Source: Mobula hypostoma
Taxonomy: Eukaryota
NCBI RefSeq assembly: GCF_963921235.1
Contig: NC_086108.1
Coordinates: 20,708,001 to 20,772,000, forward strand
DNA: 64,000 bases
Direction: 5' to 3'
Part shown: positions 1 to 64,000 of the stretch, in pieces
Layout of the letters: every line of letters begins with the position of its first letter
Numbering within the stretch: position 1 is the stretch's first letter
Position numbers and translations under genes: made by a program
The notes under the pieces: model-generated
What the model was told of the DNA's origin: nothing
Seen by the model: the letters and a program-made list of their open reading frames with translations, nothing else
Database searches by the model: none

Positions 1-147
1 TATAATTTAAATTTTTAATATTTACTAACCTTTACTATTTTTAATATTTAATATTTGTAATCCAGGGAGTGGGAAGCGCGGAATCAAATATCACTGTGAT
101 GATTGTACATTCTAGTACCAATTGTTTGGCGACAATAAAGTATAAAG
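1..147 (+). mobile_element. 3' tail of a Rex1/Babar-type LINE, cut by the window edge
   Basis: Matches the reverse complement of the 3' end of the LINE at 59342-59465 (gacaataaagtataaag terminus). Confidence 0.75.
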
Positions 148-1002
148 GTGGTAGAAAGCATTAAAGATGTGTGCTTACATACTTGATTGATCACTACCAA
201 GGTAAACAGGAAAATTTGTACCATTGACTACCATGTCAGCAGAAAGTCACAGACCACTATATCTTATTAACATGATTTAGAGTTTAAAAACATGTAATTA
301 TGAAAACCTATCATGAAGTAGGCAGTTATTGGCACATCCAAACAAAACATCTAATTTTTAAAAAGAATCTTGTGGAACTTTGTGAGATAGTGGTAGTTAC
401 GGTTTAATACATGGTTACTAGTATTTATTCCTTGACAATTGTTTTGTTCACCTTTTTAATTCAAGTTCATGTCATCATGACAATAGTAAAACAAGAACAG
501 AATGAGAAATACTTTTGAAATTTCAGCTTGCAAGCCTCAAAGTTATAATCCTCTAGTACACATCTTGACAATTTGTCATTTCTCTTTGTACTGATGTAGA
601 TGAGATAATATAAATGAAATATAATAGGGCTTTTGTAAAGACCTTGGTTTAAAAAAATAGATAATCACCAGCTATATGATGCAAAGAATTGTTTAAATAA
701 TTTGTACAATAAACACAACAATATAGCAGCGGGAATACAAAGTGTAAAAATATATATTCTCATTGGCAGGATTAATGCTGAAATAGTTGTATGTTCTTAT
801 ACAGTGGGATCTTGGTATACTGGACACAGGAAATTAACATGCAGGTAAACAATCAATTTAGAAGGAAAATGGTTTGTTGCTGCAATGTCAGGAAGTTGAA
901 GTTCAAAATAGTTTGCATTATTTGTTGTAACTCAGCCTCTATATTACTGTACCCTATGTTTGAGCTCTTTCTCAACATGAATGGCCCAAAGGAAAAGGCT
1001 CT

Positions 1003-1401
1003 TCATAGTCATACTTTATTGATCCCGGGGGGAAATTGGTTTTCGTTACAGTTGCACCATAAATAATAAATAGTAATAAAACCATAAATAGTTAAATAGT
1101 AATATGTAAATTATGCCAGGAAGTAAGTCCAGGACCAGCCTATTGGCTCAGGGTGTCTGACCCTCCAAGGGAGGAGTTGTAAAGTTTGATGGCCACAGGC
1201 AGGAATGACTTCGTATGATGCTCTGTTGCATCTCGGTGGAATGAGTCTCTGGCTGAATGTACTCCTGTGCCCAACCAGTACATTATGGAGTGGATGGGAG
1301 ACATTGTCCAAGATGGCATGCAACTTGGACAGCATCATCTTTTCAGACACCACCGTCAGAGAGTCCAGTTCCATTCCCACAACATCACTGGCCTTACGAA
1401 T
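1003..1401 (-). mobile_element. 5'-truncated Rex1/Babar-type LINE 3' fragment
   Basis: ORF 1111-1380 and 3' UTR are near-identical to copies at 44018-44556 and 59873-60430; GACTAT-type tail. Confidence 0.8.
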
Positions 1402-1664
1402 GTCCTAGTCATTTTCAATTGCTTATAACTAACTACTCCCACACCATAACTGGAATCATTATAAATGAACTTTAGTGTAAAATTGGCATAATAAAGCACC
1501 AGATTCAGAAAGATTGTGCACCTTCTATTGTTTTTTTTTCTCTTCAGTAGTTGAAATAGCACCTAAACCCCATTGTGAAGTCTTACAGAATGCTGGTCAT
1601 TGACCAGGAAAGATTGTCAAGGCTAGAAAAGCTGAATTTCAATGGACAGTTTATATCAATTAGG

Positions 1665-2104
1665 GACCCATAGTAACGTAGCGGGGAGGACAACGCTATT
1701 ACAACTCTGGGTGTCAGAAGTGTTGCATTTTGTAACTTCAAAGCATGAAACTAATTCAAAGGAAGATAGAAATCTGGGAAAGGAGGTCTAACTTAGTGTT
1801 TACTTTAAGCGAGGCACGCACGTATCACGTGGTAGATATGTGGTATGCAATTCACGTACTTGTACGTACAACTTGCAATGAATTATTGAAATCAGAGTTT
1901 AATTCTAGCGCTGTCTATAAGGAGTTTGTACATTCTCCCCATGACTATGTGGGTTTCCTCCAAGTCCAAAGATATACCAGGTCATTGAAAATTGCCCTGT
2001 GATTAGGCTAGTGTTAAATTAAGTAGGTTCCGGAATTGGGGGGGGGGGGGCAGGGGTGCTCATTGGGCTAGAAAGGCCTGTTTTGTACCCATAAATAAAT
2101 AATT
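1665..2104 (+). mobile_element. tRNA-derived V-SINE-like element interrupted by a ~170 bp insert (1721-1890)
   Basis: tRNA-like head (gtaacgtagcgg...acgctattaca), V-domain-like ggagtttgtacattctcccc...gtgggtttcctcc...gtccaaaga, CR1-like tail ending in (TAAA)n. Confidence 0.55.
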
Positions 2105-2220
2105 CAGGGACTCTTGGAAACTACTTCTCTCTCTATAAGGGTGCACTTACTCTTTTCAAGTAACATATCTTTTCAAGCAAACTTTCTTAAAAGGGTTACA
2201 ATGATGAGTCTACAATGATG

Positions 2221-2310
2221 CACACACAAAATGCTGAGCAGTGCAGGCAGCACCTATGGAAGTGTATAAACTGGCAATATTTCGGGCTGAGACCCTTAAT
2301 TAGGACTGAT
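2221..2310 (-). mobile_element. Decayed Penelope pseudo-LTR fragment with degenerate hammerhead
   Basis: cacacacaaaatgctg...gcagcacctatgga...tttcgggctgagacccttaattaggact aligns with the termini at 3020-3120 and 15761-15891. Confidence 0.6.
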
Positions 2311-3082
2311 GCTCCATGCACCAATGTTTCATTTACTCAAACAACAATCTTTTGGCCTCAACTTCCAAAAGAACACAGTATTGCTCCAATGCAAAGAGAA
2401 ATTGCTAGATTCTTTGTCGTGCCTGGTGGTCTGTTCCTTTGCAGATACACATGGTTCAGTCAAAACATTCCTATGTCTCAGCCATACTTTGGGCTTCTTG
2501 CTGGAGCCTTCTGGGTCAAATCAATGCATACCAAAATTAATACCTGCTCCAAGATTTTCACTAATGAGTTCCCAAAGGCAACAGCAGGTTCTTTCTTCAA
2601 AATTACATTTTAATGGAAAGAATTAAATAAACACAATATCTATCTAACAGATAAGCAAAAACAGAACTTTTACCATTCATTTAACATCTATAAATGTTTC
2701 ACATTTGATGTCCTCTGATATTACTGAGCAGGATAAAATTTCAAAATGATCATGAACCACATACTCTGCTCAGATTCTATATAAGATAACTATTTGAAAA
2801 GTTCCATATTTTCTGGTAAAATGTGGTGACAGCACACACAACAACCAGTATCTGGCTATTTCATCACAGTTATGCGATGTATCAGTGTGCAAATTGACAT
2901 CTGTTCGAAAGCACTTTGGTTCAGTATTCCATTGGCTGAAAAATACTTGAGAATTCTGAAGTTCTGTAAAGACAGTTTTTAATGGGGAGCACGAGGAATT
3001 CTGCGGATGCTGGAAATTCAAGCAACACACATCAAAGTGCTGGTGAACGCAGCAGGCCAGGCAGCATCTCTAGGAAGAGGTA

Positions 3083-3120
3083 CAGTTGACATTTCGGGCC
3101 GAGACCCTTCGTCAGGACTA
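3083..3120 (-). ncRNA. Minimal type I hammerhead ribozyme motif (partly decayed)
   Basis: UAGUC CUGACGA A GGG-UCUCGG-CCC GAAA UGUC AACUG: core and stem II intact, mismatch in stem I. Confidence 0.65.
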
Positions 3121-6100
3121 ACTGAAGGAAGAGCTAGTAAGAGATTTGAAAGTGGGAGGGGGAGGGGGAGGGATGGAGCCAATAGCTGGACAGGTGATTG
3201 GCAAAAGGGATATGAGAGGATCATGGGACAGGAGGCCCAGGGAGAAGGAAAAGCGAGTGGGGGGGGGAAGGGAACCCAGAGGATGGGCCAGGGGTATAGT
3301 CAGAGGGACAGAGGGAGAAAAAGGAGAGACACAGAAAGAATGTGTGTGTATATAAATAAATAAATAACGGATGGGGTATGAGGGGGAGGTGGGGTATTAG
3401 CGTAAGTTAGAGACGTCAATGTTCATGCCATCAGGTTGGAGGCTACCCATACGGAATATAAGGTGTTGTTCCTCCAACCTGAGTGTGGCTTCATCTTTCC
3501 AGTAGAGGAGGCCGTGGATAGACATGTCAGAATGGGAATGGGATGTGGAATTAAAATACGTGGCCACTGGGAGATCCTGCTTTCTCTGGCAGACAGAGCG
3601 TAGGTGTTCAGCAAAACGACCTCCCAGTCTGCATCAGGTCTCGCCAGTATATAGAAGGCCACATCGGGAGCACCGGATGCAGTATATCACCCCAGCCGAC
3701 TCACAGGTGAAGTGTCGCCTCACCTGGAAGGACTGTTTGGGGCCCTGAATGGTGGTAAGAGAGGAAGTGTAAGGCATGTGTAGCACTTGTTCTGCTTACA
3801 AGGATAAGTGCCAGGAGGGAGATCGGTGGGGAGGGATGGGGGGGACGAATGGACAAGGGAGTCGCGTAGGGAGCGATCCCTGCAGAAAGCAGACGGGGGG
3901 GGTGGAGGGAAAGATGTGCTTAGTGGTGGGATCCCGTTGGAGGTGGCCGAAGTTACGGAGAATAATATGTTGGACCCAGAGGCTGGTGGGGTGGTAGGTG
4001 AGGACCAGGGGAACCCTATTCCTAGTGGGTAGCGGGAGGATGGAGTGAGAGCAGATGTGCATGAAATGGGGGGGATACGTTTGAGAGCAGAGTTGAAAAG
4101 GAGGACATCTCCCTTGTCCTGGAATGAAAAGCCTCATCCTGAGAGCAGATGCGGTGGAGATAGAGGAATTGCGAGAAAGGGGTGGTATTTTTGCAAGAGA
4201 CAGGGTGAAAAGAGGAATAGTCCAGATAGCTGTGAGAGTCAGTAGGCTTATAGTAGACATCAGTAGATAAGCTGTCTCCAGAGATAGAGACAGAAAGATC
4301 TAGAAAGGGGAGGGAGGTGTCGGAAATGGACCAGGTAAACTTGAAGGCAGGGTGAATGTTGGAGGCAAAGTTAATGAAGTCAACGAGCTCAGCATGCACG
4401 CAGGAAGCATTGTTCCACAAAGCCAACAAAAAGGCAGGCATAGCTAGGACCCATATGGGTGCCCATAGCAACACCTTTGGTTTGGAGGAAGTGGGAGGAG
4501 CCAAAGGAGAAATTATTAAGAGTAAGGACTAATTCTGCTAGATGGAGCAGAGTGGTGGTAGAGGGGAACTGATTTGGTCTGGAATCCAAAAAGAAGCAGA
4601 GAGCTTTGAGACCTTCCTGATGGGGGATGGAAGTATATAGGGACTGGACATTCGTGGTGAAAATAAAGCGGTGGGGGCCAGGGAACTTAAAATCATCGAA
4701 AAGTTTCAGAGCGTGAGAAGTGTCACGAACATAGGTAGGAAGGGATTGAAACAAGGGGGGATAAAACCATGTCGAGGTATGCAGAAACGGGTTCGGTGGG
4801 GCAGGAGCAAGCTGAGACAATAGGTCTGCAGGACAGGCAGGTTTGTGGATTTTGGGTAGGAGGTAGAAACGGGAAGTGTGAGGTGTGGGAACTATAAGGT
4901 TGGTAGCAGTGGACGGGAGATCCCTTGAGCGGATAAAGTTGGTGATGATGTGGGAGACAATGGCCTGGTGCTCCTTAGCGGGGTCACGATCGAGGGGTAA
5001 ATAAAAGGAGGTATCCGCGAGTTGTTGCTGTGCCTTGGCACGGTAGAGGTCAGTATGCCAGACTATAACAGCACCCCACCTTATCGGCGGGTTTAATAGT
5101 AAGGTTAGGAGTAGTGCGGATGGAGTGGAGAGCAGAGCGTTTGGAAGGAGTAAGGTTGGAATGGGAACAAGGTGCGGTAAAGTCGAGACCATAGAAACTA
5201 CAGCACAGAAACAGGCCTTTGAGACGGTTGATGTCCCGTTGACAGTTAGCAATAAAGAGATCCAGAGCAGGCAGAAGACCAGAGTGGGGTGTCCATTAAG
5301 AGGAGGAGGGTTGAAGATGGGAGAAGGGGTCATCGGTGGGGGTGGAAGAGTCTGTGCCGAAGAAGTACGGATGGAGACGGCGTAAGAAGAGTTCCATGTC
5401 ATGGCAAACACAGAACTCGCTGAGGTGTGGGCAAAGGGGGACAAAGGTGAGGCCCTTACTGAGAACAGAGCGTTCTGCCTCCGACAGTTGAAGGTCGGAG
5501 GGGATGGTAAAGACCCGGCACGGATGAGAGCTGGGATCAGAGGGGGGAGGGGGGAGGCTGAGAGTGTCAGTGGAGAGGGTAGGGTTGGGGTGAGAGGAAG
5601 ATGGAGCCTCTGAGGGTCCAGGAGCTGACGGTGGGATCTGAGGGAGACGGGGTTGCAGAGTGGTGGTGGGGGAAGGGGAGATGGGAGTCACAATAGCAGC
5701 ACATAAAGACCCGGCCTGGAGTTCAAGGCTGGAGTCGCAGTTGGTGGTTGCGCAATCGCTGTGAAGGTGTCCATGGTCGTTGCTGGAGTCCGGGTTTTGA
5801 ATATGCCCTGTGGTGTTGGAGCCGGCGAGATCAGTGGCAGGGGCCGCAATCTGAAGTTCATGCGTGCTAGCATCAGGGCCAGCAGGCTCTGGGGTCTGCG
5901 GATGTAAGATCTTGTGATATTTGCCTAACATGACAAAGTCAAAAAAAAACGGCAATTGCAGGCATGGATCCGACCGAGGATGACCACACTACGGCCTCCC
6001 AGTGGCCACACATTTTAATTCCACATCCCATTCCCATTCTGATATGTCTATCCACGGCCTCCTCTACTGTAAAGATGAAGCCACATTCAGGTTGGAGGAA

Positions 6101-6392
6101 TAACACCTTATTTTCCGTCTGGGTGGCCTCCAACCTGATGGCATGAACATTGACTTCTCTAACTTCCGCTAATGCCCCACCCTCCCCTCGTACCCCATCC
6201 GTTATTTATTTATTTATTCCTCTTCTTCCCCCCCCTCCCTGGGCCTCCTGTCCCATGATCCTCTCATATCCCTTTTGCCAATCACCTGTCCAGCCTTTGG
6301 CTCCATCCCTCCCCCTCCTGTCTTCTCCTATCATTTTGGATCTCCCCCTCCCCCTCCCCCTTTTCAAATCTCTTACTAGCTCTTCCTTCAGT

Positions 6393-6430
6393 TAGTCCTG
6401 ACGAAGGGTCTCGGCTGGAAACATCGACTG
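6393..6430 (+). ncRNA. Minimal hammerhead ribozyme motif (stem II damaged)
   Basis: UAGUC CUGACGA AGGGUCUCGGCUG GAAA CAUC GACUG. Confidence 0.6.
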
Positions 6431-8759
6431 TACCTCTTCCTATAGATGCCTGGCCTGCTGCGTTCACTGGCACGTTGTGTGTTGCTTTTAATTGGGAGCT
6501 CTCTTCTTGTGGGTAAGAGCAAATACACCACCACAAAGATGTGTGTCTATACTGATAGAAAATAACATTGCTATCATCTGTTCTATGCTAGGAATACAAA
6601 ACAATTGACAGCTATATTCAAAGGAGAGCAAAAGAGTTCTTTACATATTCATTACAGTGTCCCCTGTTCATATTTATTCCATAATTAATGTCAGTAATAA
6701 AAAAATTACTTGGCAATTTATCCCATTATGTTAGACATATAGCAATGCATACACCTGGCTGTATCTATTACACTGAAGTAGTATATATACACTTCAGATG
6801 TACCTTGTGTTGTATGAAATTTGGTGAACCTCCCAAGTGCTATACTTTTGAGGTACAATGACTTTTTTATTATAATACATTTGGGAAGCTTGCAACAGGT
6901 CTAACAAACACCACAGAAGTTACTGGTATTGCTGCAATACCTAAGACCTCTCATTTCAACAACATATGGCCTCCAAACTGATTCTTCTATTATTATGATC
7001 TAATAAATGTTCTTCAATTTACTAAATGCACAAAGTCCTGTAAGGTACGTTGTAAGCTATTTTAAACCAGAACATTCATGAATCCTTGAACAATATCAGT
7101 GAATTATAATAATCAGCTGTCTTCCTCTGAATTAATGAGCAACACAAGCAGTTAATTCCTGCTTATAATTAACTAGACAGCTTAATTTAGATGTATATTT
7201 TTCCCAAATAATTAATAGCTTGATCTTAAAAAAAATGTATTCAAATATATTAATGCTGGAATTTAATTTTAAACTATGCTCTTCTGAGAATATAAACAAA
7301 GAAACATATTGAAAATTAGAACAGCTATTTGCCAAGAACTAAAAAAGACTCTTGATATCTAATCTCAGGTCCCATCTATGCTTCTTTGCATTTAGGTTAC
7401 AATAAAACCTCTGATCATCTCCCTTGGATGGCAGTTATATCAGAACACACAGTAAACACTGTCAACCCATGGTAGATGCAGTGGGCAACTTCAATGTTCC
7501 ATTCTTAAGCTTACGTCTTAGGCATTTTAATAATTTGGGCCACAAAACCTACTAAAACAATGAGAATCCAATTAGGCACAAGTAGCTTTCATTATTCAGT
7601 AACGTGATACTTACTTACAACAGTATTCCAGTATATTGATAATTACATTCAATTCAGTATAAAAATAATTTAAGTTAAAAACTGAAGCTCGGCATTATGC
7701 AAATATGTTATCAATCAATGAAATGCTAAACACCACAGCAACTGTTGAGGAATTTTGTTTCGGCCTCAAATTTAAACATGGTTTAGAATCTGTGGTCAGT
7801 GCTGAAGTAAAAATACTTTAACCTCAAAGCAAACAATAAAGATTGAGCATTTTCTATCGGGGAGGGGGAACTCCCCTTTTCGGAGGATGTCGACAATTGG
7901 CTCAAATGGGATTGCAGATGCCCTGCAGTTTTAATATTATCATATCATCCAATCCCACCCCTGTATCCTTTTAAAATAACAAACATCAACATCATTACTA
8001 AATAAGAATTCCCCAAGTCTTAGTGAATTCTCCATCTTCTCGGTTCTATTTCATAAAATTGTCATCTCTATCATGCACTCCACTCTTCCCATTCTAACAA
8101 TCATGACAGAGCTTCTAAATATGATAAACCCACTCACTTAAACCATTTTCCCTTTTGGCTTAAAGTCCATGCCTTGCTACATTACTCCTGATTTTCCAAA
8201 GTCTCGTTAAAATGTACCTTAAACCAGCTTTCCCCAATATTTACGTGCTAATTTGTGCATCACCTGGAAACTCTTCTCAACATTAAGGCTGCATTCCACA
8301 CTGCATACAAAATAAGAAAAATATACTGGAAATGACTTGAAACAGGATAACAGACTGAACCAAAGTTTTCTAACATTTTTCCTGATCTTTTTGCATCCAC
8401 TAGTCAAAACATTATATAACACTTACTGGAAAGGCAAACTCAGGAAGTTTATTTTTAAACTGCAAACCAAATTATTGTAGTTTTCACTCATGATTCACAA
8501 TATTTTATCCCATTCCAACTGATATAAGGATTTTAAAATACCAAATGATGCATTATTAAAGATAAGAGTGGAAAAAAATTAAAAGGCCTTGAAAATCTTG
8601 TCAAAATATTTAAAAGCCAAATAGACAAACATTTTCTACATAAACTACTCCCTGGGTGGGTCAGCTGCATATTGCACAAAGGGAATAAAACTCTTTACAT
8701 AAATGAAGTTTCCATTGTCATCCATGGTGGTATAATTACAACCATTTTTTTGACATATA

Positions 8760-10382
8760 GAGTGCCTATAAAAAAGCATTCATACTCCTTGGAAGTTTTC
8801 ATGTTTTATCGTTTTACAACATTGAATCACAGTGGATTTAATTTGGCTATTTTGACACTGATCAACAGGAAAGACTCTTTTGTGTAAAGTGAAAACAAAT
8901 TTCAACAAATTGGTCTAAATTTATTACAATTATTAAACACAAAATAATTGATTGCATTATTACTCACCCCTTTATGTCAGTATTTAGTAGATGCACCTTT
9001 GGCAGTAAATACAGCCTTTAGTCTGAGTGGATAGGTCTCTATCTGCTTTGCACATCCAGTCACTGCAATTTTTTCCCATTCTTCTTTACAAAGCTGCTCA
9101 AGCTGTCAGATTGCATGGGGATTGTGAGACAGCAACCCTTTTCAAGTCCAGCCACAAATTCTCATTTGGATTGAAGTGTGGATTCTGACTTGGCCATTCC
9201 AGGACATTAACTTTGTCGTTTTAAGCTGCTCCTGTGTAGCCTTGGCATTATACTTGGGTCATTGTCTTGCTGGAAAACAAATCTTCTCCTAAGACCCAGC
9301 TCTCTTGCAGTCTGCATCAGGTTTTCCTCCAGGATTTCCCTGCATTTTGCTGCATTCATTTTTCCCTCCACCTTCACAAGCCTTTCAGGGCCTGCTACAG
9401 TGAAGCATCTTCACAGCATGATGCAGCCACCACCAAGCTTTACAATAGGGATGGTGTGTTTTTGATGATGTGCGGTGTTTGGCTTATACTAAACATCGCG
9501 TTTAGTTTGATGGCCAAAAAGCTCAATTTTGGTTTCATCAGACCATAGAACCTTCTTCCAGCTGACTTCAGAGTCTCCTACATGCCTTCTGGCAAACTGT
9601 AGCTGAGATTTCATGTGAGTTTTTTTTCAACAGTGGCGTTCACTTTGCCACTCTCCCATAAAGCTGCAACTGGTGAAGTGCCAGGCAACAGTTGTTGATG
9701 TACAGTGTCTCCCATCTCAGCCCTGAAGCCTATAACTCCTCCACAGGTGACATAGCTTTCTTGGTGGGCCTCCCTCACTAGTCTCCTTCTTGCACGGTCA
9801 CTCAGTTTTTGAGGACAGTCTGCTCTAGGCAGATTTACACTGTGCCATATTCTTTCTATTTCTTGATGACTGACTTAACTGTGCTCCAAGGGATATTCAG
9901 TGACTTGAAATTTCCTGATATTCATCTCCTGACTTGTGCTTTTCAATAATCTTTTTGTTGAGTTGCTTGGAGTGCTCTTTTGTCTTCATGGTGAAGATTT
10001 TGCCAGGATACTGACTCACCAGGAGTTAGACCTTCCAGATGCAGGTCTGTTTTTACTACAATCTTCTTGACTCCAAAAACAGATCTCCATTTAACTAATC
10101 AAGTGACTTCTAAAACTGACTATACCAGTGATGATTTGGTGTGTTATATTAAAGTGGATGAATACTTATTCAATCAATTATTTTATGTTTTATATTTGTA
10201 ATTTATATCACTTTGCAGAGATCTGTTTTCACTATGACATGAGTCTTTTCTGTTGATCAGTGTCAAAAAAAAAAGCCAGATTAAATCCACTGTGATTCAA
10301 TATTGTTAAACAATAAAACATGAAAACATCCAAGCAATGGGGGGTGGGGGGGAGGCATGGTGAATACTTTTTATAGGCACTG
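8760..10382 (-). mobile_element. Tc1-family DNA transposon, full length, pseudogenised transposase
   Basis: Long (~200 bp) inverted repeats starting agtgcctataaaaa / tttttataggcactg, flanked by TA; minus-strand motifs WKKVLWSDET, VKLGGGCIML*, FQQDNDPK, EWPSQNPHFNPNENLW. Confidence 0.92.
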
Positions 10383-10482
10383 TATTAATTAAAAATGACA
10401 GGAGCACATCTGGCATGAATTAATAATCTTCATCAGGGAAGAGCAGAACATGCCTGAAAAATCAGATAGGCAGTATTTTTGA

Positions 10483-10565
10483 AAAACAAGGGAAAATCTT
10501 CAGATGCTGGAAATCCAAGCAACACACACAACATGCAGGAGTTGCTCCAGCATGTTGTGTGTGAT
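10483..10565. mobile_element. 83 bp Penelope-terminus foldback mini-element
   Basis: Penelope tail plus 19 bp inverted arms 10523-10541 / 10545-10563; TSD gcagtatttttga 10470-10482 / gtagtatttttga 10566-10578. Confidence 0.75.
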
Positions 10566-11654
10566 GTAGTATTTTTGACCAACTTCAAGAAAGGAATTCA
10601 AGTCATCATTGCAAGGATTGCCCCACTAGCTGTCAAAGAGAAAGTCATGACAGAGTTTTCCTTAATTAGCACTCTATATTTCTAAATGGTTTATGGCAAT
10701 GTGGATTCTGCCTGTCAAGAGGCACCCTGAGTGTGTTTGTCACCATGTAACAAATTCTAGAGGGAAACAGCAAAGATGGCACCTAATGCAAAACAAATAA
10801 AACTGCAATCTGAAATCTGAAACAAAAGCAAAAAAAAAATGCTGCAAGAACCCAGCCAGTCTCAGTGAAAAGAGAATTCCAGGTAATATTTCAAGTTGAA
10901 GATGCTTCATCGCATGAATGATCTTCAATCGATGAAATTTACTGTTTTTTCATCTATAATTGCTGCTTGAATGATGCACCTAACTTCTCTGACCTAACAA
11001 ACACCTTCAATTTCATCAACCAATTAGAAAAATAGAGAATCCTTTTTGAATATACCTACCCTCATAAATCTATGACCATTCTTCACTTACAATCTTAGTC
11101 AACAGACACAATCCAGTGTAGCATGAAACTAGGTGAGTATATAACAATGCTACCCCCTTAATCTCCCTCAGTGAAAATACTTCACCTCACCTCCAACGTA
11201 TTTCCAGATGGAGTGGTGTTAATCTACAATACATACAGGAAATTATTTAACATTCCTCATCTTTGTCCCAGTATAAAAATTACATCAATGTCTGTCAGTG
11301 AGTTAATATGAGAAATAGAACACAAGCAAGGCATTTGCCCCCCCCCCCCCCCAATCCCCCCACTCCATCACATTATAGCTGATCTCTAATCTTGTACCAG
11401 GAAGCTACACAATTCTGGTATCCCTTGATTTTCTGCTATTTAAAAATCTATCAGTCCCTGCCGTGAATGTACTCAGTGACTGATCCTTCAATGCCTTCTT
11501 CGTTAATGAATTTCAAAGATTCACCACCGTCTGGATGAAGAATTGTTTCCCCCAATTCTGTTATGAATGGCCAATTCATTATTATAAGGGTGTGACTACT
11601 TGTTCCTGACATGTATCTATAGGAAACATCAACCTCACCAAGCCCCTTAAAAAG

Positions 11655-13345
11655 CTCAAAGTGAATTTATTATCAAAGTACATACATGTCACCATGAATG
11701 GCCCTGAGATTCATTTTCATTTTCTTTTAGGTATACTCAATAAATCCATAATAGAATAATAACTATAACAGAATCAATGAAAGACCACTTGGGTGTTCAA
11801 TGAATGTACAAAAGACAACAAACTGAAACTACAAAAAGAAAGAAATAATATAATAATAAGTAAGCTATAAATATCAAGAACATGAGATGAAGAAAGTGAG
11901 TCCATAGTTGTGGGAACATTTCAATAAGGGCAAGAGAAAGTGAGTGAAGTTAACCCCTTTAGTTCAAGAGCCTGATGGGTAGTAAGTGTTCTTGAGCCTG
12001 GTGGTATTATGAGTTCTGAGGCTCCTTTACCTTCTGATGGCAGTGGTGAGAAGAAAGCATGTCCTGGGTGGTGGGAGTCTCTGTTGATGGATGCTACTTT
12101 CCTGCAATGTTTCATGCAGACGTGCTCAATGGTGGGGAAGGCCTTACCCATGATGGACTGGGCCATATCCACCACCTTTTGTAGTAGTTTCTTTTCAAGG
12201 GCATTGCCAATCCAAACCAATTGGAGTCTGCAAGTGAGGAGATCAAGGATCCAATTGCATAAGGAAATATTGAGGCCTAGGTCTTGGAGCTTAATGATTA
12301 GCTTTGAGGGAATGATGGTATTGAATGCTGAGCTGTAATCAATAAAGAGTACCCTGATGTATGCATCTTTGATGTTAGATGTTCCAAAGTTGAGTGAAGA
12401 GCCACTGAGATGGCATTCTGCTGTGGACTTGTTGCTTTAGTAGGCAAGTTGGAGCATATCCAAGTTGCTTCTCAGGCAGGAGTTGATATGTTTCCTCACC
12501 AACCTCTCAAAACACTTGATCACTGTGGATGTAAGTGCTATTGAACGATAGTCATTGATGCAGGTTAGGTTAGATTAGATTAGATTGAGGACACTCAGTC
12601 CTTGTTTATTGTCATTTAGAAATGCATGCATTAAAAAAATGATACCATGTTCTTCCAGTATGATATCACAGAAACACAAGACTGACCAAGACTAAAACTG
12701 ACAAAAACCACATAATTATAACATATAGTTACAACAGTGCAAAGCAATACCGTAATTTGATAAGAGCAGACCATGGGCACGGTAAAAAAAAAAGTCTCAA
12801 AGTCCCGATAGCCCCAACATCTCACGCAGACGGTAGAAGGAAGAAACTCTCCCTGCCATGAGCTTCCAGCACCGCAAACTTGCTAATGCAGCACCCTGGA
12901 AGCACCCGACCACATTCTGACTCTGAGTCCGTCCGAAAACTTCGAGCCTCCAACACCGAGCACCGACTCTGCCGAGTGCTTTGGCCCCGGCCCCGGCCAA
13001 GCAACAGGCAAAGCCGAGGATTCGGTGCCTTCCCCTCCGGAGATTCTGGATCACACAGTAGCAGCGGCAGCGAAGCAGGCATTTCAGAAGTTTCACCAGA
13101 TGTTCCTCCGTGCTCTCCCATCTGCCTCTATCAAATCAGAATTGTGCATGGCCTCCTACTTAACAGATTGCAGATATTCATCACCGGAGAGGCCGTGCGT
13201 GCTGTGTCACGCCGCCCTCTTCTCCTCCTCCCGACATCTTAGCACCATGGGAACAGGTTACCATATTCTTTTTAGGCACTGGTATAATTGAAGCCTGCTT
13301 GAAGCAGGTGGGTACCTCAGACTGCCAAAGTGAGAGGTTAAAAAT
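11655..13345 (-). mobile_element. Decayed Rex1/Babar LINE interrupted by 12568-13253
   Basis: ORF pieces LQKVVDMAQSIMG and PTCFKQASIIPVPKK; tail gataataaa. Confidence 0.8.
12568..13253 (-). mobile_element. Non-autonomous SINE-like retroelement with (TCTAA)n tail
   Basis: 7 bp TSD caggtta 12561-12567 / 13254-13260; CpG-rich 5' half; tgacaataaac 3' motif like the Rex tails; no recognisable ORF. Confidence 0.65.
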
Positions 13346-13784
13346 GTAAATTTCAATGAAATGACCTCTCAATCTTCTAAACGAGAATTCAGCCCTGGTC
13401 TGCTATATCTCCTCATGATACAAATGGCCCATCAAAGAAATCAATGCAGCACTCTCTCTATTCAAGTAAATCCTTCCCTGTTAAATACCATCTTGCCCAC
13501 ATGTGGTAGTCGGCTGATACTGCACAGGACCCCACAACCACCTCAGAACACACAAATAGAGTGGAAAACAGTCATTCTCAGCCTGCAAACTTCAGGAATT
13601 CCACATGAATACAAAATCCTGAAACTAATATCAAACAACCCTGCCAAATTAACAGTAATGCTCCACCAGATAACTCCAAAAGAGTACTAAAATCAAAGAA
13701 GGCGATTGCTGAGGTTCTCCAATGCTTGGGAATACTCCTTACAACTGCTCACATATCTTATGTCAGTTTAGACTTTAATAAGGC

Positions 13785-15570
13785 AACAAACACAGGAGCA
13801 GAATTAGGCCATTTGATCCATCAAGTCTGGTTTGACATTCGATCATGCTGATTCATTTTCCGTTTCAATATCATTCTTGTGTTCTTCTCTACATAACCTT
13901 TAACATACCTACAAATCAAGAGCTTATCAACCTTTGCTTTAAATACATTCAATGACTTGACCTCCACAGTCGACAAAGCGATGAATTCCACAGATTCACC
14001 ACCCCTCTAACTTATAGAAATACCTCCTTGTCTATGTTGTAAAGGGATGTCCTTCTATCCTGAGGCTGTTCCTTTGGGCCCTAGACTTCCCCATGATTGG
14101 AAATATCTTCATGTCCAATATTCAGTAGGTTTCAATGAGATACCCCCTCATTCTTCTAAACCCCAGAGCCATCAAACACTCCTTATACATTAACCCATTC
14201 ATTCCAGGGATCATTCTCATAAACCTCCTCTGAACACTCTCCATTGCCTGCACATCCTTTCTTTGATAAGCGGACAAAATTGCACAATACTCCATGTGCG
14301 GTCTGGTCAATTTGTTATATATTCTAGCCCGCTGGAAACAAATGCTAACATTGTATTTGCCTTCTGCAGACTTCCTGATTCATCATCATTACTGCCCCTC
14401 GGCCTATCTTGGTACCATGTATAAACTTGGCCACAAAGACATCAATTCTGTCATCCATATCATTAATATATAATGTGAAAATTAGTGGACCCAATACTGA
14501 CACCTGCAGAATACCACTAGTCACTAGAAGCCAACAAGAAAAGGCCCTCTTGATGCCCGCGCTTTGCCTCCTGCCTGTCAACAATCTTCTGTCCGTGCTA
14601 GTATCTTTCCTGCAATACCATAGGCTCTTATCTTGTTTAGCTGCCTCACGTGCAGCACGTTGTCAAATGCCTTCTGAAAATCCCAATACGTAACAACCAC
14701 TGACTCTCCTTCGTCTGTCCTGCACTTTATTTCCTGAAATAATTTCAACAGCTTTATCAGGCAAGATTTCTCCAAAACCTCATCCTTAATAATGGACTCT
14801 TAACATTTTGTCAAACACTGAAGTCATGCTAACTGGCTTGTAGTTTCCTGTCTTTTGCCTTCCTCCCTTCTTTTAAAAAGTGGAGACACCTTTACAATTT
14901 TCCATTCCTCTGGAACCGTTCTAGAATCTAGTGATTCTTGAATGATCTTACTAATGTCTCCACTATCTCTTCAGATACCCTTTTCAAAACTCTGGTATGT
15001 AGTCCATCTGAGCCATGTAACTTACCTACCTTCGTACCTCTCAGCTTCTCAGACACCTTCTCCTTGGGTGATGGTGTCTACACACACTTCTGCATCCTAA
15101 CATTCTCAAATTTCTAGTGTGCTACTTGTGTTTGTTATTTATTTAGTGATATAGCATGGAGCAACCCTTCCGGCCCTTCAAGTCACACTGCTCAGAAACC
15201 CCATAAACCCAATAAATCCTAATCTAATCATGGGACTATTTACAATGACTTGGTATGTCATTGCAGCATGGGAGAAAACCAGAGCAGTGCACGGATTCGT
15301 TGGGGAGGACGTGAAGAGACTTAGTACAGAATAGTTCCGGAACACCCCAAGCTGTAATAGCATTGCACTAACCGCTACACTACTATGACATCACAATGAA
15401 TACTATTGCAAAATATGAATTCAGTTCATCTGCCATTTTTTGTCCCCCACTACTACCTCTCCAGTATCATTTTCCAGTAGTGCAATGTCCATTCTTGTTT
15501 CTCATTTACTCTTTATATATCTGAAAAAAAAACTTCTGGTATCTCCCTTTATATTATTGGCTAGCTTACC
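13785..15570 (-). mobile_element. Decayed CR1 LINE (contains SINE 15130-15386)
   Basis: DFQKAFDNV, SVLGP, FVAKF, RPHMEYC, VQRRFMRMIPG remnants. Confidence 0.8.
15130..15386 (-). mobile_element. tRNA-derived SINE
   Basis: Minus-strand head gtagtgtagcggttagtgcaatgctattacagc (A-box like, similar to 1670-1705); CR1-like tail ending in taaataaataa. Confidence 0.6.
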
Positions 15571-15579
15571 TTCATATTT

Positions 15580-17400
15580 CATAGAGCTATAGAACACCAC
15601 AGCACAGAACCAGACGCCTTAGCCCATCTAGTCTGTGCCAAACTATTAATCTGCCTAGTCCCATTGACCTGCACCAGTACCATACCCCTCCCATCCATGT
15701 ACCTGTCCAAATTTCTCATAAATGTTGAAATAAAACCTGCATCTACCACTTGCACTGGCATAAACACAAGAAAATCTACAGATACTGGAAATCTAAGCAA
15801 CAGACCCAAAATGCTGGAGGAACTCAGCAGGCCAGGCAGCATCTATCGAAAAGAGTAAATAGCAACGTTTCAAGCCAAGACCCTTCATCAGCACTCGCAC
15901 TGACAACTCATTTCACACTCTCACCACCCTCTGAGTGGAGAAGTTCTCCCTCATGTTCCCCTTAAATATTTCACCTTTCACCCTTAACCCATGACCTTTA
16001 ATTCTAGTCTCACCCAACCTCAGTGGAAACATGCTGTTTGCATTTACCCTTCCTAATTTTGTATACCTCTCAAAACTCCCATCATTCTTCTATGCTCTAT
16101 GAAATTAAGTCCTAATCTATTCAACCTTTCCCTATTACACAGGTCAAGTCTTGGCAACATTTGTCGAAATTTTGTTAAACTCTTTCAATCTTATTGACAT
16201 CTTTTCTGTGGGTACGTGACCAAGACTGCACACAATACTCTAAATTAGGACTCACCAACGTCTTGTACAACTTCAGCATAATATGCTAAAGTCTATACAC
16301 AATACTTTGATTTACGAAGACCAATCTGCCAAAGGCACTCTGGCATCCTATGTACCTGTAATAGCACTTTCAAGGAATTATGGATCTGTATTCCCAGATC
16401 CCTCTGTTCTACCGCACTCCTCAGTATCCTATTGCTCACTGTGTTAAGTCCCACCCTGGTTTGTCCTCCCAAAGTGCAATACCTCACACTTGTCTGTATT
16501 AGATCCTACTGTCCATTTTTCAGCTCATTTTTCCACCTGCTCTCGATTCTGCTGCAAGCTTTGATAGCCTTCCTCGTCATACCCCCCCCCACCCCCATTT
16601 TGGTGTCATACACAAATTTGCTGATCCAGTTTACCACATAATCATCCAGATCATTGATATGGATGATAAACATTAACGGACCCAACACCAATCCCCAAGG
16701 CACACCACTAATTACAAGCCTCCAGTAAGAGAGACAACCATCTACTACCACTCTCCTACAAAGCCAATGTCCAATCCAATTTATGACTCTTTATATATCT
16801 GAAAAAAAACTTTTTTACCTCATTTATTTTTACCAAATTTATTACCTCATTTTGAATGCTAAGTGACTGACCTTCTTGACCAACTTCTTATGCAGGACCT
16901 TGTCAAAGGCCTTGCTAAAGCCCATGCAGACAACATCCACTGCCTTTCCTTCATTACCTTTCCTTGTAACGTCCTCAAAAAAAACTCTGTAAGATTGGTT
17001 AGATTTTCTTACCGTGCACAAAGCTGTATTGACTTTCCCTAATCAGTCTGTGTCGATCCAAATACTTGTACATCTGGTCTCTTTGAATACTATCCAATAA
17101 TTTACCCATTGCTGATGTTAGGCTCGCCAGCCTATAATATCCTGGCTTATTCTTACATATTTTCTTAAACACTGGAACAACATCAGCTATCCTCTAATCC
17201 TTTGGTACCTCACCTGTGGATAAGGATGTTTTAAATATCTCTGCTAGGACCCTTCCAATTTTTGCACTAGCCTCACACAGGTTCCAAGGGAACTTATTGT
17301 CAGGCCTTGGAGTTATTCATCTTAATTTGCCTCAAGACAGCAAACACCTCTTCCTCTGTAATCTGTATATGATCCATGACCTCACTGCTGCTTTGCCTCA
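15580..17400 (-). mobile_element. Decayed CR1 LINE
   Basis: SGVPWGLVLGP, ISKFVYDTK, QRDLGIQIHNSLKV; CR1-type 3' tail at 15580-15720. Confidence 0.82.
15761..15891 (-). mobile_element. Solo Penelope pseudo-LTR starting at the hammerhead core
   Basis: Minus strand starts CTGATGAAGGGTCTTGGCTTGAAACGTT and ends with the tail; TSD cacttgcactggca 15747-15760 / cactcgcactgaca 15892-15905. Confidence 0.78.
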
Positions 17401-18299
17401 CTTCTTGACTAATCTTCCTTCAACCATGACACTTGTGATGCACACAACGACATCACTGCCAAGTTCTAACTGTGTGAGGTAGTTCAGAGATAATGGAAGA
17501 GCATAATCGATTTCACAATTCACAATTCTGGGTCAGGGCTTTGCTGGCTGAAGCCAGAGGAAGTGAGGTGTCCCAATCGTACAGTTCAGTTACATTGTTC
17601 TAAACTCTGCCATTGCTCAGAAATTTGCTGGTTGGTCCTGGAATAAAGTGTTTGTAAGATCAATCCACTAGAGCCAGAAATTGCAATTCAAGGAAATGTG
17701 TAAGTGGAGGGGATGGGGGAAGGACAGCAGCAAGTTTGTGTTCTGGGCCCCACTATGGAAAATCCAGGCCGCAAAGTGAAATTTAATGAGATTTACACAA
17801 AAGCTGATACTACTCTTGTCTAATTTGATCTTCAACCTACATCATTCTAGAGTAATATTTCTCGTTTAGAGAACAAGATAGAGTTTACATTACTCATCAA
17901 ATAAGGAAGGTTATCAGCTGGGATTCACAACATACCTGCCAGCAAATATACCCATAATTGCTTACATCTCATGGAGGCTGTATTGCTGACTTCCTTCAAG
18001 CAGCTCACCGGTTGTAAGATTTCCATGCTTTACGGTATACAACAAAGGTCTGAACTTCTGCCCATCTCCCAGCTCTCAAAGTGATAAAGCTATCTGCTGG
18101 ATGTACACCAACATAACACTTGCAGTAAACCTATTATAATTAAAGGGTAAACTACCTAGCGGGAGAAAATTTTGATTTGATTTAAATAAGTTTTAAGTTT
18201 TTTGGAGAAGTGTGTTTTATTCTTTACAAATAAAATTATTTATAGGAATTAATGTTTGTGAATACCTAAGGTATTTAGAAAAACTCAATTTAAATAGCA

Positions 18300-18826
18300 G
18301 ATTTTACAGTGTCTTCATTAGGAGTTTGAAGTAATTTGGTATGTCACCAAACACTCTTAACAAATTTCTACAGATGTACCATGGAGCACGTTCTGATTGG
18401 TTGCATCATCACCTGGTATGGAGGCTCCAATGCACAAGATTGAAACAGCTCATAGAGGAATGTAGACTGAGCCAGCTCCATCACGGCACAACCCTCCCCA
18501 CCGTCAAAGACATTTTAAAAGGTGGTGCCTCAAGAAGGCAGTATAAATCATTAAGGACCCTCACCATACAGCACACACCCTTTTCTTATTACAAATATCA
18601 GGGAGGAAGTACAGGAGCCTGAAGATACACATTCAACATTTTAGGAATAGCTTCCATCAGATTTCTGAACAGTCCATCAACTCACGAATATGACCTCACT
18701 CCTGCTCTTTTGCACTGTATTGTTTTTATTTGTAACTTACAGTAATCTTTAAAAATGTCTTAACTCTATTGCTTCAATAAATCACAAAGTTCACAAAGTA
18801 TGTCAGTGAGAATAAACCTAATTCTC
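18300..18826 (+). mobile_element. Rex1/Babar LINE 3' fragment
   Basis: Similar to the 3' parts of the copies at 53990-54170 / 55328-55690; tail gagaataaacctaattct. Confidence 0.75.
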
Positions 18827-19025
18827 ATGAGCAGGCGCTTCACTATTGTCAACATCAGTGTAGCCAGATACTTGCACTGTACTTTGTTCGCCTCAACCCG
18901 ACACAAACTTCTACTCAAGATTTATCAACCGAAATTAACATTTACTGTTCTATTTCTATGCAAGCAACATACATCAAAGTTGCTGGTGAACGCAGCAGGC
19001 CAAGCAGCATCTATAGGAAGAGGCG

Positions 19026-19063
19026 CAGTCGACGTTTCAGGCCGAGACCCTTCGTCAGGACTA
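19026..19063 (-). ncRNA. Minimal type I hammerhead ribozyme
   Basis: UAGUC CUGACGA AGG-GUCUCGG-CCU GAAA CGUC GACUG: intact core, stem I, stem II and GUC cleavage triplet. Confidence 0.8.
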
Positions 19064-19355
19064 ACTGAAGGAAGAGTGAGTAAGGGATTTGAAAGCTGGA
19101 GGGGGAGGGGGAGATGCAAAATGATAGGAGAAGACAGGAGAGGGAGGGATAGAGCCGAGAGCTGGACAGGTGATAGGCAAAAGGGGATACAAGAGGATCA
19201 TGGGACAGGAGGCCTAGGGAGAAAGACGGGGGGGGGGTGACCCAGAGGATGGGCAAGAGGTATATTCAGAGGGACAGAGGGAGAAAAAGGAGAGTGAGAG
19301 AAAGAATGTGTGCATAAAAATGAGTAACAGCTGGGGTACGAGGGGGAGGTGGGGC

Positions 19356-20628
19356 CTAGCGGAAGTTAGAGAAGTCAATGTTCATGCCATCAGGTTGGAG
19401 GCTACCCAGACGGAATATAAGGTGTTGTTCCTCCAACCTGAGTGTGGCTTCATCTTTACAGTAGAGGAGGCCGTGGATAGACATGTCAGAATGGGAATGG
19501 GATGTGGAATTAAAATGTGTGGCCACTGGGAGATCCTGCTTTCTCTGGCGGACAGAGCGTAGATGTTCAGCAAAGCGGTCTCCCAGTCTGCGTCGGGTCT
19601 CACCAATATATAAAAGGCCACATCGGGAGCACCGGACGCAGTATATCACGCCAGTCGACTCACAGGTGAAGTGATGCCTCACCTGGAAGGACTGTTTGGG
19701 GCCCTGAATGGTGGTAAGGGAGGAAGTGTAAGGGCATGTGTAGCACTTGTTCCGCTTACACGGATAAGTGCCAGGAGGGAGATCAGTGGGGAGGGATGGG
19801 GGGGACGAATGGACAAGGGAGTTGTGTAGGGAGCGATCCCTGCAGAATGCAGAGAGAGGGGGGGAGGGAAAGATGTGCTTAGTGGTGGGATCCCGTTGGA
19901 GGTGGCGGAAGTTACGGAGAATAATATGTTGGACCCGGAGGCTGGTGGGGTGGTAGGTGAGGACCAGGGGAACCCTATTCCTAGTGGGGTGGTGGGAGGA
20001 TGGAGTGAGAGCAGATGTACGTGAAGTGGAGGAGATGCGTTTAAGAGCAGAGTTGATAGTGGAGGAAGGGAAGCCCCTTTCTTTAAAAAATGAAGACATC
20101 TCCCTCGTCCTAGAATGAAAAGCCTCATCCTGAGAGCAGATGCGGCGGAGACGGAGGAATTGCGAGAAGGGGATGGCGTTTTTGCAAGAGACAGGGTGAG
20201 AAGAGGAATAGTCCAGATAGCTGTGAGAGTCAGTAGGCTTATAGTAGATATCAGTGGATAAGCTGTCTCCAGAGACAGAGACAGAAAGATCTAGAAAGGG
20301 GAGGGAGGTGTCGGAAATAGACCAGGTAAACTTGAGGGCAGGGTGAAAGTTGGAGGCAAAGTTAATAAAGTCAACGAGTTCTGCATGCGTGCAGGAAGCA
20401 GCGCCAATGCAGTCGTCGATATAGCGAAGGAAAAGTGGGGGACAGATACCAGAATAGGCACGGAACATAGATTGTTCCACAAACCCAACAAAAAGGCAGG
20501 CATAGCTAGGACCCATACGGGTGCCCATAGCTACACCTTTAGTTTGGAGGAAATGGGAGGAGCAAAAGGAGAAATTATTAAGAGTAAGGACTAATTCCGC
20601 TAGACGGAGCAGAGTGGTGGTAGAGGGG
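19356..20628 (-). pseudogene. 5'-truncated Penelope ORF: RT C-terminal half + Cys linker + GIY-YIG endonuclease
   Basis: GVAMGTRMGPSYA, RYIDD, YYKPTD, CKRNKCYTC, VIYCVRCSRCGLLYIGET...RFAEH; uninterrupted to the stop but lacking the N-terminal RT motifs. Confidence 0.9.
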
Positions 20629-21884
20629 TGCTCCGTCTAGCGGAATTAGTCCTTACTCTTAATAATTTCTCCTTTTGCTCCTCCCATTTCCTCCAAACTA
20701 AAGGTGTAGCTATGGGCACCCGTATGGGTCCTAGCTATGCCTGCCTTTTTGTTGGGTTTGTGGAACAATCTATGTTCCGTGCCTATTCTGGTATCTGTCC
20801 CCCACTTTTCCTTCGCTATATCGACGACTGCATTGGCGCTGCTTCCTGCACGCATGCAGAACTCGTTGACTTTATTAACTTTGCCTCCAACTTTCACCCT
20901 GCCCTCAAGTTTACCTGGTCTATTTCCGACACCTCCCTCCCCTTTCTAGATCTTTCTGTCTCTGTCTCTGGAGACAGCTTATCCACTGATATCTACTATA
21001 AGCCTACTGACTCTCACAGCTATCTGGACTATTCCTCTTCTCACCCTGTCTCTTGCAAAAACGCCATCCCCTTCTCGCAATTCCTCCGTCTCCGCCGCAT
21101 CTGCTCTCAGGATGAGGCTTTTCATTCTAGGACGAGGGAGATGTCTTCATTTTTTAAAGAAAGGGGCTTCCCTTCCTCCACTATCAACTCTGCTCTTAAA
21201 CGCATCTCCTCCATTTCACGTACATCTGCTCTCACTCCATCCTCCCACCACCCCACTAGGAATAGGGTTCCCCTGGTCCTCACCTACCACCCCACCAGCC
21301 TCCGGGTCCAACATATTATTCTCCGTAACTTCCGCCACCTCCAACGGGATCCCACCACTAAGCACATCTTTCCCTCCCCCCCTCTCTCTGCATTCCCCAG
21401 GGATCGCTCCCTACACAACTCCCTTGTCCATTCGTCCCCCCCATCCCTCCCCACTGATCTCCCTCCTGGCACTTATCCGTGTAAGCGGAACAAGTGCTAC
21501 ACATGCCCTTACACTTCCTCCCTTACCACCATTCAGGGCCCCAAACAGTCCTTTCAGGTGAGGCATCACTTCACCTGTGAGTCGACTGGCGTGATATACT
21601 GCGTCCGGTGCTCCCGATGTGGCCTTTTATATATTGGTGAGACCCGACGCAGACTGGGAGACCGCTTTGCTGAACATCTACGCTCTGTCCGCCAGAGAAA
21701 GCAGGATCTCCCAGTGGCCACACATTTTAATTCCACATCCCATTCCCATTCTGACATGTCTATCCACGGCCTCCTCTACTGTAAAGATGAAGCCACACTC
21801 AGGTTGGAGGAACAACACCTTATATTCCGTCTGGGTAGCCTCCAACCTGATGGCATGAACATTGACTTCTCTAACTTCCGCTAA
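20629..21884 (+). pseudogene. 5'-truncated Penelope ORF, mirror copy
   Basis: 418 aa open frame with the same motifs; two amino-acid differences noticed against the left arm. Confidence 0.9.
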
Positions 21885-22177
21885 TGCCCCACCTCCCCCT
21901 CGTACCCCAGCTGTTACTCATTTTTATGCACACATTCTTTCTCTCACTCTCCTTTTTCTCCCTCTGTCCCTCTGAATATACCTCTTGCCCATCCTCTGGG
22001 TCACCCCCCCCCCGTCTTTCTCCCTAGGCCTCCTGTCCCATGATCCTCTTGTATCCCCTTTTGCCTATCACCTGTCCAGCTCTCGGCTCTATCCCTCCCC
22101 CTCCTGTCTTCTCCTATCATTTTGCATCTCCCCCTCCCCCTCCAGCTTTCAAATCCCTTACTCACTCTTCCTTCAGT

Positions 22178-22215
22178 TAGTCCTGACGAAGGGTCTCGGC
22201 CTGAAACGTCGACTG
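22178..22215 (+). ncRNA. Minimal type I hammerhead ribozyme
   Basis: tagtc ctgacga agggtctcggcct gaaa cgtc gactg; predicted cleavage after C22210. Confidence 0.8.
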
Positions 22216-24103
22216 CGCCTCTTCCTATAGATGCTGCTTGGCCTGCTGCGTTCACCAGCAACTTTGATGTATGTTGCTTGAATTTCCAGCATCTGCAGAA
22301 TTCCTGTTGTTTTTATTTCTATGCAACATGGCTTTCCTCCAACTCCTGCTCACCTTGTTGGGGGCTGTAAAGTACCCCGTAGTGTAATAGCTATATTATT
22401 CCTTCTTTAACCAAATGGATTGTCCTCATTACCACCTTAGGGAAAATCTAGCTCTCCAGTAATGAAATATCAACTTTTAATTTTGCAACTTACTTTTACC
22501 TTTCTAGTTTTAACATCTGTCCGGCAACAAAAAGCTTATTCATGTAATTTTTCTGTTTCACTTAACCCCACATTATAACATTTCATCAATTATTTATGTT
22601 TGCATCTCATGAAATATATTCATCACATTGTATTTTAAACCTGCAGCTAGTTGCCTTAGTTTGTTTTGTAGCTTCGTATATTCCTGCTTGACACAAATCC
22701 ATATTGCGCAGCCACTGACAGTGTAAAGTCAGTTTCAGTTCATACCTTACAGCATCAATTCAATGTACTGTCAGTGTGGTATAAATACCAGTAAACTTTC
22801 CTAAAGGACACAATCCCAGTTCGATGTACAAACTGTCTGTCTAATGGTGGGGGTGCATTCCCAAAAAAATTATCAATATCATGTTGACAAGAAGTACTAA
22901 TTTACTTTAATTTTTCACAAATTTTCTGACAGTGATATTTTTTATTGAATAACTCAGATCTTTTGGTAATGATTTGTGAATTTCCCAAAGATAAATTTCT
23001 GTTACCCCATTACTGCAACACTGGGGTCACCTATATAAGGAATTACTCACCATATTTGATTATCAAATGATAAGACTTCTCTGAACAACAGTAAAAATAA
23101 GAGTTCTTGAAAGTAAAGAAACAATATCATTAAAGGAATGAACTTCACATGACCTACGATTAAGTTCCCTGATAGAACATGTAAAAAGCCACTATGTTTT
23201 GGGCAATCTTAGTCTGCAATTGACTTGTCTGAATAAGGAGGCACTCTTGCTTTCAGTAGACTATCTGGGCACACAATTACAGCACAGAAACAGGCCATCT
23301 CGGCCCTTTTAGTCCGTGCTGAATGCTTACTCTCACCTAGTCCCATCTACCTGCACTCAGCCCATAACCCTCCATTCCTTTCCTGTCCATATACCTACTC
23401 AATTTTTTTTAAATGACAAAATCGAACCTGCCTCTACCACTTCTACTGGAAGCCTGTTCCACACAGCTACCACTCTCTGAGTAAAGAAGTTCCCCCTCGT
23501 GTTACCCTTAAACTTTTGCCCCTTAACTCTCAACTCATGTCCTCTTGTTTGAATCTCCCCCACTCTCAATGGAAAAAGCCTATCCATGTCAACTCTAACT
23601 ATCCCCCTCATAATTTTAAATACCTCTATCAAGCCCCCCCCCCCCCCAACCTTCTATGCTCCAAAGAATAAAGACCTAACTTGTTCAACCTTTCTCTGTA
23701 ACTTAGGTGTTGAAACCCAGGTAACATTCTAGTAAATCTCCTCTGTACTCTCTCTATTTTGTTGACATCTTTCCTATAATTCGGTGACCAGAACGATACA
23801 CAATACTCCAAATTTGGCCTCACCAATGCCTTGTACAATTTTAACATTACATCCCAACTCCTATACTCAATGCTCTGATTTATAAAGGTCAGCATACCAA
23901 AAGCTATCTTCAGCACCCCATACACATGAGATTCCACCTTCAGGGAACTATGCACCATTATTCCTAGATCACTCTGTTTTACTGCATTCCTCAAAGCCCT
24001 ACCATTTAACATGTATGTCCTATTTTGATTAGTCCTGCCAAAATGTCGCACCTTACACTTATCAGCATTAAACTCCATCTGCCATCTTTCAGCCCACTCT
24101 TCT

Positions 24104-24310
24104 CACAACATGTTGGGGAAGTCAGCAGGTCCGCAGCATCCGTGGAAATGATGAGTCAATGTTTCGGGCTGGAACCCTTCGTCAGGAAATGGGGTTATGA
24201 CCCGAAACGTTGACTGATCGTATCCACGAATGCTGCCCGACCTGCTGACTTCCTCCAGCATGTTGTGAGTGTTGCTTTGACCCCAGCATCTGCAGAGTAT
24301 TTTGTTTACG
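24104..24310. mobile_element. 207 bp Penelope-derived foldback element with hammerhead-like motifs on both strands
   Basis: Inverted arms cacaacatg...gcagcatccgtgga / tccacgaatgctgc...catgttgtg; tail on the right; TSD agcccactcttct 24091-24103 / agcctactcttct 24311-24323. Confidence 0.82.
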
Positions 24311-24672
24311 AGCCTACTCTTCTAACTGGCCTAAATCTCTCTGCAAGCTTTGAAAACCTGCTTCATTATCCACAATGCCACCTATCTTAGTATCATCTGC
24401 CTACTTACTAATCCAATTTACCACACCATCATCCAGATCATTAATGTATATGACAAACAACATTGGACCCAGTACAGATCCCTGAGGCAAACCCCTAGTC
24501 ACCGGCCCCCAACCTGACAAACAGTTATCCACCACTACTCTCTGGCATCTCCCATCCAGCCACTGCTGAATCCATATTGAACCTTCCTAACTAACCTTCA
24601 GTGTAGAACCTTGTCAAAGGCCTTACTGAAGTCCACATAGACAACATCCACTGCTTTACCCTCGTGAATTTT

Positions 24673-27600
24673 CCATAAGACCATAAGACAAAGAAGCAGA
24701 AGTAGGCCATTCGGCCCAACAAGTCTGCTCTGCCATTTTGTCATGAGCTAATCCATTTTATCCTATTTAGTCCCACTGCCCCGCCTTCTCACCATAACCT
24801 TTGATGCCCTGGCTACTCAGATACCTATCAATCTCTGCCTTAAAGACACCCAGTGACTTGGCCTCCACTGCTGCCCGTGGCAACAAATTCCATAGATTCA
24901 CCACCCTCTGACTAAAAAATTTTTTTCACATTTCTGTTCTGAAAGGGTGCCCTTCAATCCTGAAGTCATGCCCTCTCGTACTAGACTCCCCCATCATGGG
25001 AAACAACTTTGCCACATCCACTCTGTCCATGCCTTTTAACATTCGAAATGTTTCTGAGGTCTCCCCTCATTCTTCTAAACTCCAAGGAATATAGTCCAGG
25101 AGCGGACAAACGTTCCTCATATGTTAACCCTCTCATTCCTGGAATCATTCTAGTGAATCTTCTCTGTACCCTCTCCAACGTCAGCACATCCTTTCTTAAA
25201 TAAGGAGACCAAAACTGCCCACAGTACTCCAAGTGAGGTCTCACCAGCGCCTTATAGAGCCTCAACATCACATCCCTGCTCCTATACTCTATTCCTCTAG
25301 AAATGAATGCCAACATTGCATTCGCCTTCTTCACTACCGACTCAACCTGGAGGTTAACTTTAAGGGAATCCTGTATGAGGACTCCCAAGTCCCGTTGCAT
25401 CTCAGAACTTTGAGTTCTCTCCCCATTTAAATAATAGTCTGCCCGTTTATTTCTTCTGCCAAAGTGCATAACCATACACTTTCCACCATTGTACTTCATT
25501 TGCCACTTCTCTGCCCATTCTTCCAATCTATCCAAGTCTCTCTGCAGACTCTCCGTTTCCTCAGCACTACCGGCCCCTCCACCTATCTTCGTATCATCAG
25601 CAAACTTAGCCACAAAGCCATCTATTCCATAATCCAAATCGTTGATGTACAATGTAAAAAGAAGCGGCCCCAACACTGATCCCTGTGGAACACCACTGGT
25701 AACTGGCAGCCAACCAGAATAGGATCCCTTTATTCCCACTCTTTTTTTCTGCCAATCAGCCAACGCTCTATCCACGTATGTAACTTTCCTGTAATTCCAT
25801 GGGCTCTTATCTTGTTAAGCAGCCTCATGTGTGGCACCTTGTCAAAGGCCTTCTGAAAATCCAAATATACAACATCCACTGCATCTCCCTTGTCTAGCCT
25901 ACTGGTAATTTCCTCAAAAAATTGTAATAGGTTTGTCAGGCAGGATTTTCCTTTAAGGAATCCATGCTGAGTTCTGCCTATCTTATCATATGCCTCCAGG
26001 TACTCTGTAACCTCATCCTTGACAATCGACTCCAACAACTTCCCAACCACCGATGTCAAGCTAACAGGTCTATAATTTCCTTTTTGCTTCCTTGCCCCCT
26101 TCTTAAATAGCGGAGTGACATTTGCAATCTTCCAGTCTTCCAGAACCATGCCAGAATCTATCGACTTTTGAAAGATCATCGCTAATGCCTCCGCAATCTC
26201 CACAGCTACTTCCTTCAGAACTCGAGGGTGCATTCCATCTGGTCCAGGAGATTTATCGACCTTTAGCCTATTCAGCTTCCTGAGTACTTTCTCTGTCGTA
26301 ATTGTGACTGAGCACACTTCTCTTCCCTGCCACCCTTGAGTGTCCGGTATCCTGCTGTCTTCCTCAGTGAAGACTGATGCAAAATACTTGTTCAGTTCCT
26401 CTGCCATCTCCTCATCTCCCATTACAATTTCTCCAGTATCATTTTCTATCGGTCCTATATCTACTCTCACCTGTCCTTTACTCTTTATGTAATTGAAAAA
26501 GCTTTTAGTATCCTCTTCGATATTATTTGCTATTCCTTTCATAGTTAATCTTTTCTCTCTTAATGACCTTCTTGGGTTTCCTTTTGTAAGGTTTTAAAGC
26601 CTTCCCAATCCTCTGTCTTCCCACTAATTTTTGCTTCCTTGTATGCCCTCTCCTTAGCTTTAACTTTGGCTTTGACTTCTCTTGTTAACCACGGTTGCAT
26701 CCTTTTTCCACTCGAATATTTCTTCTTTTTTGGAATACACCTGTCTTGCACATTCCTCATTTCTCACATAAACTCCAGCCACTGCTGCTCTGCCGTCTTT
26801 CCCGCCAGTGTCTCTTTCCAGTCAACTTTGGCCAGTTCCTCTCTCATGCCACTGTAGTTTCCTTTACTCCACTGAAACACCGGCACATCAGATTTCGGCT
26901 TCTCTTTTTCTAATTTCACAGTGAACTCAATCATGTTATGATCACTGCCTCCTAAGGGTTCCTTCACCTCAATCTCTCCAATCACCTCCGGTTCATTACA
27001 CAATACCCAATCCAGTACAGCCAATCCCCTAGTGGGCTCAACAACAAGCTGTTCTAAAAAGCCATCTCGCAGACATTCTACAAATTCTCTCTCTTGAGAT
27101 CCAGTGCCGACCTGATTTTTCCAATCTACTCACATGTTAAAATCCCCCACAATTATCATAACACTGCCCTTCTGACAAGCCTTTTCTATTTCCAGTTGTA
27201 ATTTGTAGTCCACATCCCTGCAGCTGTTTGGAGGCCTATAAATAACTGCCATCAGGGTCCTTTTACCCCTGCTATTCCTTAGCTCAACCCATAAAGATAC
27301 TGCAGCTTCCGATCCTATATCACCTCTTTCTAATGATTTAATATCATTTCTTACCAATAAATCCACGCCTCCCCCTCTGCCTACCTTCCTATCCTTCTGA
27401 TACACCATGTATCCTTGGACGTTCAGCTCCCAGAGACATGCATTCTTTAGCCAGGTCTCAGTGATGGCCACAATATCATACCTGCCAATCTGTAGCTGTA
27501 CAACAAGATCATCCACTTTATTTCTTATGCTGCGTGCATTTAAGTACAACACCTTAAGACCAGTATTTGATACTTTTTGCTTTGATTTCACTGCAACTTT

Positions 27601-28140
27601 ATTGCACTGCAACTCATCCCAATGGCTACACATTTGCCCCATCACCTGCCTGTCTTTCCTGACATCTTTACTGCTCACTATCTTAGATTTATTTCTGTTT
27701 TCCCCTTCCTCCGCTCTATCATTCCGGTTCCCATCCCCCTGCCAAATTAGTTTAAACCCTCCCTAACAGCTCTATTAAACTTTCCTGCCAGGATATTGGT
27801 CCCCTTCGGGTTCAGGTGTAACCTGCCCTTTTTGAACAGGTCATACTTCCCCCAGAAGAGATCCTAATTATCCAAGAATCTGAAGCCCTGCCCCCTACGC
27901 CAGTCTCTCAGCCACGCATTCATCTGCCTGATCCGACTACTCTTGCCCTCGCTAGCACGTGGCACAGGTAGCAATCCCGAGATTACTACCCTGGAGGTCC
28001 TGCTTCTCAGCTTCCTTCCTAACTCCTGGAAATCTCTCTTCAGGACCTCCTCCTTTGTCCTATTTATGTCATTGGTACCAACACGTACCAAGACAACTGG
28101 CTGCTCACCCTCCCCCTTTAGAATATTCAGGACCTGATCC
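24673..28140 (-). mobile_element. Relatively young CR1 LINE: end of ORF1 (SGNH esterase-like) plus ORF2 (APE endonuclease + RT) with a few frameshifts
   Basis: VGTNDI...VVISGLLP; YLNARS, ITETWL, GDFN, SDHNMI, YRPVSLTS, YLDFQKAFD, GVPQGSVLGP, KFADDTK; (TCTTATGG)n tail. Confidence 0.93.
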
Positions 28141-29904
28141 TATAACCTCTTCTAAAAAAATTCAATAAGATTTGTCAAATATGACCTTCCACGCACAAAT
28201 CCATGTTGACTGTTCCTAATCAGACCGTCTATCCAGATAATTATATATACCATCTCTAAGAATACTTTCCATTAATTTAGCCACCACTGACATCAAACTT
28301 ACAGGCTGATAATTGATAGGTTTACTCTTAGGACCCTTGGTTAAACAATGAAACACATGAGCAGTACGCCAATCCTCCGGCACCATCCCTGTTTCTAATG
28401 ACATTTTGAAATATTTATGTCAGAGCCCCTGCTATTTCTACACTAACTTCCCTCAAGGTCCTAGGGAATATCCTGTCAGGACCCAGAGATTTATCCACTT
28501 TTATATTCCTTAAAAGCGCCAGTACTTCCTCTTCTTTAACCATCACAGTTTCCATAACTACCCTACTTGTTTCCCTTACCTTACACAGTTCAATATCCTT
28601 CTTAGTGAATACCGAAGAAAAGAAATTGTTTAAAATCTCCCTCATCTCTTTTGGCTCTGCACATAGCCGTCCACTCTGATTCTCTAAGGGACCAATTTTA
28701 TCCCTCACTATCCTTTTGCTATTAATATAACTGTAGAAACCCTTTGGATTTATTTTCATCTTACTTGCCAAAGCAACCTCATCTTCTTATAGCTTTTCTA
28801 ATTTCTTTCTTAAGATTCTTTTTACATTTTTTATATTCCTCGAGCACCTCATTTACTCCAAGTTGCCCATATTTATTGTAGATTTCTCTCTCTTTCCGAA
28901 CCAAGTTTCCAATATCCCTTGAAAACCATGGCTCTCTCAAACTTTTAACCTTTCCTTTCAAGCTAACAGGAACATAAAGATTCTGTACCCTTTAAATTTC
29001 ACCTTTGAATGACCTCCATTTCTCTATTACATCCTTCTCATAAAACAAATTGTCCCAATCTACTCCTTCTAAATCCTTTCGCATCTCCTCAAAGTGAGTC
29101 TTTCTCCAATCAAAAATCTCAACCCCGGGTCCAGTCCTATCCTTCTCCATAATTATATTGAAACTAATGGCATTGTGATCATTGGATCCTAAGTGTTCCC
29201 CAACACATACCTCCGTCACCTGACCTATCTCATTCCCTAACAGGAGATCCAACACTGCCCCTTCTCTAGTTGGTACTTCTATGTATTGCTTCAAAAAACT
29301 ATCTTGCACACATTTTACAAACTCCAAACCATCCAAAAGTCCAAACGTAATAGTTACGTGCAAAAGGTGTGCGGGGAAAAAAAGGCTGTTGCACAAAATG
29401 GAATGCAGACTATGTTCAAGCTTGCAGAGCTTTAATACTTTGAAAACGTATTCCCACCTGACAGGAGCTCATGTTGTGCAAATTTTGACAGTAAAGAATG
29501 TTTAAATTAAAAGCTTTCAATTGAAACAATTCTACCATTTAGCATGATTAATGGTAAACAGCAGTAGTTTGAATGCCTTTGACATGCAGTAGTTTATTTC
29601 AGTTCAGGGTCAGGTAGAGATCAGGGTAAAAAGTTGTAAGTTCAGCAGGATGTGTGCTTAGTTTCTACTTAAGTGCAACACTTAACGAAAATATTATTTT
29701 ATCAATTAGTAAGTAGTAATGCTGCTTGAATTTATGAGTTTTATGTATATTTTGAAAAATATTTGCAAGTCAATTTGAAAGATATTGTCACTTGACAATT
29801 AAGTGGTTAAACTGGAATATACAGAATATAATTAACTTTCTAGAATATTTTATATTTGCTTGGCAACACACACTAAAGAACTAATAAAAAATCTTCTTTT
29901 ACAG

Positions 29905-29953
29905 AATTATCTCTGGAGACAAAACAGTTCCTTTCAGCGTTCTCCGAATCAAC
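29905..29953 (+). other. ANGPTL1: 5' UTR part of the ANGPTL1 first coding exon
   Basis: Acceptor tcttcttttacag ends at 29904 with an upstream ctaat branch-like motif; ATG at 29954. Confidence 0.65.
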
Positions 29954-30788
29954 ATGAATTCATTCAGCTGGACTTTGTGTCTGTTGTTAATTAGTTTCAT
30001 GACTACAGGAGGCAAGAGGGAACAACATCAAGCCAGAACCAACATTGCAGTACATTCTGTTGTTCATAACCGCTACAGACGTTCACCTAATAGCAGCAAC
30101 AAATGTTCCTACACGTTCTTGGTCCCAGATCAAAGGATAACTGGTCCAATCTGTGTCAGTTCAAAGGGGCCAGAAAGGAATTATAATGGAATAACTAGGA
30201 TGGATGTGGAGGACTTAAAGGACATTATGTCCAAACAGAAACGGCAAATTGAAAACCTTGAACTCTTAGTGGAGGTGGATGGCGGCGTTGTAAATGAGGT
30301 AAAATTGCTACGAAAGGAGAGTCGGAATATGAATTCACGTGTAACACAGCTTTATATGCAGCTTCTCCATGAGATTATTCGTAAAAGGGACAACTCACTG
30401 GAAATTTCACAGCTAGAGAACAAAGTTCTTAATTCCACAGCTGAAATTCTGCAAATGGCCACGAAGTATAGACAACTGGAACAGAAGTATGCAGTACTGT
30501 CTACTCTTGTTAATAATCAGTCTGTAGTCATAACTAAATTGGAGCAGGAATGCATTCGTAGCCTTACTCCAAGAGAATATGAGCCACCACCCCTTGTACA
30601 AGTTGTACCACAGTCCATACCACGTAGCAGGCAATACCAGAGCAATTTGTTTGGTAGTAATGAAATACAAAGAGATCAAAATCCTGCATTTACACGAGAA
30701 CGGGGGCTTCGCTCCAGAGCATCCTTGCATGAACCTTCTCCTACAACTGCCAGTTCTTTGGAATCATCAGTTACCGAAGAGCCCGATG
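29954..30788 (+). CDS. ANGPTL1: Angiopoietin-related protein 1, first coding exon (signal peptide + coiled coil)
   Basis: KCSYTFLVPDQRITGPICV, ITRMD, NEVKLLRKESRNMNSRVTQLYMQLLHEIIRKRDNSLE, LVNNQSV, PPLVQVVPQ, NEIQRD match ANGPTL1 better than ANGPTL2 from memory; phase-1 donor G|gtaggt at 30789. Confidence 0.92.
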
Positions 30789-32716
30789 GTAGGTTTATAT
30801 AATTTTTAAATGGTAGGTAATTGTACAGCTCTGTACTAAAATTCTATTTAATTCACAATATCCAGAGCAGAGATTACAAATACTGCATACCACACTGTTG
30901 GATTTACTTAATACAAATTAATTTCCAACTCCTTCACTTAATTCATGCCATTATAACCTCTTCTCTTTTCAAACTGATCCACACAATTAATTAAAAGCAA
31001 CTGCAACGCTTTGCATGATGTTCTCATTTAGAAAATAAGATTATTTCTTACTGAAGCTGAAAAATCTTTAAATAGCACTTAAATGTGAAAATATATGACA
31101 ATATATTTTTTGAAGACCAGGGGAATCTGATTTTTAATAAACCCAGATAATCTCTCGGCATTAAAGGCAGATGTTACTGTTAATAGTTAATCTTAAGTAC
31201 TGATGATAAATAAACAGGTAAAAAGAAAGAAACCCTTGCAAATGGATAAATAATTTGTCTGGTGTGTAGCAGGTAAGTTTATATTTAGGGTAATAGGGCC
31301 ATATATATCTACTTTACATTTGTGCTTTCTTATAGACATTAATCTCATCAGTAAGGTTTAAGTAATGTATGCTCAACTCAATGCAAATTTCGATAACTAA
31401 GAAAGTGATTTCAAAAAACTATTTTGCTATTTTACTATCTCCCTTGGTTTTCCAGTTTGGCAAACAGAAGTTTAAGATCAAAGCAGCAGGAAACAGCAAA
31501 TGCTTTAATGAAAAAAATTAAAAGCTATCAGCAGAAATGTAATATTGATCACTATACAGATAATAGCGCCTGAGTCATTATGGGTTTTTGAGTAGACCTC
31601 TAGCTCAAGAGTATTATCCAACACAAAAGGAACGAGTGGGACAGCTGTTCAACCAATCAGATTGAAAGCTCTTTAATGAAGCAGAGTATAAATTAGACTG
31701 TATAAATGCCTCATAAATTATATTACAGAAAGTTTAAAAAAATGAGGGAACAAGAGAAGAAATTGAGGAAAACATGAAGGTAATTTTTTTTCTAAAATTT
31801 CCAAAACTAGTTAACAAGGATTGAAACTCCACATTTAATTTAAATTCACAATACTAGAAGGTGACCGACAGCAATTCAGATTTTTATGCTCCCTTGCACA
31901 TAGCCTTTGTTGCTGTGCAACTGGAATAAAGACAGAGCAGTTAGTACGTACTTATTTCTAAAGGCGTTGAGATTTCTATTTTGCACGAGGGTAAAAATGT
32001 TGGCCGAAATAGCCTGCAGTAAAAATGCCAGACCAATTCGTATTCTCATTCATGACAGAATACAGAAAACTATTACTCATTGTACATTTTTCCCCACAAA
32101 TGTGTTATTTCCAGATTTATCCAAGGAATGATGAGGTGACAGGGCTGCCATCAGTTACAGAAGCCGTCAGTGCATTCTTCCAAAGTAAATCTATGTGATA
32201 GGCATATTCTAAAACATAATAGTGGAAAAACACAGATGAGAAGTTTGCCACCAATCAAATACTAGCACCAAGGTTACTTTCCATAACTGGCCCTGTTGAT
32301 TTCCCCTGGACCTTCTTAATAAATTCAGTCAATAATGCTAGGTGGGGAGATTGAAATCATTAATTTCTTCAACCACAAGTGAAAGAACTGCATCTTCACA
32401 TACTTTTTAAAAGAATTTAGAAATTACATCCACATTTTGTGAATTATTTCACTGCCAAATATTACAACATTTTGTTTTCTTTATATTTTTTTAGCATTTC
32501 AAGGAAAGTATTAAGTGTGTTTGCATAAGCCAAGTGCTTCAATAAATTTGCACTGGTTTAAAATGCCAAATGCTGCAATCTCCAAGACTGGAAGAAGAAA
32601 AGTTTGATTTGAAAATTAGTTATACTGTAAACAATGAGTTGACATTAAGCAATTAATTTTGTTCAATTATGGTCAAACAATTTGCTTATCCAACAAGATG
32701 GGGAAAAAAGGCTGTA

Positions 32717-34328
32717 CAGGTGTCCCCCGCTTTTTGAACATTCGTTTTACAAAACCTCGCTGTTATGAAAGACCTACATTAGTTACCTGTTTTCACTAAC
32801 AGAAGGTGTTTTCACTGCTACCAAAAAAGGCAGCGTGCACCCCGAGCAGCCAGGCTCCTCCCCCGGAACTGCATTCCACCCGCCATTGCTGAAACACGTG
32901 CCTGTGAGCATCTCTGCATTTTGTTGATTTATTCTGAGCATCCGTTAGCAAGAAGAGTTCTAAGGTATCCAAAAAGCCTAAAAGAGCTCGTAAGGGTGTT
33001 ACACTTAGCGTAAAACTATACATAATTAAGTGTTTCAATCGTGGTGAACGAAGCAAAGACAAAGTGAGTTTGGCTTGTGGAAGCTGATGAAGATGATGTT
33101 GAAGAGGTTTTGGCATCCCATGACCAAGAACTGATAGATGAAGAGCTGATGCAATTCGAAGAGGAAAGGATAACAATCGAAACTGAATGCAGTAGCGAAC
33201 TGTGAAGTCGTCCAGGAACTGAACAGGAAGCAACTGCGTGAGATTTTCGCTGCAATGATTGCAACTTTAATTTTGAAAGGGTACGTAGCTTTAGGGCATA
33301 TTTGCAAGATGGTTTGAGTGCTTACAAAGAACTGTATGATAGAAAAATGCGCGAGGCTAAGCAGTCAAGCATACTGTCATTTTTCAAGCCTTCTACATCG
33401 GCCACAGCAGACAATGAACCTCGACCTTTGACAACGAGGCAGGCAGACATAGAAGAAGATAACCTGCCTGCCCTGATGGAAACAGACGACGATGAGATGA
33501 CACCCCAGTTTCCCACCACCCCAACCTCCAGGCCACCAACCGATACCCATCCGTGAAGCATGCAGCGGTAGCCGGGACGCACTCAGCACGTCTTTAAGAA
33601 AAAAGCTGAAATAAACAAGCTAATTAATTAGGTGCCACCCGGCACGTAAATGTCGGCCCAGATCAGAGGCGACTGCCGACTGCATCACCTCTGATCTGGG
33701 CCAACATTTACGTGCTCGGCGGCACCTGATTAATTAGCTTGTTTATTTCGGCTTTTTTCTTAAAGACGTGCTGGGTGCGTCCCGGCTACCGCTGCATGCT
33801 TCGCGGATGGGTATCGGTTGGCGGCCTGGAGGTTAGGGTCCACTGCACCACCCCAACCTCCAACGACTCAGCCTAACACACCATCATTAGTATGCTCGGC
33901 GCTGTCTTCCCAATACCGGTAAGTGATACTACACTGTACATACATTATTTCTACTTTTATAGGCTGTGTATTTTTACATGTTATTTGGTAGATTTGGCAG
34001 CCTCATAGCTTAAAGGTTACTGGAGAGAGTGTTTCTGCCGAGAGCGCTTGCATGAGATTTTCGCTATCGAGAACAGTGCGGCAATGATTGTAGAAAAGTA
34101 TTTCTACTTTATATAGGCTGTGTATTTATCATATTATCCCTGCTTTTACTATATGTTACTGTTATTTTAGGTTTCATGTGTTATTTGGTAGGTTATTTTT
34201 TGGGTCTCCGAACGCTCACAAGTTTTTCCCCATATAAATAAATGGTAATTGCTTCTTCACTTTACGACATTCCAGTTTACGAACCGTTTCATAGGAAGGC
34301 TCTACCTTCGTATGGCGGGGGAAACCTG
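32717..34328 (+). mobile_element. Non-autonomous Tigger/pogo DNA transposon
   Basis: TIRs caggtgtcccccgc / gcgggggaaacctg with TA on both sides; N-terminal KRARKGVTLSVKL HTH remnant joined to acidic C-terminal DVEEVLASHDQEL remnant. Confidence 0.88.
33518..33839. repeat. Internal palindrome, ~155 bp arms, 12 nt loop
   Basis: 33518-33672 is the reverse complement of 33685-33839 with scattered mismatches. Confidence 0.92.
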
Positions 34329-35214
34329 TAATCATTTTCCAGCTATCTCAAGTCACACACTGAGTGTTCGAGGATTCTAGAATTGTTGAATTAATTTTGT
34401 TATGAAAGAATTCAGTCAGCAATAACAGGCCAACTAGCTTTGCATCAGTGATAAATATCAAGGGACTATAAATTATTGTTTGGAAAAGCACAATTAATCA
34501 ATGACTTTCAGTACAAATTAATTCATGGAAGATCCCACTTCATTGAAATTTATTTTGGAAAAGAAGCAATAAAGGTCAATAAGGGTGATGTGTTTGATGT
34601 AATCGCCATAACCCTGGCAAGGTTTTTGACATGGTTTCGCACAACAGTTTGCTCATTTGATCCATTCCACAAGGATCAGTGCTAGACTCGTGTTTGTTGC
34701 AGTTCACAGTATCAGTGATTAAAACTTAAATATAGGAAACTGCATTGAAAAGTCTGAAAATGCTAAAAATGTCTAGTTGACGGGGGGGGGGGAGTTGTTT
34801 ATGCAGTGAAATATCAAATAAATCGTCAGATGAGGAGAAAAAAGGAAATCCAGCCTGAACCAGTATGAGATGATTATCCTCCAGGGTGTGGCCAGCAGTT
34901 CCAACAAAGCTACCAGTACTAAGTCACTCCCACAAAAGCCTCAGATGTAAGTGGAACACAAAGTCCAGAATTTAGCCAGTGACAGCTAACATGCATGGAT
35001 CACTAAGATTGTTCATGAACTCTTACAAGTAGGGTCCAGGAGAAAATACTAGTTTTACTAGAATTCTTTTGGATTAGGTTGGGGAATTCTTCTCTCAAAT
35101 CCTATATAGGTTCAGACCTCCAATAGGATGAAATATTCCATTCATTTCAATTAGATTTTCAATTATTAGTGATTGGTAAATATTTACTGTGCATTACATT
35201 TCCTACAATTGTCA

Positions 35215-35762
35215 TAGCCGGGGGAAGCAGTAGGGTTAAGCTCCCAACTACCTATTAAATGCTCCCATTGTCACGCATCTCAAATAGCCTATGACAATCA
35301 AAGGCCAGAAGCTGGACTTATGTGAGGCTTAGCCCACCAGAACCATTTCTACTGACAGGAGAAAGGGTAAAACCAGGTTACTGGTGCCTTCAAACAAATT
35401 GCTTTGGGCAAATGGGGCTTTTCAGCCATGGTTGGCAGCTCATATAAGAGAAGGAAAACGCTTGATTTCAGACCTCTGCTGCCTTTCGGCTATATCCAGT
35501 CATGGGGATGGAAAAATCCAGAGCAGAAGTCCTTAAGGCAGTCCTATATTGAATTTTATGCTGACTGGTAACTACTGCAACACCACTGGTGGCAAACTGC
35601 ATCAGACTCTGCAATTCCTGTGGATTCATCAGCTGTATGGAGAGGGGAACCTGCTGCATGGGCAACAGCTTGGTCTCCATATTGTACTGCCCTGGCTTGA
35701 GTAGTCTTGCATATCATGTAGACAGCTAGGACACTATTTCCATGGTTGACTCTGACCAAAGG
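35215..35762. repeat. Probable interspersed repeat, family uncertain
   Basis: GC-richer block with sharp edges in AT-rich DNA; resembles a LINE 5'-UTR-derived repeat, but there is no second copy in the window. Confidence 0.3.
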
Positions 35763-36159
35763 AGTGCCTCCACAATGTGCTTTAAAAATATTTTGTTTAG
35801 CACACTATTTATTTTCATTGTTTACATTAATTGTAAAAGCTTTTGTGTTAGAAACATTCAAACTCATTTAAATCATTTCACAACCTTGATAAATACCAAA
35901 ACTCTTTGTCTTTAATCAAAATCTGTCACTGCATTCTGGGGAAACGAACTCAACAGTGCAAAGAATATACAAAGCAATTGGCCTGAAGTGATTAGCAAAA
36001 CGGCCCTTGTTTCAAACATCATAGAACACAATGGGTAAAATTATCTCTTTCTGTAAAATTTAATAATTCCTATGAACATTAGAACTAAACTACTTTTAAT
36101 ATACAGTACCTATTTCTTGGGATAGAAGCACAGAAACATAGAAAACCTACAGCACAATA

Positions 36160-37131
36160 CACGTAATTGTTGGCGGCACCTAATTAATTAGATGGTTTAT
36201 TTTGGCTTTTTTCTTAAAGATGTGCTGTGTGCCTCCCGGCTACTGTTGCATTCTCCGTGAATCGGTACAGTATCTGTCCGGGGCCTGGGGATTGGGGCGG
36301 TGGGACACGGGGGTGTCATCTCGTCATCGATCAGGGCAGGCAGCTCATCTTCTCCTATGACTGCCCGCCTCGATGTTGAAGGTCGAGGTTCATCATCTGC
36401 TGTGGCTGATGTGGAAGCCTTGCTTGACTGCTGAGCGTCGCGCTCTTTTCTATCATACAGTTGTTTGTAAGGCCTCAAACCATCCTGCAAATATCCCCTA
36501 AACCTACGTACCCTTTCAAAATTAAAGTCGTACTTTATCATTGCAGCGAAAATCTCACACAGTTGCTTCACATTCATTTCGCTACTGCATTCGGTTTCGA
36601 TTGTTATCCTTTCCTCTTCCAATTGCATCAGCTCTTCATCTATCAGTTCTTGGTCATGGGATGCCAAAACCTCTTCAACATCATCTTTGTCAGCTTCCAC
36701 AAGCCAAATTCACTTTGTCCTTGCTTCGTTCACCACGATCGAAATGCTTAATTATGTCTAGTTTTACGCTAAGCGTAACACCCTTATGAGCTCTCTTAGG
36801 CTTTTCTGATACCTTAGGACACATCTTGTTAACGGATGCACAAAATAAATAGAGATAAAGCACAGATGCTCACAGACACAGTTCAAAGCTATGGCGGCTT
36901 GATGCTGAGATGCTGAGTGTCGTTCTCGGGGTAGGAGCTTGGCAGCACACTACCTCTATAAATGGCCTGCTGCAAAACAAACGCTGAATGCTATTTTCGC
37001 TTTTTGCCTTTTTTCGTAAAAGCGAAAATCCTCTTCGGATTTCTTTCAGTTAGCGAAAATAGGTACTAATGTAGGCCTTTCGTAAAAGCGAAGTGGCGTA
37101 AAGCGATCTTTTGAAAAGCGGGGGATACCTG
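36160..37131 (-). mobile_element. Second Tigger/pogo derivative, truncated
   Basis: One TIR gcgggggatacctg+TA at 37118-37133; ORF 36197-36700 homologous to 33075-33556. Confidence 0.85.
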
Positions 37132-37133
37132 TA

Positions 37134-38768
37134 CACCATCAGGATAGATCTATAGTCTCTCAAAAGCAGAGGTGGAGGAGTGTGCCTTATGATCAACTCT
37201 TTTTGGTGCACAAATATATTAGTGCTGTCCCAATTCTGCTCACCAGATCTGGAATTTCTAGCAGTTAAATGCCGTCCTTTTTACCTACTGCGGGAGATTT
37301 CCGGGATCATTTTGGTAGCGGTATACATTCCACCTCAGGCCAATGTCAGTCAGGCTTTAGATGAGCTGAGCAATGCGATCAATATACAAGAAACAGTGCA
37401 CCCTAATGCCCTCACTATCGTTTTGGGGGATTTTAACCAGGCCAGTCTGGAAAAAATCACTAAGCAACTACCTTCAACAGATAACTTGCAACACCAGAGG
37501 AAACAACGCACTGGACCACTGTTACACCACCATCGAGAATGCCTGCCGTGCTATTCCACATCCTCACTTCAGGAAGTCTAATCACCAGGCTGTACTTCTA
37601 CTCCCTGAGTATATGCAGAGACTGAAGACTGCAGCACCATTAGTGAGGACCAAGAAGTTATGGACAAAGGAAGCACAGGAACGCCTACGGGACTGCTTTG
37701 AATCAGTGGACTGGACTATAGTCAGGGATTCATCTTCGAATCTGGATGAGTATGCTGCAGTTGTTACCAACTTCATTAAAACCTGTGTAAATGAGTGTGT
37801 GCCTACAAAGACTTACTGCACATTCCCGAACCAAAAGCTGTAGATGAACCAGGAGGTACGTCATCTATTGAAGGCTGGATCTGTGAAGTCTAGCGACCCA
37901 GGTCGGTACCAGAAAACCAGGTACGATTTGCAGAGGGCTATTTCAAGGGTGAAGAGACAATTTCGAACGAGGTTGGAGGCGACATCGGATGTATGACAAC
38001 TCTGTCAGGGTTTGCAAGACATTACTTCCTACAAAGCGAAACCCAATAACGTGAATATCAGCGAAGCTTCACTACCAGATGAACTCAACGCCTTCTATTC
38101 CCACTTTGAAAGAGAGACTATATAACTACAGCTCTGAAGATCCCTGCTGCACCTGATATCCCTATGATCTCTGTCTCAGAGGCCGATGTTAGGCTGTCTT
38201 CAAAGAGCTGAATCCTCGCAAGGCAGAAGGTCCCAGTGGAGTCCCTGATGAGGCTCTGTGCCAACCAACTGGCAGAAGTATTCAAGGATATTTTCAATTT
38301 CTCACTGCTACAGGTGGAAGTTCCCACTTGCTTCAAAAAGGCAACAATTATACCAGTACCTAAGAAGAATAATGTGAGCTGCCTTAATGACTATCGCTCG
38401 GTAGCACTTACATCTACAGTGATGGAATGCTTTGAGAGGTTGGTCATGACTAGACTAAACTCCTGCCTCAGCAAGGACCTGGACCCATTGTAATTTGCCT
38501 ATTGCCACAACAGGTCAACGGCAGATGCAGTCTCAATGGCTCTTCATATGGCCTTAGACCACCTGGACAATACAAACACTTATGCCAGGATGCTGTTCAT
38601 TGACTATAGCTCAGCATTTAATACCATCATTCCCACAATCCTGATTAAGAAGTTACACTGTACCTCCCTCTGTAATTTCTTCTGTATTATGTATTGCACT
38701 GCACTGCTGCTGCTAAGTTGACAAGTTTCATGGCACATGCTGGTGACAATATACCTGATTCTGATTCT
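37134..38768 (+). mobile_element. Rex1/Babar LINE, decayed and internally deleted
   Basis: [37 protein letters not shown]; tail cctgattctgattct. Confidence 0.88.
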
Positions 38769-39397
38769 AGACAGTGATGCATCGGACATCATTGATTTGG
38801 GAAGTCCTGTTAGAGCAGTTAAGGTGAGCAACTGCAGTCCAGTTTGGAGATGGCCTACACTGCAGCCTGTGGGTGTGATACAAGGATTGATTAATTAGGG
38901 TGCTGATTGACCATCATTATGCCTTCGATGTTGTCAAGGTTCTTGAGAGTTAGTGGAGCTGCACTCTTCCAACCAAGTGGAGAGCATATTTCATCACTTG
39001 TAAGTGGTGAAAAGGTAAATGGGAGTCAGGAACAAAACATTCACTGCAGCAATTCATCAACCTGCATGGGTTTTTATCAATAGAAAAACCAAAAAATTAC
39101 ATTTAGGTCACAACAAAGAGATCACAAGCATTCATTATGAAAAGACGCCAATAGAAATCTCAATGTTCACTTCAATTACATTCTTAAAAGTGGTGACCCA
39201 TGATAATAAAGAATGAAGAACTGCTAAGAACGTTCAATCCTGAGCAGAGTAACTTTTTCCATGGCAACTAATATATTCCAACATAATAATTCCTCAAGAG
39301 TGAAAAATATCTGCATTACTTATTAAAGTAGAAAAAAGGCAAATTTCAGAAAGGCCATCATTTTCATAATTTTGCAGTGAAGACAAGTGAAGAGCCA

Positions 39398-39560
39398 AGC
39401 CACTTTATTAGGCACCTCCTATACACAATAAGCAAGCTACTGAGTGTATGTTCATGGTCTTTGGCTGCTGTAGCCCATTTAATTCAAGTTTTGTGTGCAG
39501 AGATGCTCTTCTGCACGCCACTGACAGAACATGTGGTTATTTGAGTTACTGTCACCTTCA
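39398..39560. mobile_element. Probable Tc1-like non-autonomous fragment
   Basis: gccactttattaggcacc resembles a Tc1-type terminal repeat; no partner TIR seen. Confidence 0.35.
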
Positions 39561-42526
39561 ACATCCCTCTCATTGGATAGTCCCACATTCCAAAGCCCTG
39601 TTATCTCTAGTCATAACCCAAACATTGCTGCTACAGAGAAACCATTACAGATTGACAGCATATGTTGTAAAACAAATGTGAGGAATCCAGGATTTGTATT
39701 GGACACCAATTTTACAGCCAAAGTAGAGCTTATAGGCTTTCCTTTATAAGAGGAGTCACAATCTGTCTTAGAGATTTAAGCGTCTACTCATCACAAATAT
39801 AACAGAAAGTATCGCGGCATTTTCCTATCACAAACACTCCTGAAAACACAATTACATTATTATGAGTACACACAATATTTTATGTGTAGAGCATGTGTAT
39901 ATATGTGATCATAAACATGTAAACATACTGCATAGAATGGTGTGAGTGTGATGCTTTTTATAGCCTTTCTAAAACCTGTCTTGCCATGCAGCATCTGCCT
40001 TTCCTAAGTATGCCTGGACAAGATAGAAAACTTTTCAGATTACATTGCGTGCATCATTTTAATTTACTTGAATAATGAATTAAAATAACAAATGTAAGCA
40101 ATTTTTAAAAAATGTTGCATAATAGGGATATTTCATGGTGATTTTCCTGGTCAGCAGCCCAAAATCCATAAGATACAATGTTACAGTGTTAATTTTTTTC
40201 TTTGTTTTACACAGTGAGGAATCTCTGTGTTCCACAGATTGCAACAATTGATTTACTGTTTAGTTCCTGACATGGGATTTAATCTATGTTGGGTGCTCTG
40301 ATTGGTAAAATCATGTGAGAAGTACAGTGCCCTATGGGGACAACTTATTTCATTGTGAAATAAGGTGAGTCCCTTAGACTAAAGGGCCAACAGCAACACA
40401 AATTTTGTATAAGGACCAGTAATAGCAGTGAATAATTACATTGTGAGGTAAGATTTACTCCTATCTCCAAGTCTGCAGACTGAAATATACTCACGCTTTA
40501 CATAACGAGTATTGTGGTTTTGCTTCTGTGGAGAGGTTTGATCTATTTGTTCTATTGCTTTTACATCCAAGTTGTGCACATGGACAATTCATGACTGTAC
40601 ATCACAATTTCATAATATCTGGGCATGGTGGCCACAGAAGAAAGGAGATAATACTCTAGTCCCATCAACTGCACTCTAATCAGAGGCGCATTTCCCAGTC
40701 AGCATCGACCCAGTTTTTAGAGACCAAATTTCACACTAATGTGTATATTGTAATCTATAGTTTGGGAAAATCAAACTGGCTCCGAGTAACAAGGGCATGT
40801 TCACGTGATTACAGTAATCCATACTAGTGCAAACACTGGTTTCTTTGCTTTACAAATTTGGATGAAGATAGCAGATTCTCACGTCAGTTTAAATTAAGTT
40901 GATACATATCCATCCTGAAATGTGTGAAAATATACTTGGTTGTAAAATTCAACACCAAAAGTGCAAAATAACACCAAATACCTTCCATGAGAAAATCAAC
41001 TGTTGTCTAAAAAACTAACCATTTCTTTTACATGTTACTATATGGTACAATCATGCTTGCATTCCTGAATCATGGAGTAGCGGCATCATTGTTGTACTCC
41101 AGTTTCTATATTTGAAGGTGAATGATCTCAATAAGAACTAAAGATCTATGTTACTGAAAAACTTAACTTCTACTTCAAATAAAAACTAATAGCTACTGAC
41201 TAAATGCATGCATCAGAATGCAGAAACTTTTTAAAAAGTTGATTTAAGCATTCACTATTTAAGATGGCACATGGCGTGAATATATTTTTTAAATTATCAT
41301 TAATCTGTTTCAAACTTTCTCCCTTCATTTTTCTCCCAGCACTGAAAGGCGATGAAGCTCCCACACCAGCAAATGCTGCCAGGACATTCTAGGGTTAGGA
41401 TGTCAGCAGTACATCTTCAGATGCCTTGACATGCCTCACCAAATGCTTTCAAGTGATAGGGCATCAGCCCATCGCACCAAGACAGTGAGGTTGGCAAGAG
41501 CTGCAATAGGCAAGCTCAATCCTGTTTGCTGCAGTCCATTGTTATTGGTGGCTGAAAGCAAGATCAAATAATGTTTAAATAAGCATCTTAAGGAAAGATA
41601 AAGGGAGAAAGATAACTAGGGCTTTGGGTCCAGGCAGTTGAAGGCACTGCTGCCAAAGAGGGGGAAAGATAGACCAGAAACCAGAAAGATAGGTGTAACT
41701 GATGAAAGGCAATAAAGTCAAGAAGGAAACTGTAAACAGGAATGATCATTTTAAAATCTAGGTCTTGGTGGACTGCAATCCAGTGTAAGTCAATGAACAA
41801 CGGATAAGTGATACAAAACACAAGTATGAGAAGAGGCACACCATTTTGTAGAAGTTAAATTCCTGGCGGTTCAAAGATTTGAAATTCAGCAAACTTTTGG
41901 AGAACACCAAATTTAGTCATGCCTTGAATTAACAAATGTAAGAAATAGGAACAGTAGAAAGTCAAATGGGTTTTTGTGTTTGCTGTGCTTTTCCATGAAA
42001 TTTATGGTTGTTCTTCCAGCTTAGTGCCATTTTCCACTACTACTCCATATCTCTCAATTCCCATATCTAGAATTATCAATCGCCACTTTGAATGAACATA
42101 ATGATTGAGCTTCTACAGCTGTCCAAGATAGAGAATTCCAAACATCCACAACCCCAAATGAAGAATTGTATCCTTTTTTTTAAACAGCCAATCATTTATT
42201 CTTAAATTGTGCCCATTGGACACAAGACTCTTTGGTCAAGAAAGTAAACTCCCAGCATATAGGCTGCCAAGACCTTTAAGATTTTAATCATTCCTTCCAC
42301 CACTCATTCATTTAAAACTCTAAAGAATACAGTCCCAGTGTACTCTGTCTTTACGCACAGGGCAATAATGCCATCTAGTAAATCCTTGGCTGCATTCTCT
42401 AAATGAGAAGAGAACAAATCCCTATAAAACTATATTATAGCATTTAGCTCAAAGCAATTATACTAAAGAACTCATAGTGCACGATAAACTAAAATCTACC
42501 AAATCTTAATCTACATTCAGAACAAT

Positions 42527-43392
42527 ATAGAAACATAGAAACATAGAAAATAGGTGCAGGAGTAGGCCATTTGGCCCTTCGAGCCTGCACCGCCATTTAT
42601 TATGATCATGGCTGATCATCCAACTCAGAACCCAGCCTTCCCTCCATACCCCCTGACCCCTGTAGCCACAAGGGCCATATCTAACTTCCTTTTAAACATA
42701 GCTAATGAACTGGCCTCAACAGTTTGCTGTGGCAGAGAATTCCACAGATTCACCACTCTCTGTGTGAAGAAGTTTTTCCTAACCTCGGTCCTAAAAGGCT
42801 TCCCCTCTATCCTCAAACTGTGACCCCTCGTTCTAGACCTCCCCAACATCGGGAACAATCTTCCCGCATCTAGCCTGTCCAATCCCTTTAGGATCTTATA
42901 CGTTTCAATCAGATCCCCCCTCAATCTTCTAAATTCCAACGAGTACAAGCCCAGTTCATCCAGTCTTTCTTCATATGAAAGACCTGCCATCCCAGGAATC
43001 AATCTGGTGAACCTTCTTTGTACTCCCTCTATGGCAAAGATGTCTTTCCTCAGATTAGGGGACCAAAACTGCACACAATACTCCAGGTGTGGTCTCACCA
43101 AGGCCTTGTACAACTGCAGTAGTACCTCCCTGCTCCTGTACTCGAATCCTCTCGCTATAAATGCCAGCATACCGTTCGCCTTTTTCACCGCCTGCTGTAC
43201 CTGCATGCCCACTTTCAATGACTGGTGTATAATGACACCCAGGTCTCGTTGCACCTCCCCTTTTCCTAATCGGCCACCATTCAGATAATAATCTGTTTTC
43301 CTATTTTTGCCACCAAAGTGGATAACTTCACATTTATCCACATTAAATTGCATCTGCCATGAGTTTGCCCACTCACCCAACCTATCCAAGTC
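42527..43392 (-). mobile_element. Young 5'-truncated CR1 LINE
   Basis: Open 257 aa ORF2 C-terminus; (TTCTATGT)n tail; near-identical to 54460-55327. Confidence 0.93.
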
Positions 43393-43649
43393 TTGCATTG
43401 CAAGTACCTTTCTGCTGTATTAAGGGATGAGAACAAATGCAAATTACCAATGTACCATTATGATTCTAATTTTCTCTTTCTTATACCACCATACATCTGT
43501 TTCTTTCTCAGTCCTCACTTGTTGAAGAGGCTGCCTGTTAAACTCACTATTCCCTTTGGTCCCAAATTCCCTTAAAACTTACCAGTTCACTGTTGCAGAA
43601 AGTTACAAAGTACAAACTATTGCCGTGGTCTAACTAATAGCATATAGAA

Positions 43650-45384
43650 CAGGGGTCCCCATCTTTTTTTGCACTGCAGACCGGTTTAATATTGACAATA
43701 TTCTTGCGGACTGGCCGACCTGGTGGGGGGTAGGGTTGCCAACGCACAAGAGTAGCAGTCAAATACGTTGTGTTCACCCAGAGAAAGACTACAATTACCG
43801 TGAAGCCTTGCACAGGCACCAGTGCGCATGTGTGTACCTGCCGTTTTTCTTTTTTTTTTTCTTCCCCCCTCTCTGCAAATCGGTTTTGTCCATTCTGTTC
43901 GGGGGGTGGGGGGGGGTGTTAATTACGACCGAAATATAGGTGGTAGGTGGCTAACACACTCAATGTCATTTCTAAAAGAGTTTATCTAACGAATTTAATA
44001 TTAAATATTTAATATTAGACTGAGGTCCTTTAACATCTGCCGACCGATGCTGAGGATGTTCTACGAGTCTGTGGTGGCCAGTACTATCATGTTTGCTGTT
44101 GTGTGCTGGGGCAGCAGGCTGAGGGTGGCAGACACCAACAGAATCAACAAACTCATTCGTAAGGCCAGTGATGTTGTGGGGATGGAACTGGACTTTCTGA
44201 CGGTGGTGTCTGAAAAGAGGATGCTGTTTAAGTTGCATGCCATCTTGGTCAATGTCTCCCATCCACTACATAATGTACTGGATGGGCACAGAAGTACATT
44301 CAGCCAGAGACTCATTCCACCGAGATGCAGCACTGAGCATAATAGGAAGTCATTCCTGCCTGCGGCCATCAAACTTTACAACTCCTCCCTTGGAGAGTCA
44401 GACATCCTGAGCCAATAGGTTGGTTCCGGACTTATTTCATAATTTACTGGCATAATTTAGATATTACTATTTATGGTACTATTACTATTTATTATTTATG
44501 GAGCAACTGTAACAAAAACCAGTTCCCCCCGGGATTAATAAAGTATGACTATGACTAAACACACAGCGCACATTTTCCTCGCATGAATATAGTGATAAGT
44601 CAATTATTGGGGAGGACGGGGAGCTTGAAGTAAGTGTTGAACGAACTTCCAGTGGAAGTGGCAGAACCAGGTTTGATATTATCATTTAAAGAAAAATTGG
44701 ATAGATATATGGACAGGAAAGGAATGGAGGCTTATGGGCTGCGTGCAGGTCGCTGGGACTAGGTGAGAGTAGTGTTCGGCACGGACTAGAAGGGCCAAGA
44801 TGGCCTGCTTCCGTGCTGTAATTGTTATATGGTTATATAAGTAAGTCAATAGCATCATAATATTAAGTAACGTCTTGATATTAAATGCACAGCACATATT
44901 TTCCCCGTATGAACATATAAAATCATTGCAACACATCAATATCGCTGAATCAATGGGAGCCTTGGGCTTGTTTCCCTGCAAAAAGACGGTCCTATCGAGG
45001 GGTGATGGGAGACAGCGATACTCGAAGGGGTTCCTTATGTCCAGTCTATTCTGCAATTTAGTTTTCGTTGCATTCATTGCAGAGATATGTTGGAAATGGA
45101 AGCAACGTTTTCAGTGTTTTCATGGCCATCTTGATCCGGAATGCCGTCAGAGATGTTATGTCAAACATACTTTTCAGCCCGCCATCATTTGCAAGCTCGA
45201 GGAATTGATCTCTTTCCCGCGCTGACATGGACGATGCGCGGGTAATGACCTCGCGTGTGTTCAAGCTCAACAGTGGGCATGACAGGGAATGAGGAAAGGT
45301 GCGGCTGACTCATATCGCCAAATCATATCGTTTCCTCACGGCCTGGTAGCGCATGCTCTGCGGTCTGGTGGTTGGGGACCGCTG
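43650..45384. mobile_element. Non-autonomous hAT (Charlie-like) element with nested LINE pieces
   Basis: TIRs caggggtccccatc / gttggggaccgctg; perfect 8 bp TSD atatagaa 43642-43649 / 45385-45392. Confidence 0.88.
44018..44556 (+). mobile_element. Rex1/Babar LINE 3' fragment nested in the hAT
   Basis: ORF 44047-44418 matches 60086-60388; (GACTAT)n tail. Confidence 0.85.
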
Positions 45385-45534
45385 ATATAGAACATTGAAA
45401 TTTACGGAACATTACAGGCCCTTTGGCCCACAATTTTGTGCCAACCTACTCTAGAGGCTGCCTAGAATTTCCCTAGCTCATAGGCCTCTATTTTTCTAAG
45501 TTCTATGTACCTATTTAAGAGGCTCTTAAAATCT

Positions 45535-48285
45535 AAGATAGCGCCGTGTACAATGGCCGTGTTGCAAGCTCCATTCCAAATCTACAGTATACTACTAATT
45601 TCTACAATTTTCTTGGCATTTTCTATTCAAGTAGTTGTGCAAACTGAGAGCCAGAATCTCCTACTAGTGGTAAAACAAAGGAATGTAACAGTTTGTGGAG
45701 ACCTGGCTGACGGAGAAGATACCAGACCACGCTATTGAGCCCTGTTCCGGGCGGACAGGTCAAAAAAACCTCTCTGGGAACAGTAAAGGAGGAGGGGTAT
45801 GCTTCATGGTCAACAATGCTTGATGCGACCCCCAGAATGTGCATGCCCTCAAATCCTTTTGATCCCCAGATCTGGAATACCTGGTGCTGCTGTGCAGACC
45901 CTACTGGCTGTCCAGGGAGTTTATGGCTGTTATCATCACAGTGGTGTACATTCTGCCGCAGGCTGACACTGACTTGGCTATCAAGAAACTATACAAGACA
46001 ATCAATACGCTGGAGACTGCACACACACAAGCTGCCTTCATCGTCGCTGGTGACTTTAATCAAGCATCACTGACAAAAGTCTCTCTGAAGTTTTGTCAGC
46101 ACATCCAGGTGAGCACTCATGGAGGTAACACACTTGACCACTGTTACACTCCCTTCCACAACGCTTACAAAGATCTCCTTCGCCTAGCTTTTGGAAAATC
46201 CGATCACTCTTTGATCATGCTTTTGCTGAAGTACAGACAGAAGCTGAAATAAGAGACGGCCACAGTTAAAACTGCCCTCTGTTTCTCCAACCAATTGCCC
46301 TTCATGCTGCAGGACTGCTTCGATGACATTGACTGGAATGTCTTCCATGATGAGGATGTCTCTGAGATGGAGTCATGTGCTTTCAGAAGTTGGTTAAGGT
46401 CTTCCCGAACCAGAAACCCTGGATCAAAAGTTCCGTGCAAGCAGCGTGATATAGAGTTTACATTGCCGGTGATCAGCAGGAGCTCAAGAAAAGCAGCTAC
46501 AATGTGCGCAAAGCTATCAAGGCTGCAAAACAACAATACAGGGACAAGATTGAATCAAGATTCACAACAAATAGCACACGTGACTGGTGGCAAGGATTAC
46601 ATACCATCACAGACTTCAAAGCCAAATGTAGTGGTGCCGTCAACATCATGGCCTCTCTCCCAGACGAGCTCAATCACTTTTACGCTTGGTTCAGAATCAG
46701 GTTTATTATCAGCGGCATGTGACATGAAATTTGTTCGATGCCGCCAACTCTGAGCCTCCGAGGAAAGTCACTGCTATAATCTGCAACCTGGTCATCTCTG
46801 AGGCTGAGGTAGGCAGATGTTTCCAATGAGGGGACAGTCACAATGCTGAGAGACTGTACGGCATCCTAGGGTGAGTACACATGATGAGCGCAGCACAACT
46901 GGCAGATGTGTTCAGTGACATCTTTAATCTCCCCTCTCCCAGTGTAGAGTGCCTTCCTGCTTCAAATGATCCACCATTGTCCCTGTACCAAAAAAGACCA
47001 AGGTAACGTCCCTGAACAACTGGCATCTTATCACACTCACTTCATATAATAAGCAAATGCTTTGAGAAGCTGGTCAAGGATTACATCTGCAGCATTCTAC
47101 CACCCGAACTGGACCCCCTACAATTCACCTACTGACACAACCGATTGACAGACAATGGAAGAGCCACTGCTCTGCATACTGTCCTTACACACCTGGAGAA
47201 GAAGGATGCTTATGTGAGAATGCTGTTCATGGACTACAGTTCAGCATTCAACACTATAATTCCATCCAGGCTCGACAGGAAGCTCAGAGACCTCAGCCTT
47301 GACCCTGCTTTGTACAGCTGGATCCTGGATTTCCTGTCAAATTACCAGCAGGTGGTACGAGCGGGCTCCCTCAATCTCCATCCCTCTAACTCTCAACACA
47401 GTAGCCCCTCAGGGCTGTGTACTAAGTCCCCTCCTTTACTCCCTGTATGCCCATGACTGTGTTGCCACCCACAGACACTACATTTGCTGACAACACTACA
47501 TTGATTGGTCTTATCTCAAACAATAACGAGGTAGCCTACAAGGAAGAAGTCATTTCTTTGACACAGTGGTGTCAAGAAAACAACTTGTCCCTCAATGTTG
47601 CAAAAGCAAAGGAACTGGTTGTGGATTACAGGAGGAATGGAGACGGGCTAACCGCTATTGACATCAATGGATCCAGAGTTGAGAGGGTAAACAGCTATAA
47701 GTTCCTCAGCATCCACATCACCAAGGACCTCACATGGTCTGTACAAGCCAGCTGTGGTGAAAATGGCACAACAGTCCCCCTTTCACCTCAGACGGTTGAG
47801 GAAGTTTGGTATGGGCCTCCAAATCCTAAGAACTTTCTAAAGGGGCACAATTGAGAGCATCCTGACTGGCTGCATAAATTCCTGGTATGGGAACTGCACC
47901 TCCCTTAATCGCAGGATTCTGCAGAGAGTGATGCGGACAGCCCAGTACATGTGTAGTTGTGAATTTCCCATGATTCAGGACATTTACAAAGACAGGTGTG
48001 AGGAGAAGGGCCTTGAGGATCATTGGGGACCGAGTCACCCCAACCACCATCCATTCCATCAGGAAACGGTACCACAGAATAAAACCAACAGGCTCCGGAA
48101 CAGCTTCTTCCACCAGGCCATCAGGCTGATCAACTCACACTGATTTGAATGTATTTCTATGTTACATTGACTGTTCTATTTATTATAAATTACAATGATT
48201 GCACATTTAGACAGAGACATGACATAAAGATTTTTACTCTTCATGTATGTGAAGGATGTAAGAAATAAAGGCAGTTCAATTCAAT
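45535..48285 (+). mobile_element. Rex1/Babar LINE, near full span but decayed
   Basis: [50 protein letters not shown]; (TTCAA)n tail. Confidence 0.88.
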
Positions 48286-48289
48286 CTAA

Positions 48290-48795
48290 CCCTATCGTAT
48301 CTACTTCCACCCACTGCCGCTGGCTGTACATTCCACGCACCCACCACTCTCTGTGTGGAAAAACTTACCTCTGACATCCCCTTGGTACCTACTTCCAAGC
48401 ACCTTAAAACTATACCCCCTGTGTTAGTAATTTCAGCCCTGGGAAAAAGCTTCTAGTTATCCACACAATCAATGCCCCTCATTATCTTATACACCTCTAT
48501 CAGGTCACCTCTCATCCTATGTTGCTCCAAGGAGAAAAGGCCAAATACACTCAACCTGTTCTCATTAGGTGCGCCCTCCAAACCAGGCAACATCCTTTGT
48601 AAATCTCTGCACTCTCTCTATAGTATCCACATCCTTCCTGTAGCGAGGCGACCAGAACTGGACACAGCACTCCAAGTGGAGTCTGACCAAGGTCTTATAT
48701 AGCTGTAACATTACTTCCGGCTCTTGAACTCAACGCATGGTTGATGAATGGCAAGACACCACATGCCTTCTTAACAACACTGTCAACCTGTACGC
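48290..48795 (-). mobile_element. CR1 3' fragment
   Basis: Homologous to 50940-51408. Confidence 0.75.
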
Positions 48796-48962
48796 AGCTG
48801 ATGATACGTTAGAAGAATCTTTTGCATCACAGAGAAATTCAACATGGAAACAATTCTTCTGCCAACAGAGCTTGTATCAACCATCAAAAACCCATCTAAC
48901 ATTAACTCCAGCATAATTCCCATCAACATGTCCTCTCCTACTGCCCACCCCATTCTACCATT

Positions 48963-50730
48963 CATAGAACATAGTACAGCACAGTACAGGCCCTTCAGCC
49001 CACAATGTTGTGCCAGCCCTTAAACCCTACCTCCCATATAACCCTCCACCTTAAATTCCTCCATATACCTGTCTAGTGGTCTCTTAAATTTCATGAGTGT
49101 ATCTGCCTCCACCTCTGACTCAGGCAGTGCATTCCATGCACCAACCACTCTCTGAGTGAAAAAACCTTCCTCTAATATCCCCCTTGAACCTCCCACCCCT
49201 TACCTTAAAGCTATGTCCTCTTGTATTGAACAGTGGTGCCCTGGGAAAGAGGCGCTGGCTGTCCACTCTGTCTATTCCTCTTAATATCTTGTATACCTCT
49301 ATCATGTCTCCTCTCATCCTTCTTTTCTCCAAAGAGTAAAGCCCTAGCTCCGTTAATCTCTGAACATAATGCATACTGTCTAAACCAGGCAGCATCCTGG
49401 TAAATCTCCTCTGTACCTTTTCCAATGCTTCCACATCCTTCCTATAGTGAGGCGATTAGAACTGGACACAGTACTCCAAGTGTGGCCTAACCAGAGTTTT
49501 ATAGAGCTGCATCATTACCTCGCGACTCTTAAACTCTACCCCTCGAAAACACCCCATAAGCTTTCTTAACTACCCTATCTACCTGTGAGGCAACTTTCAG
49601 GGATCTGTGGACGTGTACCCCCCAGATCCCTCTGCTCCTCCACACTGCCAAGTATCCTGCCATTTACTTTGTACTCTGCCTTGGAGTTTGCCCTTCCAAA
49701 GTGTACCATCTCACACTTCTCTGGGTTGAACTCCATCTGCCACTTCTCAGCCCACTTCTGCATCCTATCAATGTCTCTCTGCAATCTTTGACAATCCTCT
49801 ACACTATCCACACCACCACCAACCTTTGTGTTGTCTGCAAATTTGCCAACCCACCCTTCTACCCCCACATTCAGGTCGTTAATAAAAATCACGAAAAGTA
49901 GAGGTCCCAGAACAGATCCTTGTGGGACACCACTAGTTACAACCCTCCAATCTGAATGTACTCCCTCCACCATGACCCTCTACTTTCTGCAAGCAAGCCA
50001 ATTCTGAATCCACTTGGCCAAATTTCCCTGGATCCCATGCCTTCTAACTTTCTGAATAAGCCTACCGTGTGGAACCTTGTCAAATGCCTTACTAAAATCC
50101 ATGTAGATTACATCCACTGCACTACCCTCATCTATATGCCTGGTCACCTCCTCAAAGAACTCTATCAGGCTTGTTAGACACGATCTGCCCTTCACAAAGC
50201 CATGCTGACTGACCCTGATCAGACCATGATTCTCTAAATGCCCATAGATCCTATCTCTAAGAATCTTTTCCAACAGCTTTCCCACCACAAACGTAAGGCT
50301 CACTGGTCAATAATTACCCGGACTATCCCTACTACCTTTTTTGAACAAGGGGACAACATTCGCCTCCCTCCAATCCTCCAGTACCATTCCCCTGGACAAC
50401 GAGGACATAAAGATCCTAGCCAGAGGCTCAGCAATCTCTTCCCTCGCCTCGTGGAGCAGCCTGGGGAATATTCCGTCAGGCCCTGGAAACTTATCCATCC
50501 TAATGCATTTTAACAACTCCAACACCTCCTCTCCCTTAATATCAACATGCTCCAGAACATCAACCTCATTCATATTGTCCTCACCGTCATCAAGTTCCCT
50601 CTCATTGGTGAATACCAAAGAGAAGTATTCATTGAGGACCTCGCTCACTTCCACAGCCTCCAGGCACATCTTCCCACCTCTATCTCTAATCAGTCTTACT
50701 TTCACTCCTGTCATCCTTTTGTTCTTCACA
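48963..50730 (-). mobile_element. 5'-truncated CR1 LINE
   Basis: QHGFVKGRSCLT, MDFSKAFDKVPH, GVPQGSVLGP, KFADNTK. Confidence 0.9.
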
Positions 50731-50789
50731 TCCATGCACTAGAGGCAATTTATGGTGGCAAATTATCCGATCAATTCACATATTTTGGG

Positions 50790-51408
50790 ACAGAAACATA
50801 GAAAACATACAGCACAATACAGGCCCTTCAGCCCACAAAGCTGTGCCGAACCTGTCCCTACCTTAGAAGTACCTAGGCTTTACCCATAGCCCTCTATTTC
50901 TGTAAGCTTCATGTACTCATCCAGGAGTCTCTTAAAAGACCCTATCATTTCCACCTCCACCGCCACGGCCGGCAGCCCATTCCACGAATTCACCACTCTC
51001 CGCGTAAAAAAACTTACCCCTGACATCTCCTCTGTACCTATTTCCAAGCACCTTTAAAACTATGCCCTCTTGTGCTAGCCATTTCAGCCCTGGGGAAAAG
51101 CCTCTGACTATCCACACGATCAATGCCTCTCATTAACTTGTATACCTCTATCAAGTCACCTCTCATCCTCCGTCGCTCCAAGGAGAAAAGGCCGAGTCCA
51201 CTGAACCTATTCTTATAAGGTATGCTCCCCAATTCAGGCAACATCCTTGTAAATCTCCTCTGCACCCTTTCTATGGTTTCCACACCCTTCCTATAGTGAG
51301 GTGACCAGAATTGAGCACAGTACTCCCAAGTGGGGTCTGACCAGGGTGCTATGTAGCTGCAACATTACCTCTCGGCTCTTAAACTCAATCCCTCGATTGA
51401 TGAAGGCA
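50790..51408 (-). mobile_element. CR1 3' fragment
   Basis: ERVQRRFTRMLP...RGDLIEVYK; ctatgtttct tail. Confidence 0.85.
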
Positions 51409-52084
51409 ATGGTGACATGGGAGACCAGAGCAACAGAGGGAGCATGTGTAAGCTCCATGTTCCAGCGTGACTTATTCCACTGGGCTCTGACTCACAGGAG
51501 GTTCCAGTTGTATAAATTTTAATTTCTTTGAAGTGACATCATGATCAGAACAGAAACAGAGGTGAAGGGCCTGTTCCTGCATTGTACTGTTCTATTGTGT
51601 ATTTTTTTTTAAATATTGCTTGGTTAATTCACATGGTTGCTTTTCATTTTAAGTGTGAAAAGAAGATACACTGTATCTAAGCCAACCTTCACCATTTTAT
51701 TTTTTCATTCGTTAGATGTAGACTTCTGATGACAAAGTCAGCATTATCTGTTTGTAATTTTATTTTCTTGAATGTAGAGATTTAACAGTTCATTTCTAAG
51801 GAGTTTTTAGAACTAATCTCTTGGTCTGGAAACACAGAGGGCAGACCAGATAGACATTAGAGAATCAAATGGGAGTTTCACAATAATCTGGCAGTCAAAA
51901 ACCATCAGGTACAAATACTTGGGGCTTGAACCTTCTGGTTTTACTATTGCTTTCAATCAGCAGTTCTTTTAAATTTTCATGTTCGGCAATTTCAAATGTT
52001 ATAATTTTTCAGTCAAGCAATGTACTGGCCTGTGCTATTTATAAAGAAAATGTGTTGAGAATATTGAGATCTTTTCTAAATGAT

Positions 52085-55000
52085 ATTGCCTTTTTACCTA
52101 CCATGGGAGTTCTCTGGGGTCATTTTGGTAGCAGTTTACATTCCACCTCAGGCCAATGTCAAGCAGGCTTTGGATGATCTGAGTAATGGGATCAATGTGC
52201 ACAAAGCAGCACACCCTAATGCCTTTACTATCATTTTGGGAGATTTTAACCAGGGCAGCCTGAAAAAATCACGAAGCAACTACCATCAACAGATCACTTG
52301 CAATACCAGAGGAAACAACACACTGGACCATTGCCTACCATGCAATTCCATGCCTACCATGCTATTCCATGCCCTCACTTCAGGAAGTCTGATCACCTAG
52401 CTGTACTTATACTGCCCGAGTATATGCAGAGACTGAAGACTGCAGCACCAGTAGTGAGGACCAAGAAGGTATGGACAAGGGAAGCACAGGAGCGCCTACA
52501 GGATTGCTTTGAACCAGTGGACTGGACTGTATTCAGTAATTCATCTTCGAACCTGGATGAGTATGCTGCAGTTGTTACTGACTTGATTCCTGTGTGGATG
52601 AGTGTGTGCCTACAAAGACTTAGCGTACATTCACAAATCAAAAGCCATGGATGAACCAGGAGGAATGTCGTCTGCTGAAGGCTAGATCTGTAGTATTCAA
52701 GTCTGGCAACCGAGGCCTGATCCAGAAAACTAGGTATCACTTGCGGAGGGCTACTTAAGGACAAAGAGACAATTTCAAATGAGGTTAGAGGTGACATCAG
52801 ATGCACGGCAACTCTGGCAGGGTCTGCAAGACATTACTTCCTACAAAGCGAAACCCAATAGTATGAATGGCAGCGATGCTTCACTACCAGATGAACTCAA
52901 TGCCTTCTATGCACACTTTGAAAGGGAGAACACAACTACAGCTGTGAAGATCCCTGCTGCACCTGATGACCCTGTGATCTCTGTCTCAGAGGCCGATGTT
53001 AGACTGTTTTTAAAGGGAGTGAACCCTCGCAAGGCAGAAGGTCCTGATGGAATACCTGGTAAGGCTCTGAAAATCTGTGCCAACCAACTAGTGGGAGTAT
53101 TCATGGACGTTTTCAATCTCTCATTGCTATGGGTGGAAGTTCCCACTTGCTTCAAAAAGGCAACAATTATACCAGTGCCTAAGAAGAATACTGTGGGCTG
53201 TCTTAATGAATATCGCCTGGTAGCACTCACATTAACAGTGATGAAATGCTTTGAGATTGGTCATGGCTAGACTGACAGCAAGGACCTGAACCCATTGCAA
53301 TTTGCCTATCGCCACAATAGGTCAATGGCAGACACAATCTCAATGACTCTGTACACAGCTTTAGACCACCTAAACAACACAAACACCTATGCCAGGATGC
53401 TGTTCATTGACTATAGCTCAGCATTTAATACCATCATTCCCACAATCCTCATTGAGAAGTTGCAGAACCTGGGCCTCTGTACCTCCCTCTGCAATTGGAT
53501 CTTCAGTTTCCTAACCAGAAGACCACAGTCTGTGCAGATTGGTGATAACATATCCTCCTCGCTGACGATCAACACTGGCGCACCTCAGGGGTGTGGGCTT
53601 AGCCCACTGCTCTACTCTCTCTATACACATGACTGTGTGGCTAGGCATAGCTCAGATACCATCTACAAATTTGCTGACAATACAACCATTGTTGGCAGAA
53701 CCTCAGGTGGTTATGAGAGGGCGTACAGGAGTGAGATACGCCAACTAGTGGAATGCTGCCGCAGCAACAACCTGGTACTCAACATCAGTAAGACCAAAGA
53801 GCTGATTGTGGACTTCAGGAAGGGTAAGACGAAGGAACACATGCAAATCCTCATAGAGGGCTCAGAAGTGGAGAGAGTGAGCAGCTTCAAGTTCCTGGGT
53901 GTCAAGATCTCTGAGGATCTAACCTGGTCCCAACATATCGATGTAGCTATAAAGAAGGCAAGACAGCGGCTATACTTTATTAAGTGTTTGAAGAGATTTG
54001 GCATGTCAATACACTCAAAAACTTCTATAGTTGTACTGTGGAGAACATTCTGACAGGGTGCATCACTGTCTGGTATGGAGGAGCTACTGCACAGGACCAA
54101 AAGAAGCTGCAGAAGGTTGTAAATCTAGTCAGCTCAATCTTGGGCACTGGCGTACAAAGTACCCAGGACACACAGGAGATTAGTGTGCAAACTTAAAGCA
54201 CACGGTATTGGGGGTAAGGTATTAATGTGGATAGAGAATTGGTTAGCAGACAGGAAGCAAAGAGTGGGAATAAACGGGACCTTTTCAGAATGGCAGGCAG
54301 TGACTAGTGGGGTACCGCAAGGCTCAGTACTGGGACCCCAGTTGTTTACAATATATATTAATAACTTGGATAAGGGAATTAAATGCAGCATCTCCAAGTT
54401 TGCGGATGACACGAAGCTGGGCGGCAGTGTTAACTGTGAGGAGGATGCTAAAAGGATGCAGGCTGACTTGGATAGGTTAGAGTGGGCAAATTCATGGCAG
54501 ATGCAATTTAATGTGGATAAATGTTAAGTTATCCACTTTGGTGGCAAAAATAGGAAAACAGATTATTATCTGAATGGTGGCCGATTAGGAAAAGGGGAGG
54601 TGCAACGGGACCTGGGTGTCATTATACACCAGTCATTGAAAGTGGGCATGCAGGTACAGCAGGCGGTGAAAAAGGCGAATGGTATGCTGGCATTTATAGC
54701 AAGAGGATTCGAGTACAGGAGCAGGGAAGTACTACTGCAGTTGTACAAGGCCTTGGTGAGACCACACCTGGAGTATTGTGTGCAGATTTGGTCCCCTAAT
54801 CTGAGGAAAGACATCCTTGCCATAGAGGGAGTACAAGGAAAGTTCACCAGATTGATTCCTGGGATGGCAGGACTTTCATATGATGAAAGACTGGATGAAC
54901 TAGGCTTATACTCGTTGGAATTTAGAAGATTGAGGGGGGGATCTGATTGAAATGTATAAAATCCTAAAGGGATTGGACAGGCTAGATGCAGGAAGATTGT

Positions 55001-55690
55001 TCCCGATGTTGGGGAAGTCCAGAATGAGGGGTCACAGTTTGAGGATAAAGGGGGAGCCTTTTAGGACCGAGATTAGGAAAAACTTCTTCACACAGAGAGT
55101 GGTGAATCTGTGGAATTCTCTGCCACAGGAAATAGTTGAGGCCAGTTCATTGGCTATATTTAAGAGGGAGTTAGATATGGCCCTTGTGGCTAAAGGGATC
55201 AGGGGGTATGGAGGGAAGGCTGGTGCAGGGTTCTGAGTTGGATGATCAGCCATGATCATACTGAATGGCGGTGCAGGCTCGAAGGGCCGAATGGCCTACT
55301 CCTGCACCTATTTTCTATGTTTCTATCTTTAGGAAGCGGTGTCTCAGCAAGGCAGCGCCCATTATTAAGGGCCTCCAGCAGCCAGGGCATGCCCTTTTCT
55401 CACTCTTACCATCAGGTAGGAGGTACAGAAGCCTGAAGGCACACACTCAGCGATTCAGGAATTCCTAAATGGACATTGAAGCTACCTCACTTTTTAAAAA
55501 AAAAACAGTATTTCTGTTTTTACACGTTTTTTAAGAATCTATTCAAAATATGTAATTGATTTAACTTATTATTATTATGTTTTGTTTATTTTATTTATTT
55601 TTCTCTCTGCTAGATTATGTATTGCATTGAACTGCTGCTGCTAGGTTAACAAATTCACATCATATACTGGTGATAATAAACCTGATTTTG
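52085..55690 (+). mobile_element. Rex1/Babar LINE interrupted by CR1 54171-55327
   Basis: [35 protein letters not shown]; resumes at 55328 and ends gataataaacctgatt. Confidence 0.9.
54171..55327 (+). mobile_element. Young CR1 3' fragment
   Basis: GVPQGSVLGP, KFADDTK; same family as 42527-43392. Confidence 0.92.
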
Positions 55691-56179
55691 ATAGATATAG
55701 GAAGCACCATATTCGCATAACCTCCATGTTGGCCACAACAGTGTTCCTCACATTTGCATTCTCAACAGCATCCAATATAAACAAAACGTGTTTCTCTGGG
55801 CTTACAAAAATAATTTTGAAACAGAAATTAATCTCCATTTTAAAAATACACTGTAAATCATTTTTAAAACTAGCAAACATTTACTGTAAAAAAAGACAAA
55901 AAGCATTGAAGCTGCTTAATTAAATAAAAACAGAAAACACTTGTCGGTTAAGCAGCACATGTGAACTGAAATAACGCTATAATTTTTCTATTAGTTTTAC
56001 CATAATTCTATTCATTTTAAAAAAGGATATATTCAGGTTACAGGTTAAAGTCCAAAGTCCAGAACTGGGGCAGAGCAAATTTTGGAACCATTTACTGGAA
56101 TCGTAGTGGTTGATTGCACAAAATTGTTTGCAGAGCAAGGAGTACAGTATCTGTAAAATGGGAGGTTGTTAGAAGTGTA

Positions 56180-59100
56180 ATCTCAAGAGTTCAGGACCTA
56201 TATGTCCAAGTTAGAGTGAAGGGCTAAGCTGGCCAGGTTAGAAAACACCAGTTGACAAAAGATATTGAGGTTCTGGTTAAGAAAAAGATGGAGGCATATA
56301 CTGCACATAAGCAACTGTACTCTACTCTAGTGAATTTCTTTATGACTAAAAGTCATGTAGGAGTGCACAAGAGGGAAGTTAGGAGGGCAAAAAGTAGATA
56401 TGAGAAGAATTTGCAGACAAGTTGAAGCAAAATCCAGGAAAGTTCTTTAAGTATGTAAAGAACAAACGAGTAGGGAGGGAGAGAATGGGTCCCCTTAAAA
56501 ACAGCATGGTTTTCTGTGTGTGAAACCAAAGACTATTGGTGAGATTCTTAATATTTCTCTTCAATTTTTACTATGGTGAAAAAGAAGCAAGTTAAGGAAA
56601 TAGGGGAAATGAGCTGTGTTGTGTTCGGCTACATTAAATGGAGATATAACCCCTGGACCTGACCTGGTGCCTTTTCAGACTTTGAGACGCTAGAGAGAAG
56701 AAAAATAAATCACAGAGGCCCTGTTCTTACAAAGATTTTTACTACTTCTCTAGTCACAAGTGATGTGTACAGGAGAGTGGCTCATATAGTATCATTATTT
56801 AAAAATAGGGAGCAAAGTCAAGCCATCTACAGACCAGTGATTCTGACATTGGCGGTAGATAAATTGCTGGAGCAGGATTTTGAGGGACAGGATCTACCAA
56901 CATTTAGAGAGCTAGTCTGATTCAGGACAGTCAGCACAATTTAGTGTGCAGGAAGTTGTCTCCAAAGAGAGTAGATGAGGGTAGAGTAGTAAATGTTGTC
57001 TATATGAACTTTAGGAAGGCCTCTGACAAGCTCACTAGCAAGCTACGTTGGAAGGTTAAATCACATCGGAAATCATTTATAATCGGCTCAATGGTATGGA
57101 GTAGAGGGTGATGGTCAAGGGTAATGGAGCTCTGTGTCTAGTGGTGTGCTCTAAGTGTTAGTGCTGGGACCGCTGTCATTTGTAATTTATATAAATGATT
57201 TGCATGTGAATGTACAAGGCATGCTTAGTAACTTTGTGTATGATGTTATAATAGCTGGTATTATGGATAGAATAGAAGTTATAAAAATTACAGGTTGATT
57301 TGTAATCAGCTACGTAGGTGGATTGCAGATTGGTAAACCCTTTAAATCCAGATAAATGTGAGGTATTGTATTTTGGGAGATCAAACCAGGGTAGGACTGA
57401 TACAATGAATGGTAGGAATACAGGGAATGTTATGAATTAAGGAGACCTAGGACTGCAAGTGTATGGTTTACTGATAGCAGTGTCACAGATACATAGGGTA
57501 GTGAAAAGGTATGGCAGACCAACCTTCATCAATCAGGGCACTGAGTTAGGAGGTTATGATGCAGTTATAACCAGTAGGCTAGATAAGGGAGATGCAGTGG
57601 ATGTTGTATGTTTGGATTTTCAGAAGGCCTTTGACAAGGTGCCACACATGAGGCCACTTAATAAGAGCCCATGGAATTACGAGAAAGTTACATACGTGGA
57701 TAGAGCGTTGGCTGATTGGCAGGGAACAGAGAGTGGGAATAAAGGGATCCTATTCTGGTTGGCTGCCGGTTACCAGTGGTGTTCCATAGGGGTCCATGTT
57801 GGGGCCGCTTCTTTTTACATTGTACATCAACAATTTGGATTATGGAATAGATGGTTTGTAGCTAAGTTTGCTGACGATACAAAGATAGGTGGAGGGGCCG
57901 GTAGTGCTGAGGAAATGGAGAGTCTGCAGAGAGACTTGGATAGATTGGAAGAATGGGCAAAGAAGTGGCAAATGAAATACAACGTTGGCAAGTGTATGGT
58001 TATGCACTTTGGCAGAAGAAATAAACGGGCAGACTATTATTTAAATGGGGAAAGAATTCAAAGTTCTGAGATGCAATGGGACTTGGGACTCCTCGTACAG
58101 GATACCCTTAAGGTTAACCTCCAGGTTGAGTCGGTAGTGAAGAAGGCAAATGCAATGTTGGCATTCATTTCTAGAGGAATAGAGTATAGGAGCAGGGATG
58201 TGATGTTGAGGCTCTATAAGGCACCGGTGAGTACTTGGAGTACTGTGGGCAGTTTTGTTCTCCTTATTTATGAAAGGATGTGCTGACGTTGGAGAGGGTA
58301 CAGAGAAGATTCACTAGAATGATTCCGGGAATGAGAGGGTTAACACATGAGGAACATTTGTCTGTTCTTGGACTGTATTCCTTGGAGTTTCGAAGAATGA
58401 GGGAAGACCTCATAGAAACATTTCGAATGTTGAAAGGCATGGACAGAGTGGATGTGGCAAAGTTGTTTTCCATGATGGGGGAGTCTAGTATGAGAGGGCA
58501 TGACTTAAGGATTGAAGAGCGCCCATTCAGAACAGAAATGTGAAGAATTTTTTTAGAGGGTGGTGAATCTAAGGAATTTGTTGCCACGGGCAGCAATGGA
58601 GGCCAAGTCATTGGGTGCATTTAAGGCAGAGATTGATAGGTATCTGAGTAGTCAGGACATCAAAGGTTATGGTGAGAAGGCGGGGGAGTGGGACTAAATG
58701 GGAGAATGGATCAGCTCATGATAAAATGGCAGAGCAGGCTCGATGGGCTGAATGGCTGACTTCTGCTCCTTTGTCTTACGGTCTTATGGTCTATACAAGA
58801 CATTGGTGAGGCTGCACTTGGGAGTGTTGAGTACAGTTTTGGTCACATTGTTACAGCAAAGATATCATTAAACTAGAAAGAGTGCAGAAAAGAGTTATCA
58901 GGATGTTGCTTGGACTTGGCCCAAACTACAAGGAGAGATTGTATAAACTATTCTCTGGAATTTAGGAGATTGAGGGATGATAGAGGCATCATTTGGGGCA
59001 TAGACAGGGTGGAGCACAGTCTTTCCTCAGAGAGAGGATGCTAGAAACATGATGGCATATGATTAAGATCAGAAGCAAGAGATTTAAAAGTGAAATCAGG

Positions 59101-59320
59101 AGCAGCTTATCATGCAAAGGGCGGTGTATACTTGAAATGAGCTCCCAGAAATAGTGGATGAGGCGAGCTTATTTGCAACATTTAAAAGCCTTCTCAATAC
59201 GTATATGGATGGGAGGGGTTTAGAGGTCTATGGGTCATATATAGGCAAAATGGGACTAGCTCACTGGATAACACAGTCAGCATGGACAGGTTGAACTGAA
59301 TTCTGCTGATCCTGATTCTA
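56180..59320 (+). mobile_element. Old CR1 LINE interrupted by younger CR1 57569-58792
   Basis: Decayed ORF2 remnants; host sequence gcagttata...tacaagacattgg resumes after the insert. Confidence 0.8.
57569..58792 (+). mobile_element. CR1 3' fragment, same family as 24673-28140
   Basis: SRLDKGDAVDVV, KFADDTKIGGGAGSAEE; ggtcttatggtc tail. Confidence 0.9.
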
Positions 59321-59341
59321 TTTCATTCATAACTTTTCATT

Positions 59342-61535
59342 ACTTTATACTTTATTGTCACCAAACAATTGATACTGGAACGTACAATCACAGCAATATT
59401 TGATTCTGTGTTTTGCGCTCCCTGGAGTACAAATCGATAGTAAATATTAAAAATTTAAATTATAAATCATAAATAGAAAATGGAAAGTAAGGTAGTGCAA
59501 AAAAACCAAGAGGCAGGCCTGGATATTTGGAGGGTATGGACCAGATCGGGGTCAGGATCCGTTCAGCAGTCTTATCACAGTTGGAAAGAAGCTGTTCCCA
59601 AATCTGGCTGTATGATTCTTCAAGCTCCTGAGCCTTCTCCCGGAGGGAAGAGGGACGAAAAGTGTGTTGGCTGGGTGGGTCGTGTCCTCGATTATCCTGG
59701 CCGCACTGCTCCAACAGCAGTGGTGTAAAGTGAGTCCAAGGACGGAAGATTGGTTTGTGTGATATGCTGGGCTGTGTTCACGACCTTCTGCAGCTTCTTC
59801 CGGTCTTGGACAGGACAACTTTCATACTAGGTTGTGATGCACCTTAGAAGAATGCTTTCTACGGTGCATCTAGTCATAGTCATAATCATACTTTATTGAT
59901 CCCTGGGGAGATTGGTTTTCGTTACAGTTGCACCATAAATAATTAAATAGTAATAAAACCATAAATAGTTAAATAGTAATATGTAAATTATGCCAGGAAA
60001 TAAGTCCAGGACCAGCCTATTGGCTCAGGGTATCTGACCCTCCAAGGGAGGAGTTGTAAAGCTTGATGGCCACCTGCAGGAATGACTACCTACGACGCTT
60101 TGTGTTGCATCTTGGTGGAATGAGTCTCCGGTTGAATGTACTCCTGTGCCCAACCAGTACATTATGTAGTGGATGGGAGACATTGTCCAAGATGGCATGC
60201 AACTTGGACAGCATCCTCTTTTCAGACACCACCGTCAGAGAGTCCAGTTCCATCCCCACAACATCACTGGCCTTACGAATGAGTTTGTTGATTCTGTTGG
60301 TGTCTGCTACCCTCAGCCTGCTGCCCCAGCACACAACCACAAACATGATCGCACTGGCCACCACAGACTTGTAGAACATCCTCAGCATTGTCCAGCAGAT
60401 GTTAAAGGACCTCAGTCTCCTCAGGAAACAGAAATCTATAAAAATTAGTGAGGGTCAAAATTTCTTTAGCTTTCTCAGGAAGTAATGGCGCTGGTGAGCC
60501 TTCTTGGCAGTGGACTCTGCTTGGTTGGACCAAGTCATGTCATTTGTGATATTGACCCCGAGGAACTTAAAGCTTTTGACCTGTTCCACTTGTGCACGAC
60601 CGATGTAAATGGGGTCGTGCGGTCCGCTACTCCTTCTGAAGTCAACAGCCAATTCCTTCGTCTTGCTGACGTTGAGGGATAGTTTATTGTCTTTGCACCA
60701 TGCCACCAGGTTCTTAATTTCCTCTCTGTACTCAGACTCATCATTACCCGAGATATGGCCTACAATTGTGGTGTCATCAGCAAACTTATATATTGAGTTC
60801 GATGGAAACTTGGCTACACAATCATGGGTGTACAGTGAGTACAGCAGGGGGCTGAGTACACAGCCTTGTGGGGCACCGGTGCTCAGAGTGATTGTAGAGG
60901 AGAGCTTGTCCCCTATTTTTACAGCCTGTGTCCTGTCTGGGAGGAAGTTGAAGATCCAGCTACAGATCTGAGTGCTAAGGCCCAGGTTCCGGAGCTTAGA
61001 AATCAGTTTATTTGTTATGATTGTATTAAAGGCAGAGCTGTATCAATGAAAAGGAGCCTTACATATGTGTCTTTATTCTCCAGGTGTTCTAGGGAGGAAT
61101 GTAGGGCCAGAGGGATGGCATCTGCCGTTGACCTGCTGCTCTGGTTGGTGAATTGCAAAGTGTCGAGGTTGACTGGTAGGCTGGGATTGATGTGTGCCAT
61201 AACCAATCACTCGAAGCACTTCATAGCAATTGATGTCAGAGCCACAGGTCGATAGTCGTTCAGGCATGCCACCTTGCTCTTCTTCGACACCGGGATTATC
61301 GTTGCCTTCTTAAAACATGAGGGGATCTTAGACTGAAGCAAGGAGCAGTTGAAGATGTCAGCAAACACTCCAGCTAGCTCGCTTGCACAGGCCCGGAGAA
61401 CCCATCCTGGGATGCCATCTGGACCCGTCGCCTTCCTTGAATTTATCTTCAGGAAGGCCCTTCTAACATCCTCCTTGGTGACGATGAATCTCGATGCCAC
61501 CAGGTTCGGTTCATCCGGAGGGAGCGGGACGCTCA
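59342..61535 (-). mobile_element. Rex1/Babar LINE interrupted by another Rex fragment
   Basis: [37 protein letters not shown]. Confidence 0.9.
59873..60430 (-). mobile_element. Rex1/Babar 3' fragment nested in a Rex element
   Basis: Same family as 1003-1401 and 44018-44556; short atcta duplication at both junctions. Confidence 0.85.
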
Positions 61536-63019
61536 TTAGAACAGAAACAGTTAGAAAATAAGCATGTTCTGAGTTGCAGAAAAGGGGAGAGGGTTGGAGA
61601 GAACAGAGATAGACGTCAAGAGACTAAAATTACATACAAGTGGTAGCGAAAAATAAAGTAATTTTAGAACTGCAGGATACAAATCATTGCAATTCCTGAC
61701 AATATCCAAAAGGCCAGTTCTGACACAAACTGTAGAGGTTGGTAATCTGAAATTGTTAAATTCAATATTAAACTCGCCTGTATGCTGTGGTTCTTGATGC
61801 AAGCAATGCTTTAGCTCATCAATTGTGTCTTCTGTTTGATTTAACATGGTCACCTATTGTACCTCTGCACAAACAACTGAAAATGACATCCCCCTGCTCT
61901 GTTTGCTTCTGTTTTATTATTTACAGTTTTAGTTAATGATATCTGTACTACTCCAGAAGTTGAGATTGGAATTCTAAATTTTACATGGGATGCCCAGCAT
62001 GGGTTCTGAAGTTTGACAGGCAGTTTGTGAGTAACAACAGAAACTGCAACTTTGTAGTATTTAGACTATTTCAGCTTTCCTGTAATTATTATTTTTCACA
62101 TAATTGCACACATTTTTTAATCAATTGTTTTATTTCCAGTCACACATTTATTCTTTTAACTATTGTCACCACTAGGGGGCTGCTGCCCAATCTATTCCAC
62201 TGACAAATGTAGTCTGTTGTCCACATGTGTATTTTGAAAGCACACAAAGAATTATAAATTTTAAAGCAAGATATAAATTCTACGCGGTTGACATTTATTG
62301 CCAGCATGGAATCTTAACTATTTAGCAAAAAATCAAATAGGGTTTTTCATGTCTTTTTGTCTTTTTATTAGTTAGTGAATATAAATTCAGGAAATATAAT
62401 AAATTTGGAATTGAAGTCAATTCTCAAGTTAAAGCTTTCATTAGAGCTACCAGATTATTTGATGAGTGGTTCACAACATAATATCCTTATTCAGTCTAGC
62501 CAATATGTAACTCCTGTATCACATTAATTTCCCATAAGGAAGTAAATAATGAAAAAAATAAAGCCTTATAAACTCTAACTTATCATTCTAGATTAAAAAA
62601 AAACACAAATTAAAATTCTCACTCTGCAGCAGTGGGATTCAAATTAATGTCTCCATATGCTAGTCTTCTGGATAGAAGCCAGTATCCTAATCCTGTAGAA
62701 CCACACTTAGATGGCATAATTTTGGTCAGAAATCTTCCTATGGAATATTTTAATTTCCCTCACTGAGAACATTTTGTCATTCCAGACTAAACACCACTGA
62801 CCACATCCTCAAATAATTTGAGTTAGATTTCTAATTTACATTTAACTCTGCAGAATAAATATTAGCAGAAAAAGAAATTGCTTTCCAGTAAGTTACTGGT
62901 GATGTTACCTTACAGTATTTCCTTCCAAAAGACTAACAAACAAAATATTTAGCAATCTGTTGCAAAAGTACACTAGCATCTACTCTATAAAGCAGAAAAC
63001 AACATCAGTATCCACAAAA

Positions 63020-63575
63020 ACAAGACAAAGGCATTGAGTGTAAGAGTTGGGATGTTATGTTGCAGTTGGTGAGGCCATACTTGTGTATTGCAGAGTTTTA
63101 ATTAGTCAGTTATAGGAAAGACACAATTAAGCTGGAAAGAATGCAGAGAAGATTTATAAGAATGCTGTCAGGACTATATTACTGTACCTTACTATATTAC
63201 TCTTTGACTCAAGCGTCTGAGTTATGTAGAGAAATTAGGTAAGCTAGGACACGAGGGGTGACTTTATACAGGTATAAAATCATGAGGGGCATACAGAGGG
63301 TGTATGCACACAGTCTTTTTCTCCCGGAGAAGGAGAATCAAATATGTGAGGTTTAGGTTTAAGGTGAGAAGGGAAAAATTTAAAGGGGTGGTGAGTATAT
63401 TTAATAGACTCCCAGAGACAGTAGTTGAGGCGGATACAATAACAACATTTATAACGTCAGGAAAGGTTGAGGGATGTTGGCTAAACATGGGCAAATGGGA
63501 CTAGCTTTGAATGGGCATCTTAGCTGGCATGGACAAGTTGGACCAAAGGGCTATTTCTGTTCTGCGTGACTCTTA
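63020..63575 (+). mobile_element. Decayed CR1 3' fragment
   Basis: LERMQRRF-like and RLPETVVEADTITTF remnants; CR1-type tail. Confidence 0.75.
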
Positions 63576-63601
63576 ATCCAAACCTACCACTATATTAGTC
63601 T

Positions 63602-63711
63602 CATACATCAAGGTTGCTGGTGAACGCAGCAGGCCAAGCAGCATCTATAGGAAGAGGTGCAGTCGACGTTTCAGGCCGAGACCCTTCATCAGGACTAACT
63701 GAAGGAAGAGT
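63602..63711 (-). mobile_element. Solo tail-less Penelope pseudo-LTR fragment
   Basis: Near-identical to 18968-19077; flanked by atattagtct 63592-63601 / 63720-63729. Confidence 0.85.
63660..63697 (-). ncRNA. Minimal type I hammerhead ribozyme
   Basis: UAGUC CUGAUGA AGG-GUCUCGG-CCU GAAA CGUC GACUG. Confidence 0.8.
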
Positions 63712-64000
63712 TTATCCTCATATTAGTCTATCCTCATCAGCATCATGCAAGCTGGTGTCAATAAACCTCCTCATCAATGGTCATTCTGGCTTCTCTCTAA
63801 TGCTTAGGTTCCATCATTAGATTCTGCTTAAATATTGACTTCAATTTTGTGAATGCAGCAAATAGGAAAGCTGATAGGAAATAAGGACAAATATCACCAC
63901 AGACTGGCTTGCCTAGTGCAAATTAAGATAACTGTGAATAACCGTGAGTATTGGAAAGCAATCGTTCTTAGTGCCTGACCCCTGCTCTTCAGCTTTTTCA

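Follow-up and report, generated by a model that had tools for sequence, protein, structure and literature searches.

Head-to-head insertions of a Penelope-like element with a single tail, a 13- to 15-bp target-site duplication and a two-fold symmetric target bias

In LINE-1 twin priming, reportedly described by Ostertag and Kazazian in 2001, both 3′ ends of the target prime on one RNA, and the resulting cDNAs are joined head to head between flanking target-site duplications (TSDs). The second primer is said to act upstream of the first cDNA and at sites that vary, the two arms being adjacent segments. The unit architecture of Penelope-like elements (PLEs) is published (PMC3846280, PMC8557442), with Pen2a_Av and its relatives (PMC3846280), Naiad and the canonical clades (PMC8557442), and D. 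virilis Penelope (PMC2377424) as examples. EN+ PLE units consist of partial tandems and an adjoining inverted, 5′-truncated copy, with a 30- to 40-nt tail at one end and one TSD around the whole. The pattern is given in qualitative terms ("often," "optionally"), with TSDs of 8 to 10 bp in A. vaga. Self-priming has been proposed (PMC3846280), and an in vitro system addressing PLE inverted structures has been called for (PMC8557442). According to the main text of a report on PAc, a Poseidon element of Anolis, this PLE cuts and extends both strands in vitro, with two internal reverse transcription (RT) start sites that bound the tail and have no homology to the target; the PAc dimer is a prediction, and the steps after initiation are left unvalidated there (PMC11167929).

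Neither the element analyzed here nor its layout is new. Unlike the published units, however, the present ones were counted, i.e., there are thousands of copies, fewer than 1% of them double-tailed, with TSDs of 13 to 15 bp, a target bias, and an arm-length polarity. What is new is the two-fold symmetry of the target bias, the presence of one haplotype across both arms, and the greater length of the tail-less arm in 20 of 23 unequal long pairs. The window, i.e., the whole 64-kb stretch of DNA that was analyzed, contains the following features.

2977 to 2990, no strand: left TSD copy of insertion A, 14 bp, read from the sequence
2991 to 5983, minus strand: tailed arm of insertion A, a decayed PLE copy of about 3 kb with its 3′ end and tail at 2991
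5984 to 5995, no strand: filler of 12 nt at the head-to-head junction of insertion A
5996 to 6485, plus strand: tail-less arm of insertion A
6486 to 6499, no strand: right TSD copy of insertion A, one mismatch
10470 to 10578, no strand: insertion B with its TSDs, older subfamily (insert, 10483 to 10565; 13-bp TSDs, 10470 to 10482 and 10566 to 10578); minus-strand tailed arm and plus-strand tail-less stub
15762 to 15895, minus strand: single-ended tailed copy, older subfamily
18951 to 18963, no strand: left TSD copy of insertion C, exact, 13 bp
18964 to 20628, minus strand: tail-less arm of insertion C, whose 5′ reach in the element exceeds that of the tailed arm by 17 nt
20629 to 22313, plus strand: tailed arm of insertion C
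20629 to 21884, plus strand: C-terminal PLE open reading frame (ORF), with an RT core (YIDD), a CX4CX2C linker, and a GIY-YIG endonuclease with an internal CxxC
22179 to 22214, plus strand: minimal hammerhead-like motif (AGTC / CTGACGA / stem II / GAAAC GTC / GACT), recognized by eye
22276 to 22313, plus strand: tail of about 37 nt, between the two modal 3′ endpoints
22314 to 22326, no strand: right TSD copy of insertion C
24091 to 24323, no strand: insertion D with its TSDs, older subfamily (insert, 24104 to 24310; 13-bp TSDs, 24091 to 24103 and 24311 to 24323)
63603 to 63711, minus strand: single-ended tail-less copy; duplication of about 10 to 11 nt, by eye

Judged by its linker motif, the source is a Neptune/Nematis-type PLE, as CKRNKCYTC fits the CX2-5CxxC pattern between RT and endonuclease that characterizes Neptune and Nematis. 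The ORF scored just below the Pfam cutoff with both profiles (RVT_1, E = 1e-5; GIY-YIG, E = 3e-4). RVT_1 was detected in 126 relatives of at least 745 aa, some of which also matched GIY-YIG. The residues expected of EN+ PLEs are present (VIYCVRCSRCGLLYIG, then histidines), as are a pseudo-LTR formed by partial tandems, an inverted truncated copy, and a 30- to 40-nt tail; at locus L141, which holds a 3.5-kb unit, a partial tandem continues past the tail and enters the ORF. None of the loci that were checked showed an uninterrupted ORF. An Rfam search detected no hammerhead, though the core motifs are visible by eye at 22179 to 22214 when compared with the description of minimal hammerheads (PMC4209133). 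Its single match, MIR1523, corresponds to the center of palindrome C and was rejected as a chance effect of the hairpin. The starts of short copies cluster at −110 to −139 (58/134 ends) and do not coincide with the predicted ribozyme cut (−96).

An earlier note on this DNA had described insertions A to D as having element 3′ ends outward at both junctions, one tailed and one tail-less, between TSDs of 13 to 14 bp. Both statements proved correct. The TSDs are 14 nt with one mismatch (A), 13 nt with one mismatch (B and D), and exactly 13 nt (C), and when flanks were swapped between loci as a chance control, none of 60 trials gave a "TSD" longer than 10 nt. Insertion D lies in a LINE-like repeat, in whose other copies the duplicated word is single. 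The overlaps reported at the tail-less ends were recovered as tt (A), caa (C), and ct (D), but that of B (g) holds only if a mismatch is accepted. The four insertions belong to different subfamilies of differing ages. As to the shared subfamily bases of the two long insertions, the arms of C show 6 differences over 1,649 positions, and those of A have 18 bases in common against C (441 columns) but also 34 differences between themselves. Insertions A to D are instances of a genome-wide PLE product. The signature recurs in thousands of pairs but is not universal, as the window holds, besides A to D, two single-ended copies absent from the earlier note; the copy at 15762 to 15895 is a counterexample.

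For genome-wide tallies we used pattern searches with the element terminus, which gave at least 4,459 short outward-facing pairs. Tail matches were one-sided in 4,528 cases and both-sided in only 28, versus about 840 to 1,100 double-tailed pairs expected with independent ends. The counterparts in older subfamilies were 1,147 pairs, 954 one-sided matches, and 9 double-tailed. Exactly one arm was tailed in 35/35 sampled pairs. The double-ended outcome is a routine one, as had been proposed, with pairs at 57/97 tailed ends and in 13/40 long copies. Single-ended copies represent about 40 to 65% of insertions. Extrapolated from a rate of 10 insertions per 30 ends, the total would be on the order of 20,000.

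The length of the TSD was 13 to 15 nt in 72/86 cases and reached at least 11 bp in 33/35 sampled pairs, which supports the proposal of a fixed staggered cut of 13 to 14 nt. Paralogous repeat copies were used as stand-ins for empty sites. No copy was available for 27 of 59 sites; among the 32 testable ones, the duplicated word was single at 30 and two were ambiguous (L153 and L244), indicating that the duplications are new and not pre-existing. The target is biased with two-fold symmetry, i.e., A at −8, −7, and −3 and T at +3, +7, and +8. Matches at these six positions amounted to 161/258 in the first set and 151/258 in an independent set, against a background of 0.285. A set of 8 old insertions did not show the bias (16/48 matches), and it was weaker on one side in single-ended copies, two observations that count against the one-RNA model set out below. 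Of the single-ended copies, only about one in three retains the TSD.

Tabulated over genomic copies, 3′ endpoints were not random. Their modes are −31 for tail-less and +6 for tailed ends, and 0/112 further ends fell between −22 and −2. The −31 site is where single-ended copies stop as well as paired tail-less arms. The claim that the tail-less end primes through microhomology held in part: the bias is real (mean of 1.5 nt versus 0.8 simulated), but it is weak, with none in 11/39 ends, and a fixed site fits better. The overlap did not grow with TSD length (slope of −0.06, against 0.57 for chance extension), and its location within a TSD of constant length is what pairing of the target end at this point during priming would produce. 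We therefore prefer to regard the tail-less end as another fixed start site with a weak microhomology bias, because single-ended copies stop there and because initiation by a purified PLE occurs at either boundary of the tail (PMC11167929). At the tailed end, microhomology (mean of 1.2 versus 0.7) was not accepted as evidence of priming, because its scaling with TSD length (slope of 0.64) resembles chance extension.

We lean toward the view that each insertion is one dead-on-arrival event, with reverse transcription primed by the two target 3′ ends on a single RNA and begun at two fixed sites separated by about 37 nt. The symmetric bias, the common haplotype, and the longer tail-less arm speak for two priming events, with one RNA as the likely template, and against fold-back. 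Priming at both ends of the target and head-to-head joining, as suggested in the earlier note, are supported. A two-fold symmetric (dimeric) protein-RNA complex would make both nicks, likely 13 to 14 nt apart on the two strands, leaving 3′ overhangs, and both target 3′ ends would then likely prime RT on one RNA from two start sites. RT from the upstream site would lead. RT from the tail site would follow and displace the first cDNA, so that it would seldom reach further. In most cases both would halt close to the 5′ edge of the hammerhead-like motif, a probable RNA end, and the cDNA ends would be end-joined through microhomology of 2 to 5 nt, bluntly, or with filler. In favor of this model, the inner filler at locus L063 consists of element sequence that lies 3′ of the tail, so the template in that case extended beyond the start site. 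One end priming alone would give a single-ended copy, tailed or tail-less.

This scheme resembles LINE-1 twin priming in the use of both ends as primers, the head-to-head joining of the cDNAs, and the flanking TSD. Unlike in twin priming, the second endpoint is fixed near −31, the sites are 37 nt apart, and the arms duplicate each other; neither a variable second site nor non-duplicated arms were found here. PAc shares with the present elements two tail-bounding start sites, extension of both strands, an AT-rich target, an upstream hammerhead (a candidate motif in the present elements), and a predicted dimer, but it belongs to another clade, without the CX2-5CxxC linker, and its main text neither assigns the start sites to opposite ends of a single target nor gives a stagger (PMC11167929). 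That text reports no homology at the start sites, whereas a weak bias was seen here at one end. The in vitro support comes from another clade (Poseidon), in which the dimer is only predicted, and this too counts against the one-RNA model. We regard as evenly balanced the broader proposal that PLEs act as a two-fold symmetric complex on a palindromically biased target, cut with a fixed stagger of 13 to 14 nt, with two tandem RTs 37 nt apart on one RNA, the tail reflecting active-site spacing and inverted repeats being the normal outcome when the reaction is complete. If true, this priming mode would be distinct from both LINE target-primed reverse transcription (TPRT) and L1 twin priming.

It is unlikely, in our estimation, that the two ends prime on two separate RNAs from the same source locus, with subunits that differ in role and the upstream one starting earlier. 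At a column with three alleles, 0/34 pairs were discordant versus 67% under random pairing. If one master is active per cell, two RNAs explain this agreement, the asymmetry, the TSD, and the symmetric target equally well, which counts against the one-RNA model. So do the three long pairs with a longer tailed arm, including insertion A, which two RNAs would accommodate; strand displacement would also be unnecessary. By itself, however, this reading does not explain the near-constant long partner of a long tailed arm (38 short-short, 10 long-long, and 1 mixed among 49 simple pairs), and nothing would fix the different roles of the subunits unless the RNA is common to both.

Fold-back, in which one cDNA or antisense transcript serves as its own template and the resulting hairpin is then linked to the other end of the target, has been published as a hypothesis (antisense transcript, PMC3846280) and was the alternative raised in the earlier note. 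We consider it improbable, and it was not supported as a general route. It would place one haplotype in both arms, and near-equal arms (within 10 nt of each other in 21/49 simple pairs) and enriched inner microhomology (13/23 filler-free junctions versus 17% simulated) are predicted by it as well. Yet fold-back from a tailed cDNA cannot yield a longer tail-less arm. Among long pairs, with a difference above 100 nt required, the tail-less arm was longer in 20 and the tailed arm in 3, with 6 similar. If fold-back began from a tail-less cDNA, a template for the tail would be lacking, 25/48 inner junctions carry filler and not a paired turn, and single-ended copies share the −31 end without a hairpin. 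Later central deletions could blur the lengths but give no reason for their bias. The measured rules, i.e., one tail, a 13- to 15-bp TSD, a symmetric bias, and a leading tail-less arm, argue against the self-priming model of PMC3846280. They also provide exact predictions for the now-existing in vitro assay, making the origin of the inverted layout testable.

We give little credence to the view that the tail site serves as the start for both ends, with one tail then trimmed off by the endonuclease during resolution ("EN-mediated resolution," PMC8557442). Strict asymmetry and a sharp second endpoint would follow from it, and the mapped start sites come from Poseidon and not from a Neptune-type element; however, two start sites were directly observed in vitro, as described in the main text of PMC11167929, and the tail-less overlap lies inside the constant-length TSD (slopes given above). 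Separate insertion of the two arms at a single site, rearrangement at a later time, and artifacts of assembly are scarcely credible readings; they fit the rare double-tailed pairs (TSD in 0/28, several in larger palindromes or composite copies, 4/23 discordant at the three-allele column), but for asymmetric pairs they are already largely refuted by one TSD around both arms, the common haplotype, the strict asymmetry, the single-copy empty sites, and an arm-to-arm difference of 0.4 to 5.6%, like that of other copies of matching age.

Gene conversion was also considered as a source of arm similarity. The partner arm was the nearest copy for 11/34 arms, and ongoing conversion is unlikely because the divergence between arms matches that from the closest other copies; conversion during the insertion event may have contributed.

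The small forms had been suggested to be a mobilized non-autonomous family, which was not borne out. Short inner junctions were distinct in 38/38 cases, and those of B and D occur once each in the genome (at most 2 mismatches), a weak test given the age of these copies. The small forms are one-off products. Like non-LTR retrozymes (bioRxiv 10.64898/2026.07.22.740005), they are short, non-coding, and derived from a PLE terminal repeat with a putative hammerhead, and like MITEs they are hairpin-shaped. Retrozymes, however, are tandem head-to-tail families, whereas the short elements here are inverted, have junctions of their own, and are not copied as units; neither a shared internal junction nor a tandem array was found among them. 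Long inverted repeats are thereby produced in bulk and could give rise to hairpins and double-stranded RNA in the genome.

The four insertions described in the earlier note were found at the positions claimed, each with Penelope-like element (PLE) 3′ ends facing outward, one arm tailed and the other tail-less, and the target-site duplications (TSDs) agreed with the claimed 13-14 bp and 0-1 mismatch:

Insertion A, window 2991-6485: TSD of 14 nt, one mismatch.
Insertion B, window 10483-10565: TSD of 13 nt, one mismatch; derived from an older subfamily.
Insertion C, window 18964-22313: TSD of 13 nt, no mismatch; a near-perfect palindrome whose arms show 6 differences in 1,649 nt.
Insertion D, window 24104-24310: TSD of 13 nt, one mismatch; derived from an older subfamily.

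The signature is common, not universal, in the window, as two single-ended PLE copies are also present (15762-15895 and 63603-63711). Insertion A is older than C: over 441 columns its two arms agree with each other and disagree with C at 18 bases, and at 34 they are mismatched to one another.

Element positions (c) are counted from the final G of GAATTCCTG (window 22306, c=0), with a natural copy, L141, as the reference. L141 contains a partial tandem: a truncated copy runs past the tail and on into the ORF, while the 3.5-kb unit has a tail-less end. The 3.48-Gb genome contains 64,745 occurrences of a 30-nt 3′-end motif and 9,858 of a 43-nt tailed end. Pfam matches of the PLE protein to reverse transcriptase (RVT_1, E=1e-5) and GIY-YIG (E=3e-4) both lie slightly under the curated cut-offs; the GIY-YIG domain contains an internal CxxC, a CX4CX2C linker is present, and 126 longer relatives were found. 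Under the motif definitions of PMC8557442, these features indicate a Neptune/Nematis-type element. A minimal hammerhead-like motif was spotted by eye near c-127 to -92, where an Rfam search found no hammerhead.

Exact-match counts in one spacing class, made with slightly differing motifs and thus not nested, gave 4,459 outward-facing pairs genome-wide, 4,528 one-sided tail matches and 28 loci tailed on both sides, compared with about 840-1,100 double-tailed loci expected if the ends were independent. Exactly one tail was present in 35/35 sampled pairs (from 50 listed), 33 of them with a TSD. The same tallies for older subfamilies were 1,147, 954 and 9; automated scoring of 15 of their loci gave 12 with one tail, 2 with none and 1 with two, the three exceptions being decayed or mis-called when viewed by eye. 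None of the 28 double-tailed loci has a TSD and many sit within larger palindromes or composite copies, which sets them apart as a separate kind of event. At L180, L194 and L196, sampled elsewhere in the genome, the host flanks of double-tailed pairs are mutual inverted copies, making PLE-centred palindromes that reach into host DNA.

Inverted pairs are also abundant in samples drawn by end. An inverted arm abuts 57 of 97 tailed ends (from the first 100 listed on contig C1, each with 8.2 kb upstream), corresponding to 56 insertions, as two of the ends belong to one. A TSD of at least 11 nt flanks 50/56 (52/56 counting two read by eye); the single insertion tailed at both ends lacks one. Thirty ends chosen by a body motif, of which 13 had a tail and 17 lacked one (the class of one was changed on inspection by eye), yielded 10 asymmetric pairs, 1 double-tailed pair, no double tail-less pair, 14 single-ended copies and 2 unresolved cases. 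Inverted pairs made up 13 of 40 long copies sampled, and single-ended copies retained TSDs less often (13/38 and 8/23).

Tail-less ends fall mostly at c-23 to -39 (mode -31) and tailed ends at c+1 to +15 (mode +6), with 0/112 further ends between c-22 and -2. The microhomology proposed at the tail-less end received partial support. Of 48 pairs analysed (3 more would not anchor), 39 were standard and flanked by a TSD; these overlapped the target there by 1.5 nt on average, whereas simulated blunt joining gave 0.8 (p=2e-4), and 11 of the 39 had no overlap. The overlap is real, since it exceeds the simulation and TSD length does not increase with it (slope -0.06 versus 0.57); 31 independent pairs gave a mean of 1.7 and a slope of 0.17. 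Overlap at the tailed end behaved like chance.

TSDs are new duplications. Of those of at least 11 nt, 72/86 measure 13-15 nt. A related repeat crosses the empty site for 32 of 59 sites, and the word is present a single time at 30 of these, including window D (33/36 hits exact). The sequence on either side is biased in mirror image, with A favoured at -8, -7 and -3 and T at +3, +7 and +8. These six positions were chosen in 43 sites (161/258 matches) and confirmed in an independent 43 (151/258; background 0.285, p about 1e-23). Single-ended copies share the bias (66/126, weaker on one side), which was not seen in 8 old insertions (16/48). Such symmetry would be the expected trace of a two-fold symmetric nuclease.

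The two arms of a pair share one haplotype. A three-allele column was discordant in 0/34 pairs versus 67% at random, and four columns in 8/137 cells versus 51%. Ongoing gene conversion is unlikely to be the cause, because arm-to-arm divergence (0.4-5.6%) resembles that of other copies. Among 49 simple pairs, 38 were short-short, 10 long-long and 1 mixed; a long-copy sample was richer in mixed pairs (6/13), the tail-less arm being long in all six. Filler occupies 25/48 inner junctions, that of L063 being element sequence from beyond the tail, and 13/23 filler-free junctions show 2-5 nt of microhomology versus 17% expected.

The geometry of both junctions demands that antisense element sequence (cDNA) extend the 3′ end of each target strand. 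We lean toward a single RNA template that would be shared by a leading and a trailing reverse transcriptase, probably accounting for asymmetry, coupling and polarity together. Two RNAs from a single source, copied by unequal subunits, are a less likely possibility. The fold-back alternative of the earlier note, in which the cDNA turns back on itself, is disfavoured by 29 long pairs tallied by hand (A and C included): the longer arm is the tail-less one in 20 and the tailed one in 3, and in 6 the two lie within 100 nt (p=5e-4). If the tailed cDNA folded back, the tail-less arm could not exceed it in length, and if the tail-less cDNA did so, the tail would lack a template. On these grounds two priming events are favoured. 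Extra inverted or repeated internal segments give insertions of at least three pieces at L224, L230, L060, L108, L151 and L262; in L224, L230, L108 and L151 one TSD encloses all pieces, which suggests that synthesis proceeded with template jumps.

The double-ended pattern is real and abundant, and its architecture was already known. Published work describes inverted pLTRs, one of them tailed, with 8-10-bp TSDs and proposed self-priming (PMC3846280), an inverted copy with a one-sided tail termed typical (PMC8557442), hammerhead pairs on opposite strands 100-700 bp apart (PMC4209133), and, for Poseidon of Anolis in vitro, two start sites with both strands extended (PMC11167929). A literature search turned up no paper that puts numbers on the one-tail rule, reports the symmetric target or models PLE priming from both ends; Arkhipova 2006 and Evgen'ev and Arkhipova 2005, outside its coverage, may contain part. 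The addition lies in quantitative rules, which speak against the published fold-back idea and define a direct test.

The short versions are not the mobilised non-autonomous family that had been suspected: as all 38 short inner junctions are distinct and the B and D junctions each occur once in the genome, they are one-off products. Of 134 5′ ends, 94 lie within c-179, peaking at -120 to -129, with 0/134 at c-180 to -259. This clustering at the hammerhead 5′ edge suggests an RNA end near c-120 to -129. Initiator-like words or a splice acceptor are candidate sources; in Drosophila virilis, PMC4209133 places a splice acceptor at helix I. A pyrimidine tract ending in CAG (L141 c-150 to -129, window 22156-22177) coincides with the pile-up of short 5′ ends. 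It contains branch-point-like and initiator-like words. Three independent long copies (window 5983, L143 and L224) are 5′-truncated near c-3070 to -3095, possibly a second preferred RNA or cDNA end.

Elsewhere in the window, an open frame of 304 aa (29888-30802), which had no match in a Pfam search, resembles the initial coding exon of a gene of angiopoietin-like type. Three sets of LINE-like copies lie in inverted orientation (42632-43374 and 54480-55223; 24758-25747 and 57725-58706; 1224-1402, 44017-44438 and 59997-60418), 11-43 kb apart with 91-97% identity, and are either dispersed copies of recent origin or products of local duplication with inversion. A hairpin with 155-nt arms at 33518-33839, unrelated to PLEs, has a 17-nt direct repeat on both sides, and the surrounding region resembles a decayed DNA transposon.

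Follow-up and report, generated by a model that had tools for sequence, protein, structure and literature searches.

A 3.3-kb palindrome formed by one head-to-head insertion of an abundant Penelope-like element

Organization of the locus

The window, that is, the whole 64-kb stretch of DNA that was analysed, contains a 3.3-kb palindrome and an exon starting at 29954 whose best match among proteins of 495–2000 aa is Callorhinchus ANGPTL1 (79%). The original prediction had placed the palindrome ~7.6 kb upstream of an ANGPTL1 coding exon, and the exon start agrees with this distance; no other ANGPTL1 exons were found within the 64-kb window. The Callorhinchus match suggests that the host is a cartilaginous fish. 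In a self-comparison of the whole window, the palindrome appears as a single inverted match of 3327 columns (18958–22283). Direct alignment of the arms (18961–20611 against 20629–22280) gives 1645 identical columns out of 1651, with 6 mismatches and 1 gap; counted outward from the centre, the first 585 bp of the stem contain no difference. The unit is composed of the following parts.

18951..18963, + strand: left TSD copy, 13 bp; its last 3 nt also belong to the left arm, a microhomology on the tail-less side
18961..20611, − strand: left arm, a Penelope-like element truncated at its 5' end, with the tail-less 3' end facing outward
19025..19061, − strand: left-arm core motif of a minimal hammerhead, identified by motif alone, no Rfam match
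19356..20628, − strand: left-arm open frame covering the C-terminal half of the protein, with RT motifs B and C, the thumb, the CX4CxxC linker and GIY-YIG but neither a start nor RT motif A
20612..20628, − strand: spacer, 17 nt, native element sequence prolonging the left arm
20629..22280, + strand: right arm, 5'-truncated Penelope-like element; its 5' end is 17 nt shorter than that of the left arm
20634..21884, + strand: right-arm open frame, 416 aa to the stop, equivalent to residues 493–902 of the 904 of homologue P0128
22180..22216, + strand: right-arm core motif of a minimal hammerhead, identified by motif alone, no Rfam match
22281..22313, + strand: one-sided 'tail', 33 nt; usual 3' terminus of the family near 22312
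22314..22326, + strand: right TSD copy, 13 bp, exact match to the left copy

Arms of ~1650 bp with about seven differences had been described from the letters alone, and the alignment recovers them at the same coordinates. The 17-nt spacer had likewise been taken as continuing element sequence, and it is indeed identical to the native sequence near 4550–4566 in an older copy in the window; it neither pairs with itself nor shares microhomology with the beginning of the right arm. The predicted 13-bp TSD around the whole unit is exact, and in random pairs of 60-bp windows at least 13 shared bases occurred in 2 of 5000. At its left end, where arm and TSD overlap by 3 nt, the palindrome stops at the tail-less terminus of the family, like the copies at 6487 and 63602. 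The 33 nt of element sequence at the right end have no left counterpart, and the outer flanks of the arms differ from each other and are not mirror images.

Contig evidence for a single insertion

We compared four contig sets (X1, X5, X9 and X15) with 20596–23260, a region covering the spacer, the right arm and the right flank. X9 and X15 barely reach the flank, and the information on the site comes from X1 and X5 only. In X1 (organism A, possibly the source sample), a 1008-letter contig matches 22293–23260 with 0 differences through the tail, the TSD and the flank, with 21 letters on the element side against the tool's 31-letter bar. In X5 (organism B, a related organism), the match of a 1312-letter contig begins at the first TSD base (22314), after 326 letters that fail to match the element; organism B apparently retains the empty site. 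Loose contig ends accumulate at 22312 (198 in X1 and 158 in X5), showing that the tail of the family usually ends there. The family is very abundant: X1 contains 261,468 matching records, and the summed depth, which is not a copy number, is 5 × 10^5 to 9 × 10^6 in the arm against 17–39 in the flank.

The claim that the unit is a single insertion and no fold-back artefact is upheld by the TSD, the differing flanks, the one-sided tail, the right junction in X1 and the X5 match beginning at the TSD. Mirror-reading of one arm could not have produced the tail, the TSD and the unlike flanks, which argues against the artefact. The 3.3-kb palindrome is thus confirmed as real, one head-to-head insertion of an abundant Penelope-like element.

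Identity and coding capacity of the element

Each arm carries one uninterrupted stop-to-stop frame of 426 codons. In the 416-aa frame, the RT motif YIDD lies at residue 62, a CX4CxxC linker at residue 283, between RT and EN, and GIY-YIG at 319–336. A CxxC sits between GIY and YIG, with two histidines further on, in the pattern of a CCHH zinc finger. The match to Pfam PF01541 (GIY-YIG) has an E value of 2.8e-4 and 21.6 bits, just below the cut-off of 22.6. A search among longer proteins returned 239 matches, the best of which (P0121) shows 55% identity over 99% of the query and carries an RT domain (PF00078); the same linker and nuclease pattern is present in 110 of the 120 homologues listed (239 matches in all). 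A search for solved-structure relatives gave 0 matches, and a metagenome scan gave 13 distant loci with 26–37% identity.

The EN+ (C-terminal EN) class of Penelope-like elements has a PLE-type RT followed by a C-terminal GIY-YIG with a CCHH zinc finger (PMC8557442), and by these definitions the predicted protein is that of a C-terminal-EN Penelope-like element. The excerpted text of the same paper gives a CX2-5CxxC linker between RT and EN as the mark of Neptune and describes Penelope/Poseidon as lacking it. The CX4CxxC linker therefore rules out the Penelope/Poseidon clade and points to Neptune, an assignment made by the linker. In vertebrates, only Neptune and Poseidon are reported in one survey, as excerpted (bioRxiv 10.64898/2026.07.22.740005). 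We also considered a Foldback/MITE DNA transposon or a DIRS element, which should carry a DDE transposase along with fixed terminal inverted repeats, or else a tyrosine recombinase; both were rejected, as the sole Pfam match is GIY-YIG, the ends are unequal owing to the tail, and the arm length differs between copies.

The arms start at residue 493 of the 904 of the full-length homologue P0128, and RT motif A (at 455) is lost. Since both begin after this motif, neither arm can encode an active protein. The complete ORF and the upstream pLTR of an autonomous copy are missing in both arms; judged by its coding content, the unit is a dead truncated copy that cannot be autonomous.

A minimal-hammerhead core motif lies near all five ends of the focal subfamily in the window (two outer ends of the palindrome and three others), and such minimal motifs have been described in Penelope-like elements (PMC4209133). 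The Rfam scan gave no hammerhead, only 3 hairpin-driven microRNA matches, all under the gathering score, and the MFE fold of the core monomer differs from the hammerhead fold. At the truncation point, with the old copy as a stand-in, no convincing RNA structure was found (z about −2.0 against mononucleotide shuffles).

Divergence of the arms and age of the insertion

At 8 of 9 sites, chosen for a high share of the alternative letter, the two arms agree on the minority letter, as would be expected if they derive from one template or one subfamily. These letters are subfamily-level variants (6–50% of X1 depth) and not private. Private changes, which had been noted in each arm, are present in both on comparison with the older copy. 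The arms are separated by 5 or 6 events, the likelier reading being 4 on the left and 2 on the right. The ambiguity concerns 21396–21397. Polarizing this site by the old copy alone was dropped; Arg or Lys occupies this site in 110 of the 120 listed homologues, and position 21397 is G in 92% of X1 depth. One change per arm at a CpG, giving 6 events and not 5, is the likelier history.

The divergence per arm is 0.15–0.18% (95% range 0.05–0.40%), and the flank differs between organisms A and B by 7 substitutions in 946 letters, or 0.37% per lineage; the insertion probably postdates the A/B split. At the mutation rate of the epaulette shark (7 × 10^-10 per generation; PMC10587355), the arm divergence corresponds to about 2–2.6 million generations, and the extreme bounds still give at least about 350,000. 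This calculation uses the rate of another species and treats RT errors, polishing errors and arm-to-arm conversion as absent. The description of the insertion as young is therefore retained in the relative sense, as probably after the split, but the 5–6 arm changes imply many generations and point to an insertion that is hundreds of thousands of generations old or more, not a fresh one.

Comparison with other head-to-head insertions

The window contains three head-to-head units, two of which are near-symmetric (the focal palindrome and 24091–24326). The older copy at 2977–6499 has a 3-kb tailed arm opposite a 0.5-kb tail-less arm and a 14-bp flanking repeat with 1 mismatch. The unit at 24091–24326 is a mini-palindrome of an older subfamily, with arms at 24102–24177 and 24192–24269 and the tail on the right; its 14-nt loop begins with 10 nt of native antisense sequence, and its 16-bp repeat (2 mismatches, carried without a chance control) overlaps the tail-less arm by 5 nt. 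Its geometry equals that of the focal unit: the loop belongs to the strand whose start is the tail-less end with the microhomology, and the tail is opposite. This second near-symmetric unit lies only 1.8 kb from the focal palindrome. The TSD length varies between copies: it is 13 bp in the focal unit, whereas three others have 10 bp, 14 bp (1 mismatch) and 16 bp (2 mismatches).

An inverted 5'-truncated copy and a one-sided tail of 30–40 bp are the signature of Penelope insertions (PMC8557442, Craig et al. 2021, Fig. 2), and the focal unit shows the traits of the class: the inverted 5'-truncated copy at the 5' end, the tail at one end and a TSD of variable length. It resembles the elements in the excerpted part of that study in its RT with C-terminal CCHH GIY-YIG, 5' truncation, inverted 5'-end copy, one-end tail (33 nt here) and, by motif match, a hammerhead core near the 3' end. 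Unlike in those elements, both focal copies are truncated almost equally within the RT region; thus, the whole 3.3-kb unit is palindromic, without a full ORF or upstream pLTR. In the Adineta vaga elements Pen2, Pen2a and Pen3a, junction palindromes were interpreted as self-priming (PMC3846280). They share with the focal unit the head-to-head layout and a TSD around the whole unit (8–10 bp, compared with 13 bp here), and they are also tailed, with an optional 31-bp tail; their inverted part, however, is the pLTR of about 200 bp, with palindromes or overlaps of 15–38 bp, whereas the focal arms measure 1.65 kb.

The Anolis carolinensis Poseidon element PAc (PMC11167929) shares two 3' ends parted by the tail and an AT-rich target. 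Two-strand priming was seen in vitro for PAc, whereas we infer it for the focal element; the CX4CxxC linker is missing from Penelope/Poseidon, the clade of PAc; and the tail-less end has a 3-nt microhomology in the focal unit, whereas PAc begins without homology. As far as the excerpt of that study goes, the joining of the two strands is left unexplained. Rearranged Penelope copies in transgenic Drosophila melanogaster also contain long inverted repeats made by the element, as here (PMC3681739). The head-to-head architecture, palindromic junction included, is already published, and the focal unit is a clean, large example. Among titles and abstract openings of papers outside subscription, we found none on Penelope/Neptune palindromes in sharks or rays.

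Proposed mechanism and alternatives

We favour, with a probability of roughly 0.6, a single Neptune-type integration in which the strand from the tail-less end folds back and then pairs with the tailed cDNA. The GIY-YIG domain would cut both target strands 13 nt apart, and the left target end would prime at the tail-less site and the right target end at the tail site. Two cDNAs would result, both antisense; as these cannot anneal, one strand must turn round. The left cDNA would halt inside the RT region (20628) and turn back 17 nt earlier, and the turned-round sense strand would pair with the right cDNA, after which host repair would seal the unit. Turn-round and pairing would thereby couple the arm lengths. 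In vitro, the Poseidon protein cut both strands of the target and extended each of them; AT-rich DNA was preferred, and reverse transcription began at two RNA sites bounding the tail (PMC11167929, in part); this support comes from a Poseidon element, whereas the focal element is Neptune-type. Fold-back of the tail-less strand is favoured because the native loop lies on that strand in both the focal unit and the mini-palindrome. Against it, the 3' end of the loop is unpaired at the fold point, so that there is no classic base-paired snap-back primer, and the arms of 2977–6499 are very unequal, the longer of them carrying the tail.

The centre without microhomology or pairing would suit a different course, in which one 5'-broken RNA was copied twice from two start sites, both cDNAs stopped at or near the break and, with no fold-back, an RT template jump or end joining linked their ends. 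The alleles common to both arms, the in vitro extension of both strands and the predicted dimer of the protein (PMC11167929, in part) agree with such joining, yet it leaves the 14–17 nt excess of the tail-less arm in both symmetric units unexplained (n = 2), and PMC3846280, in its excerpted discussion, takes junction palindromes as self-priming. We regard it as possible but rather unlikely.

It is improbable that an unequal head-to-head insertion was later symmetrized by break-induced fold-back repair or arm-to-arm gene conversion, or that two chance truncations fell 17 nt apart. Unequal units do exist, as at 2977–6499, inverted repeats are homogenized by template switching (PMC8604942, in part), and the extreme abundance of the family makes rare coincidences likely to occur; these readings nevertheless conflict with another near-symmetric unit 1.8 kb away, an intact TSD and tail, and frames that are both open, as soon after insertion. 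Least probable is a fold-back or missed-adapter read that doubled one real arm. The centre and the left junction are without read support (no listed piece spans 20596–23260, and the centre joint is absent from the 15 joints listed beside 1083 further ones, which speaks neither way), and polishing errors could account for some arm differences, but the unmirrored flanks, exact TSD, tail on one arm and native spacer stand against such a read, as does a left end at the same tail-less terminus as in the copies at 6487 and 63602.

Extending the fold-back of the tail-less strand beyond this locus is more tentative. Symmetric palindromes might be routine in cartilaginous-fish Neptune integration, with centres that record strand joining, the cDNA from the tail-less end turning over a loop of 14–17 nt without a base-paired primer; they might then persist for 10^5–10^6 germline generations, and intronic ones might supply hairpin RNA against the family. 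We hold this generalization to be doubtful. On its own the locus carries little weight: the copy is dead, its family is very abundant and its arrangement is in print. As part of a set, it bears on how Penelope-like elements join two primed strands, since the long arms offer enough sites to reveal a single-template origin, and the polarity of the loop lends itself to counting across the genome. For shark and ray assemblies, kilobase palindromes are not necessarily fold-back artefacts.

Stability and possible hairpin RNA

The original prediction had pointed to the instability of long palindromes with tiny spacers, which goes too far where the spacer is 17 nt long. In yeast, once Alu inverted repeats are separated by at least 9 bp, fork arrest disappears and breaks fall by about 80% (PMC8053094, in part; see also PMC7999016), although some breaks remain. 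The 17-nt loop may explain the persistence of the palindrome, by extrapolation across kingdoms and arm lengths.

Human ANGPTL1 lies antisense within RALGPS2 (PMC6371847, in part). On the minus strand, no RasGEF or PH match was found in 124 of the 164 stop-free frames of at least 40 aa, taken outside self-matching repeats, a search that can miss short exons. Host read-through across the unit is plausible if the RALGPS2 nesting is conserved. Such RNA would fold into a 1.65-kb hairpin, a candidate substrate for siRNA production or editing; in Drosophila melanogaster, siRNAs map to the inverted regions of Penelope copies (PMC3681739, in part).

Other Penelope-like copies in the window

The Penelope-like mini-palindrome at 24091–24326 has the same geometry as the focal unit, the 3.3-kb palindrome at 18951–22326. 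Its arms of about 77 bp enclose a loop of 14 nt, the tail (the element sequence that the focal unit has at one end only) lies at the right side, and the flanking repeat of 16 bp contains two mismatches. This mini-palindrome is older. The head-to-head unit at 2977–6499, with about 92% identity to the focal arms, is also older. Its arms are unequal, the tailed arm measuring 3 kb and the tail-less arm 0.5 kb; the 14-bp repeat has one mismatch, and the reading frame is broken many times.

A solo tail-less 3′ end of 110 bp (63592–63729) belongs to the same family as the focal arms, with 97% identity. It has a 10-bp TSD on either side, and its 5′ junction carries eight additional nucleotides that resemble the downstream flank. 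The more diverged Penelope-like 3′ ends, both with the tail, are as follows.

15762–15895, 76% identity
10483–10528, 85% identity

Other repeats and the ANGPTL1 exon

The 322-bp palindrome at 33518–33839 (arm identity 92%) is not Penelope-like; it is related to 36172–36897, in which the frame 36197–36709 may resemble the end of a Tigger/pogo transposase. A Tc1/Sleeping Beauty-type remnant at 8788–10334 has inverted ends of 192 bp with 80% identity, and Pfam returned HTH_SB (E = 7e-7) and a weak DDE_3 match. Degraded pieces of LINE-type RT and endonuclease sequence, presumably from families such as CR1/L2, are numerous at 23600–29500, 42500–43400, 48300–51400 and 52000–61600.

29954–30799, ANGPTL1 coding exon (N-terminal 282 aa)

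No fibrinogen-domain exons of ANGPTL1 lie within the 64-kb window; thus, the intron following this exon exceeds 33 kb.
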